Virus record (IMG/VR): IMGVR_UViG_3300020473_000023
Span: 1-64,000 of that record
DNA: 64,000 nt
Direction: 5' to 3' (one strand)
Source of the DNA: a virus
Below the pieces are notes generated by a model. The model was not told where the DNA came from, ran no database searches, and was given only the letters and a program-made list of their open reading frames with translations. The position numbers and the translations under genes were made by a program. Positions 1 to 64,000 of the stretch are shown here, in pieces. Position 1 is the stretch's first letter; every line of letters begins with the position of its first letter.

Positions 1-274
1 CCTGCGATGATCTCTGAAGGGAGTATAGGGTCACAGCGTTTCCGTACTTTTCCCTACCGATCGTCGGGCCCCTGTGTCCCAGGGTGTCACGAATGTAATT
101 AAAAAAGTCCTCGTCCTGATTCTTGATTGTTCTCATCAGGACGACTCTTCGAGTGCCATCCTCACTTAGAAGCTGAATGTCGTGCCGGATGGCTTCGCGC
201 ATCAGCTCCTTTCTTCGAATCAGCTCCTCCTCCTCTCGAATGATTTGCATAAGCTTTCTTCTACTAATTTTCAA
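1..274 (-). CDS. Partial protein with N-terminal tag MKISRRKLMQIIREE (runs off the window; not in the ORF track)
   Basis: Hand translation from TTG at 274 is open to the window edge; GAGGAG SD upstream; ATAATTA motif at 311-317. Confidence 0.8.
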   Translation of the reverse strand, partial: MKISRRKLMQIIREEEELIRRKELMREAIRHDIQLLSEDGTRRVVLMRTIKNQDEDFFNYIRDTLGHRGPTIGREKYGNAVTLYSLQRSSQ

Positions 275-316
275 GGCCCTTCTCCTCGCACAAAGATAGA
301 TAACATAGACTAATTA

Positions 317-556
317 TTACACACCTGGGCTACTTACCACCTCAAATTGCCAATAGGGAGAGTTAAACTTCATAAGAACGCCGCCAACCAGGACAGTTCG
401 CGTAACTAGAAATGCGGCGGTAGGATCATCTGCCGCTCCGATCAGCGTTTCCTGCGTCTCAATGAACAGCCCAATGTGCTCCTCGGAGACTGGTGAGTGT
501 TCGGGACGCCGAACGCGAACTAGGTCTCCGGCCTTAGCTCTCTTATAGTCTTTCAT
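317..556 (-). CDS. Small GDLV-family SH3/KOW-like protein
   Basis: MKDYKRAKAGDLVRV...IGLFI...FEVVS; start moved to ATG 556 to avoid overlap. Confidence 0.65.
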   Translation of the reverse strand: MKDYKRAKAGDLVRVRRPEHSPVSEEHIGLFIETQETLIGAADDPTAAFLVTRTVLVGGVLMKFNSPYWQFEVVSSPGV

Positions 557-597
557 GTCTCTTTTTCGTAGCCGAACCTCGGCTAATTCTATTCCCC

Positions 598-1413
598 TCA
601 ACCACCGTGATGGGATTCTCCTGAGATCATATCCTCTAGATGATCGAAGATTGCCGCCCGTGTTGACTTGGGGCACGTTGATCCACTCATCCGCATAAGA
701 CTTTCAATGGCCATGTCAATTAGATCTGGATTTGCCTGAAGAAACATTCGAACCTTGTCATAGCTTTCGGAGTGAGGAGCATCTCTCGTCTCATCTTCTC
801 CACCTAGCCCCATCATTCCTGCCTGGCGGCCTAGTCCCATTGCCTCTTCAGGTGAAAGGTCAGAAAGGTCGCCTGTATAGTCAAAAACCTCTCTCTCATC
901 GTGACCGCTAGCATACCCTGCACCAAAAGCTTCTTCCGGAGACATCATATCTTCTTCTGGAGGTTCAACCATCGACATTATCTGATCCTTCATGTCACAT
1001 CTATTGCATGTTCCGCATCCACAGCCGTGTCCTTCTCTAATAAGCTTAGCTGCTTCTTGAATCACCATTGTTCTTAAATTCATATTTCTTTCCTCATTAT
1101 TTTCTAAATCAGCTTCGCAGGCAGCATAGCCAACTCCTGCTGCCTCACCAGGCGTTAGAGAGTCGGGATCGTGAGACCATGATATTGAATCATGTGGGCC
1201 TGCGTTGCTCTCTTGTGTTTCAAAGTATGCGTGATCAAGGTTGTCCTCAATGTTATCCCCTCCAGCCCAGGCATCTTCTCTTGGTACAACTTCCGCAGGA
1301 TGAAATGCATCTGTTACATCCCTAGGTTCCACTTCAATTGGTAGCGGGGAGATTAAAACAAGCCCAATCTCTTCCTGAATAATTCTTTTCAATCTTTCTC
1401 TAGTCACAGTCAT
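598..1413 (-). CDS. Acidic tagged protein with SPEEAxGxG repeats and a CGCGTC motif; putative virion/head protein
   Basis: MTVTRERLKRIIQEE tag; internal LRTMVIQE; REDAWAGGDN motif; three (S/T)P(E/G)EAxGxG repeats. Confidence 0.7.
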   Translation of the reverse strand: MTVTRERLKRIIQEEIGLVLISPLPIEVEPRDVTDAFHPAEVVPREDAWAGGDNIEDNLDHAYFETQESNAGPHDSISWSHDPDSLTPGEAAGVGYAACEADLENNEERNMNLRTMVIQEAAKLIREGHGCGCGTCNRCDMKDQIMSMVEPPEEDMMSPEEAFGAGYASGHDEREVFDYTGDLSDLSPEEAMGLGRQAGMMGLGGEDETRDAPHSESYDKVRMFLQANPDLIDMAIESLMRMSGSTCPKSTRAAIFDHLEDMISGESHHGG

Positions 1414-1436
1414 GATATATTCTCTATCACAAATAA

Positions 1437-1634
1437 CTATTTTGATTCAAGGGTAACGATCCATGATTCTGCAACATTTTTTACGCTTCCTCCAACGAGG
1501 ACTGCCCACATTCTGTACCTCTCATCGTAGTGGGTGGACAAAGATCTTATGACAAGTCCAAATTCTCGTCGAACCTCCCTATCGGGAGGAACTACTAAGA
1601 CAACGTCACCTGACCTAATCCAACCCTTAGTCAT
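1437..1634 (-). CDS. Small GDLV-family protein
   Basis: SGDVVLV...FGLVI...AVLV pattern; overlaps the upstream gene's stop. Confidence 0.65.
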   Translation of the reverse strand: MTKGWIRSGDVVLVVPPDREVRREFGLVIRSLSTHYDERYRMWAVLVGGSVKNVAESWIVTLESK

Positions 1635-1834
1635 CCTATCTTCACAAAGAACTGCGTGTTATAAGTGCTGACAGTTCCTTCAAACAAAACTTCAGCTAGA
1701 TCAAGTATCTTACCCTCCGTCGTCCTATAAGTGTATACCCTAAGTATGAGTCCTATCGATCCAACACTCTTGTAGAACGCACCTGTCTCTGTTGCGTCAA
1801 TAAAATAGGCTAGGTCATTTTCACCTATTTCCAT
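1631..1834 (-). CDS. Small GDLV-like protein
   Basis: ENDLAYF...IGLIL...EVLF pattern. Confidence 0.6.
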   Translation of the reverse strand: MEIGENDLAYFIDATETGAFYKSVGSIGLILRVYTYRTTEGKILDLAEVLFEGTVSTYNTQFFVKIG

Positions 1835-1975
1835 CTAAAATAGAAGTGCACCAATTGCACCGTAGAGAAGAACACCAACCATAGCAGTGAGAAACCCCAT
1901 GGCCAGAATGACTGATATGAAGTCTTTTACGGTCACGCCCCTGCTGTCAAGAAAATCAGTAAGCTTATCAAACAT
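1835..1975 (-). CDS. 46-aa single-pass membrane protein (not in the ORF track)
   Basis: MFDKLTDFLDSRGVTVKDFISVILAMGFLTAMVGVLLYGAIGALLF; AGGGGG SD; fills the gap exactly. Confidence 0.65.
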   Translation of the reverse strand: MFDKLTDFLDSRGVTVKDFISVILAMGFLTAMVGVLLYGAIGALLF

Positions 1976-2003
1976 ATTACCCCCTTAAAAATACGTATGG
2001 GGG

Positions 2004-2219
2004 TCAAGAAGATTCAGATATGACCTCTATCATTGATCCGCTTCTCTCGGTGGTCATAAAGCAGCGCTGACCTTCTGAAAGGACGTAGACATGATCTTGA
2101 GAGATGTGGGTGATCATTCCCCTTCTGGGAATAGATGTCATGACGACCTCGCTCTTGCCAGCTCGTGATATGACGTACATTCCTGAGAAACTAATCAGAT
2201 CGCCTGCCTTGTATTTCAA
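2004..2219 (-). CDS. Small GDLV-family protein
   Basis: MKYKAGDLI...RGMI...EVISE. Confidence 0.65.
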   Translation of the reverse strand: MKYKAGDLISFSGMYVISRAGKSEVVMTSIPRRGMITHISQDHVYVLSEGQRCFMTTERSGSMIEVISESS

Positions 2220-2457
2220 TTTCGCTTATCACCTCAAAATGCTTAGGGGACACCCACGAAGTAACTCTTTCTCCTTTTGTAGACATCGCCTTCGCATTAA
2301 TAGGTATGTCGCTGCCCATCCACATGACTCTAATTCTGTGGTGATATTCTGATTCAGGAGAGCTTTGATCAATGATCATTCCCATGGGTCGGTCAAATGA
2401 GACAACATCACCCCAGTACATCTTTACATTGTATATCACTAGATCGCCAATCTTCAT
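2191..2457 (-). CDS. Small GDLV-family protein
   Basis: MKIGDLV...MGMII...VMW...FEVISE; start moved to ATG 2457. Confidence 0.7.
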   Translation of the reverse strand: MKIGDLVIYNVKMYWGDVVSFDRPMGMIIDQSSPESEYHHRIRVMWMGSDIPINAKAMSTKGERVTSWVSPKHFEVISEIEIQGRRSD

Positions 2458-2470
2458 TTTTAAGCTCAAT

Positions 2471-2734
2471 TTATTTTTCGTAATATGGGTTTTCCGCTTT
2501 GTCATGATCTGTAAGATCTACGATGTCTGTCACTTCTGGAAACTCTTCTGTGAGATACGCGCTAACCTGACCTTGCAGCGTTTGTTTAGAAGCAGCGCAG
2601 CCTTGACAACCTCCACTAAGTGAAACATACAGAATGCCCTCTCCATCAATGTTTTCGACAGCTAGGTGGCCTCCATGTCCTGCAAGAGCTGGGTTGATAT
2701 ACTCATTAACAAAATGCCTTATCTTTTCAATCAT
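2471..2734 (-). CDS. NifU/NfuA-like Fe-S cluster carrier domain protein
   Basis: INPALAGHGG...LSGGCQGC motif and NfuA-like C-terminal DLTDH...NPYY. Confidence 0.9.
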   Translation of the reverse strand: MIEKIRHFVNEYINPALAGHGGHLAVENIDGEGILYVSLSGGCQGCAASKQTLQGQVSAYLTEEFPEVTDIVDLTDHDKAENPYYEK

Positions 2735-2737
2735 GCT

Positions 2738-2923
2738 TCACTTTCCTTCACTAATCACCCTCAACTTATCAGCGTACCACCATCCCATTGGATAAGATGG
2801 GCTGTGCCAAAGAACATAGACGTCAGCTCTTTCCGACCACGAGCGAGTATCGAGGATCATCCCAACGCAGTGAAGGCCTCGACGCGCATCCTCAAGGGCA
2901 ATGACAAGATCACCCTTCTTCAT
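2738..2923 (-). CDS. Small GDLV-family protein
   Basis: MKKGDLV...VGMIL...VLW...LRVISE. Confidence 0.7.
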   Translation of the reverse strand: MKKGDLVIALEDARRGLHCVGMILDTRSWSERADVYVLWHSPSYPMGWWYADKLRVISEGK

Positions 2924-3098
2924 CTGTCATCTTATCCCAGGTGATCTCAAACCCCCAGTGAAGAGACACAAGGAGAAGGTGAAGCAGCATCGTAAATCCA
3001 GATGCTTCCTTCACGCTACCGGTCACTGCCCATGTCAAGATAAATGTAGCTGTGAGTGATATCAGTCGCCACGTGATGACCTTATACAGCCGATTCAT
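2910..3098 (-). CDS. Small membrane protein (DUF2061-like)
   Basis: KVITWRLIS...TG...two hydrophobic segments...E..W. Confidence 0.6.
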   Translation of the reverse strand: MNRLYKVITWRLISLTATFILTWAVTGSVKEASGFTMLLHLLLVSLHWGFEITWDKMTDEEG

Positions 3099-3940
3099 TT
3101 ATTGCCACCGATCAACTTCTTCTGATTGACAAGCCACATTGGAATCAGAGCGCTGACTGTGTCTCCGATCTTTGCTCTTCTAATCGAGTCAACCTGGCTA
3201 AATGGGACCCACGCCTTCTTTCCGTTTGTCGTAACAATTAGTGCAGCCTTGTTAGACTTCTTCTCAACTGTAACAATGATGGGAACTGCGTTGTTTTCAC
3301 GCTCAGCCTTCATAATCTTGTCATAAACAGTTGTGTCAGGCTCTGGGTCAACAACCTCAACAAGGGAGGTCGAAGGCCAGTGCTTCTTTCCTGCCTGATC
3401 AAGTACGATCAGCTTTTCTGTACCCCAGTTGTTAGTGAACTTCCTCTCGACGAGACCGACTGTCCCAACCTTTTGACGCCTTTCAATCGGTCCCCTGCCT
3501 GCCTTAACGATCTTCACAAGCTTTCCTTCTGACACCGTCCATCGTGCAAGCTCTTTACTGAGGTCGCCTGCAAGTTGCCGCCAACGATGGTCAAGAGCAT
3601 CAAGCTCTTTGGACTCTTCTGGCGTGTATGTGGGATGCCAGGTTGAATTCCGATTCCACTGATCATACTTGCTATTACCTGGAGCTAGACCAGACATCTC
3701 CCTAGAGTCAGGAGTGCAGCTATCACTCGGGCAAGAAGCATACTGTGCGTAGCTTCCTCGAATACAATCAAGGGTGTCCCACGTGACAACCCATCCTCGG
3801 CCTCGACACTTATCACAACCACCTGCGTCGATAAAGGCTTTCTCAGCGGCGACACGATGTGCTGCCTTGAAAGAGCCAAGCTCCTCACCGACTCGCTTGT
3901 ATTCTTCTCTAATTTCTTCGGTCCGATTCTTGAGTCGCAT
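3095..3940 (-). CDS. Hypothetical protein with CxxCxGxG zinc finger and SH3-like domains
   Basis: CDKCRGRG; strong SD; RTGTAA promoter upstream. Confidence 0.7.
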   Translation of the reverse strand: MRLKNRTEEIREEYKRVGEELGSFKAAHRVAAEKAFIDAGGCDKCRGRGWVVTWDTLDCIRGSYAQYASCPSDSCTPDSREMSGLAPGNSKYDQWNRNSTWHPTYTPEESKELDALDHRWRQLAGDLSKELARWTVSEGKLVKIVKAGRGPIERRQKVGTVGLVERKFTNNWGTEKLIVLDQAGKKHWPSTSLVEVVDPEPDTTVYDKIMKAERENNAVPIIVTVEKKSNKAALIVTTNGKKAWVPFSQVDSIRRAKIGDTVSALIPMWLVNQKKLIGGNK

Positions 3941-3960
3941 ATTATCTCCTTGATGTTCCC

Positions 3961-3989
3961 ATTATACCATGGAAACAAGCAGCTTACAT
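3961..3989 (-). promoter_or_regulatory. Class-E promoter ATGTAA-N17-TATAAT
   Basis: Exact 17-nt spacer; one of ten copies. Confidence 0.75.
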
Positions 3990-4429
3990 GCTAAGCATCA
4001 TACCAATAAATAATCTCTTCAAGGTCGTTATTGATGCTCAATGCAATAGAGCAATATGAACTTTCCTCACACAATTTCTCTAGACAGCCACTTTCTTTTT
4101 TTCCTGACTTCTTAGATGCCCTGTGTATTCTTTGAAACTTTTCATCCTCTTCTGGGCGATCCCACGTCATCCTGTGAAATACAGATGAAACAGGTGTGAC
4201 CTTAGTCATCTCTCGTTACGACTAGGATTGTAGTCGTCACCCCTGCTAGCATCAACACTACAGCTACTACCAAAATTGTCATATTCATCACTATCTCCAT
4301 ATCTCTTTTTAAGACGGCTTGCAATTCTCCCTCTAAGAAGAACTACGCCTATTCCTACAAGCGCTGTAAACCCAAGTGCCACATAGTCAATTGAATCATC
4401 AAGCCTTTCTCTTAGAGATTTTCGATTCA

Positions 4430-5275
4430 TTATGACACAGCCTCAAGCCTAAAGCCTACTTGCGGGGGAGACTGGACCCAGAAATCAAGTTTACTAAAGA
4501 GCTTATCTTCTCTCGCATCAAGTCTGGACTTATTGTTCTTCATCATAGTTTCAAGGTTCTGCTTCTTTTTCACAGCTCTGTCAGAACACTCATTCAGTCG
4601 GTGAGTGAGCTCACTTCTTCGGGTAACATACTCAGATTGTGCAGCTGTTATCTGAGATGAAAGCTTATCAACTTCGGCGTGGTTTCTAATTACAACCTCC
4701 CCAAAAAGAACACTGCACTTCTTCATTGCCCGACCCTTTTTCATCCGCGCCTTTCCTCGAGATCCCGGAGCGGCCGGGTGAAAGTCATCAGGTGTTAGCC
4801 CTTCATAGAAGAGAACAGTAAATTCTGTGAAGCCTTCATTGGCGATTACATACAGGTAGTCAAGAGATCCCTTTTTCTTAAGGGTGGCAAGGTCTGTTTG
4901 AAGATCATACCCGCCAGAAGTTCTACCTGAAGTTAGCTTACACTCAAGCTCCTTTCCAATCTCTCCAATAACGATATCAGCCTTTCCCGTACGCCCATCA
5001 GCATCAACTCCGCTAAACTTCTTAGCTAGCTCCTTAGCAAAGAAATGCTCCTGGGTTTGTGACATAATAACATTTCTTCGACCAAGATTGCTTTTAAAGT
5101 CCATCCCCCAGTCAGCAAATAAGGCAATCATATTCTGGTGGAATCCCATCATGTTCTTCAGGGCAGCTTTTGTCATCTCATGTGTAATATACGATTCCAC
5201 CCTATTCCTCCAGATCTCGAGGTCGACTAAACATATTTGTCTTCTTTTCATCATCAAGTCTTTCGACACAGTCAA
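4430..5275 (-). CDS. PD-(D/E)xK endonuclease-like protein with C-terminal coiled coil
   Basis: ADIVI...ELECKLT catalytic-type motif. Confidence 0.6.
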   Translation of the reverse strand: MTVSKDLMMKRRQICLVDLEIWRNRVESYITHEMTKAALKNMMGFHQNMIALFADWGMDFKSNLGRRNVIMSQTQEHFFAKELAKKFSGVDADGRTGKADIVIGEIGKELECKLTSGRTSGGYDLQTDLATLKKKGSLDYLYVIANEGFTEFTVLFYEGLTPDDFHPAAPGSRGKARMKKGRAMKKCSVLFGEVVIRNHAEVDKLSSQITAAQSEYVTRRSELTHRLNECSDRAVKKKQNLETMMKNNKSRLDAREDKLFSKLDFWVQSPPQVGFRLEAVS

Positions 5276-5423
5276 GAGGAACGGGTACTGAATTTATAGA
5301 CTGTCCGCTTTTAACTTGGATGCCTTCAAAGAGGCTTACCCAGAGCTTATCTCCGACAGAAATGACTACACCATTCCCGTAGGGTGTCTTAACTCTGGCT
5401 CCAATTTCAATCTCATCGCTCAT
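5202..5423 (-). CDS. Small SH3-like protein (GDLV-like)
   Basis: IEIGARVKTPYGNGVVI; AGGAG SD. Confidence 0.55.
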   Translation of the reverse strand: MSDEIEIGARVKTPYGNGVVISVGDKLWVSLFEGIQVKSGQSINSVPVPLDCVERLDDEKKTNMFSRPRDLEE

Positions 5424-5441
5424 TTTCTTTCTCCTGTTATG

Positions 5442-5518
<77 letters not shown>

Positions 5519-5524
5519 AATAAA

Positions 5525-5600
<76 letters not shown>

Positions 5601-5608
5601 ATAGGTCA

Positions 5609-5827
5609 CTATTTCTTCCTTTCTTTCTTCTTGGCCTTGGGCTTCTCAACTGACTCACCGGTCAGGACCTTAAATCGAGATCCTCCCGCGCCACATCGTC
5701 GAATCTTTGTAAGCTCTCCCTTTTCATTGAGAGCAGCTCTCTTCTCATCAGCATCTTTATATGTGCTATAGATGCCTACCTTATTCCACTTAAACTTCTG
5801 TGGATTGTGTTTGACTTCTTCTTCCAC
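5609..5827 (-). CDS. Small basic hypothetical protein
   Basis: GTG start with AGGAG SD. Confidence 0.6.
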   Translation of the reverse strand: MEEEVKHNPQKFKWNKVGIYSTYKDADEKRAALNEKGELTKIRRCGAGGSRFKVLTGESVEKPKAKKKERKK

Positions 5828-5866
5828 GATTTCTCCTGTGTTAGAATAGTTATTGTAAAGGGTTAA

Positions 5867-5923
5867 GGTGTCAGGCGGCCAACCAAGGAGGCTTCACAGA
5901 GGCATCCCGAACCGCCTGACACC
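5867..5923 (-). ncRNA. Candidate 3'-UTR hairpin RNA with an anti-RBS segment
   Basis: 12-bp perfect inverted repeat GGTGTCAGGCGG/CCGCCTGACACC enclosing CTCCTTGGTTG; no U-tract. Confidence 0.45.
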
Positions 5924-5931
5924 GATGTCTT

Positions 5932-6681
5932 CTACGAGACTGACACTCGAGACACCTCCATGAAACCCTTCTCTTGAAGCTGAAGGAAGAAGATGTGACC
6001 GGCACCGCCGAATCGGTTCTTCTCAACCTGAAGGACTCGGCATCCAGCCAAGTCCTGGTCCTTTCGCTCCACATCAAGTGTAACCATTGCGTCCACCATG
6101 TGCTTAAGGACATTGGCACCAGCCATTTGTCCGTTCTTCGTGACCTGTCCAATCACGATGGCATTGCAAAAGTTAGCCTTGCAGTAATCTGTAATCATAG
6201 ACAGCGACCGCTGTGCTGTCTTAGAGTTAGTCTGATGGTCGCCGTACTTTCCATCATTGAGACACTGAAGAGAGTCAATGATCAGAAAGAACGGCTTGTT
6301 TGGATTCTTAGCACGGAGCTTATCACAGTCCTCAAGAAGCTTCGGAACCATTGTCTCTTGCCCGGCAACAAATCCGTGTCGGAGGCGAAGCCTCTCAACA
6401 GTCATCTTAAGCTGGAAGAGAGATTCCTCTGCTGTGTTGAATAGAACTGTGGCGCCATTGCCAGTAAATGCATTTGCCAGCTCCAGCATCATTGTGGTCT
6501 TTCCAGCACCGGGAGTCCCAGTGAAAAGTGTAACCATCGAAGGAGTAAACCCACGTCCTCCCATTGCATCATCAAAGTATGTAAGTCCGGATCGGACGCG
6601 ACGTCGCAACTGCTGTGGTACTTCAACATCAAGAATGTTGGTTCCAAACTTAATATCACCTGCGTTTACATTGAGCTTCAT
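5932..6681 (-). CDS. radA: RadA/Sms-like ATPase (RecA-fold core only)
   Basis: GTPGAGKTT, EES, IDSLQ, GQVTK..AG..LKHMVD and KNRFG signature. Confidence 0.85.
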   Translation of the reverse strand: MKLNVNAGDIKFGTNILDVEVPQQLRRRVRSGLTYFDDAMGGRGFTPSMVTLFTGTPGAGKTTMMLELANAFTGNGATVLFNTAEESLFQLKMTVERLRLRHGFVAGQETMVPKLLEDCDKLRAKNPNKPFFLIIDSLQCLNDGKYGDHQTNSKTAQRSLSMITDYCKANFCNAIVIGQVTKNGQMAGANVLKHMVDAMVTLDVERKDQDLAGCRVLQVEKNRFGGAGHIFFLQLQEKGFMEVSRVSVS

Positions 6682-6706
6682 AACATCTCCTTGGTTGTGT
6701 GTGCTG

Positions 6707-6997
6707 TTAGCTCTGTTTCCTTTCTAAAATATTATACCACACCACTTTGCTGTTTACACGCGGCATAAAGTAACTATGCCAAATCATGTGATAGACTGCC
6801 CTGTGCCCCTCTTTAAGAAGACAATCGGCAAATTCAGTGATATCTGGTCTCCGAAAACCCTTTGAGCTATTGTGATAAAACCAGCCGTCTTTATAGTCGA
6901 CATCGTGATCCTTTGGGTCAGAGCCCGCGTCTGAGAGAATATCATTGAATAGTGCAATGCACATCTTCTTTTTCTCGTAACTGTTCCATTTTGCCAT
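6707..6997 (-). CDS. Hypothetical protein, probably leaderless
   Basis: ATG lies 6 nt downstream of TATAAT. Confidence 0.6.
   Translation of the reverse strand: MAKWNSYEKKKMCIALFNDILSDAGSDPKDHDVDYKDGWFYHNSSKGFRRPDITEFADCLLKEGHRAVYHMIWHSYFMPRVNSKVVWYNILERKQS
6731..6759 (-). promoter_or_regulatory. Class-E promoter GTGTAA-N17-TATAAT for radA
   Basis: Exact consensus and spacing, embedded in the end of the upstream ORF. Confidence 0.75.
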
Positions 6998-7003
6998 AGC
7001 TTT

Positions 7004-7032
7004 ATTATACAGCAGCTTCTAAGAAATTACAC
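7004..7032 (-). promoter_or_regulatory. Class-E promoter GTGTAA-N17-TATAAT
   Basis: Exact consensus and spacing. Confidence 0.75.
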
Positions 7033-7040
7033 GGGTAATG

Positions 7041-7256
7041 CTAACTTAGCTGCCTAGATAAAAGGACTAAAGATGTTCCACTTTCAATTGTGGGATTTTT
7101 ATCATCTTTTACTGGAACCTGATTCCAGAAGACTTCATATTCATCACACAAGGGCCTGTGAGCTCTCGTGTAGCAGCTTACTATGATTCCAACACACTCA
7201 GGAAAGACAGAGTGTCTAACAAGATCACCCGGGGAAAATGAATCTTCTGCCCCCAC
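7041..7256 (-). CDS. Small GDLV-family protein
   Basis: FSPGDLVRH...VGIIV...VFW...LVLLS. Confidence 0.7.
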   Translation of the reverse strand: MGAEDSFSPGDLVRHSVFPECVGIIVSCYTRAHRPLCDEYEVFWNQVPVKDDKNPTIESGTSLVLLSRQLS

Positions 7257-7262
7257 AGCTCC

Positions 7263-7424
7263 TCACACAGATCCTTTGTATGCCTCTCTCAAAAGCTTTC
7301 TAATTAGCAACCTGGTCTTTTCAGACTCTGAAAGCTTTGGCTTCTCAATTTTTTCTTTTGATCCGGGATCTTTTAAAGCTTCGCTAATTAAAATCTCTCT
7401 CAGCTGTCTTCTGGAAATTTTCAT
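7263..7424 (-). CDS. 53-aa protein made almost entirely of two tag motifs (not in the ORF track)
   Basis: MKISRRQLREILISEA...LLIRKLLREAYKGSV; GAGGA SD; ATAGTTA at 7440-7446. Confidence 0.75.
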   Translation of the reverse strand: MKISRRQLREILISEALKDPGSKEKIEKPKLSESEKTRLLIRKLLREAYKGSV

Positions 7425-7475
7425 GGCTTCCTCATAAGATAACTATATCTCGCAATATGAAATAGTATTCACTGT

Positions 7476-7727
7476 CTAGACTTCTTCTTCAGATTCGTCT
7501 AAAAGCCCAAGAGACTTAAGATAGTCTGATATCTGCCTATTCACAGGAACATCACTATATGCACTTCGGGAAGGACCTTCAGGCCAGCCGCCGTGTGACG
7601 TATCCCTGTCTAGAAACAGATTGCTGTCAGTTGCGGTGACATACCGCTGGTCGGGATAAGAGCCACCTGTGGACTTTTTAAGCCGCTCCCTTATGATGGT
7701 GCGAAGTTGTGTCTCGCTAATCTTCAT
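7476..7727 (-). CDS. Tagged hypothetical protein
   Basis: MKISETQLRTIIRER N-terminus. Confidence 0.75.
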   Translation of the reverse strand: MKISETQLRTIIRERLKKSTGGSYPDQRYVTATDSNLFLDRDTSHGGWPEGPSRSAYSDVPVNRQISDYLKSLGLLDESEEEV

Positions 7728-7729
7728 CT

Positions 7730-9559
7730 TTACTTTAAGAGGTCAGCAAGACTAACATTTCCATCCAGGTAGGAGGCTGCTCCTCGCACCCTGTGTCTCA
7801 CGACCGACTCGTTCATGCTGAGCCCAGTTGCTGTGGCAGTGCCAGCTCCTAAAGCTGCGGTACCCCTTCCATATTTAGGTACACGTCTACCACCAGATCC
7901 GGCAGGAGCTGCACCGCCTGCGGGTGCTGGAGCGCTGCCGCCACCAGTTGGAGCTGGAGCTGTCCCCCCAGACGAACCACCAGAAGCTCGAGAGCCACCG
8001 CTTGCAGGAGCAGCAGCAGTTCCGCCGCCTCCGGCTGGTGCAGCAGCTCTACCCGTGTCTGTGGCTGTTCGACCAGTAGCAGTTACACCTGCCGGAGCTG
8101 GAACTGCAGTTCCAGCTGCTGTCAGCTCTGTTCTTGCCGTTCCGATCACAGCGAGATCATCCACAGAATTCTTAAGTTGCTGTCCCCCGGCAGCGAGAAC
8201 AAAATCATCTGAGAGGTTTTGAATTGGGACCATAGTTCCTCTTCCACCTGCCAGCCCTGTATTTACTGTTCCAAGACGTCTGACAAACTCACCGTCCGGC
8301 CCACTGGTCATTCTAAAACTTCGACCAACCTGGCCAACGCCTTCTGGTCCGCGTCGACCGACTTTGGCAATTACGGCAAATGTCTGCGTAGTTCCATCAT
8401 CAGCTGTCTGAGTAACGAACTTTCTAATTCCAAATCCTGACGGATTGGTGAGTGTGACTGTCCTTCCTGCAGCATTTTTAACTGTGAGCTCTGTCATTTC
8501 AGTCGCAGCTTTTCCGACAACCTGAGAGTTCATAGCCTTAAGTGTGGCTCCTTCTGCCCTGGCGATCCTAGTCGCAACCACAGCTACATCATCCGTCGCG
8601 CTAACACCGAACTTAGAAAGGTTTCTAACACTCTGTCTAGAGATAATGGTGTTAATTGCAGTAGAGGCTCTCTGAACCGCAAGACCGAGCATTCTTCTAA
8701 CTGCGTCAATTCCCCTCTGAAGAGCAGTGGCCATCTTACTCATCATGGTTGGCGCTCCACCCTTTGCTTGGATTCTAGCCGCGTATTGACCTGCCTTGTC
8801 AACTGGGAGGGCTTTCCACATCTTCATCACCCATTCCCAAACAGTTCCTCCGGGCTTGAACTGCTTGGTAAGGGGAGTGATCACTTCGACAACTTTCTGG
8901 CCGATCTTCTTAATCGGGCCCCATCTCATGATTCTTGCAACTGCCTTTCCTGCAAGACCCTTAGCTTTATTTACTTCCTTCCCTAGCCAGAAGATGGGGC
9001 CGGCTGTTAGGCCAAGGGCATCACCAACAGCTGGAATTGCCATAACCATAAATACAGCTGACATGAGAAGTTCAAAGTTGCTAGTAGACTTAAGAAACAT
9101 GTCAAGAGAGTTGACAATATCTATAACAGCTCCGGAGCCTGGGGCAACTAAGTCCGCGCCCATTCCCACAAAAGGTATGATCAGGTTGATCCACTTATTT
9201 TCAACACCAAAGACACCTTGTGCCCTGATCGGCTCCATTCCCTGGGAAGCTGCAGCATCGACATCAGCATCAGTGGGCGGAGTAACTGCAACAGCCTGTT
9301 CTCTTAGAAGCTTTTCAAGATTAGGAAACTCAGATTCAAAAAGCATATCAGCTTCTTCATTAAGCCTCTCAATCTCCAGCTTTATCTCAGAAAGTCTCGT
9401 AAAAGAAGTTCCAAAGTTATCTTTGTAGTATTTATCTAGATGCTCACGAATGGTATCACGGGCCACAAGCTCTAGAGAAACTCTTCTTCTTGCCTCAGCC
9501 TGGACAAGTGTTTTGGTAACCTCATAGGATATTATTGCTCGAGGAGATGTAAGTTGCAT
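7730..9559 (-). CDS. Large putative virion/ejection protein with a pre-toxin-TG-like hydrophobic segment and a Gly/Ala/Pro linker
   Basis: 609 aa; DIVNSL...AIPAVGDA segment; many L/I-x-E sites in the first 90 aa; ATATTTA at 9595-9601. Confidence 0.6.
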   Translation of the reverse strand: MQLTSPRAIISYEVTKTLVQAEARRRVSLELVARDTIREHLDKYYKDNFGTSFTRLSEIKLEIERLNEEADMLFESEFPNLEKLLREQAVAVTPPTDADVDAAASQGMEPIRAQGVFGVENKWINLIIPFVGMGADLVAPGSGAVIDIVNSLDMFLKSTSNFELLMSAVFMVMAIPAVGDALGLTAGPIFWLGKEVNKAKGLAGKAVARIMRWGPIKKIGQKVVEVITPLTKQFKPGGTVWEWVMKMWKALPVDKAGQYAARIQAKGGAPTMMSKMATALQRGIDAVRRMLGLAVQRASTAINTIISRQSVRNLSKFGVSATDDVAVVATRIARAEGATLKAMNSQVVGKAATEMTELTVKNAAGRTVTLTNPSGFGIRKFVTQTADDGTTQTFAVIAKVGRRGPEGVGQVGRSFRMTSGPDGEFVRRLGTVNTGLAGGRGTMVPIQNLSDDFVLAAGGQQLKNSVDDLAVIGTARTELTAAGTAVPAPAGVTATGRTATDTGRAAAPAGGGGTAAAPASGGSRASGGSSGGTAPAPTGGGSAPAPAGGAAPAGSGGRRVPKYGRGTAALGAGTATATGLSMNESVVRHRVRGAASYLDGNVSLADLLK

Positions 9560-9621
9560 TATAGACTTCTCGTAACTTTATTTGATCGACATTATAAATA
9601 TATCGCTCAGAAGACAATAGC

Positions 9622-10410
9622 CTATAGAGCAGTTCTTATAATTCTTCTAATATTCCTTCTAGTCCTGCGGTCCGAAATGTCAGCAAGATTTGAGATTCCT
9701 CGGAGTATTTCTACCTCATCAATCATGTGAGCAGGCGTCACCCAGATAATGTCCTCAATTACCTGTGGGACAAATGCCCTCTCAACAGAAACGCCCCACA
9801 AGATTCCTACAAACCTTCCCCTGTCGTCATACACCCCGGAACCTGAACATCCGAACCATCCGTATGTGTGGAGCATGACAACAGGACCGTTCGGAACTGT
9901 GTGCTCATATCCGGCAACTGTTCCTCTGATTGACATCAAGTTTAAATCTGAAGGGTAGCCAGAATATAGTGTAGTTGTTCCAATAGATGCGCTTATATCA
10001 AGAGGTCTATATCTCATCGGAGACTGTCCCTCAATAGGCTCAACTAAAATTGCTGCAACGTCAATGTCCCTGTCTTGATAGACTAGTCTTCCAACTGTTC
10101 TTGAATCACCTCTGCCAACTATCTCATAGGGGTCTCCAAGAGCTCCCTCTGTAACGTGAGCAGCTGTTAGAATAAGGTGAAATCCTCGATACTTGATGTA
10201 TGTCCCAGATCCATGACCTCCTCCCGCAAGGACCTTCACAGCAGAGTCTCGAATTCTTCTCTCAGTGCTCCTAAGTGATGCTACATCTTGAACACCCGCG
10301 GAGGAAATGCTGGCATCATTAATAAGATGTGCCTCTGTGACCTCATCAGCGGCAAAAGAACTTAGGCAAAAAGCCCAAAACAATAAAGCAACCCTAAAAA
10401 TAAATTTCAC
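9622..10410 (-). CDS. Secreted trypsin-like serine protease
   Basis: Signal peptide; LTAAHV, DVA, GCSGSG catalytic triad motifs. Confidence 0.9.
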   Translation of the reverse strand: MKFIFRVALLFWAFCLSSFAADEVTEAHLINDASISSAGVQDVASLRSTERRIRDSAVKVLAGGGHGSGTYIKYRGFHLILTAAHVTEGALGDPYEIVGRGDSRTVGRLVYQDRDIDVAAILVEPIEGQSPMRYRPLDISASIGTTTLYSGYPSDLNLMSIRGTVAGYEHTVPNGPVVMLHTYGWFGCSGSGVYDDRGRFVGILWGVSVERAFVPQVIEDIIWVTPAHMIDEVEILRGISNLADISDRRTRRNIRRIIRTAL

Positions 10411-10691
10411 ACGACACCTCCTTGGGATTCACCCCTAAAAATAACTAATCATCTAAGTCTCTTTCTCTACTCTTTTTGGACAATGAATGACCAAGTTTAC
10501 AAAACAACATCATGGCAAGATGCCAGATCATCATTCCCGGATCTTTGTACACCAGGAAGACAAAGAAGCAGAAGATATTAATGAATATGAAGACAGTCCA
10601 CACGTACGGTGGTATAAATTTAGTAGGATCCCACCTGTCAGGCAACTCAAACCTCGTTGATTAATTTAATCTACTGTAATACGTATTTTAT

Positions 10692-11261
10692 GTGAAAGGC
10701 TTCAACCATACCTTTAAGCTTTTATTAGTAGCTATGATGATTATAGCTGGCTCAATCCCATTGATGGCTGAGGCTTCTACAAGAAACAGGTTTAGACAGC
10801 GTCCAGTTGAGGATACTGTTCAGATCAGAAGAATCCCGATCCAAAACGGATCCTGGCAGATGACTCCAACGGTCGTAATATGCAATTCGTCAATAGCTGA
10901 CATCCACGATGTTGAATCAGCAGTCGAGTGGTGGAGAGAGAGGGGCCATATGATTGGACAGGTAATTGTCAATGATTCGGGACAGGTTTGTCATCAAGCC
11001 GGAAGAGATGGATTTATTACAATTGAAGGTCCCGATGCTAAGTTCGACTTTGACTTTCTTGCAATCACACACAGAAAATCCTCGCGAGACGAAATATTGT
11101 CTGCGAGGATTCAACTAAGAGGTTCGAGTGAGAGAAGTAGAGTTCTAGAACATGAAATTGGCCATGCTCTAGGATGGAGTCACTGCAACAGGCGTGGTCA
11201 CATTATGAATCCAGAGTGGTCAAGAGGCGGTTGGAATGACTCTGGCCTCGAGAAACAATAG
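10692..11261 (+). CDS. Secreted matrixin-like zinc metalloprotease
   Basis: Signal peptide; HEIGHALGWSH plus Met-turn (IMNP). Confidence 0.9.
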   Translation: MKGFNHTFKLLLVAMMIIAGSIPLMAEASTRNRFRQRPVEDTVQIRRIPIQNGSWQMTPTVVICNSSIADIHDVESAVEWWRERGHMIGQVIVNDSGQVCHQAGRDGFITIEGPDAKFDFDFLAITHRKSSRDEILSARIQLRGSSERSRVLEHEIGHALGWSHCNRRGHIMNPEWSRGGWNDSGLEKQ

Positions 11262-11642
11262 CAGCTAAGACACTGCTTCCTGAATTTCATGGGACTTAGA
11301 TTCAAGAATGTGTGAAACCATCATCTGAATATGACCTGAGTCCTGAAGACTTCGATGGACCTGGGAGACAGAATCTACTGACCATCTAACAGATATCTCA
11401 TTCCACATTAAAACCATAGATTCAACTTTAGCCCCTCTCATTTCAAGGAGAACCCTGCTGATTTCATCCTCAGATGCAATGTGCTTATCCTTCATTTCAC
11501 GACACCAGCGCCACATGGCCAGAAAGAATTGAGCCCTTTCCATACATTGCTTCAATCATTGCCTTGGCAGCCATTTGATCTGGAGCTTGAACGGTAATGG
11601 TTACTTGACCAGATGGGAAGCTAATTAGTGCCTTCCAAGTTT

Positions 11643-11837
11643 TCATTTTTTCTCCTCTTGATTTTCAGAAACTTCATCCTGAACATTGTTGTTAATTCTC
11701 TTTTCAGAAAGCTTTGCATTCGCTTCAGCTGACTTGCCTGTGGAGACTCCGTAGCAGATATCAGTCCCTTTTACAAAGAGTCCCCACTTTTCTTTGGAGA
11801 TCTTTCTTGCTTCGTAGATCATTTTCTTCTTTGCCAT
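11643..11837 (-). CDS. Small basic hypothetical protein
   Basis: AGGAGG SD and class-E promoter upstream. Confidence 0.7.
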   Translation of the reverse strand: MAKKKMIYEARKISKEKWGLFVKGTDICYGVSTGKSAEANAKLSEKRINNNVQDEVSENQEEKK

Positions 11838-11854
11838 TAATTCCTCCTGATAAT

Positions 11855-11883
11855 ATTATACCATGAGAAGGTATGAATTACAC
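11855..11883 (-). promoter_or_regulatory. Class-E promoter GTGTAA-N17-TATAAT
   Basis: Exact consensus and spacing. Confidence 0.75.
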
Positions 11884-12903
11884 GCGATTGATATGCGTAG
11901 AGCTTTCAACTGAACCTGCTGAGGTTTGTCTAATGAAGCTAGAAGCTGCTTGCAGCTCAGCAATACTACGGGCACCTGTGTATGACATTCCACTTCTAAC
12001 ACCCGTCATAATTTCACTAATGATATCTTTGACATCTCCCTTTAGGGGAACTGTCGATGAAACACCTTCGATAGACGCTGTATGTCCCCTCCATTGAATT
12101 TGTGCGTCCTTGCTTGCCATTCCCCTATATGCTTTGCAGCGACCTCCATCAAGATAGATGATCTCACCAGGAGTCTCTGTTGCTCCTGCAAGCATTGATC
12201 CAAGCATAACCATATCAGCACCGGCAGCAAGAGCTTTGACAATATCTCCAGAATTCTTGATACCGCCGTCTGCAATTAGAAGTGAATCCCTATCAGTTTG
12301 AGAGCAATCCATGATAGACTGAAGGGTTGGGATACCGTGTCCGGTTTGAATTCTTGTAGAGCAGATCGAACCTCCTCCGACACCGACTCTAATTGAATCT
12401 GCTCCCCAGTCTGACAAATCATTGAATGCTTCAAGAGTTGCAACGTTTCCTGCCATTATGTGAACTTTATCTGCAAAAATCTTGCGCAGCTCCTGGATGG
12501 CAGACTTCATTAAGATGTGGTGACCGTGAGCGATATCGACACAAATGACTCTAGCACCTGCCTCTGACGCAGAAATTGCCCTATCAAGATAATCTCCAGA
12601 AACTCCAACAGCTACTCCGACCAGCCCGGTTATTGACTGCCTAAGAGTTTCTGAAACTAGAGACGACTGCCTCTCAATTGTGTTGTATCTGTGAATAATT
12701 CCAAGGCCTCCACAATCAATCATAGCACCAGCCATTGAGCTTTCAGTCACAGTATCCATTGGACTAGATACGATAGGGATCCCTAGTGTCGATGCACTGC
12801 TAAGCTTAACGTTTGTATTGACCTCTTTTCTAGATCGAATATCACTATACTGCGGCTTGAGAAGGACATCATCAAAGCAAAGACCCTGTTTAATTTTATT
12901 CAA
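11878..12903 (-). CDS. guaB: IMP dehydrogenase / GMP reductase family protein lacking CBS domains
   Basis: [38 protein letters not shown] motifs. Confidence 0.85.
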
Positions 12904-13519
12904 CTTTATTCTCCCAATTTTTCTTGTAGTCTTTCTTGACTTTTTTCTTAATAACTTTTCTTAGCCCTGGGTTGACTCTAAGGCACTGCGGAACAATTGA
13001 ATGACGAATAATTGATCTCATAAATTTTTCATCATAGTTGCCAGGATCAGTAAGATATTCAACTTTATTTTTCTCACACCATCTAATGAATGATGCCTTT
13101 GGCGTCGTCAAAAAGGGTCTGATTACATTGCCCCTTCTATACGGAATCAATCTTGTGTTCCCATGGAGAGAGGTGAACAAATACCACTCAAGGCAGTCAT
13201 CAAGATGATGGCCGGTCACAATATCACCTGGTATGCAGTCAAGCCACGCATACCTCTCATCTCTCCAGTGTTCTTCAAGAGACTTATCTATCGGCTTAGA
13301 AGGAAAAATTGAACCAATTATAACAGGAACTTTCTTCTTCTTGCACCAGTCAACGATAAACTCTCTCGCTTGGGTCCCGTGAGATGTTCCGTGATTAAAA
13401 TATGCAACAGTTACATTCTTCTTTCCCTTTATTAGAAAGTCGACGATGGCCATTGAGTCTGGACCGCCGCTGCATGCAACTGTAATATCATTCGGAATCT
13501 TTCCAAGAATGCGAATCAT
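12896..13519 (-). CDS. tilS: tRNA(Ile)-lysidine synthetase, minimal form
   Basis: SGGPDS PP-loop, GHHLDD, IRPFL, DPGN, R..IR; start moved to ATG 13519 downstream of the promoter and SD. Confidence 0.85.
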   Translation of the reverse strand: MIRILGKIPNDITVACSGGPDSMAIVDFLIKGKKNVTVAYFNHGTSHGTQAREFIVDWCKKKKVPVIIGSIFPSKPIDKSLEEHWRDERYAWLDCIPGDIVTGHHLDDCLEWYLFTSLHGNTRLIPYRRGNVIRPFLTTPKASFIRWCEKNKVEYLTDPGNYDEKFMRSIIRHSIVPQCLRVNPGLRKVIKKKVKKDYKKNWENKVE

Positions 13520-13535
13520 TTTTTCCTCATGGTAT

Positions 13536-13564
13536 ATCATACCACAACAGTACTCGATTTACAC
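13536..13564 (-). promoter_or_regulatory. Class-E promoter GTGTAA-N17-TATGAT
   Basis: Exact spacing, one mismatch in the -10. Confidence 0.7.
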
Positions 13565-13798
13565 GTCTTGATCTTTTGTGCTAATTAGAACTAGTTCAAA
13601 GTTTCCGTACATATAGCAGGCACCACTAACATAAACGTGAAAATACCTTTCAATGTACATTCCCCCATCGTCTTCGCTGAATACGGAAAAAGAAGAGTCT
13701 ACAGGAACAGAATCAGCTTCCTCAACTAAAATTCCAAGCTTTCCGCACATGCTATCTCTCATATCTGTGCTAACTTTAACAAGATCGCCTGGCTTCAT
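13559..13798 (-). CDS. Small GDLV-family protein
   Basis: MKPGDLVKV...LGILV...LVLIS. Confidence 0.7.
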   Translation of the reverse strand: MKPGDLVKVSTDMRDSMCGKLGILVEEADSVPVDSSFSVFSEDDGGMYIERYFHVYVSGACYMYGNFELVLISTKDQDV

Positions 13799-14785
13799 TT
13801 TTTAATTTAACTTTCTTGATCAACCATCTTTAATTTAAGAATTTGATCTGTTCCGTCTATTCCTTGATATTTTATCTCTTCGTCATGCTCTTCGTCAAGA
13901 GTTTGTCTATATAACCCGTCTAAAACAACCTCCTCTCCTTGCTTGACTTCATTTGTATCTCTATTTCTATAGACAGTTTTCTCCACCTTTCTAAAAAACC
14001 CATCTTCATCTCTGATAAATGAAAATATCTTTTCTTCCTTAACATCAAGCACAAGGCTTCTTATTTGCTTCATCTAATTGTAACCTACCTCAATTACTTC
14101 ATCATTGTTGACCACGAGAATCAGCCCATGAGACATGACAAGGCTCTTCTCACAATCATATTCAGACAATAAAACAATTTCTGAACCCCTAAGTGCCCTG
14201 GCCATTTGCCTTGTTTGTGGGTTCCAGAACCATCCGTAACCACTTCCGCTAAGAATGCACTGGGGAACATTGTCTTCTGATGCTGAAGACAATAGAAGCT
14301 GATCTACTATCTCTTGAACTTCATCAGATTCCTCTATGATTGTATTCATCGGTTTTATTCTCCGGATATAGTCTAACTATATCGATTGAAAAAGTTAACG
14401 TCATCGATGTACAAACAGCATCCCGGGCTTAGGGTGAACTTGTATTGAATTTCCCTGAAGATATGACAGAAATTGATTGTCTGTTACGCCGATGTTTTCA
14501 ATCTGGCCCGGGAAGATTATAGTAAACTTATCTCCAGGACTCCTCTTAATCCTAACTTGTCGAAGAGCTCTGTTTCCATTTTTCCCTCTACAAAAAACGG
14601 GCTGATATTCTATTTGAGCCGGCTCAAGACTGCTATACGGAACTTCAAGGACGTCACAAAGAAACCTCTCAATGGCTCTTTTAGTGACCTTCTTAACAAG
14701 GTCTGTGCCACTTAGGGTCGCTACTTTCTTTCCAGCTCTTCTAATTGTAATAGGAATTTTAGATCTCGCAATTGGATAAAAATAA

Positions 14786-15022
14786 CTATAAGTCACTCAT
14801 GCAAGATAACGGCTTCAAATATACATCAGTTAAAAAAACAACTCTAGAGAAAGCAGGGGACATGACACCGTACTTTAAAAGTCTAACCCTCCTGTCAGGG
14901 TCAAACGTTCTTTCACTAGTATGTGTTCTTTCAACTATGATCCCTACGGAATCAAGTGAGACACGCTTTCCCATATGGTTGGGGACATGAATATGTACGA
15001 CGTCACCAACACTATACTGCAC
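14786..15022 (-). CDS. Small GDLV-family protein
   Basis: YSVGDVV...VGIIV...LKPLS. Confidence 0.65.
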   Translation of the reverse strand: MQYSVGDVVHIHVPNHMGKRVSLDSVGIIVERTHTSERTFDPDRRVRLLKYGVMSPAFSRVVFLTDVYLKPLSCMSDL

Positions 15023-15248
15023 TACATCTTCCTATAGGTACCTGTTCTCGGATCTATCCTAATAACATTGCTATGCTGAGAGTGTTCTTCATCCTCTTCT
15101 CTTTCCCAGCCTCCTGGCGGGACACTGTCAAGAAGTGCTTGGACTCTTCTATTTAATTGACGCCTCTGGGCACGTGCCATCACAAATATACAGATAAAGA
15201 TGGCAAATACTATCCAAGTAACTATGAACAGTGGGATAAAATTGCTGA

Positions 15249-15458
15249 TCATCCTCTACTATCTCTCTTAAACATTTTAAAGAGGTTCCTAAACTTTTTG
15301 CCAGGGACACTATTGTAAACCTCTTCAGTATCGATATCGCTCCTTTCACAGATCTCAGCAAGAGCTCTTGCAACCTCTTCTGTAATGTCGTCGATTTCAA
15401 TATTCATTTCATGAGTGATTTCATCAAATGATGTAATTGGCTTCGCTACCTTTTTCAT
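15249..15458 (-). CDS. Hypothetical protein
   Basis: True start MKKVAKP after GGGGAG SD; the longer track ORF overlaps a tRNA. Confidence 0.6.
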   Translation of the reverse strand: MKKVAKPITSFDEITHEMNIEIDDITEEVARALAEICERSDIDTEEVYNSVPGKKFRNLFKMFKRDSRG

Positions 15459-15476
15459 ATTCTCCCCCTTCTGATC

Positions 15477-15553
15477 TGGCTCCCCCTGTTGGACTTGAAC
15501 CAACGACACCCGGATTAACAGTCCGGTGCTCTAACCAGCTGAGCTAAGGGGGA
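15477..15553 (-). tRNA. tRNA-Asn (GUU)
   Basis: CCGGA-CTGTTAA-TCCGG anticodon arm, CCA end. Confidence 0.97.
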
Positions 15554-15600
15554 ATACATACATCTAAAATAATACTAATGGATGAGCCCAATGTTTAAGC

Positions 15601-16875
15601 TCACCTCTCCATCTTAATAACCACATCCCCTTTTGGCGGGTCAAAGGCTAGAGATCTTCCGGGAACAATTACCCAGGCCCGTCTTAGACGGCTTGGGCCT
15701 GGGCTAGAGCACTCACCGTCTGTCAAGACAATGTATCCATCAAACTTTCCAGCATTTTCTCGTGCGTGCCTGGCGACGGCATTAAAGCTAGTCCCACCGT
15801 ACCTGTGTCGAACAGGTGGGATATTTTGCCCCCTTCTCCATTCAATAGAGTTCTTCTCATCAACTTCAGTATCAAAGGGAAAGAGTGTAAAGTTGATCTT
15901 CTTTCCAAGGTTGTTAAGCTCTGCAAAGAGAAGTTCAATGCTATCAGATCCAACAGAACCAGATTGATCCATGTAGACGGCAATGTTTGCACTATGACCC
16001 CGTCGGATACCAGAGTGAATGTAGGGATACTTTCTATTAATCCTCTTCATAGTTCTACTCTTGTTCATCCGCTGGCTCCTTCCACAGAAGCTCTTAAGCA
16101 AAGTAGACCAGGGAATTGTATTGGAGACCATCTTTCTAAGATCCTCTCGAACAGATCCGGGAACAGATCCCCACTCTCCGCTACCATCACATCGCTTGAC
16201 TGCCTCAGAGACAGCCTGCCGGATCTTGCCCTCTACGATCTGACGATCTTCGTCGGACATCTCATCCCACTCGCCGTGGTCATCAATCATTACCTCAATG
16301 CCATCTCCTTGGCCCTGAATGGCTTCAGAGATCTCTTGGTCCTCCTGAAGCTTTCCAAAGTACCACTCGCTTGCCATCCCCTTGGGAAGTGACTCAATCA
16401 GGTCAGAGACCTTCTTCCACTTTTCAAGCAGGGCAGGATCTTCAACCTTGCTAAGATCAAGTGCCTTTCCTGGCATAAGACCACCCTCAGGAAGCTCCTT
16501 CTCCCTGATGAGGCCGTTGATTGCAAGGTCAGTCCCCCAGTTCCAGAGAATATGTGGGTCTTTCTTTCTGGACGTTACGTGCTTGTAAATCCAGTGATAG
16601 CACTCATGCTTCATAAGCCCTCTAACTTGAATGGGCTTTAAGCTCGCAAGGAACTTCGGGTTCCAGAAGAGTGTGGGATCCTGGTCAACAACTCCGATCC
16701 CAGCGGTTGAAATATCAGCCTTTCTCTTATTGAACTTACGAAGAACATGGCTAAAGAATGGCTCGTGAAGCATTAGATTGATGAGGTGGGGATCCAGTTC
16801 AAATGATGCTGCTTCCTCATCGGAAACCTCGTCAACTGTGACAGGAACATCGGTTTCAGTAGTCTTACCTTTCAT
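15601..16875 (-). CDS. Metallopeptidase-VWA protein (DUF2201-like), MoxR partner
   Basis: HECYH zinc motif; DQSGS MIDAS, GGTSF and LTDG. Confidence 0.88.
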   Translation of the reverse strand: MKGKTTETDVPVTVDEVSDEEAASFELDPHLINLMLHEPFFSHVLRKFNKRKADISTAGIGVVDQDPTLFWNPKFLASLKPIQVRGLMKHECYHWIYKHVTSRKKDPHILWNWGTDLAINGLIREKELPEGGLMPGKALDLSKVEDPALLEKWKKVSDLIESLPKGMASEWYFGKLQEDQEISEAIQGQGDGIEVMIDDHGEWDEMSDEDRQIVEGKIRQAVSEAVKRCDGSGEWGSVPGSVREDLRKMVSNTIPWSTLLKSFCGRSQRMNKSRTMKRINRKYPYIHSGIRRGHSANIAVYMDQSGSVGSDSIELLFAELNNLGKKINFTLFPFDTEVDEKNSIEWRRGQNIPPVRHRYGGTSFNAVARHARENAGKFDGYIVLTDGECSSPGPSRLRRAWVIVPGRSLAFDPPKGDVVIKMER

Positions 16876-16891
16876 ATTTCCTCCTACCCCT

Positions 16892-16920
16892 ATTATAACA
16901 CAATTGGGGGTTGCTTACAT
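16892..16920 (-). promoter_or_regulatory. Class-E promoter ATGTAA-N17-TATAAT; -35 box lies in the loop of a 10-bp inverted repeat (16905-16930)
   Basis: TGGGGGTTGC-ATGTAA-GCAACCCCCA. Confidence 0.75.
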
Positions 16921-16938
16921 GCAACCCCCAGTATTTAA

Positions 16939-18012
16939 CTATTGAAGATTTCGAGCTACTGTAACTGCTTCTAGAACAGCCTGACCCAAGAACTTGTGAA
17001 GACGAGTGATGTTATTAACCTCACCAGAATCCATCACGTTGTTCCAGAGAGAAACAAGCATCTCACCCGGAAGAGTCTTTGCGAATACAGAAATCCTCTT
17101 GCACTGCTCTGCTGTCCACTCATTATTCTTACAGTGCTCACTGATCTTGTCAATGATGGAATTAACCTTATCATTGCTCAGGTCACTGATCTTCTCAGAG
17201 AACTCTTCATAGCGATCAATGACGTCCTCTGCAGAGATTTGAAGATCGTAGTTCTTGACAAAATCAACAAAGGTGATTGCTGCCTCAGCTCCTACGAAAC
17301 CAAGTGACATTGCATAGAATCCAGAGGGAGTATTCCTTCCGCAGATGGAAGAGGGAGTCATCCCAGCAGACTTTAAAGAAGTATCAATCCGCTCCCAGGA
17401 GCGGGGAGATGGGTAAACCTTTCCAGGCTCAATTTGCCCGACATGTCGAAGGTGAGCGGGATGGTGGCTGATAAAGTCCACAACAACCTCGTCAATCCCA
17501 GCTGCCTTGGCCCACTCAATCCAGTCCTTATCAGTTGGCTCGAGGTCAACAACCCAGAATCGATCCAGCAATGCAGGATCCATCTCATTGACCTGATAGT
17601 CAGCGGATGCGTTAACTGCGCAGAAGATACGAGTTTCTGGGTGAAGCTTATGACCATTCAGCTCACGGTCTAGAACGAGCTGGAAAGCACACTGCATCAC
17701 TTCAGGGGTTGCCCGATTAACCTCATCAAGGAAGAGTGCAACAGGTTCCCGACAAGCTCGAAGCAGCCAGTCAACCGGTGCAAATCGAGTGACACCGTCA
17801 ACAAGCTCCGGGAGTCCGATGATATCTCCCTCAGTCATCTGTGCGAGACGTCGGTCAATAAGGTCAATCCCGGTGGAGCCGTCTTCCAGATCGATTGCTG
17901 CTGCAACCTGTCGGAAAATCTGAGACTTACCAATTCCGTGGGGACCTCTCACGAGGATTGAAACGTCAGAAGGTAGCGAGGAAGCTACGTTAACAAAAGT
18001 CTTGATGTCCAT
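16939..18012 (-). CDS. MoxR-like AAA+ ATPase
   Basis: GPHGIGKS, LFLDEVNRA, DPALLDRF, PSPRSW. Confidence 0.9.
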   Translation of the reverse strand: MDIKTFVNVASSLPSDVSILVRGPHGIGKSQIFRQVAAAIDLEDGSTGIDLIDRRLAQMTEGDIIGLPELVDGVTRFAPVDWLLRACREPVALFLDEVNRATPEVMQCAFQLVLDRELNGHKLHPETRIFCAVNASADYQVNEMDPALLDRFWVVDLEPTDKDWIEWAKAAGIDEVVVDFISHHPAHLRHVGQIEPGKVYPSPRSWERIDTSLKSAGMTPSSICGRNTPSGFYAMSLGFVGAEAAITFVDFVKNYDLQISAEDVIDRYEEFSEKISDLSNDKVNSIIDKISEHCKNNEWTAEQCKRISVFAKTLPGEMLVSLWNNVMDSGEVNNITRLHKFLGQAVLEAVTVARNLQ

Positions 18013-18041
18013 TACATCTCCTTGGTTGTGTTTACTTTTCT

Positions 18042-18070
18042 ATTATAAAACAAAACGTGCACAGTTACAT
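18042..18070 (-). promoter_or_regulatory. Class-E promoter ATGTAA-N17-TATAAT
   Basis: Exact consensus and spacing. Confidence 0.75.
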
Positions 18071-18076
18071 GTGCTA

Positions 18077-18343
18077 TTACCACTTTTTGCTTTGAATCCT
18101 TTTAAGCTTGCCGGCATAGACTGTCTTCTTTCCAGATGATGTCATCACAGTCATCAAACCAGAGCTGCTAGGCTTGCTAACAACAAGACCCCAGATATCT
18201 GAATCTGATTCTCTAACAAGGTCACCTACTTCAAACATCCACTGCTTCTTTCTTGTAGGTCTGGAGCTAGGATGGGCGGAAGTAGATCTAGAGTTGGTAA
18301 AAGCCTTCTTTAAATCTTTCTTATACTTTTTGGGAATAGCCAT
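18077..18343 (-). CDS. GDLV-family protein with basic N-terminus
   Basis: FEVGDLVRE...WGLVV; promoter ATGTAA-N17-TACAAT at 18365-18393. Confidence 0.7.
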   Translation of the reverse strand: MAIPKKYKKDLKKAFTNSRSTSAHPSSRPTRKKQWMFEVGDLVRESDSDIWGLVVSKPSSSGLMTVMTSSGKKTVYAGKLKRIQSKKW

Positions 18344-18387
18344 TAAGCCCCTCCTTTACTATTAATTGTAACACAAACATTAGCCAA

Positions 18388-18555
18388 TTACATGCATGAC
18401 ATGCAGAAACTTATTTGAAAAACAATTGAAAGTATAGAGACAATAACACCTGCTATCGAAAGACAGACAGCTGTCTTTGCACATTTGTCAATCTCATCAA
18501 CACGATTTAAGAGCTTCTTAAGAGCTTGAATTCTTGACATTCTTTTTTCTGTCAT
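18388..18555 (-). CDS. 55-aa Cys-rich single-pass membrane protein (not in the ORF track)
   Basis: MTEKRMSRIQALKKLLNRVDEIDKCAKTAVCLSIAGVIVSILSIVFQISFCMSCM; GAGGAGGAGG SD. Confidence 0.7.
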   Translation of the reverse strand: MTEKRMSRIQALKKLLNRVDEIDKCAKTAVCLSIAGVIVSILSIVFQISFCMSCM

Positions 18556-18613
18556 GGCACACCTCCTCCTCTACATTACATATTCAGAGAGAGGGGGATG
18601 CACGTCAATTTTA

Positions 18614-18756
18614 AGGTGGTCGCCATTTGACAGGCCTGGCTTAACAGACAGTGCTTCGCCGTCCCCCACGGCGGTCCCTCCGGGACACGGCATATTTTTT
18701 GCCACCCAATGGGAGCTTAGTCATGAGGATCGCGCCTCACTAGCTAGCGGCCAACT
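18614..18756 (-). ncRNA. Candidate multi-helix structured RNA of unknown family
   Basis: GC-rich intergenic island; ends pair (TGGCCGCTA/TGGCGACCA); at least five internal hairpins. Confidence 0.55.
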
Positions 18757-18765
18757 AGCAAAAGT

Positions 18766-19188
18766 TTAAGTGCACCAACTTTCTTCAGGTTGTTCAAGAT
18801 CAGGTTGTTCTCTATAGTCAACTGTAATCTCTGTGCCGACAGGAAGGTCCCTGAGTGTATGCAATCTTCTAACGTTTCCGTCCATCACATTTGCACAATT
18901 CGGTTCCTCAGAGTGATTGTGGTATCTTCCGAGCTCGGTGACATCCCACCCACTCTCCGGCCTTCTGACGTGGCAGACACCAATCTCCTCTCCCTGTCTA
19001 AAATCTCTATCTGTAAATGCACCCATTCCCTGGATATCAGACTGTTGTATCACAAAATCTTTTCCAGTATTGTAGCCGAGACCGTAAGCCTCCTCGGGCC
19101 CCATGTCATCCAGATCACTGGGAGCAAGATGCATCTCAAGCTCTTCCCTAATGATTCTTCTTAGATCGGACCCTTTAATACGCATCAA
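18766..19188 (-). CDS. SET-domain protein-lysine methyltransferase with N-terminal tag
   Basis: SDIQGMGAF, RYHNHS..PNC, EITVDY; MRIKGSDLRRIIREE tag. Confidence 0.88.
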   Translation of the reverse strand: MMRIKGSDLRRIIREELEMHLAPSDLDDMGPEEAYGLGYNTGKDFVIQQSDIQGMGAFTDRDFRQGEEIGVCHVRRPESGWDVTELGRYHNHSEEPNCANVMDGNVRRLHTLRDLPVGTEITVDYREQPDLEQPEESWCT

Positions 19189-20249
19189 ACTCTCATTCGA
19201 GGAGGTAGAACTTCCATCTCAGATGCATAGTCTTCTGGTTGAACTCCAGCCCTCCAAGCATCGATGGGCATTCCATGCAACGCACTATTTCCGATCTGAT
19301 ACAGATTGCTATCATCTCCCGGGGTTGCTGTGGGCAAGCCTTTCGCTACAAGGACCTGGTTGGCCCAATCTAGAAATCTTGCCTGGACCCTACCCTGCAT
19401 CGCCCGCGCCTCGAAATCATCAAACATAGCCTGTTCAGATTCAAGGTCTGATGCCTCGCAGAGAAGTGTACCTGCCATCTTGTTCCAGCGACCCAGATCT
19501 ATACGGGATTCAGATAACTGGCTCAAATCCACATGTCCAGGAGGTAAGCCTCGAAGCTTTTCATCCAGGTCCATGTAACCTGTCGTACCCCCGGGCGGTC
19601 CGAGACCTTGTGCTTCTAGTGCAACCATCGAGAGCATGCTAGCCATCTGTTCTGGATCGTGAGTGTCACGTTCGAAATCGACGAGCAGTTTATTGTATGC
19701 TTTCTCAAAGTGGCCATAGTTATCAGGTGTGGCGAGATCTGACCTATATGCTTTAAGCTTATTCCAGGCTGCTCTCTGTCTCGGTCGCCAGTGGGCGGGA
19801 GGCTTGCTGGGTAAGATGTTCGCACTTGGATCCCCTCCATGTTGGGCATACGGGTCTCCATGGTATACTTCAGAAAGACTTGAAAACTCTTCCTTAATCA
19901 TTCTCTTTAGGTCTGCTTTATTTATCTTCATCTCTCTCATTCCTACCATATTTTGTGGGACTGTGAAGTCTCCGCTGTCAACCTTAGCTCTTATCTCATC
20001 CAGTGCGCTGTCAACATATGATTCAAATGTCGGCTTATCAACATTCATAGTCTGATACTGTTGAGTTGTCTCCCACTCTGTAGTTAGCCCCTTCCAGTGG
20101 TTGATCTCCCCCATTGCAGATCTGACGATGGCATTTCTCATGAACGGCCCAGTGTCCTCAAGAGACATCTGAGTCCTGGGCGCTGGACCTGACTGAGCCT
20201 GAAATTGCTCTCTAATGATCTTCCTAAGCTGGCTGATCGTGATTTTCAT
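19185..20249 (-). CDS. Multi-tag putative virion protein
   Basis: MKITISQLRKIIREQ at the start, internal MKINKADLKRMIKEE and RWNKMAG motifs. Confidence 0.7.
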   Translation of the reverse strand: MKITISQLRKIIREQFQAQSGPAPRTQMSLEDTGPFMRNAIVRSAMGEINHWKGLTTEWETTQQYQTMNVDKPTFESYVDSALDEIRAKVDSGDFTVPQNMVGMREMKINKADLKRMIKEEFSSLSEVYHGDPYAQHGGDPSANILPSKPPAHWRPRQRAAWNKLKAYRSDLATPDNYGHFEKAYNKLLVDFERDTHDPEQMASMLSMVALEAQGLGPPGGTTGYMDLDEKLRGLPPGHVDLSQLSESRIDLGRWNKMAGTLLCEASDLESEQAMFDDFEARAMQGRVQARFLDWANQVLVAKGLPTATPGDDSNLYQIGNSALHGMPIDAWRAGVQPEDYASEMEVLPPRMRV

Positions 20250-20478
20250 TATTTGCATCCGCTGGGAAGGTGAGACCTAAGTGTCTCTTTATATTTGCTT
20301 AGCGGAGGCTGTGTCCAGTCTAGGTGCGGACAGTACTCCTCATAATCCTTCTGATCCTGAAGATATAACTCCAGCGCTCGGGCATCACGCTCAAGGTCAT
20401 TCAGATCACCCATCAGCTTCTCAGCCGAAGGAATGAAGAGCATCACACTCGATATGATTGCTAGAGAGGGGAGGTTCA

Positions 20479-20736
20479 TCAGTCTATCAGATCCTCTATC
20501 CTGTCTAGGATATCTCTCAAGTGCCTGAGGTCGCTCTCAACTCTGATTAGTGTTCTTGTCGCCTCCTCCTGCTCATCAACCTGCGCTTCCAGCGAGGCAA
20601 CCTGACGTTCGAGATCTCCGATGTCGTTTCTCAACTGAGACACCTCAACGTTCACTGACCACACCCATCCAGCGAGGGGCATGACCAGGGCGCCGAGAAC
20701 GACAGTAAATACCTTCCACATCATGTCTGGCTTCAT
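20479..20736 (-). CDS. Membrane-anchored coiled-coil protein
   Basis: N-terminal TM followed by heptad repeats. Confidence 0.6.
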   Translation of the reverse strand: MKPDMMWKVFTVVLGALVMPLAGWVWSVNVEVSQLRNDIGDLERQVASLEAQVDEQEEATRTLIRVESDLRHLRDILDRIEDLID

Positions 20737-21398
20737 GGCCTAATCTTCTCATAGTGCTGACGGCGAAGATCTTCGTATGTGAAGTCGTCGGAACCGTGTT
20801 GCATAGGAGCTGTCTCTGTCGGAAAGTCTTCCATCCCAAGCTCCGCGTCCATAGGATCATCGTATGGGTCTTGCTCGAAAGCTAGCATATCTGGCATGCC
20901 GACTGTCTTAGAAAGCTGATCAACTGCCTCAACACCGAGGTCTGCGTCTCCAGCAAGAAGCCCCCAAATTACCTGCTCATCACCGATCCTCTGTCTAAGA
21001 GAGTTGAGAGCATCAAGTGTATCAACATCCTGAGGTGATGAAAACCTGGGCATCGGCTCACCGACTTCGGAGATCATTCTCATCTCTCTGTTAATCATTG
21101 CACGAAGCTCTGTGATCGACATGATCTCCTGCTCTGCTGTAACTGCCTCTGATCCGCCTGCCTTGGAGTGGTCTATGGCATTAAAGACATTATCACCGCC
21201 GGCCCAGGCATCTTCACGTGCCTTGACGTCTGCAGCGGGCCCGCCTTTAAAATACGCACCGTCACCGTAGTTAGGCTCTTTCTTTTTTGCCTCTACGAGA
21301 ATCCCGTCACCCCTGGCAGATTCTTCATAGTTGCCCTGAGTAATATTCTCAATAAAGTGTCTTGTCATATCTCTAAGGCTAAACTTGTCTTCGCTCAT
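20733..21398 (-). CDS. Acidic tagged protein sharing the REDAWAGGDN module with 598-1413
   Basis: Start MSEDKF after AGGAG SD; internal MSITELRAMINRE; ATATTTA at 21415-21421. Confidence 0.7.
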   Translation of the reverse strand: MSEDKFSLRDMTRHFIENITQGNYEESARGDGILVEAKKKEPNYGDGAYFKGGPAADVKAREDAWAGGDNVFNAIDHSKAGGSEAVTAEQEIMSITELRAMINREMRMISEVGEPMPRFSSPQDVDTLDALNSLRQRIGDEQVIWGLLAGDADLGVEAVDQLSKTVGMPDMLAFEQDPYDDPMDAELGMEDFPTETAPMQHGSDDFTYEDLRRQHYEKIRP

Positions 21399-21489
21399 GA
21401 TAGTCTCCTGCAAATAAATATTCTCGTTAAGTTGATTATCTTGAACAAAGACGAGGCGCAGTGTATTGTTTAAATGACACGGAGGAGTC

Positions 21490-21705
21490 ATGAACAAGCA
21501 AACAGTCGCAGAACTAGTCGAAAGACTTACCAAAGTTAACAATGAAATCAAGCTTTTACAGGAAGATAGAAGAGAACTTCTTGCAGACTATAAGGAGAAA
21601 CTTGACATCAGAGCATTTAAAGCAGCAATGAGAATTACGAAGATGAGAGAGGAGGTTGATGAAGCACAGCTTGACAATATTCTTCTCGTGATGGAAGATA
21701 TGTAA
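21490..21705 (+). CDS. GapR/DUF2312-like dsDNA-binding protein
   Basis: LVERL..EIK.LQEDRRELLADYK..LDIRAFKAAMRI; GGAGGAG SD. Confidence 0.7.
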   Translation: MNKQTVAELVERLTKVNNEIKLLQEDRRELLADYKEKLDIRAFKAAMRITKMREEVDEAQLDNILLVMEDM

Positions 21706-21725
21706 AGATCACTTTAGAAATGAGC

Positions 21726-21752
21726 AAGCCCCGGAAATCCGGGGCTTTTTTA
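21726..21752 (+). terminator. Rho-independent terminator between convergent genes
   Basis: AAGCCCCGG-AAAT-CCGGGGCTT followed by T-run. Confidence 0.85.
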
Positions 21753-22220
21753 TTTTGTGTGTCTGTCAGCAACAGAGGCCGAGGCCCAAGCATCAGGTTT
21801 AATCTTATACGAAAACCCGGCACCAAGGGCCCAGCCGCCAAGAGCATCCTTAAGATCTCTGGTCTTTGAGAGAGGTGTCGATCCGATGTCGATATGAATT
21901 TCAACAGGTGCATCTGGATTTGACTCCATTACCTTCATTCCGATCTCTATTGACCTTTCTACTTCACAGGTAATTCTGTGCCTGAGTGTATCTAGATTCT
22001 TATTTTTCTCAACTGTCCTTCTATAGAAGTATCTACCTCCTGACTGACCGTCTCCTCCATGAAGACAGATAGCGGATGCAAATGTGCATCCGTCAATCCT
22101 TAGCATGCTATCTGTCCCAATAAACACACTTCCGTTAAGCTTTACATGCTTCTTAATTTCCAATAGGACATCATTGAATTTCAGCTCATAGCCTTTACCA
22201 GAAATCCACGTGTCGTCCAC
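21750..22220 (-). CDS. RNase H-like protein (YkuK/DUF458 family)
   Basis: IGTDS, RI..EV..SI, IHIDIG, KPDAWASASVAD. Confidence 0.8.
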   Translation of the reverse strand: MDDTWISGKGYELKFNDVLLEIKKHVKLNGSVFIGTDSMLRIDGCTFASAICLHGGDGQSGGRYFYRRTVEKNKNLDTLRHRITCEVERSIEIGMKVMESNPDAPVEIHIDIGSTPLSKTRDLKDALGGWALGAGFSYKIKPDAWASASVADRHTK

Positions 22221-22230
22221 TTTGCAATCC

Positions 22231-22626
22231 TTAGATTATTTTAAAATATAATAAAGAAGAGAAGATACTAGTCGCGCAAAGGACAATGATCCAGGTAATA
22301 ATCACTCTTTGCATCTTTGATAGTGACTCAACCCTCTCTATCGAGCTCGTATCAGACAGGAAAGCTAGAGAATTTTCATGAGACTGAATGCTTTGTCCGT
22401 GTGAGTCTATAGATAGTTGAAATTTGTCATTAACCTCAATGATAGCGGAGCTATTCTCACCCATAAGATCTGATAGATTCTCAATTCTAGATTCAAGAGA
22501 GTTCATCCTTAATTCAAGAATCTCTATTGTATCTTTCTGATCATCAGCAAGAAATTGAAGATCTTCAATGATCTCCTCTAGCTTTTCAATCTTCTGATCA
22601 TTTTTTTTGAGAAAGGAAAAAAGCAT
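22231..22626 (-). CDS. Coiled-coil protein with C-terminal TM
   Basis: Heptad pattern and hydrophobic C-terminus. Confidence 0.6.
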   Translation of the reverse strand: MLFSFLKKNDQKIEKLEEIIEDLQFLADDQKDTIEILELRMNSLESRIENLSDLMGENSSAIIEVNDKFQLSIDSHGQSIQSHENSLAFLSDTSSIERVESLSKMQRVIITWIIVLCATSIFSSLLYFKII

Positions 22627-22640
22627 GTGGGTTCCTAAAT

Positions 22641-23390
22641 TTAAGTATCTTGAAAAAGCTTTTTACTGATGTATTCTCTTAATAAACTCTCTTGCTTTAC
22701 ACTCAGAGAATCGTCAAAATCTTTTGTCGCCGTGCTGTATAGTCTTTCAAGATATCCATTCCTTCTGAGTATTTTAAAGGCAAGATTTTCTGTGGAAAAT
22801 TCACCTGCTCTCTCGAGACCAGACTGCCTCATACTCCTTATCTTTTCTTTTATTCTATTAATCTTAGGAAGCCTATTTGGACTCTGAAGAACTTGATCGA
22901 TCTCGTACATTAATGATTCAGCCTTGCACCTAATGGCCTGAAAATCTACGTCAGTATTGATAGGAGTGGGCTTGGTAATCCACTTATCACCTAGCACGCT
23001 ATAGACGCCTGTTGAGTGATGGGGTTCACTTGCATCTTGGGCGTAAAGTTCAACCTCGTACCCCTTTATTCTAATGTCATGTTTATCATTCCATGTGGAC
23101 TTCTTCGCCATCATATAATTTTTAACCAGATCATAATTTTCATCTACAGTAAAATAGTCTATTAAAAGATGAAGATCGATATCACTAAACTTTGTGTAAT
23201 TAAAGTTAGCCAAGCTTCCTGTAAATGTTATATCAGCAACGGGAACGTTAATATCGAGTGATATGTAGAATTCATTTGCTATTCTTAGAAGCGCTTTTCT
23301 AATTTTAGAATTTAGCTTATAGTCTTCCCAAATTTCAGAATTAAGATCTTCATGAGGAAGCAGGGACTGTATTTGATCTTTGTGTATCAT
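22641..23390 (-). CDS. Pol-beta-type nucleotidyltransferase with C-terminal tag
   Basis: GSLANF...SDIDLH...VELY; ends QESLLREYISKKL; ATAATTA at 23413-23419. Confidence 0.8.
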   Translation of the reverse strand: MIHKDQIQSLLPHEDLNSEIWEDYKLNSKIRKALLRIANEFYISLDINVPVADITFTGSLANFNYTKFSDIDLHLLIDYFTVDENYDLVKNYMMAKKSTWNDKHDIRIKGYEVELYAQDASEPHHSTGVYSVLGDKWITKPTPINTDVDFQAIRCKAESLMYEIDQVLQSPNRLPKINRIKEKIRSMRQSGLERAGEFSTENLAFKILRRNGYLERLYSTATKDFDDSLSVKQESLLREYISKKLFQDT

Positions 23391-23455
23391 CGAAAATAAC
23401 TGGTAACAGAATTAATTATCCCGCTGCCTTAGAAGTTATTAAAGATAAAAAGCAA

Positions 23456-23614
23456 CTAAGAAACTTCTCTGTCCTGATATTCAGAAGCAAATCTAAATAC
23501 TCCCGATACACACCCGATAGAAACAAGAGCTATAAGCCCTGTCGTGCTTCCAAAAATTCCTAATGCTGTTCCGCATATAATCAAAACTTCTGGTGACCCT
23601 ATAGTAATTTTCAC
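23456..23614 (-). CDS. 52-aa membrane protein (not in the ORF track)
   Basis: GTG start after AAGGA; hydrophobic ORF directly downstream of tRNA-Ser. Confidence 0.5.
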   Translation of the reverse strand: MKITIGSPEVLIICGTALGIFGSTTGLIALVSIGCVSGVFRFASEYQDREVS

Positions 23615-23633
23615 TTTAACTTCCTTTTGTTAA

Positions 23634-23721
23634 TGGCGGAAGCGGTGAGATTCGAACTCACGGTAGGTTTCCCTACGCCGGTTTTCAAGACCGGTACCTT
23701 AAACCACTCGGTCACGCTTCC
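23634..23721 (-). tRNA. tRNA-Ser (UGA)
   Basis: CCGGT-CTTGAAA-ACCGG arm, long variable arm, GCCA end. Confidence 0.97.
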
Positions 23722-23737
23722 ATTAAAATAATTCTTT

Positions 23738-24337
23738 TCAAACTTTCCACTTTCCAGATTCATTTCCAACACCCTTCCATCCCGGTCTTGCAGTCCGGGA
23801 ATAAAGATCTAAGTACGGGCCCCTGCTTCTAGACTCAACAAATTTATAAAATTCTTCAGGCTTTCTAGAGTGCTGCCTTCGATCAGCTAGGATAAAATCC
23901 TTTGAACCACACAAGCCCTTTCCGTTTGGAACGGATTCAATGTCAGAATTACCTGAATATCTGGTTCTTCTTCCATGTCCTTTCCGATATCTAACTGCAA
24001 AGATGCACATCTCTGTATATCTCATTCCGTATGGGGTTGGGCTCCCAATATTTGACTTAACCCATGGTATCAGGGTTATAGGCTTAAAGCCAAGGTGTTC
24101 ACAAACGTTCATGGCTGCAAGGATTCCCTGGTCCTTTCCGGCAGTGAAGGAGTTTATAGTCCACATATAAAGATGAGACTCTGGAGCAACGGGATATCGA
24201 GAAAACCAATCAGAGATTGTCCCAATAACTTCTCCCACAGTTTGAACGGGATAGTGCGTGGACGCCTGAAGTGTTGCATGCCCAACTCCTCCTGTTGACT
24301 TTTTCCAAGGCGGATCAATCACTACTGTCTTATACAT
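23738..24337 (-). CDS. MT-A70 family adenine methyltransferase (orphan)
   Basis: VIDPPW, LYMWT, HSRKP, LDLYSR, GNE. Confidence 0.88.
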   Translation of the reverse strand: MYKTVVIDPPWKKSTGGVGHATLQASTHYPVQTVGEVIGTISDWFSRYPVAPESHLYMWTINSFTAGKDQGILAAMNVCEHLGFKPITLIPWVKSNIGSPTPYGMRYTEMCIFAVRYRKGHGRRTRYSGNSDIESVPNGKGLCGSKDFILADRRQHSRKPEEFYKFVESRSRGPYLDLYSRTARPGWKGVGNESGKWKV

Positions 24338-24363
24338 TGAAATCTCATCTTCCTAAACTGGGA

Positions 24364-24398
24364 ATGAGGCACCTATAGACCCGTGCCTCCCTGCGGTT
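24364..24398 (-). repeat. Conserved hairpin element, copy 2
   Basis: AACCGCAGG-GAGGCAC-GGGTCTATAG-GTGCCTCAT. Confidence 0.8.
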
Positions 24399-24405
24399 AA
24401 TTGCA

Positions 24406-24525
24406 CTACTCTTCTGCAGTGTCGGATGAATCTTCAACAGTAGCTGTATCAGATCCAGAATCTTCATCTGAACCACTGCATGCAGAAATCATTCCACAAG
24501 CAATAATTGAAATAATATACTTCAT
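24406..24525 (-). CDS. 39-aa acidic mini-lipoprotein (not in the ORF track)
   Basis: MKYIISIIACGMISACSGSDEDSGSDTATVEDSSDTAEE; lipobox ISAC; GAGGG SD. Confidence 0.7.
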   Translation of the reverse strand: MKYIISIIACGMISACSGSDEDSGSDTATVEDSSDTAEE

Positions 24526-24544
24526 TTTTCCCTCTCTATTGAAG

Positions 24545-24578
24545 ATGAGGCACCTGTATCCCGTGCCTCCCTGCGGTT
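24545..24578 (-). repeat. Conserved hairpin element, copy 1
   Basis: AACCGCAGG-GAGGCAC-GGGATACAG-GTGCCTCAT. Confidence 0.8.
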
Positions 24579-24584
24579 TTTTAT

Positions 24585-24851
24585 TTACTCTTCTGTATTT
24601 TCGCTATTTTCTGTCGTGCCCGAATTCTTCGTCTCTTCTGTATTATTCTCAGAATTGTCTGTAGAGTTCGTGGTTGTCTCCGTCGTCTCACTTGTAGTAC
24701 CACTCGTTTCAGTGGTCGTGTTATCACTGGTGGTATTCTCAGTAGCATTCTCAGCTGCTTCGGTTCCATCAGTAGTGTTGGCAGTCTCATCAGTTTCAAC
24801 ACATCCGACTGCAATTACAGCTGCAAGAGCAGCCAGCTTAGTTCTCCACAT
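24585..24851 (-). CDS. Thr/Glu/Asn-rich low-complexity lipoprotein
   Basis: True start MWRTKLAALAAVIAVGC after AAGGAG SD; lipobox AVGC. Confidence 0.75.
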   Translation of the reverse strand: MWRTKLAALAAVIAVGCVETDETANTTDGTEAAENATENTTSDNTTTETSGTTSETTETTTNSTDNSENNTEETKNSGTTENSENTEE

Positions 24852-24874
24852 TTTATGTCTCCTTTTAGTGGGTA

Positions 24875-24959
<85 letters not shown>

Positions 24960-25230
24960 TTTGTTAACCATTTATGGATTATAACGTCAATCCATAAGTG
25001 TGTACAAGCTAATATCCGTTATAATTTGTCTCTTCTCTAAGCTTGAGAACTTCTTCCATAAGATCCGGAATCTTCTCCATGACAGTAAATGCAATTCTTG
25101 CAGCACTTAAAGAATCCTCATCTCCGCTAAGTCGCCCAACCCTGATCTCATTCCACTCTGTGTAAAGAAGTGCAATCTTCTGAAGGTCTTCTTGTGTCAT
25201 AACTAATCCTAACCTAAGCCAATGTATTCG

Positions 25231-26130
25231 TTAAAGAATTCCAAATTTTCTATAAATCTCAGACAAAGCAACTGTATCATCAACAGCTGGGGCTGCCACT
25301 GTCGAACCTTTAAGCGCTATATCTTCCGCTGTGGGTTCATGTGGGGTGTAGTCAGCTGTCCTGTCTTCTGATCTCTGATACTTAAGCCTTATGAGGTCTT
25401 CAGGGGTCATATATCGAGGAGCTTCCCAATCTTTTCCTTGAAGCCCGTAGTGGGAGGTATGAGCCTCTTCAGCAGCGACGACTCCCTTAAAAGAGTAGTC
25501 TCGCTTGTCTGATCTCTGCTGCCCAAGAAAAAGTCTTTCGAGTTGCGCGTAAAGTTTTTCTGTCGCTGAGTCCTTTAGGTAGGCTTCTACTTTTTCCGGC
25601 GTCCTGGGACCGAGAGGGTCTGCAAGATAGTCAAATTGTGCCATTGCGTCTGCACGCTTAGCAAACTTATTAGCCTGATCACTGATGAATTCAAATTCTG
25701 CCTGTGGGTTATCTGCAGCAACATGAAGTGCAATGTCTAAAATATCTCGCCCTTCAAGCCGCTCAACTATTAAATCTATCGCCCTCTGTCTTTTCATCAT
25801 CTCTCTCAGTGCACCATCTGAAGACTCGGTCAGCTTAATTGCTGTGTGAAGGTCTGTAGCTCTCTTATAGCCGAGATTGGTTGAAGCCTTGGTGATCGGT
25901 GCACCTCTCTTGGTTGCCTTCAATCTCTGCTTTCTCTTACCTTTTCTCTTTGGTCTCGTCTTACCGTGAACTACCTTCCACTTATCACCCTTTGTCTCAT
26001 CAGCATACTCCTTGTTGCTGATTCCTTCTTCTTCCTTCTTCTTGAGCCAGCTTTCAAGGCTGTAGCCCATGGGAACTACATATTCAGCAAGAAGGGCTTC
26101 TCTTATATATTCTCTAAGTACATCATCCAT
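25231..26130 (-). CDS. Tagged hypothetical protein with basic patch
   Basis: MDDVLREYIREALLAE; internal ALREMM. Confidence 0.7.
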   Translation of the reverse strand: MDDVLREYIREALLAEYVVPMGYSLESWLKKKEEEGISNKEYADETKGDKWKVVHGKTRPKRKGKRKQRLKATKRGAPITKASTNLGYKRATDLHTAIKLTESSDGALREMMKRQRAIDLIVERLEGRDILDIALHVAADNPQAEFEFISDQANKFAKRADAMAQFDYLADPLGPRTPEKVEAYLKDSATEKLYAQLERLFLGQQRSDKRDYSFKGVVAAEEAHTSHYGLQGKDWEAPRYMTPEDLIRLKYQRSEDRTADYTPHEPTAEDIALKGSTVAAPAVDDTVALSEIYRKFGIL

Positions 26131-26653
26131 CGAGGATCTCTCTACCTATTAAATATGCAATCTGTCTTCCAAAATCTACATCTGATGGGAAGTGAACCCC
26201 CCTGTCAATTCTTGATTGAGCAATCATCTCAGCAAGACTTAGGAAGTCTTCTGCGTGTTGAGGAAACTTTCTACCTAAGATCAAAGCGTGAACAAATGCC
26301 TGAATGGTATGACCGCTGGGATATGACGGGCTCTGTGCAGAGTCGAGATCATCCCCTCGCCATGGAATCCCAAGCCGCTCTGCTGTAGAAGTAGGCCTTT
26401 CTCTACCATACAGCTCCTTCATAGACATAGCGATGGGCCCTAGGGCGTTGTGGATTCTATCGTGAAAGTCAGAATCGTATGGCAGACCCTTGCCCTTAAG
26501 ATACGTCTCAAATATTTCCCTCATATTCTCATCACATATTTTCTGAAGGGCTTGTGGGACTTTAGGGTTTTTGTGTTGTCTAATGACCTGCGCTAGATCT
26601 TCTATCTCTTCATGAGATCCTGGTGCTGGAGGTGGAATGCTTGGAATCTTCAT
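26123..26653 (-). CDS. PAP2-family acid phosphatase / haloperoxidase-like
   Basis: K....R.RP, PSYPSGH, SRI..GVHFPSD. Confidence 0.88.
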   Translation of the reverse strand: MKIPSIPPPAPGSHEEIEDLAQVIRQHKNPKVPQALQKICDENMREIFETYLKGKGLPYDSDFHDRIHNALGPIAMSMKELYGRERPTSTAERLGIPWRGDDLDSAQSPSYPSGHTIQAFVHALILGRKFPQHAEDFLSLAEMIAQSRIDRGVHFPSDVDFGRQIAYLIGREILDG

Positions 26654-27420
26654 TAATCCTCCCTCATCTCTGCCGGCCAGTCTTGCTGTGGCCATCTTGT
26701 CATTAGATAATACTGATAGATTTCACGAATTCTTGCCATAACTGGGCCCATCTCTTCCTCTGTATATCCCTTGTGAAGCGCAGTGGCATAAATGTTTTGT
26801 AATTCCCAGTCTATCACATCAGCAGCCTCTACTCCCTCCATCTTTGCCTGCAAGACCCAGTCTGAGACATGTGCTGGAGTCTCCGCCTTATCTACAAAGT
26901 ATGCCTCAATGCTTTCAGGAGAAGCCCAGATAGAATCTTCATCTTTAATCTTTCTCTGGGTTGCCATAAGATCTTCTGTGGGCTGACCGGAGTGTTCTAG
27001 CTCGTGACGAATAGTTCCAACAATCTTGGACTCAAACCAGTCTACATCTTTATCAGTGTAGGAAGTAGGCATGAATAGGTTAAGAATAAGATCAGAGTTT
27101 CTCCTCTCTTCTGGCGATGCATTTAGGGAATACTCATAAGCAGCAGATGCGTTAAATTCTTGACTACCAATAGGAGGCTTCATTTTTATAATTACGTCTC
27201 TAAGCCACGTGACGTCGTCTGGGGGTGTGTAGTCAAGTCTAAATTCTAGCGGGAAGCTTCTGCCAGGTTTAGAAAAAAACGCCTTTATCTCTTCATCTTT
27301 AAGCGCAATTGTAGCTTCTCTACCTATTCTTCGAGCAGCTCTCTCTAGTTTTCGACCTGTTAGAGATTTTTCAATAAGAATCTCTCTCACATATTCACGA
27401 AGAATCTTCTCGCTTGACAT
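26653..27420 (-). CDS. Tagged HExxH metallopeptidase-like protein
   Basis: EKILREYVREILIE tag; RHELEH plus downstream Y...E..AH; ATAATTA at 27453-27459. Confidence 0.7.
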   Translation of the reverse strand: MSSEKILREYVREILIEKSLTGRKLERAARRIGREATIALKDEEIKAFFSKPGRSFPLEFRLDYTPPDDVTWLRDVIIKMKPPIGSQEFNASAAYEYSLNASPEERRNSDLILNLFMPTSYTDKDVDWFESKIVGTIRHELEHSGQPTEDLMATQRKIKDEDSIWASPESIEAYFVDKAETPAHVSDWVLQAKMEGVEAADVIDWELQNIYATALHKGYTEEEMGPVMARIREIYQYYLMTRWPQQDWPAEMRED

Positions 27421-27984
27421 TTCGACTGCGCCTCTTTGTGACAACCACATTATAATTATCTTGCTGTCGATGAGATTTTCTTCTATTTCTTTTCTTGTAA
27501 GGCCCTCGGACCTCTTTAATCACATTGCTGTGAAAGACAAAGCACTCAGCCTCCCCAGGCTTGTCAGTCTTTGGGTCCCACGGAACACAAGCTTTATTAA
27601 GGGCAACGAGGTCCTGATGTCTTATAATGACGGCAAAGAAGCCATACGGCTCTTTCGGATCAGACTTTATCGCCTTCACATGAATCTTCGGTCCTGCAGG
27701 CGTCTTCACCTCGTAGACCTTCCCGATTCTTATCTTTCTCTCTTTCCCACTCGTCAAGAGATTCTTCCCACTGTTTTAAAAAATGTAGACACCTACAAGT
27801 ATCATTGATGCTAGCTGCCAGTTTATCAACGCCAATATTAACGCTGTAGTATGCGTCAAAACCGTCTCTTTCAATCTTGTCTATTAGACCTTCACATGTT
27901 TTTTTTAAAGCTTCAGCCTTGGCCTTGAGACTTTTAATTCTATAGCTTCTCTCAGAGAAAATCTTTTCTCTCAGCTCAGACATA

Positions 27985-28728
27985 CTATTTCTTAATAACA
28001 AACAGAGCTATTCCATGCCACCAGTTTATATCTGGATGCTCGAGCCTTTTCTCTCTATCAGCGGGAAAAATTTGCCACTGGGCAAGAATCTTATATCCAA
28101 GCTCGCTAAACGCTTCAAATGTTCCTTCTCTCACAGCACCCTTTTCCCAATCGTCTATGACAGTAATAAAAGTATCACAAAGAGCATCGTTAAAATATGT
28201 GAATGCTTTCTTCTGTGACTCTTTTGAATGATGCCCGTCATAAAAGTAAACGTTTGCTTTTTCTTTTATTTCTTCAGAAACATCAATAGAGAAGCAATCA
28301 GCCTCTATGACTGTAAGCTTATCTTCTTTAAATCCGGGTATAAAGGTATCTAGATTCTTTTTAAACACACCCTTTGGATCATCACCCTCATTAAATTCAG
28401 ACCAGTTATCAATTGCATAGGCGTGCTTAATTTGATTATAGTTTCCATAAAGAGAGGAAATTAAAGATGAGCCACAATAAGATCCAACCTCTAAATAAAC
28501 ACAATCTTCAAAGTTACTTAAGTTATTAAGCAGATGTCTAAATGACCTTCCTGTAAACCCTGGAAGAATATTGTGAAGTAGCATCTCACCTGAGAGATTT
28601 GATGACTTTGAAAAGCCTGCTGTAATAGAAGAAGCTGCTTGGACTATTAGTTTAGCAATATCTGCAAATCCCACAGATACTTTAAGATTCGGACCTGAGT
28701 CAAAAGCATAGATCGGCGGTGATGTCAA
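27985..28728 (-). CDS. Class I SAM-dependent methyltransferase (Methyltransf_24-like), paralog B
   Basis: YLEVGSYCGSS, AIDNWSEF, YFYDGHH, DDWE. Confidence 0.85.
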   Translation of the reverse strand: MTSPPIYAFDSGPNLKVSVGFADIAKLIVQAASSITAGFSKSSNLSGEMLLHNILPGFTGRSFRHLLNNLSNFEDCVYLEVGSYCGSSLISSLYGNYNQIKHAYAIDNWSEFNEGDDPKGVFKKNLDTFIPGFKEDKLTVIEADCFSIDVSEEIKEKANVYFYDGHHSKESQKKAFTYFNDALCDTFITVIDDWEKGAVREGTFEAFSELGYKILAQWQIFPADREKRLEHPDINWWHGIALFVIKK

Positions 28729-29489
28729 GTTACTGCCTTGGACTTTTTAATAACGAACAGGGCCATTCCATGCCACCAGTTCATATCTGGGTGCTCCATC
28801 GGCTTCTTCCGATCTGGCGGGGTAACTTCCCAACTTGCAAGAATATTATAGTTCAGCTCATTAAATGCTTCATGAGTTGCATCTCTAACTTTCTTCTTTT
28901 CCCAATCATCAACGACAGCAATAAAAGTATCATGAAAGACGTCATTAAAGTATGTGAATGCTTTCTTGTGATCATCGTACGTGTGCGCACCGTCATAAAA
29001 GTAAATGTCAATTTTTTCATCTATTTCTGACAGGTCAAGAGAAAAACAGTCTCCTTCAATTATCTTTAAGCTGTCGCTATACTCTGGTATATAGGCTTCT
29101 CTATTTTTAGAAAATCGTTCTTCAGGCTTACAATATTCTCTAAATTCTGACCAGTTGTCAATGGCATATGCTTTTTTAATTTTTCCATGATTTCCGTAGA
29201 GAGCGGAGACCAGAGATGATCCGCAAAATGTACCTACTTCAAGGTATGTGCAATTTTGCATTTTACAAAGACTGTTAAGAAGGTGCCTAAATGATCTTCC
29301 TGTAAATCCATTAAGTGAGTCTTGAGACTCCAGCTCCGCTGCCAGGCCTGACGCTTTAGAGAATCCTGTAGAAAATGCAACCAGGCACTGAGCAGTTAGC
29401 TGTTGCTCTCTCGCATAATTGATAGACACCTTTAGCTCATCATGTACCACGACTGATCCACTGTCATCTTTTCCTTCTAGTTCTGACAT
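28725..29489 (-). CDS. Class I SAM-dependent methyltransferase (Methyltransf_24-like), paralog A
   Basis: YLEVGTFCGSS, AIDNWSEF, YFYDGAH, DDWE. Confidence 0.85.
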   Translation of the reverse strand: MSELEGKDDSGSVVVHDELKVSINYAREQQLTAQCLVAFSTGFSKASGLAAELESQDSLNGFTGRSFRHLLNSLCKMQNCTYLEVGTFCGSSLVSALYGNHGKIKKAYAIDNWSEFREYCKPEERFSKNREAYIPEYSDSLKIIEGDCFSLDLSEIDEKIDIYFYDGAHTYDDHKKAFTYFNDVFHDTFIAVVDDWEKKKVRDATHEAFNELNYNILASWEVTPPDRKKPMEHPDMNWWHGMALFVIKKSKAVT

Positions 29490-29518
29490 TTTTTTCCTAG
29501 TTTAAGTTTAAAATAGAA

Positions 29519-29604
29519 TGGTACCCGGAGCCGGATTCGAACCGGCACGCCCTTACGAGCAGAAGATTTTAAGTCTCCTGTGTCTACCATTTCACCACCC
29601 GGGC
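29519..29604 (-). tRNA. tRNA-Leu (UAA)
   Basis: GGAGA-CTTAAAA-TCTTC arm, variable arm, ACCA end. Confidence 0.97.
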
Positions 29605-29633
29605 ATATAGGTATAGTACCCATAGGTGAATTT

Positions 29634-29662
29634 ATTATATCATACTATTACTTTCTTTACAT
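29634..29662 (-). promoter_or_regulatory. Class-E promoter ATGTAA-N17-TATAAT for the tRNA-Leu/methyltransferase unit
   Basis: Exact consensus and spacing. Confidence 0.75.
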
Positions 29663-29699
29663 GTAATAGAAATTACTTATAAAAAAGGGGGATTGTCTC

Positions 29700-29948
29700 A
29701 TGGATAACATTACATACCATCCAAAAGCCATTCTCAAAAAATCTGAATCTCTGACGATTTGGGAAAGTCACCTTCGATCCAAAGAAAATGATCTTAAGCA
29801 TAGAGAGCTTGATTTAATTCAAATGAGAAGAGAAGTTAGATTTAAAGAAATCCAAATAGACGCAGAAAGAAGACGACATATTGTTCAAGTAATTTTAATG
29901 TTCTTCGTTGGAATGATCTCAGGTGCCCTCATAGCAAGCGCCCTTTAA
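29700..29948 (+). CDS. Coiled-coil protein with C-terminal TM
   Basis: AGGGGG SD; fills the gap. Confidence 0.6.
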   Translation: MDNITYHPKAILKKSESLTIWESHLRSKENDLKHRELDLIQMRREVRFKEIQIDAERRRHIVQVILMFFVGMISGALIASAL

Positions 29949-30139
29949 GAGATTTTAGTGAGCATTCCAGAAGAAAGGCCATACACCTTTCCACATATAA
30001 AGACTTGAATCTTTCCATCTCTTCTAACATTTGTAACAAGCCCGACATCACCTGCTCGTGCTATGTGACCAGGCTTCATGACATAGTTAATGTTTTCATT
30101 AAGACTTACAAGATCTCCAGAAGATATAGTGCCCTTCAT
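29945..30139 (-). CDS. Small GDLV-family protein
   Basis: SSGDLVSL...GDVGLV...LTKIS. Confidence 0.65.
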   Translation of the reverse strand: MKGTISSGDLVSLNENINYVMKPGHIARAGDVGLVTNVRRDGKIQVFICGKVYGLSSGMLTKIS

Positions 30140-31161
30140 TACGCACCTGTATCGAGACCAGTGTCACCTGTATCTGATCCGCTTTCAACTGGAAAGTATC
30201 TATAGCCTACTTCAACTAACTCATTTCCACCAGGTATAACGGTAAAGTAGACTGTATTGTCTGCAGAAGAATAATACCAGTCATAATTTAGAGACCCATT
30301 AATAAAGACTCTGATTGATTCTTCAATTGCCTCATGAGTTAGGCTGATATATTCATAAGGTTCAAGACGAGAAGTTGCATCTATGACACCTGCTGACCAG
30401 TCTTCAGAGCATATGTCTACGATCTGTCCCGCAAAGTGATTTGTTGCCTCAATATACCTATCACCTGTATTCGTATCTGTTTGATTACATAGAGATTCAG
30501 CTGGGGGTACGTTGACTATGCTTGATAGAAATGATGAACCGCCCCGCTGAGTCTGGTACCAGCTCACATATTCACTAACAGATGGAAAGTGATCATCACT
30601 TTGTTCCTCTTCATCAGAAACAAAAACTACAAGAAGCGCTGCATCATGTCTGAGCCATGTTTGAGCATAAGAATTGTTGATAATATATTCATATGATGCA
30701 TCAAACCCTTCTTCTCTGTGACCCCTTCCCATTCCTAGATACATGGATTCAGCATCTGCAACATCGTCACCGGGAACTAGAGGGAACTGAGATTCGATTG
30801 AAGCTGATCCTGGATCATTTGACATCATTGCAAGACGCCACCCAGACTCAGGTAGTGCGAGCATCATTGCTTCAATTCCTGCTAGCAGCTCTTCATCAAA
30901 CCTATTCATTGATCCTGATGTGTCAATTACCCAGAGTATATCAACTCCATCAACACTTTGCGGCTGAGTAAAGGAATCTATCCATATTTCACCCGGATCT
31001 GTTGGTACCTCAACCTCAACGTAGACTGGAACTTCTATCTCTACTTCAACCTCTTCATAGACTGTTTCTACGACCGTTTCGGTTCCAGATCCAACGATGT
31101 AATAGTCCATGTTTGTAGTGCATCCTACTAGAAAAATCAGTAGCAAGAGCCTTGCAAACAT
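30139..31161 (-). CDS. VWA-domain lipoprotein of myxobacterial style
   Basis: Lipobox LVGC; VDILWVIDTSGSM MIDAS; LR.DA.L.VVFVSDEEEQS; DTG repeats. Confidence 0.8.
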   Translation of the reverse strand: MFARLLLLIFLVGCTTNMDYYIVGSGTETVVETVYEEVEVEIEVPVYVEVEVPTDPGEIWIDSFTQPQSVDGVDILWVIDTSGSMNRFDEELLAGIEAMMLALPESGWRLAMMSNDPGSASIESQFPLVPGDDVADAESMYLGMGRGHREEGFDASYEYIINNSYAQTWLRHDAALLVVFVSDEEEQSDDHFPSVSEYVSWYQTQRGGSSFLSSIVNVPPAESLCNQTDTNTGDRYIEATNHFAGQIVDICSEDWSAGVIDATSRLEPYEYISLTHEAIEESIRVFINGSLNYDWYYSSADNTVYFTVIPGGNELVEVGYRYFPVESGSDTGDTGLDTGA

Positions 31162-31482
31162 ATAGCCTCCCTTAAAATTACGTATAACGCAACTTAAGGG
31201 CTAGCTAAAAAAACTTAAAGGAAACTATAAAGGGTTACGAAAAGTTAACTTTATCTTTGATTAAATCATCTAGGCTTCTAATTGTTGTTTCAAGAATTGT
31301 AGCGACAGATCTCTCACTCATAATAGCATTTGGTGCTTCATTCGGATTGTTAAGCTTTTGATACTCATTGATTAGATGCTTCCGAAGCCTAACGATCTTT
31401 TTTACATCATTATCGTTCATTTTTTCTCCACAGATTCCAATAGAGCATAATATTTCACAGAAGTGCCTAAGTTAATTAAATC

Positions 31483-31899
31483 TTAAATTTTATACCAGCT
31501 GCTACTTCCATCTGATATCAATCTAAAAGCCTCGGCATTGCTAGAGAATTGAATAGACGTCGTCGATGGGTTTCCTTCAAAGTTATCAGATCCATCTCTC
31601 TGAATTGTGATGGCATTTGTCTGTGAATACCCGCCTGCATCTTTTATCACAACAACTCTACCGGCTGTTGACGCACTTGGCATTGTTATTGTAATTGCAC
31701 TATTTATTCCGTTTTGTGCAGTAGGTCTAGTGTTGACTAGAATGGTATAGTCTCCATCTGCCACAGTGTAAGTTGTTCCGGGATCGTTTCCCGACCAGAG
31801 CACAGTCACAGGATATCGAAGTGTGCTTTCATCAATATCGCTACCCGTAATTGAGTCATCCTGTATTTGTGCTCCCCTTATTCCAGTTTTTCCTGCCAT
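31483..31899 (-). CDS. Putative tail-fibre/structural beta-rich domain protein
   Basis: IQDDSIT..DI; ITITMP....GRVVVIKD...NAITI...SDG..W pattern typical of phage fibre modules. Confidence 0.55.
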   Translation of the reverse strand: MAGKTGIRGAQIQDDSITGSDIDESTLRYPVTVLWSGNDPGTTYTVADGDYTILVNTRPTAQNGINSAITITMPSASTAGRVVVIKDAGGYSQTNAITIQRDGSDNFEGNPSTTSIQFSSNAEAFRLISDGSSSWYKI

Positions 31900-31913
31900 T
31901 TCTATTCCTTATG

Positions 31914-31989
31914 TGGAGCCACCGAGAGGACTCGAACCTCCGACCGGCTGATTACAAATCAGCTGCTCTACCAGCTGAGCTACGGTGGC
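31914..31989 (-). tRNA. tRNA-Thr (UGU)
   Basis: GCTGA-TTTGTAA-TCAGC arm, CCA end. Confidence 0.97.
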
Positions 31990-32023
31990 ACCATTCAATA
32001 ATATTCAAACTTAACAAGATGTA

Positions 32024-33010
32024 TCATTCAATTTCAACTATAAGACCTGACGCTATCCAGGCCTCAAGACCGTCAGCAGACCAGGAACGGATTCCGTCTT
32101 CTGATAGGCCTGTCATTGACATGACAGAAGCCGTGCCTAGAGTAATAATTGCAGATCTAATTTCTGAATCTCCAAATATTACTGTTGAATTTTCACAGCT
32201 CATTTCACACACAGCGTCTGTTGGATTTTCAAAGTCACAGTGATCAGAGCTTGCAACCCTAACAGACCGATAATCACTCATCATTCTGAATAAGTCTATC
32301 CCATTATTTTCTGCATTGCATGTAGAGGGCTCTCCAGCTATAAGGAATGCTGGGCATGATACACTTCCAGCGTGACTCTGGCCAATGTGATCATCAACAC
32401 CTGGGATGTCTTCTGTATCTGTGGTATCTAGGCCGAGAACTCCAGCAGCATTTTTATCTTGTGATGCTGCTATGATAGCTGCCAAGCCTCCGGCCGAGTG
32501 CCCAGCATACACAGTGCTTGCTGAACCGTGCAGCGAAGCGAGCTCTACCATATTCCAACCATTCATCTCATGATCCACACCAAGCCAGATATTGTAGTGA
32601 CAAAGCGTAGGAAGAAGAACCTCCGCACCCCAGGATGACAGGTGCTCAGCCCACCCTGTCATTACTCCAGAACCACGAGCAAATCCATGACCTAGAACAA
32701 CAACAGGCGGGTCAGAAACTCCAGGAGAATATACGCTATAGACCATGCTAGGGCAATCTGTTACGCTTGCTGTGTGACTATCAACTGTCACTGAAAACGG
32801 TCCGGATTGAAGAAAGTCAGTGATCGGATCATCTACCTGTTCTTCTTCAACTGTATCTTCCTGACTGTCTTCGACTCCTGTCCCACTTTCCTCTAGCAGC
32901 TCTATGGAGCCGGTATCATTCTGAACTACTCCTGGTCGATGAATTATATCCACACCACAAGAAAGTGCGGCACAAAGGGATAGGCTTATTAAAAATACTC
33001 TTGTTTTCAT
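32024..33010 (-). CDS. Alpha/beta-hydrolase lipoprotein (chlorophyllase/cutinase-like)
   Basis: Lipobox ALSC; GPFSV, HGF oxyanion loop, GHSAGG nucleophile, HCDFE. Confidence 0.8.
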   Translation of the reverse strand: MKTRVFLISLSLCAALSCGVDIIHRPGVVQNDTGSIELLEESGTGVEDSQEDTVEEEQVDDPITDFLQSGPFSVTVDSHTASVTDCPSMVYSVYSPGVSDPPVVVLGHGFARGSGVMTGWAEHLSSWGAEVLLPTLCHYNIWLGVDHEMNGWNMVELASLHGSASTVYAGHSAGGLAAIIAASQDKNAAGVLGLDTTDTEDIPGVDDHIGQSHAGSVSCPAFLIAGEPSTCNAENNGIDLFRMMSDYRSVRVASSDHCDFENPTDAVCEMSCENSTVIFGDSEIRSAIITLGTASVMSMTGLSEDGIRSWSADGLEAWIASGLIVEIE

Positions 33011-33909
33011 ATTGCACCTGCACTGTCCAGTGCTGCTAGAACTCCATCGATAGTCCAAAAAGCAGTGTAAATTTCGCTCTCAGCAATCCATCCACCCCAC
33101 CATTGCTCAAGATACCATCTGTTGTTCCAAGATTTAGTTCTGATAGTTTGGTATGATAGAGTAATTGTTGTATCTTGACCGTACGCGCCATCGACCCAAT
33201 CCCCAAGGAAAAATCCATTTAAAAGATCTTCTGTTTCTGTGTCGTAATAATATCGGAGATCTTCAATAAAATCAGGCGTAATCTCTATCATCAACTCTCC
33301 CAGCACAAAATAATCGTCTTTATGATCTTCAGTAGTTTCAATATCGACTAAAGAATAGGGTAGGTCGAGTGTGAGGTGAGCAACCATGGCTACAACTACT
33401 GCACGGGTACGAGAAGCCTCTGGATTATCTGCCAAATAGTAGTATTGGTTCCAGGCATATGAAGGTTGACCGCCCATCAGAGCCAGCTGAAGATTGGCCA
33501 TGTAGCGTGATGCAAAATCTACAACAATTCTCTCACCCCACTCTTGATCTTCTATTTCTCCGCTCTCTATTGCTCTAATAATTCGATTAGTGATATGTCG
33601 ATAAGTCGTTGGAAACATGCCCCAGGGGTCACTGCAACTCTCAAATAAGGTAGCAATTCCATCAATACGTTCGTATGTACTGTAGACAGTCTCAGAGTCA
33701 GTTACAGCTGCTAGTGCATACACCTGATGGGCAGCTTCGGCTGAGATCAATTCTCCATTACACATAAGCTGATCAACATGACCTGAGCTGATCTCGTGAC
33801 GATCATAGTCTGCTTCTTGACCTGTGTCACCAGCCCCTGTATCTTCAACAACATCATCCGCGCAAGCAGAAATAAAAACAAGGAAAATAATCCTAATAAT
33901 ATACTTCAT
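33007..33909 (-). CDS. Lipoprotein, DUF5995-like
   Basis: Lipobox ISAC; F..TY..IT, FA.RY, AW, AHL..DLP pattern; DTG repeats. Confidence 0.6.
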   Translation of the reverse strand: MKYIIRIIFLVFISACADDVVEDTGAGDTGQEADYDRHEISSGHVDQLMCNGELISAEAAHQVYALAAVTDSETVYSTYERIDGIATLFESCSDPWGMFPTTYRHITNRIIRAIESGEIEDQEWGERIVVDFASRYMANLQLALMGGQPSYAWNQYYYLADNPEASRTRAVVVAMVAHLTLDLPYSLVDIETTEDHKDDYFVLGELMIEITPDFIEDLRYYYDTETEDLLNGFFLGDWVDGAYGQDTTITLSYQTIRTKSWNNRWYLEQWWGGWIAESEIYTAFWTIDGVLAALDSAGAI

Positions 33910-33974
33910 TATTTACTCCTAAGAGACAAATATACTCTTGAGTAAATTAATGTATACTGCTCACACTAAACCAT

Positions 33975-34826
33975 TCACAGGTTTTGTAGAATCCAATCTT
34001 CTGCAGTTGCTGACAGCGGACCCTGTATGAATCTATTTATCTTCTGAATATCCTCAGAAGTAACTGCCGTCCCTCTCGGCTTTGTATTATCAATCTCGAC
34101 AAACCGATCCTCACCAAACGCTGCCATGTACTCTGGAATTAGTGATGGGGTGGGCGGAGCTTCAGGCTTGTCTGGATTGATTCCCCCAAACAGTCTCCAG
34201 CATGTTCTTTCAACAGCAATATCGGCAAGCCCTCTTCCGGGTGGGTCAGCAAGGCCCCTCTCTCTATTCCTTCTGACCGACTCTTCTCTTGGAACATTGA
34301 CTGCAATCATCATTGTTTCATATCCCAGCTTTTCTAAAATAGCCTTCTGCTCGAGTGTCTTGTTTAGAGACGCAGCTGTTCCATCGATTATAAGGCCGAG
34401 CCTTCCGTCTACGTAGAATTCTTGAGAGCTTTTCTTTGACAAGCTTCTTCCGGGCTTCAAGCCAAATTCTTCGGGGTCGAGACCCTGCCTCTCAGGTGTG
34501 ACTCCATGCCATCCGGTAATGTTCTTTCTAGCCCTTGCTCCGAGCTTACCGGCTGCTGACTGCTGATCACTGGTAAAGTCCTGCTGATATCCCATCAGGC
34601 CGCTTGCTGTCAAATATCTATCAAGGGCATCATCTTGATTAACAATCTTCATACTGTTGGCTGCTAGAGTTGGAACATTGTTCAATACAAAGCCTATGAC
34701 AGATCCCTTTCCAGACCCTGGACATCCCGCCATGAAGATTGCCTTAAATATCCCTTCATCTCTTGGGCCCTCTCTCAGGAGCTCTTCTCTGATAATTCTT
34801 CTAAGCTGCCTGCGTGAGATCTTCAT
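33975..34826 (-). CDS. Tagged P-loop kinase (zeta-toxin/PNK-like)
   Basis: MKISRRQLRRIIREE tag; AGCPGSGKG, IVNQD, IIDGT, R..R lid. Confidence 0.8.
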   Translation of the reverse strand: MKISRRQLRRIIREELLREGPRDEGIFKAIFMAGCPGSGKGSVIGFVLNNVPTLAANSMKIVNQDDALDRYLTASGLMGYQQDFTSDQQSAAGKLGARARKNITGWHGVTPERQGLDPEEFGLKPGRSLSKKSSQEFYVDGRLGLIIDGTAASLNKTLEQKAILEKLGYETMMIAVNVPREESVRRNRERGLADPPGRGLADIAVERTCWRLFGGINPDKPEAPPTPSLIPEYMAAFGEDRFVEIDNTKPRGTAVTSEDIQKINRFIQGPLSATAEDWILQNL

Positions 34827-34862
34827 AGACTATAAATATTGCTGACACATCCATTTAACAGG

Positions 34863-35087
34863 CTATAGTGGGGGCTCTCCGCACCTTATCTCAGTCACAC
34901 CGTCTATAATTTCCGCATAGAAGTGAGATCCCTCTGAAACCTCGCATGGAAATAGGTCAATCGGAATATCAGCGTGATACGTCTCCTGATCATCAGTCTT
35001 AAATTCCACAGTAGCCATATTGCCCTCAATAACATCAACAACGCCCAGACAAAAAAGCGTTGCAACAAGTAAGTTACAAACTCTCAT
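34863..35087 (-). CDS. DUF3006-like small protein
   Basis: VVDVIEGNMATVE...LFP...EG. Confidence 0.5.
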   Translation of the reverse strand: MRVCNLLVATLFCLGVVDVIEGNMATVEFKTDDQETYHADIPIDLFPCEVSEGSHFYAEIIDGVTEIRCGEPPL

Positions 35088-35094
35088 ATTTTCC

Positions 35095-35592
35095 TCAATT
35101 TTCTACAGAGATTTTTCCGTTCACAAGGGCGCTGGAGCTCTGTACTTTCCCGCCTCCCACGTTAAATAAAACTTTACATCCGACTTCCTGGCATATCTCC
35201 CATTCTGGAATGTCCTCAGGAGCGGCTCTGTCTCCACCTTTGGTAAAGTAGGTTGGCCTAAGCTTTGCTATTGCACCCGTGACTGTCTGGCCCCCGTCGT
35301 CCCATATAACAGCTGCATCGACACCACGTATCCCAGCGATAATCTCTGCTCTTTCTTTTTCTGGCATAAAAGCAAAGCCCTTCTTCCTATCTAGAAATCC
35401 ATCTCCGTTGACTATCACAACGACATATCCGCCATCTTTATCAGCCATGGATGTTGTATCTAAAATACATCTAAGGTGCCCAATATGAAGCGGGTCAAAA
35501 CCTCCCGATGTCATGTAGATTGGGCACCGCTTTTCAAGCCAATCATTGTCAACACATTCCAGAAAATCTTCTATCGTCTCATATACTTTCAT
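35095..35592 (-). CDS. HIGH-motif cytidylyltransferase (RfaE/TagD-like)
   Basis: SGGFDPLHIGH, ERAEII, KGGDR, SSS. Confidence 0.88.
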   Translation of the reverse strand: MKVYETIEDFLECVDNDWLEKRCPIYMTSGGFDPLHIGHLRCILDTTSMADKDGGYVVVIVNGDGFLDRKKGFAFMPEKERAEIIAGIRGVDAAVIWDDGGQTVTGAIAKLRPTYFTKGGDRAAPEDIPEWEICQEVGCKVLFNVGGGKVQSSSALVNGKISVEN

Positions 35593-35933
35593 TAGAATCT
35601 TTCGTCCTTTACAATTCGCATCACTCGCCTGAGATGGCTAAAGTTTTCTTCATTATATCCAATGTCGGAGCCAAGTACAATATCATCATTTTTAATACTG
35701 TTAATAAGGCAGAGGTCTATTTCCCAGATTTTTTCCAGACTTCCCTTGACAAGAACGTCCCAGACCCTGCTGCCAAAGCCTAGACTCTCAACATCCTCTT
35801 CGCTATACTCAGCTGTTCTCTCTCTGAGGAGTATTCCAAATACATCATCATCAACAGCATTTTTTACTGATGGGTCAATTGCAGAATAAAGCCGAGCGAC
35901 ACCTGTTAGTCTAACTAAGTCTCCAGGTTTCAA
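35592..35933 (-). CDS. GDLV-family protein
   Basis: MKPGDLVRL...FGILL...WDVLV. Confidence 0.7.
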   Translation of the reverse strand: MKPGDLVRLTGVARLYSAIDPSVKNAVDDDVFGILLRERTAEYSEEDVESLGFGSRVWDVLVKGSLEKIWEIDLCLINSIKNDDIVLGSDIGYNEENFSHLRRVMRIVKDERF

Positions 35934-36466
35934 GCTATCGTGAACTTGGGCATCGTGAGAGATTTACCTGTTGGGAGCCTTGGATCCCAATTCCACTCTG
36001 CATAAGTCGCTGGATCTCCTAGATCTTCTAGATAATCTTCTTTGCCGGTCCCTTCAATTTCTAGACCATCATCCATTACGGTGGCACTGGCAACAGCGAA
36101 TCCATCGTCATCACGAGAAAATGATAATTGAACTGTGAACGATCCACTGACGTCGTCACGGTTTAATTTTGAAGAGTAATCTCTCCAAGTATTCGAGATG
36201 CTCTTGTTGATATCATCGGCGCGGACGAGCTCGTCGACATCATCTTCTTCTTCTTCTTCGTCGTCGTCTTCGTCTTCGTCTTCGTCTTCGTCTTGGTCGT
36301 CTTCTTCTTCTTCGTCTTCTTCGTCTTCATCATCAGCGTCGTCTTCGTCTTCTTCGTCCTCGTCTTCGTCGTCGCCCAGGGCATCAGCTCCCGGGGAGGC
36401 TTCAAGAATTAAGCTAATAAGCTCGTCCCTGACGATCTTTCTAAATTCACTAAGTCTTAATCTCAT
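35930..36466 (-). CDS. Tagged protein with a ~48-residue Asp/Glu tract
   Basis: MRLRLSEFRKIVRDELISLILEA; (GAC/GAA)n run at about 36230-36375; ATACTTA at 36487-36493. Confidence 0.75.
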   Translation of the reverse strand: MRLRLSEFRKIVRDELISLILEASPGADALGDDEDEDEEDEDDADDEDEEDEEEEDDQDEDEDEDEDDDEEEEEDDVDELVRADDINKSISNTWRDYSSKLNRDDVSGSFTVQLSFSRDDDGFAVASATVMDDGLEIEGTGKEDYLEDLGDPATYAEWNWDPRLPTGKSLTMPKFTIA

Positions 36467-36724
36467 AGGATCCTCGCTTCAATCAATAAGTATTTACTTC
36501 ACTAGTTAAAGTCATCTTCTTCAGGTGTCAGCATAAATTGTTCATATGTAACTCCATCGACCTCATATGTTCCGAGAGTTACACCGGGTGTTGACTTAAG
36601 GGTCTCTGCTATTGACTGTGTAATGGTAAGAAAGTCTGAGAACTCTTCTAGGGGAAGTGTGATTGTAACCCTCTCACTCACAGAAAAACTAACTGTCCCG
36701 GAAGATAGATCAAGCCAAGCGTAA

Positions 36725-36937
36725 TCAGTTACTAGTTCGCCGTCTTTGTTTGACATTTTTCTCTTGAAACCTTTCTATGTTTGGCTCAAACCACGTCACA
36801 ACGTCATCAGCAATAAGAACATTCCAGTAATCTTCGTGTGTAACGCATCGCTTTATTAGAACACCAATCTCAGAGTCTTCAGACTTTCGAGATGTATTTT
36901 TTACTATTTCACCGGGCAAGAATGTAGAAATCGTCAT
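36725..36937 (-). CDS. Small GDLV-family protein
   Basis: FLPGEIV...IGVLI...WNVL. Confidence 0.6.
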   Translation of the reverse strand: MTISTFLPGEIVKNTSRKSEDSEIGVLIKRCVTHEDYWNVLIADDVVTWFEPNIERFQEKNVKQRRRTSN

Positions 36938-37568
36938 AGGCTACCCATCACTTCTTTGAAGTCTTAGATGGAGCTTTTTTCCTTGTTGACCTTCTAGCCC
37001 GTGGCTTTCTCTTAGGCACAGGGATTTCTTTAGTAGGAGTGGTAGCTTTCTTTTCTTTAGTGGGCTTCTGTACCACAGGCACCTCGGGAGGCAGTTCAGG
37101 TGGCAGTGGAGCCTCAGGTGGGCCAAGGATCGCTAGGACATCTTCATGAGATTCATGAGGTGGAATAACACCAGCCCTGAGCAGGTGCTTTCTCATGTCG
37201 CTATATGTTTTAATTTCATGATGAGCAGCCCAACCTAGAATCTTAAGAAATCTTCTATTTTTATAATCTTCCCATCTAATTCCCATCTGACATAATTCCT
37301 TCTAAGTTTTGAGAGATAATATCATTAAGTATGCTGAGAACAGAATTTACCTGATCTTCTGATAACAAGTCTCCCAAATCTTTAGAAATTTTATCTCTGA
37401 AACTGTTTGGAGAAGCGTAGTTTTGAATATTAGTCTCCATCTCACTAATAGACTTTGCACACACTTCCATTACTTTTTGGAGCTTGTCATCTGACCAGTC
37501 AAGAGACTCTAGAATTGCTGTTTGCTTCGAAATATTAGAAAGCTCATTAAAGAAAAACTCTAACAAGA

Positions 37569-37850
37569 CTAAATCTCCAAATCCCTAATTGCTTCAGATA
37601 CACCTAGTTGAAATCTAGGATCAATCGATACCTCATCAATCTTTTCTTGATTTGGGCTACAGTCATAAAGCGTAACCATATCTTCAGCAATTTTTCTCAT
37701 TGCAGAAATAAAAACATTTCTAGCAGTTGAGTGATTCATCTTAAAACCATCTTCAGACATCTTTTCTGCAATCTCTCTATATCCGAGTCCTCCATCAGAA
37801 CTGACAGTTGCATATCCTCTCTCAACCTTAAAGCCTTTGGGCATTGACAT
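37569..37850 (-). CDS. Stand-alone HTH protein resembling sigma region 4.2
   Basis: LGYREIAEKM...HSTARNVFISAMRKI; own AAGGAG SD; directly follows the sigma gene. Confidence 0.65.
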   Translation of the reverse strand: MSMPKGFKVERGYATVSSDGGLGYREIAEKMSEDGFKMNHSTARNVFISAMRKIAEDMVTLYDCSPNQEKIDEVSIDPRFQLGVSEAIRDLEI

Positions 37851-37881
37851 TTATTCTCTCCTTTGGTATAAGTTTATTTTT

Positions 37882-38616
37882 CTATACAGAGACGTTAAAC
37901 TCTTCGTCTCTTTCAATGTCTTCATAGATTCCAAATCGAAGTCTTAGAATCTTTTCTTCTCTTGGCGAAAGCTTTCTTAAAGAGCTCTTAATCACCTCGA
38001 GTGTTTTTTGTCTATCGAGGGCTGCATCAGGCGTCTCTGTCCTGTCATCAGAGATAATCTCTTCAAACCTTCTTCCATTTTTTTCATCGCCGAGTGCAGC
38101 ATCTAATGAAATTGAATTTTGAACAGCTGCAGATTCAAGACTAAGCTTGATCATCGCTTCTGTTACGCCAAGCAAGTCTGCAATCTCACTAGTAGTGGGC
38201 TGGTGTCGAAATTCATCTTCATATTCCTTGCAAATTCTTTTAATTTTCCATATTAAGCCAGAAGCATGAGCAGGAACTCTAACAGTCGACTTATGAGAGC
38301 TCAAGTGCCGACTCACAGACTGTCTAATCCACCAGCTGGCATATGTGCTAAATTTAAAACCTCGTCTCCAGTCAAATCGATCAACAGCTTTCATAAGCCC
38401 AATATTTGATTCCTGGATTAAGTCCTCTAAATCACAGCCCATTTTAGAATATTTTTTTGCAATACTGATCGCTAGTCGAAGATTACACTGAATCATTCTA
38501 TCTCTAGCGTGAAGATCACCATTTTCAATGGCTTGAGAGAGAATAACTTCTTCTTCTCGAGTTAAAAGGTCGTATCTTGATACATCTTTAAAGTAATAGT
38601 TTAATATATTTGACAT
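37882..38616 (-). CDS. Sigma70 (RpoD/RpoS-like) factor truncated before the region 4.2 recognition helix
   Basis: LLTREEE, NLRLAISIAKKY, DLIQE.NIGLMKAVDRFD..RGFKFSTYASWWIRQ, SLD, LSPREEKILRLRFGI then stop. Confidence 0.9.
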   Translation of the reverse strand: MSNILNYYFKDVSRYDLLTREEEVILSQAIENGDLHARDRMIQCNLRLAISIAKKYSKMGCDLEDLIQESNIGLMKAVDRFDWRRGFKFSTYASWWIRQSVSRHLSSHKSTVRVPAHASGLIWKIKRICKEYEDEFRHQPTTSEIADLLGVTEAMIKLSLESAAVQNSISLDAALGDEKNGRRFEEIISDDRTETPDAALDRQKTLEVIKSSLRKLSPREEKILRLRFGIYEDIERDEEFNVSV

Positions 38617-38993
38617 TTAATTTACAAATTGATAATTGAAATATTAATGACACAGAATTGTGTCACACTAAATATAGTCACGACAATAATAAAGGAAAGG
38701 CTTTATTTATTTCTTCGTGATCTTTTTTGAATAAATTCTTCATGAGCCCTTCGTCGCTTCTCTCTAATGAAGATTTCTCTCTGAAGATAACAGAGCTCGA
38801 TTTCAAGATGTTTCTTGTTATCTTTTTGATTTTTATAGGTTAAAAGGTTTTTAATTTTAGAAGATTGACCATACAAATCTTCATCTGCCATAACTGAAAT
38901 CTTATCAATGTTCAGCTTTCTCATAGATATCCTCTTTTTTAATGTTATCTAGTTGATTAAAAACAGCCATATTGGGATAGTTCCCAATTAATA

Positions 38994-39215
38994 TTATAAA
39001 TCACAATTACACTTTTTACACGTAGATCCAAGCATTTCTTTATATATTTTTTTAACCCTTCTAGAGGCAGTGTGTGTAAATAGAAATGGAACAAGAGAAT
39101 GAACAAAGAGAGCAAAAGAAGCTATGCATGACTCACCGGACCACCTAAGTGATCTTTTCATATGATCAACATAGGAAATATTATTTTCTTTAAGATGAGA
39201 ATCTAGAAGTCCCAT
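38994..39215 (-). CDS. DUF6356-like small membrane protein
   Basis: HL......Y..H...S...VH...PFLF..TAS. Confidence 0.65.
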   Translation of the reverse strand: MGLLDSHLKENNISYVDHMKRSLRWSGESCIASFALFVHSLVPFLFTHTASRRVKKIYKEMLGSTCKKCNCDL

Positions 39216-39216
39216 A

Positions 39217-39552
39217 TCACACCGCCATTAAATCAAAAAACGTTTTAACTACAAGCCCAACAAGAACAGAAATCACCATCCAGCTTACCTTTCTATAGGA
39301 GGCAAGCTGAGACTTCATAACAGCAAAGTCCTCTCCAAGCGCTGCTGGGATTCTTGAACAATGTGCTTCAAGAAGCTGAAGCCTTGTCTCTTGGTTGGAA
39401 GTGATATTTTTCATATCATCTAGTGATGTTTCTAGCTTGTTCATGCCCACCATAAGTTGCTCAATCTTTGCCTCGACATTTGCAGAAGAAACTTTAATCT
39501 CTGTTAAAGATTCCTGAAGCTTTCCTACCCATTCAGCGCTAGCATTAGACAT
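39217..39552 (-). CDS. Coiled-coil protein with C-terminal TM
   Basis: Heptads plus hydrophobic tail. Confidence 0.6.
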   Translation of the reverse strand: MSNASAEWVGKLQESLTEIKVSSANVEAKIEQLMVGMNKLETSLDDMKNITSNQETRLQLLEAHCSRIPAALGEDFAVMKSQLASYRKVSWMVISVLVGLVVKTFFDLMAV

Positions 39553-39685
39553 TTTCTACCCTCCCTCTAAAGCGAAAACAAAACAAACAAAGCACAAGAT
39601 TAATTAATCTGAACTTAGTACTTTTCTATAATATAAAAGTAAAGGAGTCTTGTGAACACTGAAGAAGAAAATCTATTATCTACGA

Positions 39686-40069
39686 TCATAAGACAATAGG
39701 TTTTCCATTATGTAGAACCCTCTTACTGTTAACTGTAATTACTTTAACAATCTCTACACCAGGTAATTTTTTAATATTTTTGCAAAGGCTGTAAATGTTA
39801 TCATAGTTCGTCTGACCGTCTTTCGGTAAAAACTTAACATAAACAATAAGAATAGAGTTTCCACCTCTTGTACTTCTAAGCACCTTATCACCCTGTCCGA
39901 CAACAGAAACACCTTCAAGAACTCTAATTCTTGTTAAAGTGTCTGGAACATGACCGTCTGGATGCATTATTAGTCGCAACGTTGTCTTGGCAAGATTTAC
40001 TTTAAGTCGAAAGTCTGCCTCAAGCAGAAGGTCAATAGCTGATCTTAAATCTTCTTCTTCCCTTTTCAT
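39686..40069 (-). CDS. Tagged hypothetical protein
   Basis: EEDLRSAIDLLLEA; ATATTTA at 40091-40097. Confidence 0.65.
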   Translation of the reverse strand: MKREEEDLRSAIDLLLEADFRLKVNLAKTTLRLIMHPDGHVPDTLTRIRVLEGVSVVGQGDKVLRSTRGGNSILIVYVKFLPKDGQTNYDNIYSLCKNIKKLPGVEIVKVITVNSKRVLHNGKPIVL

Positions 40070-40116
40070 TGCAAGAAGCCCCCGTGTGAATAAATATCAT
40101 CCACAGTAGGTAAAAT

Positions 40117-41727
40117 CTACAACTGATGAAACTCAGCTTGGTCCTCGTCTACCATCGTGCATCCGACAGTAAGCATCATAGATGCAGCTGAGGAAGCATT
40201 CTCCAGTGCAGTTCTAACAACCTTTAAAGGATCTATAATTCCCATCTCCATCATATCACCATACTCATCTGAAAATGCGTTGTAGCCAAGATTCTTTTTC
40301 ATTCCAGTAACCCTGTCTAGAACAACATCCGGTGTTCCTCCAGAATTAATTACGATCTGTCTCAAGGGTTCAGAGCATGCTCTTCTTACAATCTGCCTTC
40401 CAGCCTCGAATCCAGACATAGCATCTGCATCATTATTAGAAAGTATGCTCGCTGCCCTAACAAGGGCAACTCCTCCGCCAGGTAAGATCCCTTCTTCTAT
40501 TGCTGCCTGAGTAGCGTGAAGCGCATCATCAACCCTGTCTTTTCTCTCCCGTAATTCAACCTCTGTCGCACCACCAACCTTAAGAACAGCAACACCACCA
40601 GAGAGCTTCGAAAGCCTATCTTTTAAAATCAACTCCTCAGCCTCTTCAAGAGCGGGGGATTTAAGCTGCTCCCGTATTGAAGTGACTCTTTCCTTAACAG
40701 CTGATTGATCACCTGAACATCCGATAAAGACGGTATTGTTTTTTCCACATATTATCTTTTTACACGTTCCAAGGTTTTCAATGCTGGCTTCTTTAAGAGA
40801 GGTCCCTGTCGTATCCGAGACAATATCACAATCTAAAAGAACGGCGAGGTCTTGAAGCATCGCTATTCTGCTTTCTCCAAATCCAGGAGACTTAATTGCA
40901 CAAGACTCAAGTGTCCCTTTAAGGTGATTAACAACAAGACCCTGCATTGCATCTCCGTCGACATCATCTGCAATTACAAACAAGGGATGACCTGATTCGA
41001 GAACGACTTCAAGAATGTGCATAATATCTTTAAGATTTGTAATTCTAGAATTAGAAAGTAAAACATAGGGATTCTTAATCTCAGATATCATCTTGTCTTG
41101 ATTGTTGACAAAGTATGGAGACAGGTACCCTCTTTCAATATTCATTCCCTCTACAGTTGTTAAAGTAGTATTAAATCCTTTTGCCTCCTCAACTGTGATC
41201 ACACCATCTCTTCCAACAGAGTTAATTGCCTCAACTAAAAGAGATCCAATTTCTGTCTCCCCGTTGGCTGAAATAGTACCAACATGTTCTATTTCTTTAT
41301 CTGTTGTAACTTCAATAGAAAGCTCTCTTAGCTTGTCTATTACATCTGAGACTGCACTTTCGATACCCTTCTTAATTTCTGATGATTGAAATCCAGCAGC
41401 AAGCATCCGAACCCCCTCAGAAAATATTGATTGAGATAGAACTGTTGCTGTTGTGGTGCCGTCACCTGCAACTTCAGCCGTTCTAGAGGCTGCCTCTTTA
41501 ATAATTTGAACACCTAGATTGTCAAACTTATCTTTTAAATTTACAGCCCTGGCAACTGTAACCCCATCTTTTGTCAGGATTGGCGAGCCAGATTGTTGCT
41601 CAATGACTACGTTTTGACCTCTTGGTCCCATAGTTATTTTAACTGCATTTGCCAAGATATTTACTCCGGTTAGGAGCCTCTCTCTTGCAGAAACATCAAA
41701 CTTTATAATCTTATTTGTCTGAGACAT
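40117..41727 (-). CDS. groEL: Chaperonin GroEL
   Basis: TMGPRG, TKDGVTVA, AGDGTTTATVL, GGVAVLKVG, GIIDP; lacks the GGM tail. Confidence 0.96.
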   Translation of the reverse strand: MSQTNKIIKFDVSARERLLTGVNILANAVKITMGPRGQNVVIEQQSGSPILTKDGVTVARAVNLKDKFDNLGVQIIKEAASRTAEVAGDGTTTATVLSQSIFSEGVRMLAAGFQSSEIKKGIESAVSDVIDKLRELSIEVTTDKEIEHVGTISANGETEIGSLLVEAINSVGRDGVITVEEAKGFNTTLTTVEGMNIERGYLSPYFVNNQDKMISEIKNPYVLLSNSRITNLKDIMHILEVVLESGHPLFVIADDVDGDAMQGLVVNHLKGTLESCAIKSPGFGESRIAMLQDLAVLLDCDIVSDTTGTSLKEASIENLGTCKKIICGKNNTVFIGCSGDQSAVKERVTSIREQLKSPALEEAEELILKDRLSKLSGGVAVLKVGGATEVELRERKDRVDDALHATQAAIEEGILPGGGVALVRAASILSNNDADAMSGFEAGRQIVRRACSEPLRQIVINSGGTPDVVLDRVTGMKKNLGYNAFSDEYGDMMEMGIIDPLKVVRTALENASSAASMMLTVGCTMVDEDQAEFHQL

Positions 41728-41917
41728 TTTTACCCTTTAAGGATTTTCCGCTTAGATTCTGAAATAATTGAACCTGCATCGAGAACTCTTCGGGACTTTG
41801 TGAGAACATTTTCTGCAACCACTATATCTCCAACCTGTATTGCAACCTCACACTCCTGAAGAACGCCTTTGTCTCTTAGATCCTTGATATCAGAATCAGA
41901 TAAAATCTTTTCAATGC

Positions 41918-42364
41918 TCATATTAGCCCCTCTATTTTTGACATATTAACCTTTCCTTTAATCCCATTTCCGAGATCTATCATTACTGTACTATCTAACT
42001 GGCTTCCGGTGTCCATGATATCAATAGCCTTTTTACTTATATCTTCATCATCACTGGAATTAAAAATTTCACTACTGGTCTCAAACTTTGAATTAGCAAT
42101 TGCAATAGATTCATTAACAAGAGTATCTATTGCAGATGTTGCATTTTCTACCATTAAGGCTCTAATATCTTTTGAACTTGTAAATATTTCACAATCTATT
42201 TTTGAAAGATCGATCTTAGTGCCTTCAGAATTCGGAAGCTTAACGACATAAGAAACATTTTCTCCCTCAATGCTCTTTCTAACTATTTGCTCGACAATTT
42301 GAACCGGTGCTATTTTTTGGCTTTTGTTAATTAAGAGATATAAAATTTGACCAACATCATACAC
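41918..42364 (-). CDS. Hypothetical protein with SH3-like N-terminus
   Basis: YDVGQILYL...; GTG start with GGAG SD. Confidence 0.6.
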   Translation of the reverse strand: MYDVGQILYLLINKSQKIAPVQIVEQIVRKSIEGENVSYVVKLPNSEGTKIDLSKIDCEIFTSSKDIRALMVENATSAIDTLVNESIAIANSKFETSSEIFNSSDDEDISKKAIDIMDTGSQLDSTVMIDLGNGIKGKVNMSKIEGLI

Positions 42365-42411
42365 TTGAATTCTCCGACTAGAAAAGATACACTACAGAAC
42401 AGAAAAAGTAT

Positions 42412-42440
42412 AAAAAAATAGGAGACCTTTCGGCCTCCTA
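42412..42440 (-). terminator. Rho-independent terminator
   Basis: TAGGAGGCC-GAAA-GGTCTCCTA followed by T7. Confidence 0.85.
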
Positions 42441-42673
42441 GTTTTAAACTATAGAAAAATAAATCACCGCTTTAAGCTATTGAGATATTCTTCTATATCA
42501 CCCGTAAGGACAAGAAAGGTCTCCTTCCCGCCGGATTGTTTTGTATATGGTGATAAGTTAAGTCTCATTAACTCATCTCTTAGGCGATGCTCTTCTCTGT
42601 ATCCGCCATATGTGGTATAAATCTGTACTAACCGCTCAATAACGGAAGGATGTAGCTGCATTATTTCTCCTGG

Positions 42674-43282
42674 CTATTTAAACCCGATTCCAAGTCCCGC
42701 AACAGCAACCTGTCCAGGCTTGCTGTGTTGAGGCTTATTATCACCGTACATCCAGTTTCTTGTAGTGTATAGGCCGCCGTCACCCATTTCTTCAACTATG
42801 CTACCAATCTCTTTTCTAATGGCATCTCTAAGTTGATTTTCTTCCTGCAACCTCTTGCTTGACAAGTTGTTTCGCTTAGCTCGCTCTTTCTTCATTCTAG
42901 AAATCTCTCTTCGAAGCATAGACTCATTAATCTCAACCATCTCTTCCATCGGGCCGCCAAGCTCTTCATCGGTGATGGCGTCATAGTCCTGCTCCTCAAC
43001 TGGGGCGAGCGAATCGAGGGCTTCCGCGTCTTCATCACTCATCGTCATCTCATCACCGCCTCCTGGAGGATCATCAAGTTCTCCCATGGCGAATGGGTTG
43101 TTATCTTCATCGCCGCCCTCTGGAGGCTCGTCAAGCTCATTCAGGTCTCCTGAATACCAATCAACTCCCTCATCATGGCCCTCATCATGTCGGCTTTGAT
43201 TTCCTGACTCATTTAGTGATCTTCTGTCTGAAGAAGTAGAAATTCCAGCAAGCTTTGCTAGTCTATTGGCATTGAAACGCAT
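42674..43282 (-). CDS. Acidic multi-tag protein (scaffold/core-like)
   Basis: RLAKLAGI, INESMLRREI and ENQLRDAIRKEI motifs; ATATTTA at 43306-43312. Confidence 0.7.
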   Translation of the reverse strand: MRFNANRLAKLAGISTSSDRRSLNESGNQSRHDEGHDEGVDWYSGDLNELDEPPEGGDEDNNPFAMGELDDPPGGGDEMTMSDEDAEALDSLAPVEEQDYDAITDEELGGPMEEMVEINESMLRREISRMKKERAKRNNLSSKRLQEENQLRDAIRKEIGSIVEEMGDGGLYTTRNWMYGDNKPQHSKPGQVAVAGLGIGFK

Positions 43283-43781
43283 GATAAATCTCCTATACGC
43301 TGAATTAAATATTTCACAACTTTAGAAAATTCAATCAACTTTTATATGTTCTTGCTCTGTAGTTTCAGCTTCTAGGTTATTTCTAACCCTCCCGGTTATT
43401 GCAGAACCCTTTGCGGCAGCAACTCCAAGCGGCTCTAATCCCAGAGCGCCTCTAACAATATCGTAAATTGAAGGAGAAAGCTTATCTTTAAGAACAGCCA
43501 TGTCTGCGTATTGGTGAAGATCCCACTCATATACGGGAACCTCTTCGCCCTCCAGCCCCGGTTCGTAATTTCCACTAGCACGACTTTCAAATATAAATAG
43601 CATTCTGGGCATATCTTCACCCAGTGGAACCATTATAAAGGGTATCTGGGAAGATACACCCTCCTGAGACTCTTCATACATGATCTCAGGAAACCAATTA
43701 GAAACTTTTTCTGTCATAGCAAACCTCCGCTAATATGTGTATTATGCCACAATTAAATCCAAAAGTTTATATTATATTTCT

Positions 43782-44951
43782 CTATAAAGCCGGCTCTGCT
43801 TCAAGGGGTCGAATTTGCTGCAGTGTTTCTTCATAGATTGGCTTTATTGCTACTAGGATTGCCTCTTGGACTTCGGGTGAATCAGAGGAAGTCTCGCTTA
43901 CAATTCTATCAAGAGACCCCCCGATAACACCAGAAAAAATATCTGGAATTAAAACCCTTATTTGAGAAAATAAATCCTCAGACCCTGCCTGAATATCTTC
44001 GACAGTAACGTTTTCTCCAGTAATCTTTTTCACTCTTTGAGCAAGGACTTGCGGGGTAAAAGACCCTGATTCTCCGGGTTTTCCCATAAGAGAAGAAAGG
44101 CTTATAGCAAGTGAATTTAAATCTTGAGAAGACATGGCATCACGATACATTACCAATAGATTGTCCATGTCTAATCTGGCAGAATTTGACAATTCAGAAA
44201 CTACTTCTGGAACCTGTGACACATCAATCTGTGGCAGCACTTCTTGAGCTGGGTCAGGAAGTTCACCCAATCCATCATCAGGCTCTTGAAGGTCATCAAT
44301 CTCTGGATCAACCTCAACGACTTCAGGATCTATTTGACTCTGATCAATGGGCTCTAGATCGACAAGAGGCTCATCTTCTAAGGGTGTAGCCAAGATAGTT
44401 TCTTGTGCCTCTTCCTCTTCCTCTGCAGCCGCCTCAATCGCATCGTCAACTATTTTATCTGCCTCTGCCTCTTCTCCAGCCCTAGCCTCATCTGCCTCTA
44501 ATAAAAAATCAAGCGACATATTTTCAAGACTGAACGTATCAAGTGAATAGTGAATGCTTTCTGTTGCAAGGCCAGTTGTCTGAAGAATTCCTGGACGCTG
44601 CTGCGTACGCCCGAGAAAACCTCGTGCCTTTCTAAGTGTTGTAGCTTGATTGGTCACGATGCTTTCATAATCCGGAGTCCCACCCCCAAGAAGTCCCTTC
44701 ATCCCTTCAGCACCTATCTTAAATACTGATTCAGCTCCCTTGTAGGCAGCAACACCAGCGTAAGCAAGAGATGAGACAACACCTATGGCATGCCCTATTA
44801 TCTTCTTAACAGAACCTATCCACCCAATAACGTCAGGCATAGTACCCACACCGACAGACTGACCGGCACGTCGGACGTCTCCTCGATCTTTTCGTTCAGC
44901 AATTAAAGACTCTCTAATAAACTGACGGATTAATTTTTCATTTGAGCTCAC
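43782..44951 (-). CDS. Tagged acidic hypothetical protein
   Basis: NEKLIRQFIRESLIAE; GTG start at 44951 after GGGAG. Confidence 0.65.
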   Translation of the reverse strand: MSSNEKLIRQFIRESLIAERKDRGDVRRAGQSVGVGTMPDVIGWIGSVKKIIGHAIGVVSSLAYAGVAAYKGAESVFKIGAEGMKGLLGGGTPDYESIVTNQATTLRKARGFLGRTQQRPGILQTTGLATESIHYSLDTFSLENMSLDFLLEADEARAGEEAEADKIVDDAIEAAAEEEEEAQETILATPLEDEPLVDLEPIDQSQIDPEVVEVDPEIDDLQEPDDGLGELPDPAQEVLPQIDVSQVPEVVSELSNSARLDMDNLLVMYRDAMSSQDLNSLAISLSSLMGKPGESGSFTPQVLAQRVKKITGENVTVEDIQAGSEDLFSQIRVLIPDIFSGVIGGSLDRIVSETSSDSPEVQEAILVAIKPIYEETLQQIRPLEAEPAL

Positions 44952-45203
44952 CAAACAACTCCCTTCTCTCAGCAAGTGTTCTTAGGACAAGCCTAACACC
45001 TGTTAGATCATGATAATAATTAATCAGCTCCTGCTCAAAATTATTAAGCCACTGCTCCTTTGTCTTAGGGTCTCTGGTGGAAAAATTCTTTCTAAGCCCT
45101 GAGGGTATTCCAAGCATGATCTGCTTCTTAATCATAACCCAGTCATCCATGTCGCCCGCGTAAGATGACACAAATTCAACTTGCTCCCTGATCCTGTCAG
45201 GAA

Positions 45204-46679
45204 TCATCTATTCATTCCCAGCAAGAGCATCTCTCTGACGAACTCTCTTAGGAGCGATTCCCGAATCTTATCATACATGACAAATCCACTTTCTTGCCCT
45301 TGGGGCGACATCTGAACATCTCCAATTGTAATATCTTCCTTGTTAACAGCCCTAGCTGGATCAAGCATAACAGCAGCTTTTGCCCTATCTGCTATCACGA
45401 TTTGAAATCTAAGGCCCATTATCGGCTTGACGGGAGATGATTCCGAGTCTCCAGCGGGAGGTGAAAGATATTTCTTAGGCCTTCCTGCAGAACCGGTTAT
45501 AATTACTGTAGGTTTCTCATTTGGAGAGAGGTCATCAATAGAAGAGTAGACAGATCCAGGTATAGTGAGTGTTTTTGTGGATGGGTCCCATTCTCCTACG
45601 GGCTCATCGGCGTAATAGTCTCCTTTAAGGACAAGGTCTGCTCTATTTTCTCCAGACCCAAAGACAGCATGCTCCATAAACTCAGGACCCAAATACTCAT
45701 CTGGAACTGTAAAGTTGGTTCTAATCTGTTGACCATCCTTTTCAACAACCATCTTAGAGCCCGCTTGATTTGGACCTGCTCCAACTATCTTTGCTATTCC
45801 CCCACCGTCAACCTCGACTCCAGAACCTTCCAGGGCCTGAAGGAGCGGGCTTAGCAGGGGAAAGGACATGTCCGCAGAGAGCCAGTGACCAGCATTTATC
45901 ATTTTCATGCTGACACCTATCTCACTCTCACCTCCGTTGTACACAATGTCGACATCACTCTTTGAGGTAACTCCGCCCTTCTTTTCTGTTCCGGCAGCCT
46001 TGGCGCTAATAACTCCCTTAAGTGACGTATTATTCTTGCCTTTCCGATCCAGAAAGACAACAGTTAAAGGATAATCTCGACCGAGATCCGACTCATACGG
46101 GGGAAGCCCTTGCACAGCAAGATTTATGTCATCAGTGACTCTTTCTTCGCTTATAATCCCTAGAGACTTCGAGCCTCCTGCCCCTTGGACCTTAAATGCA
46201 AGTTTTTGATGAGGTGTAATGTCATCTTTCCCTGTCTTTGTAAACTGGCCAAGAGATTTAACAAACTCAATTGGACCAAGGCCCTGTGGGCCTTGCATGA
46301 CCTGAACTTTTATTCCTTGATTTTTCACCATTTTCTGGAGAGCCTGAGCCCCTGACTCTCTCTGCTCCTGGTCTTTTCCAGAAATTAGTGAGAGGTTCTC
46401 AAGAAATGTAATTATCTCTCGATTGTGTGGATCATCTTTGAGAATTATACCTTGAATAAATTCTTCTGGATAAAGATCTCCGTCAATGGAAGCTTCTTTG
46501 CGAACGCTAATTGTAAAGTAGTCGCCTGTTCGGATCTTCTCCAGCATTATTAAAAATCTATCAGGCCTACCGGCACTGCTCTTTGGCTTTGATAGCTCTC
46601 CAGCAGTCAGCCCGACCCGATTGGCTTCTAGAAAAAGCTCTCTTATGTACTGTCTAAGAAGTGACTCAGAAATCATCAT
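45204..46679 (-). CDS. Double-tagged protein with a PD-(D/E)xK-like nuclease motif
   Basis: N-terminal SESLLRQYIRELFLEA and C-terminal RESLLREFVREML; KSDVDI...GVSMK. Confidence 0.6.
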   Translation of the reverse strand: MMISESLLRQYIRELFLEANRVGLTAGELSKPKSSAGRPDRFLIMLEKIRTGDYFTISVRKEASIDGDLYPEEFIQGIILKDDPHNREIITFLENLSLISGKDQEQRESGAQALQKMVKNQGIKVQVMQGPQGLGPIEFVKSLGQFTKTGKDDITPHQKLAFKVQGAGGSKSLGIISEERVTDDINLAVQGLPPYESDLGRDYPLTVVFLDRKGKNNTSLKGVISAKAAGTEKKGGVTSKSDVDIVYNGGESEIGVSMKMINAGHWLSADMSFPLLSPLLQALEGSGVEVDGGGIAKIVGAGPNQAGSKMVVEKDGQQIRTNFTVPDEYLGPEFMEHAVFGSGENRADLVLKGDYYADEPVGEWDPSTKTLTIPGSVYSSIDDLSPNEKPTVIITGSAGRPKKYLSPPAGDSESSPVKPIMGLRFQIVIADRAKAAVMLDPARAVNKEDITIGDVQMSPQGQESGFVMYDKIRESLLREFVREMLLLGMNR

Positions 46680-46715
46680 TATTGTATACCTGATTATCTA
46701 GTATACATATTCACT

Positions 46716-47525
46716 CTAAGACGTTCTTAATAGCGACTCATTAATATAGTTAGTCGCCCGTAGAGCCTCTCTGGGCATCTTTGACTCATAGTCTGCAATG
46801 TAATTCATGCCCGTTGCACCTGTGACTCTGTCGCTGAATTCACGCAAAACAGGCCTAATTCGTGCGTCCTTTACACAGTAGTTAACGAGACCCTTAAAGG
46901 TTCGGACATCTTCAGGTTGCGCCTTAAGCTTAAGGACCTTCATGATGTGCCGTGGACAGGTGATTCTACGCTCTAGAATCGGACCCCTGCCTCGCTTAAT
47001 CATCATCCCACCTGGATAGGCTATGGTAATCTTAACATCCTCTCCTGAAGATTCAGTAATCTCTCTAGATCGATCCTTAGCAATCAGGCTAAGTAGAAGG
47101 TTTCTAAAGACACCCTTTACCTGGCCTCCCGACATAAGCCACGCAGTTCCGGAAGGATCTTGGCTTGTCATCACATCTATCTGAACATGTTCATTTAATT
47201 GGGTGCCTCTAATTGGGTACCTGACTGAGACAATTGATCCAACCTTCTTAACTTGGTCTAGACCGAGAGACTCAGATAGATATTCAAACACCTCATGCTT
47301 AAAGTATTTTGGATCTAGATCTCCGCAGCCTACGACCACATCCATGTCACCCAGAAGCTGTGATGTTGATCTACTGTCTGTGCTTCCCAGTGGGTGGCAC
47401 TCAGTTATTCCAAGCTGACTAAGGTAGTCATCCCTAAATGAGCATAGCGTCTCTTCAACGTTCTCTCGCCTAATCATTGTAACAGTTGGATTTCCAAAAG
47501 CGTCCCTAAAAACCTTACCACCCAT
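46716..47525 (-). CDS. Pol-beta/PolX-like nucleotidyltransferase
   Basis: MGG.VF start; LGST...GDMDVVV; VQIDVM. Confidence 0.75.
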   Translation of the reverse strand: MGGKVFRDAFGNPTVTMIRRENVEETLCSFRDDYLSQLGITECHPLGSTDSRSTSQLLGDMDVVVGCGDLDPKYFKHEVFEYLSESLGLDQVKKVGSIVSVRYPIRGTQLNEHVQIDVMTSQDPSGTAWLMSGGQVKGVFRNLLLSLIAKDRSREITESSGEDVKITIAYPGGMMIKRGRGPILERRITCPRHIMKVLKLKAQPEDVRTFKGLVNYCVKDARIRPVLREFSDRVTGATGMNYIADYESKMPREALRATNYINESLLRTS

Positions 47526-48750
47526 GCCAGTAATCCTCTTCAAAAAATGTCTTTGTCCAGTAGGTCTTCTTGGCAAAAGTTATGGGATCTTTGCCATAGG
47601 AAAATAGGGCATTCAATCTATTGACCGGTGTGAACATGCCTACAAGTTTGGTCTCCCTTCCCTTCCACTCAAATACAAAACCCTCTGTGGATTTTTCAAT
47701 TAAATCCTCATTGGTCTCAATGCACTTAAGAAGAATTCTAACCTCATCTATCTGATCAACTGTTCCTATCAGGCGACTATTAACGAATGCCTCTCTGATA
47801 ATTGTCATCCCTTTCTTAATCTGATCTGGGGGGTATGCTTCCAGCTTAAAGTCAATGGGTCTAAGAGTGATAGCGCCTATCTTCTGAATGGCATTATCAA
47901 ATGGGATTCGGGCCTCTGCGACAATAAGCCTTCCTTTCTTTTGTAATTTTTTAAACTGATCCCAGGAGCCTGGCCTGCCATACTGCTTAAACTTTCCAGC
48001 AATCGGACCCTTGTTAAAGACGAGTCTTTTCGCTGCATCTCTTCTGATCTCAGGTGGAATAAAGGCGTACTTGGAGATGTGGGACTCAACTAGAGAAACC
48101 ACAAGATCTCCAATTGTGTGGTCGTCATTCAAATTATGCTCGACAAGAATCCCGCCGAGTTCGTCACAAATATCTATAATTTCTTGAAAAGATACGTCGG
48201 GCTTTTTAAGATCGACCTTATGTGGATGTCTAATGGGTATTGTTGTAGACGTTCTTGCGGCATCGGAGAGAAGCGCCCTATAGTTGTCATTGTCAACCTT
48301 GGCATCTCTCTCAAGATCCCACCCTTGAATAAAGTAAATTCCCGAGTCCTTATAGGGAATAGTGTTCATATTTTTTGGATCTATTAGTGCAGTCTCAACA
48401 ACAACAGTTCCATCTTTAAAGAATCCAGCGTGCCTCCTTGCAACATCTTTTAGGGAGGAATATGCATTTAGATACGCACGCCTTACGCTTTCTTTCTCTT
48501 CAATATCGTATTTTTCACAAATCCCGCGCTCATTAAGGCCACCTGACCTGATCGAGGAGAGAGTCACGCCCTTGAAGAAAAACCTGAGTTCACCGTTTAT
48601 GACGGTGAATGTAAGGTTTTGTCCATCCATTTTTTCAACTGGATTCTTAATCAACCGGGTGTCTGCAGTAAAAAATGCATCAATCATTTCAAACAAATCA
48701 CCAATTGGAAGATCTGTAAGCTCATAAATATTTTTAATATGTCCTCTCAT
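47515..48750 (-). CDS. RNA-ligase-like (KxDG) nucleotidyltransferase, DUF6267-like
   Basis: EKMDGQN (motif I), EGFVF (IV), KLVG (V). Confidence 0.7.
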   Translation of the reverse strand: MRGHIKNIYELTDLPIGDLFEMIDAFFTADTRLIKNPVEKMDGQNLTFTVINGELRFFFKGVTLSSIRSGGLNERGICEKYDIEEKESVRRAYLNAYSSLKDVARRHAGFFKDGTVVVETALIDPKNMNTIPYKDSGIYFIQGWDLERDAKVDNDNYRALLSDAARTSTTIPIRHPHKVDLKKPDVSFQEIIDICDELGGILVEHNLNDDHTIGDLVVSLVESHISKYAFIPPEIRRDAAKRLVFNKGPIAGKFKQYGRPGSWDQFKKLQKKGRLIVAEARIPFDNAIQKIGAITLRPIDFKLEAYPPDQIKKGMTIIREAFVNSRLIGTVDQIDEVRILLKCIETNEDLIEKSTEGFVFEWKGRETKLVGMFTPVNRLNALFSYGKDPITFAKKTYWTKTFFEEDYWHGW

Positions 48751-49401
48751 CTAACCTCCGCAAAGCACTTTTAAAAATTCATCAGAAGACCTAATTCCAT
48801 TATAATTAGTTTCAAACAGGAATGAAGGTACATAGTTTTTAACTGATTCTACATCTTTTTTAAGAACAGCCCTTCTTATAGCTGAGCCCCTGACCTTTAC
48901 AAGATCTTCTATTTTCTTATTAGACAGAGTAGGGTAAAAATTTTTCATTGACATGGTCAATCTTTCAATATCTCCAGATGTAAAGAAAAGTCTATTATCC
49001 GACACAAGATTTCCAAAATACTTCTCTTCAAGGGGAGTTCCAATATATTTGGTAAACCTATGCTCATCATCCTCACCTGAATATACAGTTAACAGGTCGT
49101 TGCTATTTTTATCATTTTTAATTCTTTCAATTAGAAAAAATATCTCAACGAGAGGATTGGGAACACCTTTCTTAACAATGATCCTGTCTCCAAACATTTC
49201 ATCTAATGAAGACTTAACAATATTAAAGATTCTCTCAGCCATCTCTTCTGTATAGAGAAAGTCCGAGTTTTTCTTTCTAGGTGAAACACCATAAAATAAA
49301 TAAGTTATATCATTGTCATCCAGAGATAAAGATATTTTTGAAAAATGACCCGTTGTGAAAGGCTTGAACCCGCCTCCAAAGACACCTATTTTCATTTTCA
49401 C
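48751..49401 (-). CDS. HIGH-superfamily nucleotidyltransferase
   Basis: FGGGFKPFTTGH; C-terminal RGSAIR. Confidence 0.75.
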   Translation of the reverse strand: MKMKIGVFGGGFKPFTTGHFSKISLSLDDNDITYLFYGVSPRKKNSDFLYTEEMAERIFNIVKSSLDEMFGDRIIVKKGVPNPLVEIFFLIERIKNDKNSNDLLTVYSGEDDEHRFTKYIGTPLEEKYFGNLVSDNRLFFTSGDIERLTMSMKNFYPTLSNKKIEDLVKVRGSAIRRAVLKKDVESVKNYVPSFLFETNYNGIRSSDEFLKVLCGG

Positions 49402-49412
49402 ACCAGTATTTA

Positions 49413-49616
49413 TTAATCGTTCTTTTCTTCCAGCTCTCTTTCTGCCTTGTCAATTGCGCCCTTAAAAGAAGAATAGACAAATGACCTTAGTTCATCATCT
49501 GTTATCTCTCTAAACTCAGAGATCTTCATTGACTTTCTAACAATATTATAAAATTCAGGCGTGCAATCTATCTCAAGATTTCCGCCATTTCGTAGCTTAA
49601 TAGTTCTTTTTTCCAT
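49413..49616 (-). CDS. Small hypothetical protein, probably leaderless
   Basis: ATG at 49616 lies 6 nt after TATAAT of the promoter at 49623-49651. Confidence 0.65.
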   Translation of the reverse strand: MEKRTIKLRNGGNLEIDCTPEFYNIVRKSMKISEFREITDDELRSFVYSSFKGAIDKAERELEEKND

Positions 49617-49622
49617 AAGCTT

Positions 49623-49651
49623 ATTATACAATATACTGTGCTATTTTACAT
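49623..49651 (-). promoter_or_regulatory. Class-E promoter ATGTAA-N17-TATAAT
   Basis: Exact consensus and spacing. Confidence 0.75.
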
Positions 49652-49668
49652 GAGTACGGCTTATAAAC

Positions 49669-50367
49669 CTAATTTCTCATCAGCTGCTTCAGCCGAGATC
49701 TAACTTCTGAAAGGTCTTGGCCGGCGCCCGCTTTAATTGGTGGAGATGTATCTTCTTCTCCCGGGGCAGGCTCTTCTTCTCTCCGATCTTCTTCGGGCTC
49801 TTCTTCAGATCCATCTGATTCTCCGCTAGATACATCAATAGAGGCTGGGGGTTCGGAGGGATCCTGGGCTTCTGTTCCTGAAACTTGACTTCGCATGAGT
49901 TGGTCAACTGTAGCTAGATATCCGAGAAGAAGCTCTTTCTCACTATCATCTAGTCGGTCAAGCCACGCTTCCATGTCCTGCTTTACTTCCTTTCCTTTGA
50001 GAGAGGGTGCAGCTCGAATATCATTAATCTGATCTCTGATCTTGTAATATGTTACGTCTGGAGATGTTTCAATCTGTTCTTCCTCGTCGCCTGCGGGCTC
50101 GGGTTCTCCCCCTTCTTCATCTCCTTCAGGCTCGGAGAGATCTGAGCCTTCTTCGTCAGCGGGAGGGTCTTCCCCTTCATCTTCTTCACCCGCTTCCTCT
50201 TCTTCCTGCTCTGATATCTCTCCGTACTTTCTAAGATCGTCTTGGATTCTTTTTGACATCGCCTCTTGGCGCTGTTTGAGAACACCCTCCCTGCCTTCGC
50301 TCTCTTCTTGAAGAATTGTTAAGAAACTCTCAAGTTGAGATGCATTCCCTATTCTAAAGATGCTCAC
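49669..50367 (-). CDS. Highly acidic protein with degenerate tag
   Basis: QLESFLTILQEE; ISEQEE; C-terminal LSEVRSRLKQLM. Confidence 0.65.
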   Translation of the reverse strand: MSIFRIGNASQLESFLTILQEESEGREGVLKQRQEAMSKRIQDDLRKYGEISEQEEEEAGEEDEGEDPPADEEGSDLSEPEGDEEGGEPEPAGDEEEQIETSPDVTYYKIRDQINDIRAAPSLKGKEVKQDMEAWLDRLDDSEKELLLGYLATVDQLMRSQVSGTEAQDPSEPPASIDVSSGESDGSEEEPEEDRREEEPAPGEEDTSPPIKAGAGQDLSEVRSRLKQLMRN

Positions 50368-50919
50368 TTCTTTCTCCCATACTTAATGGTATTTTGCCAT
50401 CTCTCCCTATAGAGCTTATTATACCTTCTCTGGGGTGTTTCCTCAATTTTTTCAAGATCTTCCTTTGGCATTTGCTTAGCAGCATTTTCTCTCTTAACGA
50501 TATCCTTGATAAACTTATCAAACTTAAACTTGCTCATTTTTTCTGCCCTCCAAGACATTATTAACTATTTCAATCAAGACAAATAGTCAACTCAACATTG
50601 TGATCATATGAAGATAAATTTACCTTAACGCCTGTGTTTTCTAAATTAATTTTCTCAAAGCTTAGCAAATTTAAGTCACCATGCTTAACGTACAGTGATC
50701 CTTTAAGATTGCCTCTCACAAGAAGCTTAACAAGCTCTGTTGTTGAATTAAATGAAATTTTAACTTTTTTTTCTGCTCTTGCAAATTCATTAATTTCAAA
50801 TGAAAATGCTCTGTTGTCAATAAAGATCTGACCAATGAACAAAGTGCTAGCGTCAGTTGCATCTCCAGATAAACATCTTGGATCAATCTTTCCTACAAGA
50901 GAGTCGCTCATCATAACAG

Positions 50920-51348
50920 TCATAGCTGATCCTCACCTTGCTGGTCGGAAATATAAAAGTCTTGAATATCTCTGTATAAATTGTCACAAAAGCCAGCCAG
51001 CTCTTTATCCAGCTCTGTAACCTCATTAACATTATGTGTATAAGTTTCAATCTTAACATCGCTACCTTCGATAATAATTCTGGCATGATGTCCCATTTCC
51101 TCTTGCTCAAAGATTAAGTGTGTCACAAAATCTTTTACCATTCTAGGATCGTTAAAGGAAAACACCCGAGTTAATCTTTCAACCTCGCCGTCGCTTACAA
51201 CCATCCACTCAGACCTGCTAACAGCAACAGGAAGCTCTCCGATCACACCGGGAGAAAGATTTCCTAAAATTGAATCTATTCCTTTCATTTTCATATCACT
51301 CTCCTCCTGCAAGATTGACCTTCCAACAACTTCTAAGAGTGACTGCAT
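50920..51348 (-). CDS. Pterin-4-alpha-carbinolamine dehydratase with N-terminal extension
   Basis: LTRVFSF, GHHARI, YTH...VTELD..LA. Confidence 0.85.
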   Translation of the reverse strand: MQSLLEVVGRSILQEESDMKMKGIDSILGNLSPGVIGELPVAVSRSEWMVVSDGEVERLTRVFSFNDPRMVKDFVTHLIFEQEEMGHHARIIIEGSDVKIETYTHNVNEVTELDKELAGFCDNLYRDIQDFYISDQQGEDQL

Positions 51349-51373
51349 TAGAATATCCCCTGTAGTATTATAC

Positions 51374-53068
51374 TCAAACTTCCGGATTACTTAAAGCTTT
51401 TTGAATGGAATTCTTAACCTTGGCTGGTTCCTCAATCCTTTGAGCGTACTGTTGAGCAAGCGCGGTAGAATTAGCTGGATCAGCCGACCAAGCTCGAGCT
51501 CTTTCTAGTGCTTGTGAGAATTGAATCGGTGTCATTCCAGCTGCAATCTTTGCCTTAGCAGATTTTGAATTTGGACTAGTCTCTCCAATTAGCATCTTTG
51601 CAAATACTTGCTTGGGGTCTTGAATTCCCATTTCTGAGAGTATGACTCCCGCCTGTACCTTCCACGCCTTTAAGAAATCATTGACAAAGGGTTGAAAGAA
51701 TATTAGTTTAAAGTAAGTCCTAAAGTGATCGCCCGACATCTCAGGAGCTATTCTTGATGACCTAACAATCTGATTGACCTGATTTCTATCAACTCCCAAA
51801 CTAAAAGATCTCATTCCTCGCTTAAACGTTTGAAGAGCTCTTCCTTTAATTGTTTCCATGACGTCAGGAGGAATTGCCATACTTTCAAGATAATACTTAA
51901 TCATCGGCTTAAAGGCAAACTGTCTAGCACCTGCTGCTGATGCAAACCCCTCTTCCTTTGCTATTTGCGTCCAGAGATCTGATAGATCTTTTGGTGCAGC
52001 AACGACTTCTTCTTCCTCTGCAGCATCTTGAGCTCGAAGGGCTTGAATTTCCCTTTCTGATTCTCTTCTTGCTCTAAGTTCTTCAGCTGCACCCGATTTA
52101 GATAAGATCATCTGTGCCATTTCTTGATATGCATTAATCATATTCTGGTCTGTCTCAGATTCAGATCTTCTAACTAGTTCAGCGGCAACGTCTTCTTGTG
52201 TGGCTGGCGGCGCCATCCACTCACCTGTTTGTGAGTCTTTTTCACCCTTGAGCATCCTAAGAGCTATCTGATCAACAGCTTTATTTGCATCAAGCTGCTC
52301 TTGACTCCAGTCAGTGGGAGGGGGCTCTGACTGTACCGGTGTCACGGACTTCATAACAGCCTGTGTCACTCCGTGCCTAACCATATCAATTTGATCTGGT
52401 GTAAGATTGTATCTGCTAAAAATTTGAGAAACCGCAGGATCAACATCGGCAGGACCTATCTTTTGACGGAGCTGGATTTGCATCATATCGGGTGACTGAG
52501 GCCTTTGTCCGGTTCCTCCTAGAACTTTTCCGACTGTTGTGTATCCAAAGTTTATGGATCTTAAATGGTCTAATACACCTTGAATAGCATCTTCAACAGA
52601 GGGAGCATCATCCTGCTCTGCAAGAAGCCTACGAATTGACTCTCTTATCTGATCTTCGGCTGACTTCTTTTCAAACTTTTCTAAATCAGGGCTATAGTCT
52701 ATAAGCCTTACACCGCTGCTCCCGTCAAGATCTCCTCGAAGTCTGGCTTCCTCTCTATCTAGTGCCTTATCAAGAAGCTTATGAAGCTGCCTATAGTAGT
52801 ACTCAATCTGGTGAGAAGGAACTTCTCTTGCAATAACAGAGGCTGAATTTCCAAGCTCAACTGATGAAGCGGGGATAAATTCTGGGTCTTCAACCGGTGG
52901 TTCGTCAACAGAAAGCTGAACTGCCATCTGCTCTCTTGGGACTATTGGTTCGTCTTCATCGTCTTTGGCAGGAATTTCAGAAATATTTGCAGTATGAAAA
53001 CTTCTTTCTTCATTAACCATTGACTTAATAAAGTCTTCTAGAGCCCTTCTATCAATAATTACATTCAT
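51374..53068 (-). CDS. Large tagged protein (putative virion)
   Basis: RRALEDFIKSMVNEE; internal QIRESIRRLLAEQ; ATATTTA at 53087-53093. Confidence 0.65.
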   Translation of the reverse strand: MNVIIDRRALEDFIKSMVNEERSFHTANISEIPAKDDEDEPIVPREQMAVQLSVDEPPVEDPEFIPASSVELGNSASVIAREVPSHQIEYYYRQLHKLLDKALDREEARLRGDLDGSSGVRLIDYSPDLEKFEKKSAEDQIRESIRRLLAEQDDAPSVEDAIQGVLDHLRSINFGYTTVGKVLGGTGQRPQSPDMMQIQLRQKIGPADVDPAVSQIFSRYNLTPDQIDMVRHGVTQAVMKSVTPVQSEPPPTDWSQEQLDANKAVDQIALRMLKGEKDSQTGEWMAPPATQEDVAAELVRRSESETDQNMINAYQEMAQMILSKSGAAEELRARRESEREIQALRAQDAAEEEEVVAAPKDLSDLWTQIAKEEGFASAAGARQFAFKPMIKYYLESMAIPPDVMETIKGRALQTFKRGMRSFSLGVDRNQVNQIVRSSRIAPEMSGDHFRTYFKLIFFQPFVNDFLKAWKVQAGVILSEMGIQDPKQVFAKMLIGETSPNSKSAKAKIAAGMTPIQFSQALERARAWSADPANSTALAQQYAQRIEEPAKVKNSIQKALSNPEV

Positions 53069-53104
53069 ATTCTAACCCTCAAAGGATAAATATGGACCAA
53101 TGGT

Positions 53105-53566
53105 TTAATTTGCTGACGAAGAGATTGAATTTAAAATCCAAACTGATAGTGCAGTCATCCCTATCCCAGCTGCTGTCCCGACGCCGAACCAAACAGCGTT
53201 CTTATTTCCCGAAGCTCTCCTCAGTCTATCATATAAAAAGTTCACTTCTTCACGCTTGATATTCATGTGCATATCATATCTTTCCTGACATGCATTGGAA
53301 GAGATCTCTGACCTTTCTATTTGAAGATTTAGCTCAGCCTCCCTTAGCCCGACCTCTCTATCGATCCTTATCTGGCATGCAGCATCTTGATTTTCTAACT
53401 GAACAAGTATGTCAGCTGCTGCCCTTGTGCTAAAAAGTGTACCATCAAAGGGTGCAACCTCACCCTCTTCAATTGACACTATGACTGCCCCTACTTCGTC
53501 ATCTGCCTGTGCGGTTGAAGAGAAGATCCCAAGTGAAAGAAGAACCATCAGAGATCTTAATAACAT
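53105..53566 (-). CDS. Exported coiled-coil protein with C-terminal TM (spanin-like?)
   Basis: Signal peptide; G..APF.G.L; C-terminal TM. Confidence 0.5.
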   Translation of the reverse strand: MLLRSLMVLLSLGIFSSTAQADDEVGAVIVSIEEGEVAPFDGTLFSTRAAADILVQLENQDAACQIRIDREVGLREAELNLQIERSEISSNACQERYDMHMNIKREEVNFLYDRLRRASGNKNAVWFGVGTAAGIGMTALSVWILNSISSSAN

Positions 53567-53569
53567 TTT

Positions 53570-53980
53570 TTACTCCACATGAATTTCAAATCCAGTAAGC
53601 TCAGAGAGTCTTCTCGTAATTTCATCTGGATCTTTTTTATTTTTCTTGACTAGAGACTCTATTTCCTTCTTCTTCTTTTCATCGAGTTCTTGATTTGATT
53701 TCTCATATTCCTCCTCGACTTTTTTCATAGTCTCAATCATTCTATCTTCTGCTTTCTTGAGCTCTTCTTTTTCATTTTCATGTATATCCTGTAACGCTTT
53801 CATCTCTTGTTCATGAAGCTTTCTAGAATTTTCCAGAACCTTTGACATTGAAGATGTCTTTGCTCTCTGCGTCGCATACACAAAAATGACCAGAATGGCG
53901 CCTAGAACAAGCTCCCAATGTGCTTTAATCCATATCCAAGATTTCTTAAGATAGTATTTTAGCCTTAACCATGTCAGCAT
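53570..53980 (-). CDS. TM plus coiled-coil protein (i-spanin-like?)
   Basis: Single N-terminal TM, long charged coil. Confidence 0.5.
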   Translation of the reverse strand: MLTWLRLKYYLKKSWIWIKAHWELVLGAILVIFVYATQRAKTSSMSKVLENSRKLHEQEMKALQDIHENEKEELKKAEDRMIETMKKVEEEYEKSNQELDEKKKKEIESLVKKNKKDPDEITRRLSELTGFEIHVE

Positions 53981-53982
53981 TT

Positions 53983-54228
53983 CTAACCATTCTTTCCATG
54001 CTTCCATGAAATCGCAGCGTCAATAACTGTTTGACCGCCAATATAGATCATTGCAATCATACCCCAAGAGTCAGCATCTAAAAAATTATAAACAAGTAAT
54101 CCTGTGGCTGCTAAAAACACAAAGAACTTTCTTGAGATTAGTCGTCCCATTATCCTATCCAGAAAGCCAAGTTTTTCACCTTCTGCTATCGCCTTAACTT
54201 CTCTCATGACAATTTCATCATCACCCAT
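53983..54228 (-). CDS. Putative holin
   Basis: SRKFFV followed by two TMs and YI.G...D. Confidence 0.55.
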   Translation of the reverse strand: MGDDEIVMREVKAIAEGEKLGFLDRIMGRLISRKFFVFLAATGLLVYNFLDADSWGMIAMIYIGGQTVIDAAISWKHGKNG

Positions 54229-54866
54229 AGTATCTCTCCTTAATGAAATATATCATCATCGTCAACTTTGTGAAATGAATAATCACTTTCCATATCTTCT
54301 ATGGATATTTCTGTTAGGTCTGAATTGCTAAAATTCTTTATTCTATCTACCTCTAGGGTAAGCTCTTTTTGAACTGAAGTTAATCCGTACTGATTGACAG
54401 CGACCTGCTGAATGACTTCACTGTGGATGTCTTGAATCTTAGAAATTTTTACTATAATTTCTGAAATTGAATCTATGTGACTGGAGTCTTCAATAATCTT
54501 TGAGAACTTCTTTGGCTTCATTGAAAAAAGCTTCCATAAATTTCTTAAAAAATAAAAAAGTCTCATACACTACTCCGAAGACAGAGGGTTGTCTGTCTCA
54601 ATCACACTAAATATTGACTCTGCATCAGTGTCAGAAAGCCTTCCAATTGCCTTATCTCTCTTCTTTTTTTGAATTTCTTCAAGTATGTCAATCATATCTG
54701 GATTTGCCACTGCAATTCTTTGAACTATCTCTTCAAGAACCTCTTGCATTGAAAGGCTATGCTTAAAGCATGCAATTCTAAAATGCGAATGGGTCTCTCG
54801 CAACAGGGAAAAGTGAACTGACTTCTTTGTTTCAAAATCAATAAGCTTATCATTCATCTCAAGTCA

Positions 54867-55475
54867 CTAGTCTCCGCCAGTAGCGGGCAAGCCTTCAGGG
54901 TCACCAATAGCACCGATTCCTGGCTCTCTCCCACCAGCAAGTGCAGAAGCAGGTTCTCTAATAGGGGCTATATTGAAATCAAAGTTTGTATCTAGAATAT
55001 TTTTAAATTCATCTATATAACCTTGGTCATAATTTTCGTCTAAGAAGTTAATAGCTCTATTTATTATAACAGTAGGGATATCTAGTCTAGCTCGGTATCC
55101 CAAGGCTAGTTGGGCAACTTTTTTAGTAAAAGAGTCAATATTCATTGCAGGACGCTTGGCAGGCTCTACAGGAGCAGATACATCGATATCTTCGCTTCCG
55201 ACGGGATCTTCAACTCCTGGGTCTTCCGGGGCTAGATTTTCATCTTGCTCAAATAGAAATGCTGATAGATTAAGATTGCTCAATGACTCAGTGACAAGAT
55301 CATCTGAGCTGACTATTGAACTAGCCTCGAAGTCAATCATGTGTGAGTCAATTTGATCGTCAACTGAATCCATAGACAGCCTGACTTTTGTCGAAGCATC
55401 TGCCATTGAAACAGGTTGATTTTCTTCATCCTGCTCTAGGATCATCTTCCTAAGATCATTAATTGAAATTTTCAT
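54867..55475 (-). CDS. Tagged acidic protein
   Basis: MKISINDLRKMILEQ; internal FLFEQ. Confidence 0.7.
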   Translation of the reverse strand: MKISINDLRKMILEQDEENQPVSMADASTKVRLSMDSVDDQIDSHMIDFEASSIVSSDDLVTESLSNLNLSAFLFEQDENLAPEDPGVEDPVGSEDIDVSAPVEPAKRPAMNIDSFTKKVAQLALGYRARLDIPTVIINRAINFLDENYDQGYIDEFKNILDTNFDFNIAPIREPASALAGGREPGIGAIGDPEGLPATGGD

Positions 55476-56203
55476 GAGAACCTCAGTGCTTGTGCAATCT
55501 TTTCTGCTCTTTCAAACCTTGACTCAATTACAGGCCAGTTGAGCTGTTTCATCATTCCATAGGTATATGTCTTAGCATCCTTAAGATAATCTCTATAATA
55601 TGCATGCTGCCAAACGTCCATCACTATAATCGGATATCCGCCAAATGGAACATTTAGACTGTGAAGGTCAACAATAGTATTGACATACCTTTGCAAGTAT
55701 GTATTAAAATAGGTCACAGCCCAGCCGCAGCGAGATGCCATACAGCAAGCTATAAAATCTTTTTGCCAGGCATCGAACGTTCCAAAGTCACGCTCCAGCC
55801 TCATATATGCCAAAGAGTCCATTCCGATTTGACTGTGTAGATCGCTAATATTTGCAAAATAAAGCTCATGCAAATAAATGGCATTCATGTTATATGTTTC
55901 ATCAATCTTAAGTGCTCTGTACTGAGAATGATTTGAGCTTACCTCTTCTCTATTTGCTGAGTCCAGCTGAGCACTGATTTTATTGAAATCATCAATGTAT
56001 TGCTCGTAAAGCTCAAGATGGTTTGTCTTATTTTGCTTACTTAAAAGCTCAGTGGGCAAATTAAACACCTTGTCTTGAGCGACATATGCTTCTTTGACTA
56101 AATTATTTCCCGGAATATCAGTCTCAGCATCAGTAGTGGGTTCTTCTTTATCAATTCCCAGGGTTTCTCTTATGTTCTTAATGATTTCTTCTTCTGTGAT
56201 CAT
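55472..56203 (-). CDS. Fe/Mn superoxide dismutase-family protein with N-terminal extension
   Basis: H..LY..Y, LHELYF, DFGTFD.W, GWAV, MDVWQHAYY. Confidence 0.88.
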   Translation of the reverse strand: MITEEEIIKNIRETLGIDKEEPTTDAETDIPGNNLVKEAYVAQDKVFNLPTELLSKQNKTNHLELYEQYIDDFNKISAQLDSANREEVSSNHSQYRALKIDETYNMNAIYLHELYFANISDLHSQIGMDSLAYMRLERDFGTFDAWQKDFIACCMASRCGWAVTYFNTYLQRYVNTIVDLHSLNVPFGGYPIIVMDVWQHAYYRDYLKDAKTYTYGMMKQLNWPVIESRFERAEKIAQALRFS

Positions 56204-56208
56204 TGAAA

Positions 56209-56505
56209 CTACATCCTTTCATATTTAGAAATATCTGATGAAGGTATGGCATAATAGTCACCGTTTTCATCATCTTTAACTATTAAGACAGCCCCATCGG
56301 GTCGATCCAATAGCTTAACACAGGTGTAAGTATATCCTGAGTCTTTGTTTCGTATCTTAAACCCCTTGCTTATTAGGGAGGTTCTATCGTCTCCCACACC
56401 TGCAAATAGGGAAATACCATCCCCTTCGGAGATATCAGAGTCTTTCTTCTTTCTTTCAGACTCTATTATTTTTAAAATATTGCTTTTAGACAAGACAGTT
56501 GTCAC
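56209..56505 (-). CDS. Tagged small protein
   Basis: LSKSNILKIIESE; ATAATTA at 56528-56534. Confidence 0.6.
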   Translation of the reverse strand: MTTVLSKSNILKIIESERKKKDSDISEGDGISLFAGVGDDRTSLISKGFKIRNKDSGYTYTCVKLLDRPDGAVLIVKDDENGDYYAIPSSDISKYERM

Positions 56506-56526
56506 CTAAATTCTCCAAGATATAAA

Positions 56527-56946
56527 TTAATTATCATCCTTAGAGATAAACTTAACTACTTCTATCTCAGCATCTCTTAAGATTTCTAAAGAAGTTAAGT
56601 CCCTATAGTCTTCTGAATATACCACAGTAGAGATTCCTGAGTTGACAATTGCTTTTGCGCACATCCTGCACGGGCTTAGGGTGACATACATAATCTTCTT
56701 TTTAGGGTTGTTATAATCCATCTTAAGAAGGGCGTTAATTTCAGCATGAATCATTCCCGACTCTCCTGGAGAAGATGACTCTACTTCATTCGGGCCCCCC
56801 ATATAGTTTCCATTATATCCGACAGCAAGAACTTGAGTATTATCATCTGTCACAACAACAGCCCCCACTTGGTGCCTTTGATCAACCGATCTTCTTGCTA
56901 TTGAATAGGAAAAATCCATCCATATCTGGTGCCACGTAGGTCTCAT
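56527..56946 (-). CDS. dCMP deaminase
   Basis: RPTW, VGAV, GYNG, HAEINA, SPCRMC; start moved to ATG 56946. Confidence 0.92.
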   Translation of the reverse strand: MRPTWHQIWMDFSYSIARRSVDQRHQVGAVVVTDDNTQVLAVGYNGNYMGGPNEVESSSPGESGMIHAEINALLKMDYNNPKKKIMYVTLSPCRMCAKAIVNSGISTVVYSEDYRDLTSLEILRDAEIEVVKFISKDDN

Positions 56947-56959
56947 TTGTCTTCCCTCT

Positions 56960-57634
56960 CTACAGTAAGTTAGAATAAATTGTAGAATAGCTTTTATTGT
57001 ATTTAAATTTTTCAAAATCCTTTTCATAAAATTTTAAAAATTCACTGAGCACATTTGGAAATCTTTCCCACGGAACTCTAATATCTGGAACGTCCTTAAG
57101 CGACACGTTCTCCCGAGGGAGAGAAGTTGATGGAGATATTATTTTTCTTCTCTGCAACTCAGACAAAAGTTCAGGTATTTGATCTTCTATCCTATACCAG
57201 TCTGTTCCTTCTCCGATAAATTCAAATTGGCTTCTAAAGTGATTATCATCTACCCCGGGTCCATTTTTAGGAATTACATTTTTAAAAAGATCTGTTACCC
57301 AGTCAATAAATCCCAGTGGGTGGGGATATTCAATTCCAAACTCTTTTGCCTGCTGCTTTGCTTTAGAAAATATTCTATCGTATGGGTTTCTAACAATAGT
57401 AAATTCATACTCCCACGTTCTATCCCAAAGATCCCTTAGGGCTCTATGCTGATGCTTGGACCGCTTATTGTCAGATACTTGAATCTCTCTAGACATTCTA
57501 GTCGGAAGAGGTCTATCTTTTTCAGCAATCTTCCACCCCTGGCTTTCGATCATCTTTCTAACAGAGCTTCCGCCAGCCTTTGGAATGTGAACAAATAAAA
57601 TTCTTCTTCCTTCACGTTCGTATATTGATGACAT
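56960..57634 (-). CDS. Sulfotransferase (family 2-like)
   Basis: FVHIPKAGGSS (5'-PSB), VRNPYDR..S (3'-PB), HFRSQ. Confidence 0.85.
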   Translation of the reverse strand: MSSIYEREGRRILFVHIPKAGGSSVRKMIESQGWKIAEKDRPLPTRMSREIQVSDNKRSKHQHRALRDLWDRTWEYEFTIVRNPYDRIFSKAKQQAKEFGIEYPHPLGFIDWVTDLFKNVIPKNGPGVDDNHFRSQFEFIGEGTDWYRIEDQIPELLSELQRRKIISPSTSLPRENVSLKDVPDIRVPWERFPNVLSEFLKFYEKDFEKFKYNKSYSTIYSNLL

Positions 57635-58623
57635 TATTCCTCATCTTTAGATGACTCAATTTTATCTAAGATCTCTTCAACCTTGGCAACTGCCTCCTTG
57701 TCGCTCTCTTCTGCTAGAGCACTCTGAATTTTCTTAAGCTCTTCGCGAGCAGCTGAGGTGTCAACAGGCTCCTCTTCGACAGGCTCCTCTTCGGGGTCAA
57801 AGATATCATCAACACAAAGCTCGCCGCTTATCTGAAATCCTGCAGCTTTTTTGTGACCACCGCCTCCAAAACTCTTTGCAATCTCAGAAACATCAACTGC
57901 ATCATGAAAAGCCCTTAGGCTTACCTTGTTGATTCTATCCTCATGATCATAATACCATATAACAGCAAAGTCGCAATCAGGTGCAAGCCTAGCTCCGATC
58001 TCAGACATCCAGTGAGAAGAATTAACTACTATGACCTTCATTCCCTTATATTTTCTTACAACTGCCTTTTCACAAACCTTTTTAATGACTGTTTTACTAT
58101 AAGCAAGTATGTAAGATCCACGCTTAACAGCATCATCAAACACAGAATCATCTTCAAACTTCTCAAACTCTTCAAACTCGAATGGCACCATGTCAAATGC
58201 AGCACTAAACTCTTTTGAATAATCAAGCTCCCACTTCCAAAGATCTCGATCCTGAATATACTTGATAAACTTCGGCGGCTCTTTTCCTGGGTGAAACCAC
58301 TCCCATGCAAGCATTGCTCCGGATTTTGTCATATCAAAATGTGTGTTCGATATATCGTGAAGCTCTACCATCGCAGACTTATGGTGATCAATGACCAGCA
58401 ATGAGTTTGCTTCATCAATCATCTTCTTTGTCGTGGCATTGTCAAAGGAAAAATCTAAGATTACCACATTTTTTCCTTTGACATCTGGTGGAGGTGTGCC
58501 ATGTTTGCAAGCGTAGTATTCTGTTCTATTTCCTAAAAACTTCCAGGCTGAATAAGCCGCACCGAATCCGTCAGTACAGTTTGCATGGTAAATTACACAA
58601 TTCACACTGCTTGGTTCAATCAT
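57634..58623 (-). CDS. DHH/DHHA1 phosphoesterase
   Basis: YH..C.DG, IDHH, DRDLW, SLR, GGGGH..AAG. Confidence 0.9.
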   Translation of the reverse strand: MIEPSSVNCVIYHANCTDGFGAAYSAWKFLGNRTEYYACKHGTPPPDVKGKNVVILDFSFDNATTKKMIDEANSLLVIDHHKSAMVELHDISNTHFDMTKSGAMLAWEWFHPGKEPPKFIKYIQDRDLWKWELDYSKEFSAAFDMVPFEFEEFEKFEDDSVFDDAVKRGSYILAYSKTVIKKVCEKAVVRKYKGMKVIVVNSSHWMSEIGARLAPDCDFAVIWYYDHEDRINKVSLRAFHDAVDVSEIAKSFGGGGHKKAAGFQISGELCVDDIFDPEEEPVEEEPVDTSAAREELKKIQSALAEESDKEAVAKVEEILDKIESSKDEE

Positions 58624-58658
58624 TTTTTACCCACCTGAAACAATAAGTTCATCAATAT

Positions 58659-59216
58659 CTATTTTGACTGATTCATAAAACTGTGATGAAACCAGGATCT
58701 TGGCTCATAGAGCTCAGAGCCACCGACAGTAATTTCATCAAGACCAGAAAGCTTTCTGTGTGTATAGTACGCATCCTGCCCGGAAATTGGACACACAGCG
58801 GGACAAACCTCAATCTTTGTTGCCCATGGCATCATGTCTCTAATTTCCTCAAAAACATTTCCACTAGCAGAAAGCTGAAGTGAAGATACTACAACAGTCT
58901 TTCCCTCTCTAAAGAGGGAGAGAAGTGCTGATGCAGAACCATCTATCATAAAAGCCTCATCTACGGCAATAACATGAATATTTTCTTTATCCTGTAGATA
59001 TTTTAATATATCTTCACCAGTTTTTACACATGTGGCTGAAATCTTTCCCCCTGAATGTGTACAGATCTCACCTAAAGAATACCTGTCGTCCATTGCAGGC
59101 TTAAAGCAGACAATATTTCTATTTTGATATCTAAATCGATCTAGAGTTGCCATAAGCCTGGTCGTCTTAGATCCAAACATGGGACCAGTAAAAATTATAA
59201 ATTCAGGAATTCTCAA
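58659..59216 (-). CDS. tdk: Thymidine kinase
   Basis: GPMFGSKTT, D.RY, TH, VDEA, GG...YEPR. Confidence 0.9.
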   Translation of the reverse strand: MRIPEFIIFTGPMFGSKTTRLMATLDRFRYQNRNIVCFKPAMDDRYSLGEICTHSGGKISATCVKTGEDILKYLQDKENIHVIAVDEAFMIDGSASALLSLFREGKTVVVSSLQLSASGNVFEEIRDMMPWATKIEVCPAVCPISGQDAYYTHRKLSGLDEITVGGSELYEPRSWFHHSFMNQSK

Positions 59217-59634
59217 CTATAACCTCCGCAAGGTGTGCAAATGACTTATCCTCTCTTCCATAGTCGTCAATAATTCTAATTACACTATGATTTCTAGTGT
59301 CCCCTATTTCAAATATTATTGAATCTACTTCGGCTGTTATTCTATATGGACACTCAGATTGAATATTTAAGCACTCACCTTGAGACAGCGTCATCTTTCT
59401 CATTGGATGATTTGAAGGGTCTTCAAAAAATCCCTGATCTGCACAGTCAACAGAAACTCTCCCTTGAACGACAAATAAAGTTTCTGTCTTAACTTTATTC
59501 ATTTTAAAACTTAGCCTCTTTCCAGCTTCAATGGTTAGAATTTTTCCATAAGCATTTGGTGCTGTCCATGAAACCTCTGTGCCCCACGGCTTTACGTGAT
59601 TGTTGGAGACACCTCCCCATATTGCCTTACTCAT
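59203..59634 (-). CDS. Cupin (mannose-6-phosphate isomerase C-terminal-like)
   Basis: KPWG.E, K.L.I..G.RLS, K.ET, RI.DDYGR. Confidence 0.75.
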   Translation of the reverse strand: MSKAIWGGVSNNHVKPWGTEVSWTAPNAYGKILTIEAGKRLSFKMNKVKTETLFVVQGRVSVDCADQGFFEDPSNHPMRKMTLSQGECLNIQSECPYRITAEVDSIIFEIGDTRNHSVIRIIDDYGREDKSFAHLAEVIVENS

Positions 59635-60631
59635 CTTTAAGACCCCACCACTCAACTGTTCTTTCTAGTCCCTCCCAAATTCTCACAACAGGCTCATACC
59701 CAAAATCTTCTCTAGCATTTGTAATATCTGCCTGAGTGTGCATAACGTCACCCGGCCTCCACGGTGCGTCAGTCACCTCTATATTAGGAAATTTATCTCT
59801 GAAGAAATCTAAGATTTGATTGTTTGTTGTTCTATCTCCGCAGGCAATATTATAATACTGTCCCTCAAAATCATCATCTCGACTTGCTACTAAAATATTA
59901 GCCTGAACAACGTTGTCAATATAGCAAAGGTCCCTTGACTGTGTTCCATCTCCATCACTCCTTAGGGGAAGGCCTCTAAGGACAGCATTGCACCATGCAG
60001 AAACAGCTGTTGAATACGGAGAATCTCCATACTGCCCTGGGCCAAATACATTAAAATATCTTAGGCACACAATATCAATATTATAAAGATTGCAAAAAAC
60101 ATTTGCGAGGTCTTCAATTGAAGATTTCTGCCAAGCATATGGAGATTTGGGGTCCTTTGGGTGATCTTCTGAAGTAGGCATTAAATCTGCCCCTCCGTAA
60201 ACAGAAGAGGATGATGCCCAGACAATTCTTCTAACGTTTCCAACACATGCTTCAAATAACCTGACAGTAGATCCAATATTTGTATTTGTTGTTATAGAGG
60301 GATTTTCAACAGAAAACAAGACTCTGGGTATTGCTGCCTGATGAAATACAACATCATATTTTCTCTGAGATATTTGATAAATTATTCCATCGGCAGCGAA
60401 GTCATCCTGAATAACCACAACAGTTTCCTGACCCCTTCCTGACTGTTTGTTAAATTCCGGGAGAAACTCTGAACTCGGAATTACTCTAAAGCTTAGCCCT
60501 TCTAAAAGCTCTAGATGGCCGTTTGACATATCGTCTACGATGTCAACTGTCCAGCCTTGACTGACAAGCTCTTTTGTTAGATTTGATCCGATGAATCCAC
60601 ATCCGCCTGTAACTAGTGCTCTTTTTTCCAT
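59627..60631 (-). CDS. NAD-dependent nucleotide-sugar epimerase/dehydratase
   Basis: GGCGFIG, ASSSSVYG, YAWQK, LRYFNVFGP, DG.QSRD. Confidence 0.92.
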   Translation of the reverse strand: MEKRALVTGGCGFIGSNLTKELVSQGWTVDIVDDMSNGHLELLEGLSFRVIPSSEFLPEFNKQSGRGQETVVVIQDDFAADGIIYQISQRKYDVVFHQAAIPRVLFSVENPSITTNTNIGSTVRLFEACVGNVRRIVWASSSSVYGGADLMPTSEDHPKDPKSPYAWQKSSIEDLANVFCNLYNIDIVCLRYFNVFGPGQYGDSPYSTAVSAWCNAVLRGLPLRSDGDGTQSRDLCYIDNVVQANILVASRDDDFEGQYYNIACGDRTTNNQILDFFRDKFPNIEVTDAPWRPGDVMHTQADITNAREDFGYEPVVRIWEGLERTVEWWGLKDE

Positions 60632-60650
60632 ATTTCTACCTCGGTATATC

Positions 60651-61559
60651 TTACTCAAGAATGTGTGCAGAGTTTAAAGTGAAATGCATTCTACAAAAAT
60701 TACATCCTTCACCAAGCAGGCTCCAGCATTCTGAAGCTATAAAGTATAGAAACTTTAAATCGTGCTGAAACTTGTTATTAATATCTGTTGATCTACAGAC
60801 AAATCTGATATCTAGGACTCCGCCTCTGTTGAGAATGTGAATCATTGAGATGCAGGTATCTTCTGTGAACACGTACCTTCTAGAGCCTATACCTTCTTTT
60901 CTTTCATACGGATTATTTCCTGCTTGCTCATCATCTATTTTATTCATCAGTGTGTTGTAGATGTGACAATAGTATTCTTTCTCTGACTCCTCACTCATAG
61001 AAGATATATCTGACTCTTTAAATTCACCATCGTCATGAAGTGTAAAGGTTAGTTGATTGCACTCCTTGTTTGGAAAGTGTTTGACAAAATTCCCAATCTG
61101 GCCGTAGATCTCTTTTAAGCTTAGATTCTTTTCAATGCAATTATGATAGTCAACAACCATGCTTGCAAGACGCCCTGATGCTCCATTCATAATGCCATAG
61201 ACGTTTGAGAGTGCAGGCCATCTGGCAAACTCTTTGTAAAAGTAATCATACGAATCCTTAAGAGATTCAATTGTGTGAATTTCATCTCCCCGGTGATTGT
61301 ACCTTTCTCTAAGGACCTCAAATGTAGGCATCATAAAAACATATCTGTTGTTAAGATTGCTAACCTCTTCATAGAATTCTCTAGTTGCTTGATCGACATC
61401 TCTGTTATACATCTTAGAAAATACCATTCTTGATAGCTTCGACCTATCCATTAGATGCCATCGGTAGTCAGTCTTTTTGTGAATGTCACTAATAAGTGTT
61501 GTCTTTCCAGAAAGGTCTGGCCCTTCAATGGAGATCATATTGATTGGAAAAGTTAGCAT
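60651..61559 (-). CDS. dNMP kinase fused to a thymidylate-synthase-like (dCMP-type) domain
   Basis: IEGPDLSGKTT and DRS at the N-terminus; RR...C...RSTD.......D and SAH at the C-terminus. Confidence 0.72.
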   Translation of the reverse strand: MLTFPINMISIEGPDLSGKTTLISDIHKKTDYRWHLMDRSKLSRMVFSKMYNRDVDQATREFYEEVSNLNNRYVFMMPTFEVLRERYNHRGDEIHTIESLKDSYDYFYKEFARWPALSNVYGIMNGASGRLASMVVDYHNCIEKNLSLKEIYGQIGNFVKHFPNKECNQLTFTLHDDGEFKESDISSMSEESEKEYYCHIYNTLMNKIDDEQAGNNPYERKEGIGSRRYVFTEDTCISMIHILNRGGVLDIRFVCRSTDINNKFQHDLKFLYFIASECWSLLGEGCNFCRMHFTLNSAHILE

Positions 61560-61568
61560 TATCCTACC

Positions 61569-64000
61569 TCACACATTAATCTTTCTCATCTTGTAGGAAG
61601 ATGTACTACATCCCCAAGATTCAGTTGATGCAACTTCAGCAATCCATATTGTATATGGATCAGGAACTTCTTTAAACTTTGTCCAGACTCTAAGCCAGCA
61701 GCTTTCAGAATTGTTATCGCAAACTCTCATTCTATAGAATATCTTTCCATTCTTGGTCTTCTTCTCAATAATTTCCTGAATGCAGAACCAGACTACATCT
61801 TTTGTCTTTCCAGAGAGTGCAGTAATCGGCTTAAGTTCAGACTTCTTAATCTTTTCCATTATCTTGGGAGGAAAGACAAGCGTCTCGTCAGCTCCTGACA
61901 TTAAGTCAACACTGAACCCGATCTTTAGGGTTCGAGACCAGTCAGCAGACCCGTAGTTGTCAACAATAAGCTTAGGAACAAATTCCTCAACAGTTGCCTG
62001 TGTCTTGAGGAGGCGCTTATGTGCAGTCTTTGTCATCCCATACCTACCTTTCTTCAATTGATCATAGTTTCCAACAATTATATCATGAAGCTGTCTGTGA
62101 TTTTGAATTTCTCCTTGGGATATTTCTGCTATACTTCCAAACGCCTCTACCTTACAAAGAGAATCAAAGGCTGTTTTATTTAGCTTGGAAGGCTTCCACT
62201 TCCCATCTTCTGTAAATAAAATATCATCAAGGGTGCTATATGGTCTATTTTCCATAATCTCAGTAACAGCAGATCCTCCAACACCTTTGATAGCAGTAAG
62301 CGGTGGTACGAACCCTTGCCTTTCTTCACTATACACCCAGACGTCTGAAGAAGCATTGATATCGGGTTGAAGGATTTTATATCCTAGTGACTTGATCTCT
62401 GCTATGATCTTTGCAAACTTTGGAGATCCGTTCCACGTCTGAAGGCATGTAGCGAGCCATTCCTTTTCATGGTATGTGTGTAACCATGCAGAATAATATG
62501 AATCAACAGCGTAGGCGACCGCATGTGACTTATTGAAGCCATAGGCAGAGAACGCCTCAATTGTCTCGTAGAGCTTGGTTGCTTTGTCTTCTGCCATGCC
62601 AGATAGTTTAACGGCACCTCCAATAAACTTCTCTCTAAGGTCAGCCCTCTCTTTTGCCTTTTTGTCATTCATGTCAAGAGACTTCTTGACAAGAGTCTTT
62701 CTCATCTTATCTGAAGCGCCTTTGTCGAATCCGCACAGCTTTTGTGCAATAAGCATGAACTGCTCCTGAAAGACGACGAATCCACGGCTTTCGCTTAGGA
62801 GATCTTCAAGGACAGGGTGGTCGTATGTAATGCTTTCAATGTTTTCACCGGCCCGAACATATTTCCTATGAACGTTAGCTGCAAGGGGTCCTGGTCGATA
62901 GATTGCTGTAATGGTTGCAAGGTCTTCAATAGATCTAGGCTTGGCAGCCACACAGAAGTTTCTAGCACCTGTATTTGTGAACTGAAATACTTGGACGAAT
63001 CTCCCATCGTGATAAACGTATTCCCAAACCTTTTGATCATCCATCTTGTGAAATCTACTATTTAGATTTGCATCAAAGAATTCATTAATATCGTCAAACG
63101 TAGGATTTTCTACGCCTTGGTTTCTTAGGATGAGTCTGATAGAATCTTCCACCATTTTAAGAGTTGCTAGCCCAAGAAAGTCAAATTTAAGAAATCCATT
63201 CTCTTCAAGGTGCCTCCAGTTCATTCCTTCTGACCACGGTGTTTGAAGCTCACCCCTAACTTTAATGACAGGCATACTGCTCTCAAGATCTGGGCAGACT
63301 AATACACCGCCAGCATGGCGACCGATCGATCTAGGCTCCATAAAGAGAGATTGAACGTGCTCTGCAATCTTAGGGTTATCGTTCATAAATTCCCGATAGG
63401 GTTCGCTGTATTTCATGCAGTCCTCATGAGAAAGAACATATGTTGACTTTTCCTCATGATCACCCATGGCTCTTGGCATTACCTCTCTTTCCAGCGGACC
63501 TGTTAGAGCGTTTATCTTATCAAAAGGAATTCCATAAAACTTAGAAACGTCCTTAACAAGTGACCTTAACTTTAAAGTGTTAAAGTTGGAGACAGGTATG
63601 ACAGAGTCTTCGCCAAAGAGCTCTCGAGAGACATCGATGAGTACATCTCTATCACCTACGTCAGAATCAATATCAGGCCAAGAAGCCTTGTGAATGCCAA
63701 GAAATCTCTCGAACAGAAGCCCATATTGAATAGGGTCAATGTGGGTAATCCCAAGGACATAGTTTACTAAGCTTCCGCCACCAGAACCTCGACCCGGACC
63801 GAGTAGAGTTCTATGCTGAGACTTCTCAAACACCTTAGTTAGAGTCAAGAAGTAATTTTCAAAGCCTAGCTGCTTAATAACAGACATTTCCTCCCTAATC
63901 CGATTGACGTACTCGAGATTGTCATGAAGCCCTTCTTTGATCATTCCCTGCTTTACCTGTTCAACAAGCTGAGTAAACGCAGGCTTCTCAGGTGTTCCGA
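61569..64000 (-). CDS. dnaE: DNA polymerase III alpha subunit (5'-partial)
   Basis: GPGRGS, PDIDSD, GRHAGG, KFDFLGL, YRPGP, FNKSHA; frame stays open to the window end. Confidence 0.96.
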   Translation of the reverse strand, partial: GTPEKPAFTQLVEQVKQGMIKEGLHDNLEYVNRIREEMSVIKQLGFENYFLTLTKVFEKSQHRTLLGPGRGSGGGSLVNYVLGITHIDPIQYGLLFERFLGIHKASWPDIDSDVGDRDVLIDVSRELFGEDSVIPVSNFNTLKLRSLVKDVSKFYGIPFDKINALTGPLEREVMPRAMGDHEEKSTYVLSHEDCMKYSEPYREFMNDNPKIAEHVQSLFMEPRSIGRHAGGVLVCPDLESSMPVIKVRGELQTPWSEGMNWRHLEENGFLKFDFLGLATLKMVEDSIRLILRNQGVENPTFDDINEFFDANLNSRFHKMDDQKVWEYVYHDGRFVQVFQFTNTGARNFCVAAKPRSIEDLATITAIYRPGPLAANVHRKYVRAGENIESITYDHPVLEDLLSESRGFVVFQEQFMLIAQKLCGFDKGASDKMRKTLVKKSLDMNDKKAKERADLREKFIGGAVKLSGMAEDKATKLYETIEAFSAYGFNKSHAVAYAVDSYYSAWLHTYHEKEWLATCLQTWNGSPKFAKIIAEIKSLGYKILQPDINASSDVWVYSEERQGFVPPLTAIKGVGGSAVTEIMENRPYSTLDDILFTEDGKWKPSKLNKTAFDSLCKVEAFGSIAEISQGEIQNHRQLHDIIVGNYDQLKKGRYGMTKTAHKRLLKTQATVEEFVPKLIVDNYGSADWSRTLKIGFSVDLMSGADETLVFPPKIMEKIKKSELKPITALSGKTKDVVWFCIQEIIEKKTKNGKIFYRMRVCDNNSESCWLRVWTKFKEVPDPYTIWIAEVASTESWGCSTSSYKMRKINV

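What the first reader, a model, noticed from the sequence alone, without database searches (positions are those of the whole stretch)
1..56505. Shared amphipathic 'address tag' on about 20 unrelated proteins: candidate virion-cargo packaging system
Seen: a motif MK[IL][ST]xx[QD]L[RK]x[IM]I[RK]E[EQ] starts ORFs at 274, 1413, 7424, 7727, 19188, 20249, 34826, 36466 and 55475. A sister motif E..LLR[EQ][YF][IV]RE occurs at 26130, 27420, 44951, 46679 (both ends) and at the C-terminus of 22641-23390. Degenerate versions occur at 21398, 40069, 43282, 50367, 51348, 53068, 56203 and 56505. The attached domains are unrelated: SET methyltransferase, P-loop kinase, nucleotidyltransferase, HExxH peptidase, nuclease-like, SOD, pterin dehydratase and acidic tracts. 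Established: T4 internal proteins use a short N-terminal capsid-targeting sequence that the prohead protease gp21 removes after (L/I)-X-E. The tags here end in I-R-E, L-L-E or I-L-E. Inference: this is a modular tag that loads a varied enzyme arsenal into the head for co-ejection into the host, and it can work at the N-terminus, C-terminus or internally.
Basis: partly seen in the sequence, partly recalled or inferred. Interest (0 to 1): 0.88.

Follow-up and report, generated by a model that had tools for sequence, protein, structure and literature searches.

The report
Head-loading leader peptide on phage proteins
This fragment of an uncultured T4-like giant phage starts (and sometimes ends) at least 15 unrelated proteins with one short helix that most likely loads them into the phage head and is then cut off, as in phage T4 but with a different sequence, on thousands of protein families, and so far unproven.

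Summary
The core observation is real. A strict motif, L[RK]x[IMFY][IV][RQ]E, occurs 11 times against 0.05 in shuffles. A profile finds 18 sites in 15 proteins of the 106-kb contig; the best reversed control scores 6.3 bits. Thirteen N-terminal leaders lie in the window, and two of those proteins also carry a C-terminal copy. The eight "degenerate" sites, including SOD and pterin dehydratase, are not above noise.

Codons differ between copies, so selection acts on the peptide. There are two leader classes: MKI[ST]xxQLRxIIRE and MxxLLREYIRELLxE.

The leader is widespread and virus-specific.

The contig is about 40% of a jumbo phage genome. All 11 leader-bearing contigs of 184 kb or more encode a T4-type prohead protease; all five checked encode a gp23-type capsid protein.

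Leaders end in [LI]-x-E, the T4 gp21 motif, at residue 14. Cargo bodies avoid [LI]-x-E (0.92 and 0.83 of expectation) but favour [LI]-x-D (1.29 and 1.47).

Best reading: a T4-CTS-like head-loading propeptide (confidence about 0.62). Packaging, cleavage and ejection are unproven. Earlier follow-ups in this scan found the same leader on other DNA.

The parts
227..274 (-). Class 1 leader (TTG start) of an ORF cut by the contig end (2-274): MKISRRKLMQIIREEE
   Evidence: 12.8 bits
1366..1413 (-). Class 1 leader of the 271-aa acidic protein 598-1413: MTVTRERLKRIIQEE
   Evidence: 11.2 bits; no Pfam
7377..7424 (-). Class 1 leader of the 53-aa protein 7263-7424: MKISRRQLREILISE
   Evidence: 13.6 bits
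7272..7316 (-). C-terminal leader-like helix of the same 53-aa protein: TRLLIRKLLREAYKG
   Evidence: 12.6 bits
7680..7727 (-). Class 1 leader of the 83-aa protein 7476-7727: MKISETQLRTIIRER. The same body occurs untagged in two other phages.
   Evidence: (18.8 bits)
19138..19185 (-). Class 1 leader of the 139-aa SET-domain protein 18766-19185: MRIKGSDLRRIIREE
   Evidence: 20.4 bits; PF00856, E 8.6e-9
20202..20249 (-). Class 1 leader of the 354-aa protein 19185-20249: MKITISQLRKIIREQ
   Evidence: 18.6 bits
19890..19931 (-). Weak internal second leader in the same protein (MKINKADLKRMIKE), probably a relic of a gene fusion
   Evidence: 6.6 bits; 7.4 bits; real multi-leader fusions seen
26083..26130 (-). 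Class 2 leader of the 299-aa protein 25231-26130: MDDVLREYIREALLAE
   Evidence: (13.7 bits)
27373..27420 (-). Class 2 leader of the 255-aa protein 26653-27420 (contains a bare HELEH): MSSEKILREYVREILIE
   Evidence: (12.1 bits)
34779..34826 (-). Class 1 leader of the 283-aa Zeta-toxin/AAA_33-type P-loop kinase 33975-34826: MKISRRQLRRIIREELLRE
   Evidence: (19.6 bits); the body recurs behind class 1 and class 2 leaders in other phages
36419..36466 (-). Class 1-like leader of the 178-aa protein 35930-36466, followed by a poly-Asp/Glu tract: MRLRLSEFRKIVRDELISLILE
   Evidence: (12.9 bits)
44904..44951 (-). Class 2 leader (GTG start) of the 389-aa acidic protein 43782-44951: VSSNEKLIRQFIRESLIAE
   Evidence: (13.0 bits); conserved in the ortholog in L004
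46632..46679 (-). Class 2 leader of the 491-aa protein 45204-46679: MMISESLLRQYIRELFLEA
   Evidence: 15.0 bits; nearly invariant in 7 homologs; isolated helix, residues 5-19
45219..45263 (-). C-terminal class 2 copy on the same 491-aa protein: RESLLREFVREMLLL
   Evidence: 14.5 bits; conserved behind a linker of variable length; isolated helix, residues 474-490
55428..55475 (-). Class 1 leader of the 202-aa acidic protein 54867-55475: MKISINDLRKMILEQ
   Evidence: 13.5 bits; ortholog in L004 is tagged
22668..22691 (-). Weak class 2-like C-terminal peptide (ESLLREYI) on the nucleotidyltransferase-like protein 22641-23390
   Evidence: (3.7 bits, not significant)
1433..1440 (-). Promoter-like ATAnTTAT element 27 nt upstream of tagged gene 1413. 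Like elements lie at 7439-7446, 9594-9601, 27452-27459, 34832-34839, 36486-36493, 40090-40097 and 53086-53093.
   Evidence: 12 of 17 coding-strand copies lie within 60 nt upstream of a start, 6 of them before tagged genes (Fisher p 1.6e-4). The same element precedes portal, core-block and scaffold-like genes in relatives.

Best explanation
The leader is a prohead-targeting propeptide, a functional analogue of the T4 capsid targeting sequence. It is a 14-20-residue amphipathic helix joined to its cargo by a flexible linker. It exists in two interchangeable classes: MKI[ST]KRQLRRIIRE and MxLLREYIRELLxE. During late infection (inferred) the helix docks the cargo onto the scaffolding core of a T4-type prohead. 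The gp21-family prohead protease, which cuts after [LI]-x-Glu, then removes the helix at Glu14 (class 2 has two adjacent sites), freeing the cargo inside the head. Because recognition is of a helix and not of a chain end, the tag also works at the C-terminus and between modules of fused multi-leader proteins. Shown: the motif, its peptide-level selection, modularity, spread and virus specificity; the T4-type head genes of the clade; the fixed [LI]-x-E; and avoidance of that motif in cargo bodies. Inferred: docking on the core, cleavage, and any later ejection into the host.
For: Motif statistics and peptide-level selection. At least 120 IMG/VR stretches where fewer than one chance match is expected (my estimate from the pattern's information content); 121 non-redundant tagged ORFs with 97 unrelated bodies. 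4,806 representative proteins at E<=1e-3. Only four MAG records among prokaryote genomes. G000 is about 40% complete and belongs to the clade: its ClpP-like protein is 77-94% identical in G001, G014 and G020, and the gene order of the 600-aa protein followed by gp32 is shared. Peptidase_S77 (gp21) is present in 11 of 11 leader-bearing contigs >=184 kb and in 4 of 4 that are >=90% complete. Gp23 is present in 5 of 5 checked, and T4-like terminase-portal-gp21-core-gp23 modules are seen. 12 of 14 N-terminal leaders have [LI]-x-E with Glu at residue 14. The clade's gp23 has Q-L-L-R-E|A where a T4-like gp23 has F-L-T-E|A, with the same downstream anchors. The clade's gp21 keeps KLLTEW where T4-like gp21 has QLLIETW (LIE-9 is noted in PMC9026906). 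The ATAnTTAT element is shared by tagged genes and head genes and was not seen before any recognised DNA-metabolism gene. [LI]xE in 296 tagged bodies is 0.92 of expectation (CI 0.82-1.01) against 1.21 (1.16-1.26) in 841 untagged neighbours, while five control motifs are 1.26-1.31. This replicated on 150 library proteins: [LI]xE 0.83 (0.72-0.94) and [LI]xD 1.47. That fits the published finding that Asp at P1 blocks gp21 processing (PMC9026906). Literature precedents: diverse internal proteins share only the CTS (PMC3012670), and Alt is trimmed at both ends (PMC5694885). Both tags of the 491-aa family are conserved and are predicted to be isolated helices.
Against: No gp21, gp23 or other head gene lies on this contig, so the link for G000 itself is by clade membership. 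There is no proteomic or experimental evidence of packaging, cleavage or ejection. Profile tests of the resemblance between the leader and the conserved gp21-adjacent core protein's N-terminus failed in both directions. Similarity to the T4 CTS (MKTYQEFIAE) is only at pattern level. One tagged family (the 600-aa protein) sits in the replication module beside gp32. The commonest residue after Glu14 is Glu, not the Ala/Ser seen at the capsid site. The [LI]xE depletion within G000 alone is not significant (0.77, CI 0.46-1.20, n=12). The late character of the ATAnTTAT element is inferred, and the canonical T4 late promoter TATAAATA was not found upstream of any gene. The near-invariance of the leader exceeds what the mutation-tolerant T4 CTS would need.
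Confidence: 0.62

Rival explanations
1. The leader is a docking helix for a different, non-capsid hub: a viral or host protein or an intracellular assembly. That hub gathers many unrelated proteins, with no head loading involved.
For: The leader is far more conserved than a mutation-tolerant CTS would need. One tagged family sits next to gp32 in the replication module. The tag works at either end and internally. The profile link to head-core proteins failed.
Against: This does not explain the fixed [LI]-x-E at residue 14, the specific avoidance of [LI]-x-E together with a preference for [LI]-x-D in cargo bodies, or the promoter-like element shared with head genes. No candidate hub was found.
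Confidence: 0.17
2. The leader is a degron or adaptor signal that hands proteins to the clade-wide ClpP-like protease (or to host Clp/Lon) for timed destruction.
For: A ClpP-fold protease is encoded on this contig. It is 61-94% identical in 11 of the 17 clade genomes searched and more distantly related in four others. Avoidance of a cleavage-type motif shows exposure to some protease.
Against: ClpP-type degradation is processive and not specific to [LI]-x-E, so motif avoidance would not be expected. Known Clp degrons are specific to a chain end, whereas this tag also works internally and at the C-terminus in the same orientation. G016 has gp21 and tags but no ClpP-like match, though it is only 58% complete. 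It is hard to see why thousands of families would be made only to be degraded.
Confidence: 0.07
3. The leader recruits virus-encoded chaperones (GroEL, DnaJ, DnaK) to fold or hold a special class of clients.
For: G000 encodes GroEL (40117-41727) and a DnaJ-like protein (read from the sequences). G001 has DnaK next to a leader array. GroEL is present in 11 of 13 large leader-bearing genomes.
Against: Hsp70 is present in only 3 of 13. The complete genome G009 has a tagged gene beside gp21 but no GroEL. From general knowledge, no chaperonin is known to read a specific N-terminal peptide. This does not explain [LI]-x-E at residue 14 or its avoidance in cargo.
Confidence: 0.04
4. The conserved 42-nt leader-coding DNA mainly serves as a recombination handle or translation-initiation cassette that shuffles and expresses accessory genes. 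The peptide itself has no address function.
For: In canonical arrays the leader DNA is also highly similar and A-rich, and genes sit back to back. Conserved motifs that mediate modular shuffling are known in T4-like phages (PMC4122927, title and abstract only).
Against: In G000 the codons differ widely while the peptide is kept. C-terminal and internal copies and a second leader class exist. Motif avoidance in the bodies is a protein-level signal. This could be an additional role but is not a sufficient explanation.
Confidence: 0.05

Closest known systems
Capsid targeting sequence (CTS) of phage T4 internal proteins IPI, IPII, IPIII and Alt, removed by the prohead protease gp21
   Same: A short N-terminal peptide shared by otherwise unrelated proteins. 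It starts M-K, is amphipathic, and ends in [LI]-x-Glu. The phage clade has T4-type gp20, gp21 and gp23 genes. Cargo genes are hypervariable. Alt provides a precedent for propeptides at both ends.
   Different: No detectable sequence homology to MKTYQEFIAE. The leader is 14-20 residues long instead of 10. There are two leader classes. The scale is 15-25 or more cargo genes per genome and thousands of families, against a handful in T4. Copies occur at the C-terminus and between modules of fused proteins. The sequence is nearly invariant. Packaging and cleavage are not demonstrated.
Propeptides of ejection and inner-body proteins of phiKZ-like giant phages (phiKZ, 201phi2-1, SPN3US), cut by gp21-related proteases
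   Same: Giant phages that load many proteins into the head and trim them after Glu with a gp21-related protease. Propeptides carry redundant cleavage sites.
   Different: Those propeptides are mostly over 100 residues long and are not a shared short leader. Their cleavage motif is S/A/G-x-E, not L/I-x-E. The phage lineage is different (PMC5694885, PMC9026906).
Encapsulin cargo-loading peptides
   Same: A short terminal peptide on a flexible linker addresses diverse enzymes to the interior of an HK97-fold shell, and it can sit at either terminus (from general knowledge; no paper was consulted for this entry).
   Different: The sequence motif is unrelated, it binds the shell protein directly, it is not removed by a protease, and it is not a phage system.

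Membership tests
T4-type capsid targeting sequence / gp21-processed propeptide | A short terminal peptide shared by otherwise unrelated proteins of one phage | tested here: met
   15 proteins in G000, with bodies mutually unrelated by BLASTP. 97 unrelated body clusters among 121 IMG/VR ORFs.
T4-type capsid targeting sequence / gp21-processed propeptide | The peptide ends in the gp21 cleavage motif L/I-x-Glu | tested here: met
   12 of 14 N-terminal leaders have [LI]-x-E with Glu at residue 14; class 2 has two adjacent sites. The motif definition comes from PMC9026906.
T4-type capsid targeting sequence / gp21-processed propeptide | The phage encodes a gp21-family prohead protease and a T4-type core and capsid | tested here: inconclusive
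   Absent from this 40%-complete contig. Present in 11 of 11 large and 4 of 4 complete leader-bearing relatives. G000 is placed in the clade by 77-94% identical ClpP-like proteins and shared synteny.
T4-type capsid targeting sequence / gp21-processed propeptide | Sequence homology to the T4 CTS (MKTYQEFIAE) | tested here: not met
   Only a pattern-level resemblance (M-K..Q..[FI]-I-x-E). The CTS string was taken from 10.1101/2021.01.19.427310. Not a homolog by any search run here.
T4-type capsid targeting sequence / gp21-processed propeptide | The tag is necessary and sufficient for incorporation into proheads | not testable with these tools
   Needs proteomics or reporter fusions in a cultured clade member.
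T4-type capsid targeting sequence / gp21-processed propeptide | The tag is removed by the prohead protease | tested here: inconclusive
   Indirect support only. Cargo bodies avoid [LI]xE (0.92 and 0.83 of expectation) while favouring [LI]xD (1.29 and 1.47). The capsid maturation site L-R-E|A is positionally homologous to T4's.
Terminus-specific Clp/ssrA-type degrons | The signal must lie at a free N- or C-terminus | tested here: not met
   The same peptide in the same orientation occurs at N-termini, at C-termini and internally, including true in-frame fusions.
Arginine-rich nucleic-acid-binding helices (lambda N / Rev type) | A strongly basic helix; basic residues carry the function | tested here: not met
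   The class 2 leader (LLREYIRELLxE) is neutral to acidic, yet it replaces class 1 on the same kinase family. Conserved hydrophobic positions I3, L8, I11 and I12 point to protein-protein contact.

The most novel reading that the evidence does not exclude
Marine T4-like jumbo phages use two interchangeable, position-independent leader peptides to load dozens of different proteins per virion, including enzymes such as a SET-domain methyltransferase and a zeta-toxin-like kinase and multi-leader polyproteins. These are trimmed in the head and injected with the DNA. The leader would then be a sequence handle that identifies thousands of previously invisible phage-delivered effectors and anti-defence proteins.
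Probability: 0.4. Interest if true: 0.85.

Novelty: new variant of a known kind. Interest (0 to 1): 0.74.

Why it matters
If the reading is right, one short peptide marks the packaged (and probably injected) protein cargo of a whole clade of abundant, uncultured ocean jumbo phages. That is at least 4,806 protein clusters, almost all with no known fold or function. This would turn an unsearchable question (which phage dark-matter proteins enter the host with the DNA?) into a sequence search. It would extend the T4 CTS principle from a handful of internal proteins to a large, modular, two-class system that works at either end of a protein. It would also offer a new targeting peptide for loading foreign proteins into large capsids. 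The [LI]-x-E avoidance test introduced here is a general computational way to ask whether a protein set is exposed to a prohead protease.

Tried and rejected
1. A DNA-level repeat was rejected because codons differ among copies.
2. A megablast of 13 kb and a tblastn with a 23-aa leader against annotated phages found nothing. By my estimate the tblastn could not reach significance for a 14-residue match, so it is uninformative.
3. Full-text searches for leader strings found no paper. Reviews of T4 heads and jumbo phages do not describe the leader.
4. Pfam has no family for the tag or for 97 cargo bodies. PHROGs matched only five, all of unknown function.
5. PDB sequence searches of four large cargo proteins found nothing.
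6. The AlphaFold model of the 491-aa protein had mean pLDDT 47.5, so no fold search was run.
7. gp21 and gp23 searches on the contig itself were negative, but this is uninformative at 40% completeness.
8. The ClpP-like 'head maturation protease' hit was rejected as the prohead protease. It coexists with gp21 and lies about 40 kb from the head module in relatives.
9. The leader's resemblance to the gp21-adjacent core protein's N-terminus failed profile tests in both directions.
10. The T4 late promoter TATAAATA was not found upstream of any gene.
11. Hsp70 as a universal reader was rejected: it is present in 3 of 13 genomes.

Full report
OBSERVATION. The window is the first 64 kb of a single 106,284-bp contig in which nearly all genes lie on the minus strand. 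A strict regular expression, L[RK]x[IMFY][IV][RQ]E, matches 11 times in the contig's proteins against a mean of 0.05 in 500 shuffles, and 8 of the 11 matches are at N-termini. A profile built from the sites and run over all six-frame ORFs gives 18 hits of 11 bits or more in 15 proteins, all on the coding strand. The best hit on reversed sequences is 6.3 bits. The copies use different codons for the same residues, so selection is on the peptide and not on a DNA repeat. The eight 'degenerate' sites do not rise above noise with this profile or with one iterated over 1.2 Mb of related DNA. The SOD and pterin-dehydratase domains are real but are not demonstrably tagged. SET and Zeta-toxin/AAA_33 kinase domains on tagged proteins are confirmed. 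The other tagged proteins tested have no convincing Pfam, PHROG or PDB-sequence match. The bodies are unrelated to one another.

TWO LEADER CLASSES, ANY POSITION. Class 1 is MKI[ST]xxQLRxIIRE. Class 2 gives 22 hits in 11 loci against none in reversed sequences, and it co-occurs with class 1 in the same genomes. The kinase body of gene 34826 recurs in other phages behind class 1 or class 2 leaders. The body of gene 7727 occurs untagged elsewhere. The tag is therefore modular and the two classes look interchangeable. The 491-aa protein (45204-46679) has class 2 copies at both ends. In seven homologs down to 38% identity both copies are the best-conserved segments, and the C-terminal one sits behind a linker of variable length. 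A low-confidence AlphaFold model (mean pLDDT 47.5) predicts both as isolated helices. Internal copies occur in a 600-aa protein just upstream of the gp32-like SSB gene, and they are conserved in position in two relatives. Library proteins with two or three leaders include true in-frame fusions: in P0017 the second leader begins with Phe instead of Met.

SPREAD. A degenerate DNA pattern for M-K-I-[ST]-x3-L-R-x-I-I-R-E carries about 40 bits, so I estimate fewer than one chance match in IMG/VR. These give 121 non-redundant tagged ORFs with a median length of 120 aa. After residue 20 they fall into 97 unrelated clusters. Positions left free in the pattern converge on K-R-Q, and conservation fades into a G/D/P/S-rich linker by residues 22-32. 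None of the 97 has a significant Pfam domain, and five have PHROG matches of unknown function. A 32-column leader profile finds 4,806 representative proteins at E<=1e-3 among 1.84 billion. In 596 Gb of prokaryote genomes the pattern occurs only in four MAGs, on contigs up to 305 kb that are probably mis-binned phage. Full-text searches for the leader strings found no paper.

WHAT KIND OF PHAGE. The record is an IMG/VR virus contig that CheckV rates about 40% complete, which implies a jumbo genome of roughly 265 kb. It has no gp21 or gp23 gene, but that is uninformative for a fragment. Among 30 large leader-bearing contigs, Peptidase_S77 (T4 gp21) is present in 15. That includes all 11 of 184 kb or more and all 4 that are at least 90% complete. 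Gp23 is present in 5 of 5 tested. Head modules in G021 and G001 run terminase, portal, gp21, small core proteins, a scaffold-like protein, then gp23. The capsid protein matches 2,579 phage records, those listed being T4-like or related large myoviruses. G000 belongs to this clade. Its ClpP-like protein is 77-94% identical in G001, G014 and G020, and the gene order of the 600-aa protein followed by gp32 is shared. The ClpP-like gene, which PHROGs labels 'head maturation protease', coexists with gp21 and lies about 40 kb from the head module in relatives, so it is unlikely to be the prohead protease. Complete clade genomes carry at least 15-22 canonical leaders, mostly in tight arrays. G000 differs in having scattered, more divergent leaders on larger proteins.

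MECHANISM: EVIDENCE FOR A T4-CTS-LIKE PROPEPTIDE. The literature establishes four points. gp21 cuts after L/I-X-Glu. The first 10 residues of IPIII suffice for head targeting. Asp at P1 blocks processing but not targeting (all PMC9026906). T-even internal proteins are diverse and share only the CTS (PMC3012670), and Alt is trimmed at both ends (PMC5694885). The results here are as follows.

(i) In 12 of 14 N-terminal leaders an [LI]-x-E places its Glu at residue 14, and class 2 has two adjacent sites.

(ii) The clade's gp23 reads Q-L-L-R-E|A-N-S where a T4-like gp23 reads F-L-T-E|A-E-I, with matching anchors on both sides. The predicted capsid maturation site therefore has the same [LI]-R-E ending as the leader. 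The clade's gp21 keeps KLLTEW where T4-like gp21 has QLLIETW.

(iii) A promoter-like octamer, ATAnTTAT, occurs 17 times on the coding strand of G000. Twelve copies lie within 60 nt upstream of a start codon. Six precede tagged genes (Fisher p 1.6e-4). Others precede the 600-aa internal-tag protein and the operon containing a tail-spike-like gene. None of the twelve precedes a recognised DNA-metabolism gene. TATATTTA and ATATTTAT are the most frequent words upstream of IMG/VR tagged genes. The same element precedes portal, core-block and scaffold-like genes in G021 and G001. That it is a late promoter is an inference.

(iv) A new test. If cargo meets an [LI]-x-E-specific protease, its body should avoid that motif. 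In 296 tagged bodies [LI]xE is 0.92 of the composition expectation (CI 0.82-1.01), against 1.21 (1.16-1.26) in 841 untagged neighbours and 1.26 in size-matched ones. Five control motifs ([LI]xD, Ex[LI], Dx[LI], [LI]xK, [LI]xQ) are 1.26-1.31 in the tagged set. On 150 independent library proteins the values are 0.83 (0.72-0.94) for [LI]xE and 1.47 for [LI]xD. Replacing Glu by Asp at exactly this position is what the published P1 specificity predicts. In G000 alone the trend is the same (0.77 against 1.20) but is not significant with 12 proteins.

EVIDENCE AGAINST, AND LIMITS. Nothing shows packaging, cleavage or ejection. The head module of this phage has not been seen. The small core protein two genes after gp21 starts MAKLSRSALKSVVKECLVEIL in every genome examined, which looks like the leader. 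But neither a G000-derived leader profile nor a core-derived profile links the two above noise, so the resemblance is only qualitative. Two other gp21-adjacent proteins carry leader-like peptides at about 9-11 bits. There is no homology to the T4 CTS string. One tagged family lies in the replication module. Glu, not Ala or Ser, is the commonest residue after Glu14.

RIVALS. A docking helix for a non-capsid hub remains possible, but it does not explain the fixed [LI]-x-E or its avoidance in cargo. A Clp-type degron is unlikely, because the tag works internally and at both ends and because processive degradation would not select against one tripeptide. Chaperone recruitment is weak: Hsp70 is present in 3 of 13 genomes, and the complete genome G009 has a tagged gene beside gp21 but no GroEL. 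A purely DNA-level cassette role fails on codon diversity, though leader DNA may also aid shuffling within arrays.

COMPARISON AND NOVELTY. The system works like the T4 CTS, but it is not a sequence homolog of it. It differs in length, in having two classes, in position-independence, in near-invariance, and above all in scale. I rate it a new variant of a known kind and undescribed in the literature searched. Earlier follow-ups in this scan reached a similar reading on other genomes of the clade (e1-5812755, e1-3009735, e1-5958556, e1-5958573). I re-derived the main points independently. I could not confirm the claimed match to a head-assembly protein by profile. I added the class 2 leader, the C-terminal and internal copies, the promoter association and the motif-avoidance test.

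Noticed in passing
window 598-1413 and 20733-21551; also L021, L070, L117: A second conserved peptide, roughly P-x-[DE]-V-x4-E-[DN]-[AV]-W-[AS]-G-G-[DE]-N, occurs in five proteins of four loci about 45-130 residues from the N-terminus (0 in the reversed control). Its function is unknown.
   Followed up: partly
window 598-1413 (three copies) and 18766-19185 (one copy): A short repeat, [ST]-P-[EG]-E-A-x-G-x-G-[YR], occurs in the regions after the leader of two tagged proteins. It was seen only in this genome among the DNA fetched.
   Followed up: partly
genome 84774-85376 (L002:774-1376): A ClpP-fold protease next to ribonucleotide reductase. It is 61-94% identical in 11 of the 17 clade genomes searched and coexists with gp21. 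Its role is unknown.
   Followed up: partly
window 40117-41727; genome 65216-66286: The phage encodes a GroEL and a DnaJ-like protein. GroEL is present in 11 of 13 large clade genomes and Hsp70 in 3 of 13.
   Followed up: partly
window 5442-5600, 15477-15553, 23634-23721, 24875-24959, 29519-29604, 31914-31989: Seven tRNA genes, including tRNA-Arg(TCT), which reads the AGA codons used heavily in the Arg-rich leaders.
   Followed up: no
window 2004-2505, 13559-13798, 14786-15022, 29945-30139, 35592-35933, 36725-36937 and others: Many small (60-110 aa) proteins begin with a similar M-K-x-G-D-L-V-type N-terminus. This is probably a family of small paralogs scattered between the tagged genes.
   Followed up: no
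window 37882-38616: A sigma-70-family factor (phrog_351, E 2e-60). It may read the ATAnTTAT element, but this is untested. An earlier first-reader note (e1-5995258) suggests the sigma factor is split.
   Followed up: no
window 15601-18012: A MoxR-type AAA+ ATPase (phrog_1297) sits next to a 424-aa protein. Neither is tagged.
   Followed up: partly
window 27985-29489: Two adjacent paralogs both match the C-terminal half of phrog_1458 (unknown function). One also weakly matches a DNA methyltransferase family.
   Followed up: no
genome 92361-94163 and homologs in G020, G014, G001 and G004: The family upstream of gp32 ends in a conserved G-P-V-T-P-L-G-T-G-P-D-G ... R-x-x-x-A-N-E-R-G-F-G-G-G motif of unknown function. 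In G001 it is a 288-aa protein with a leader-like start.
   Followed up: partly
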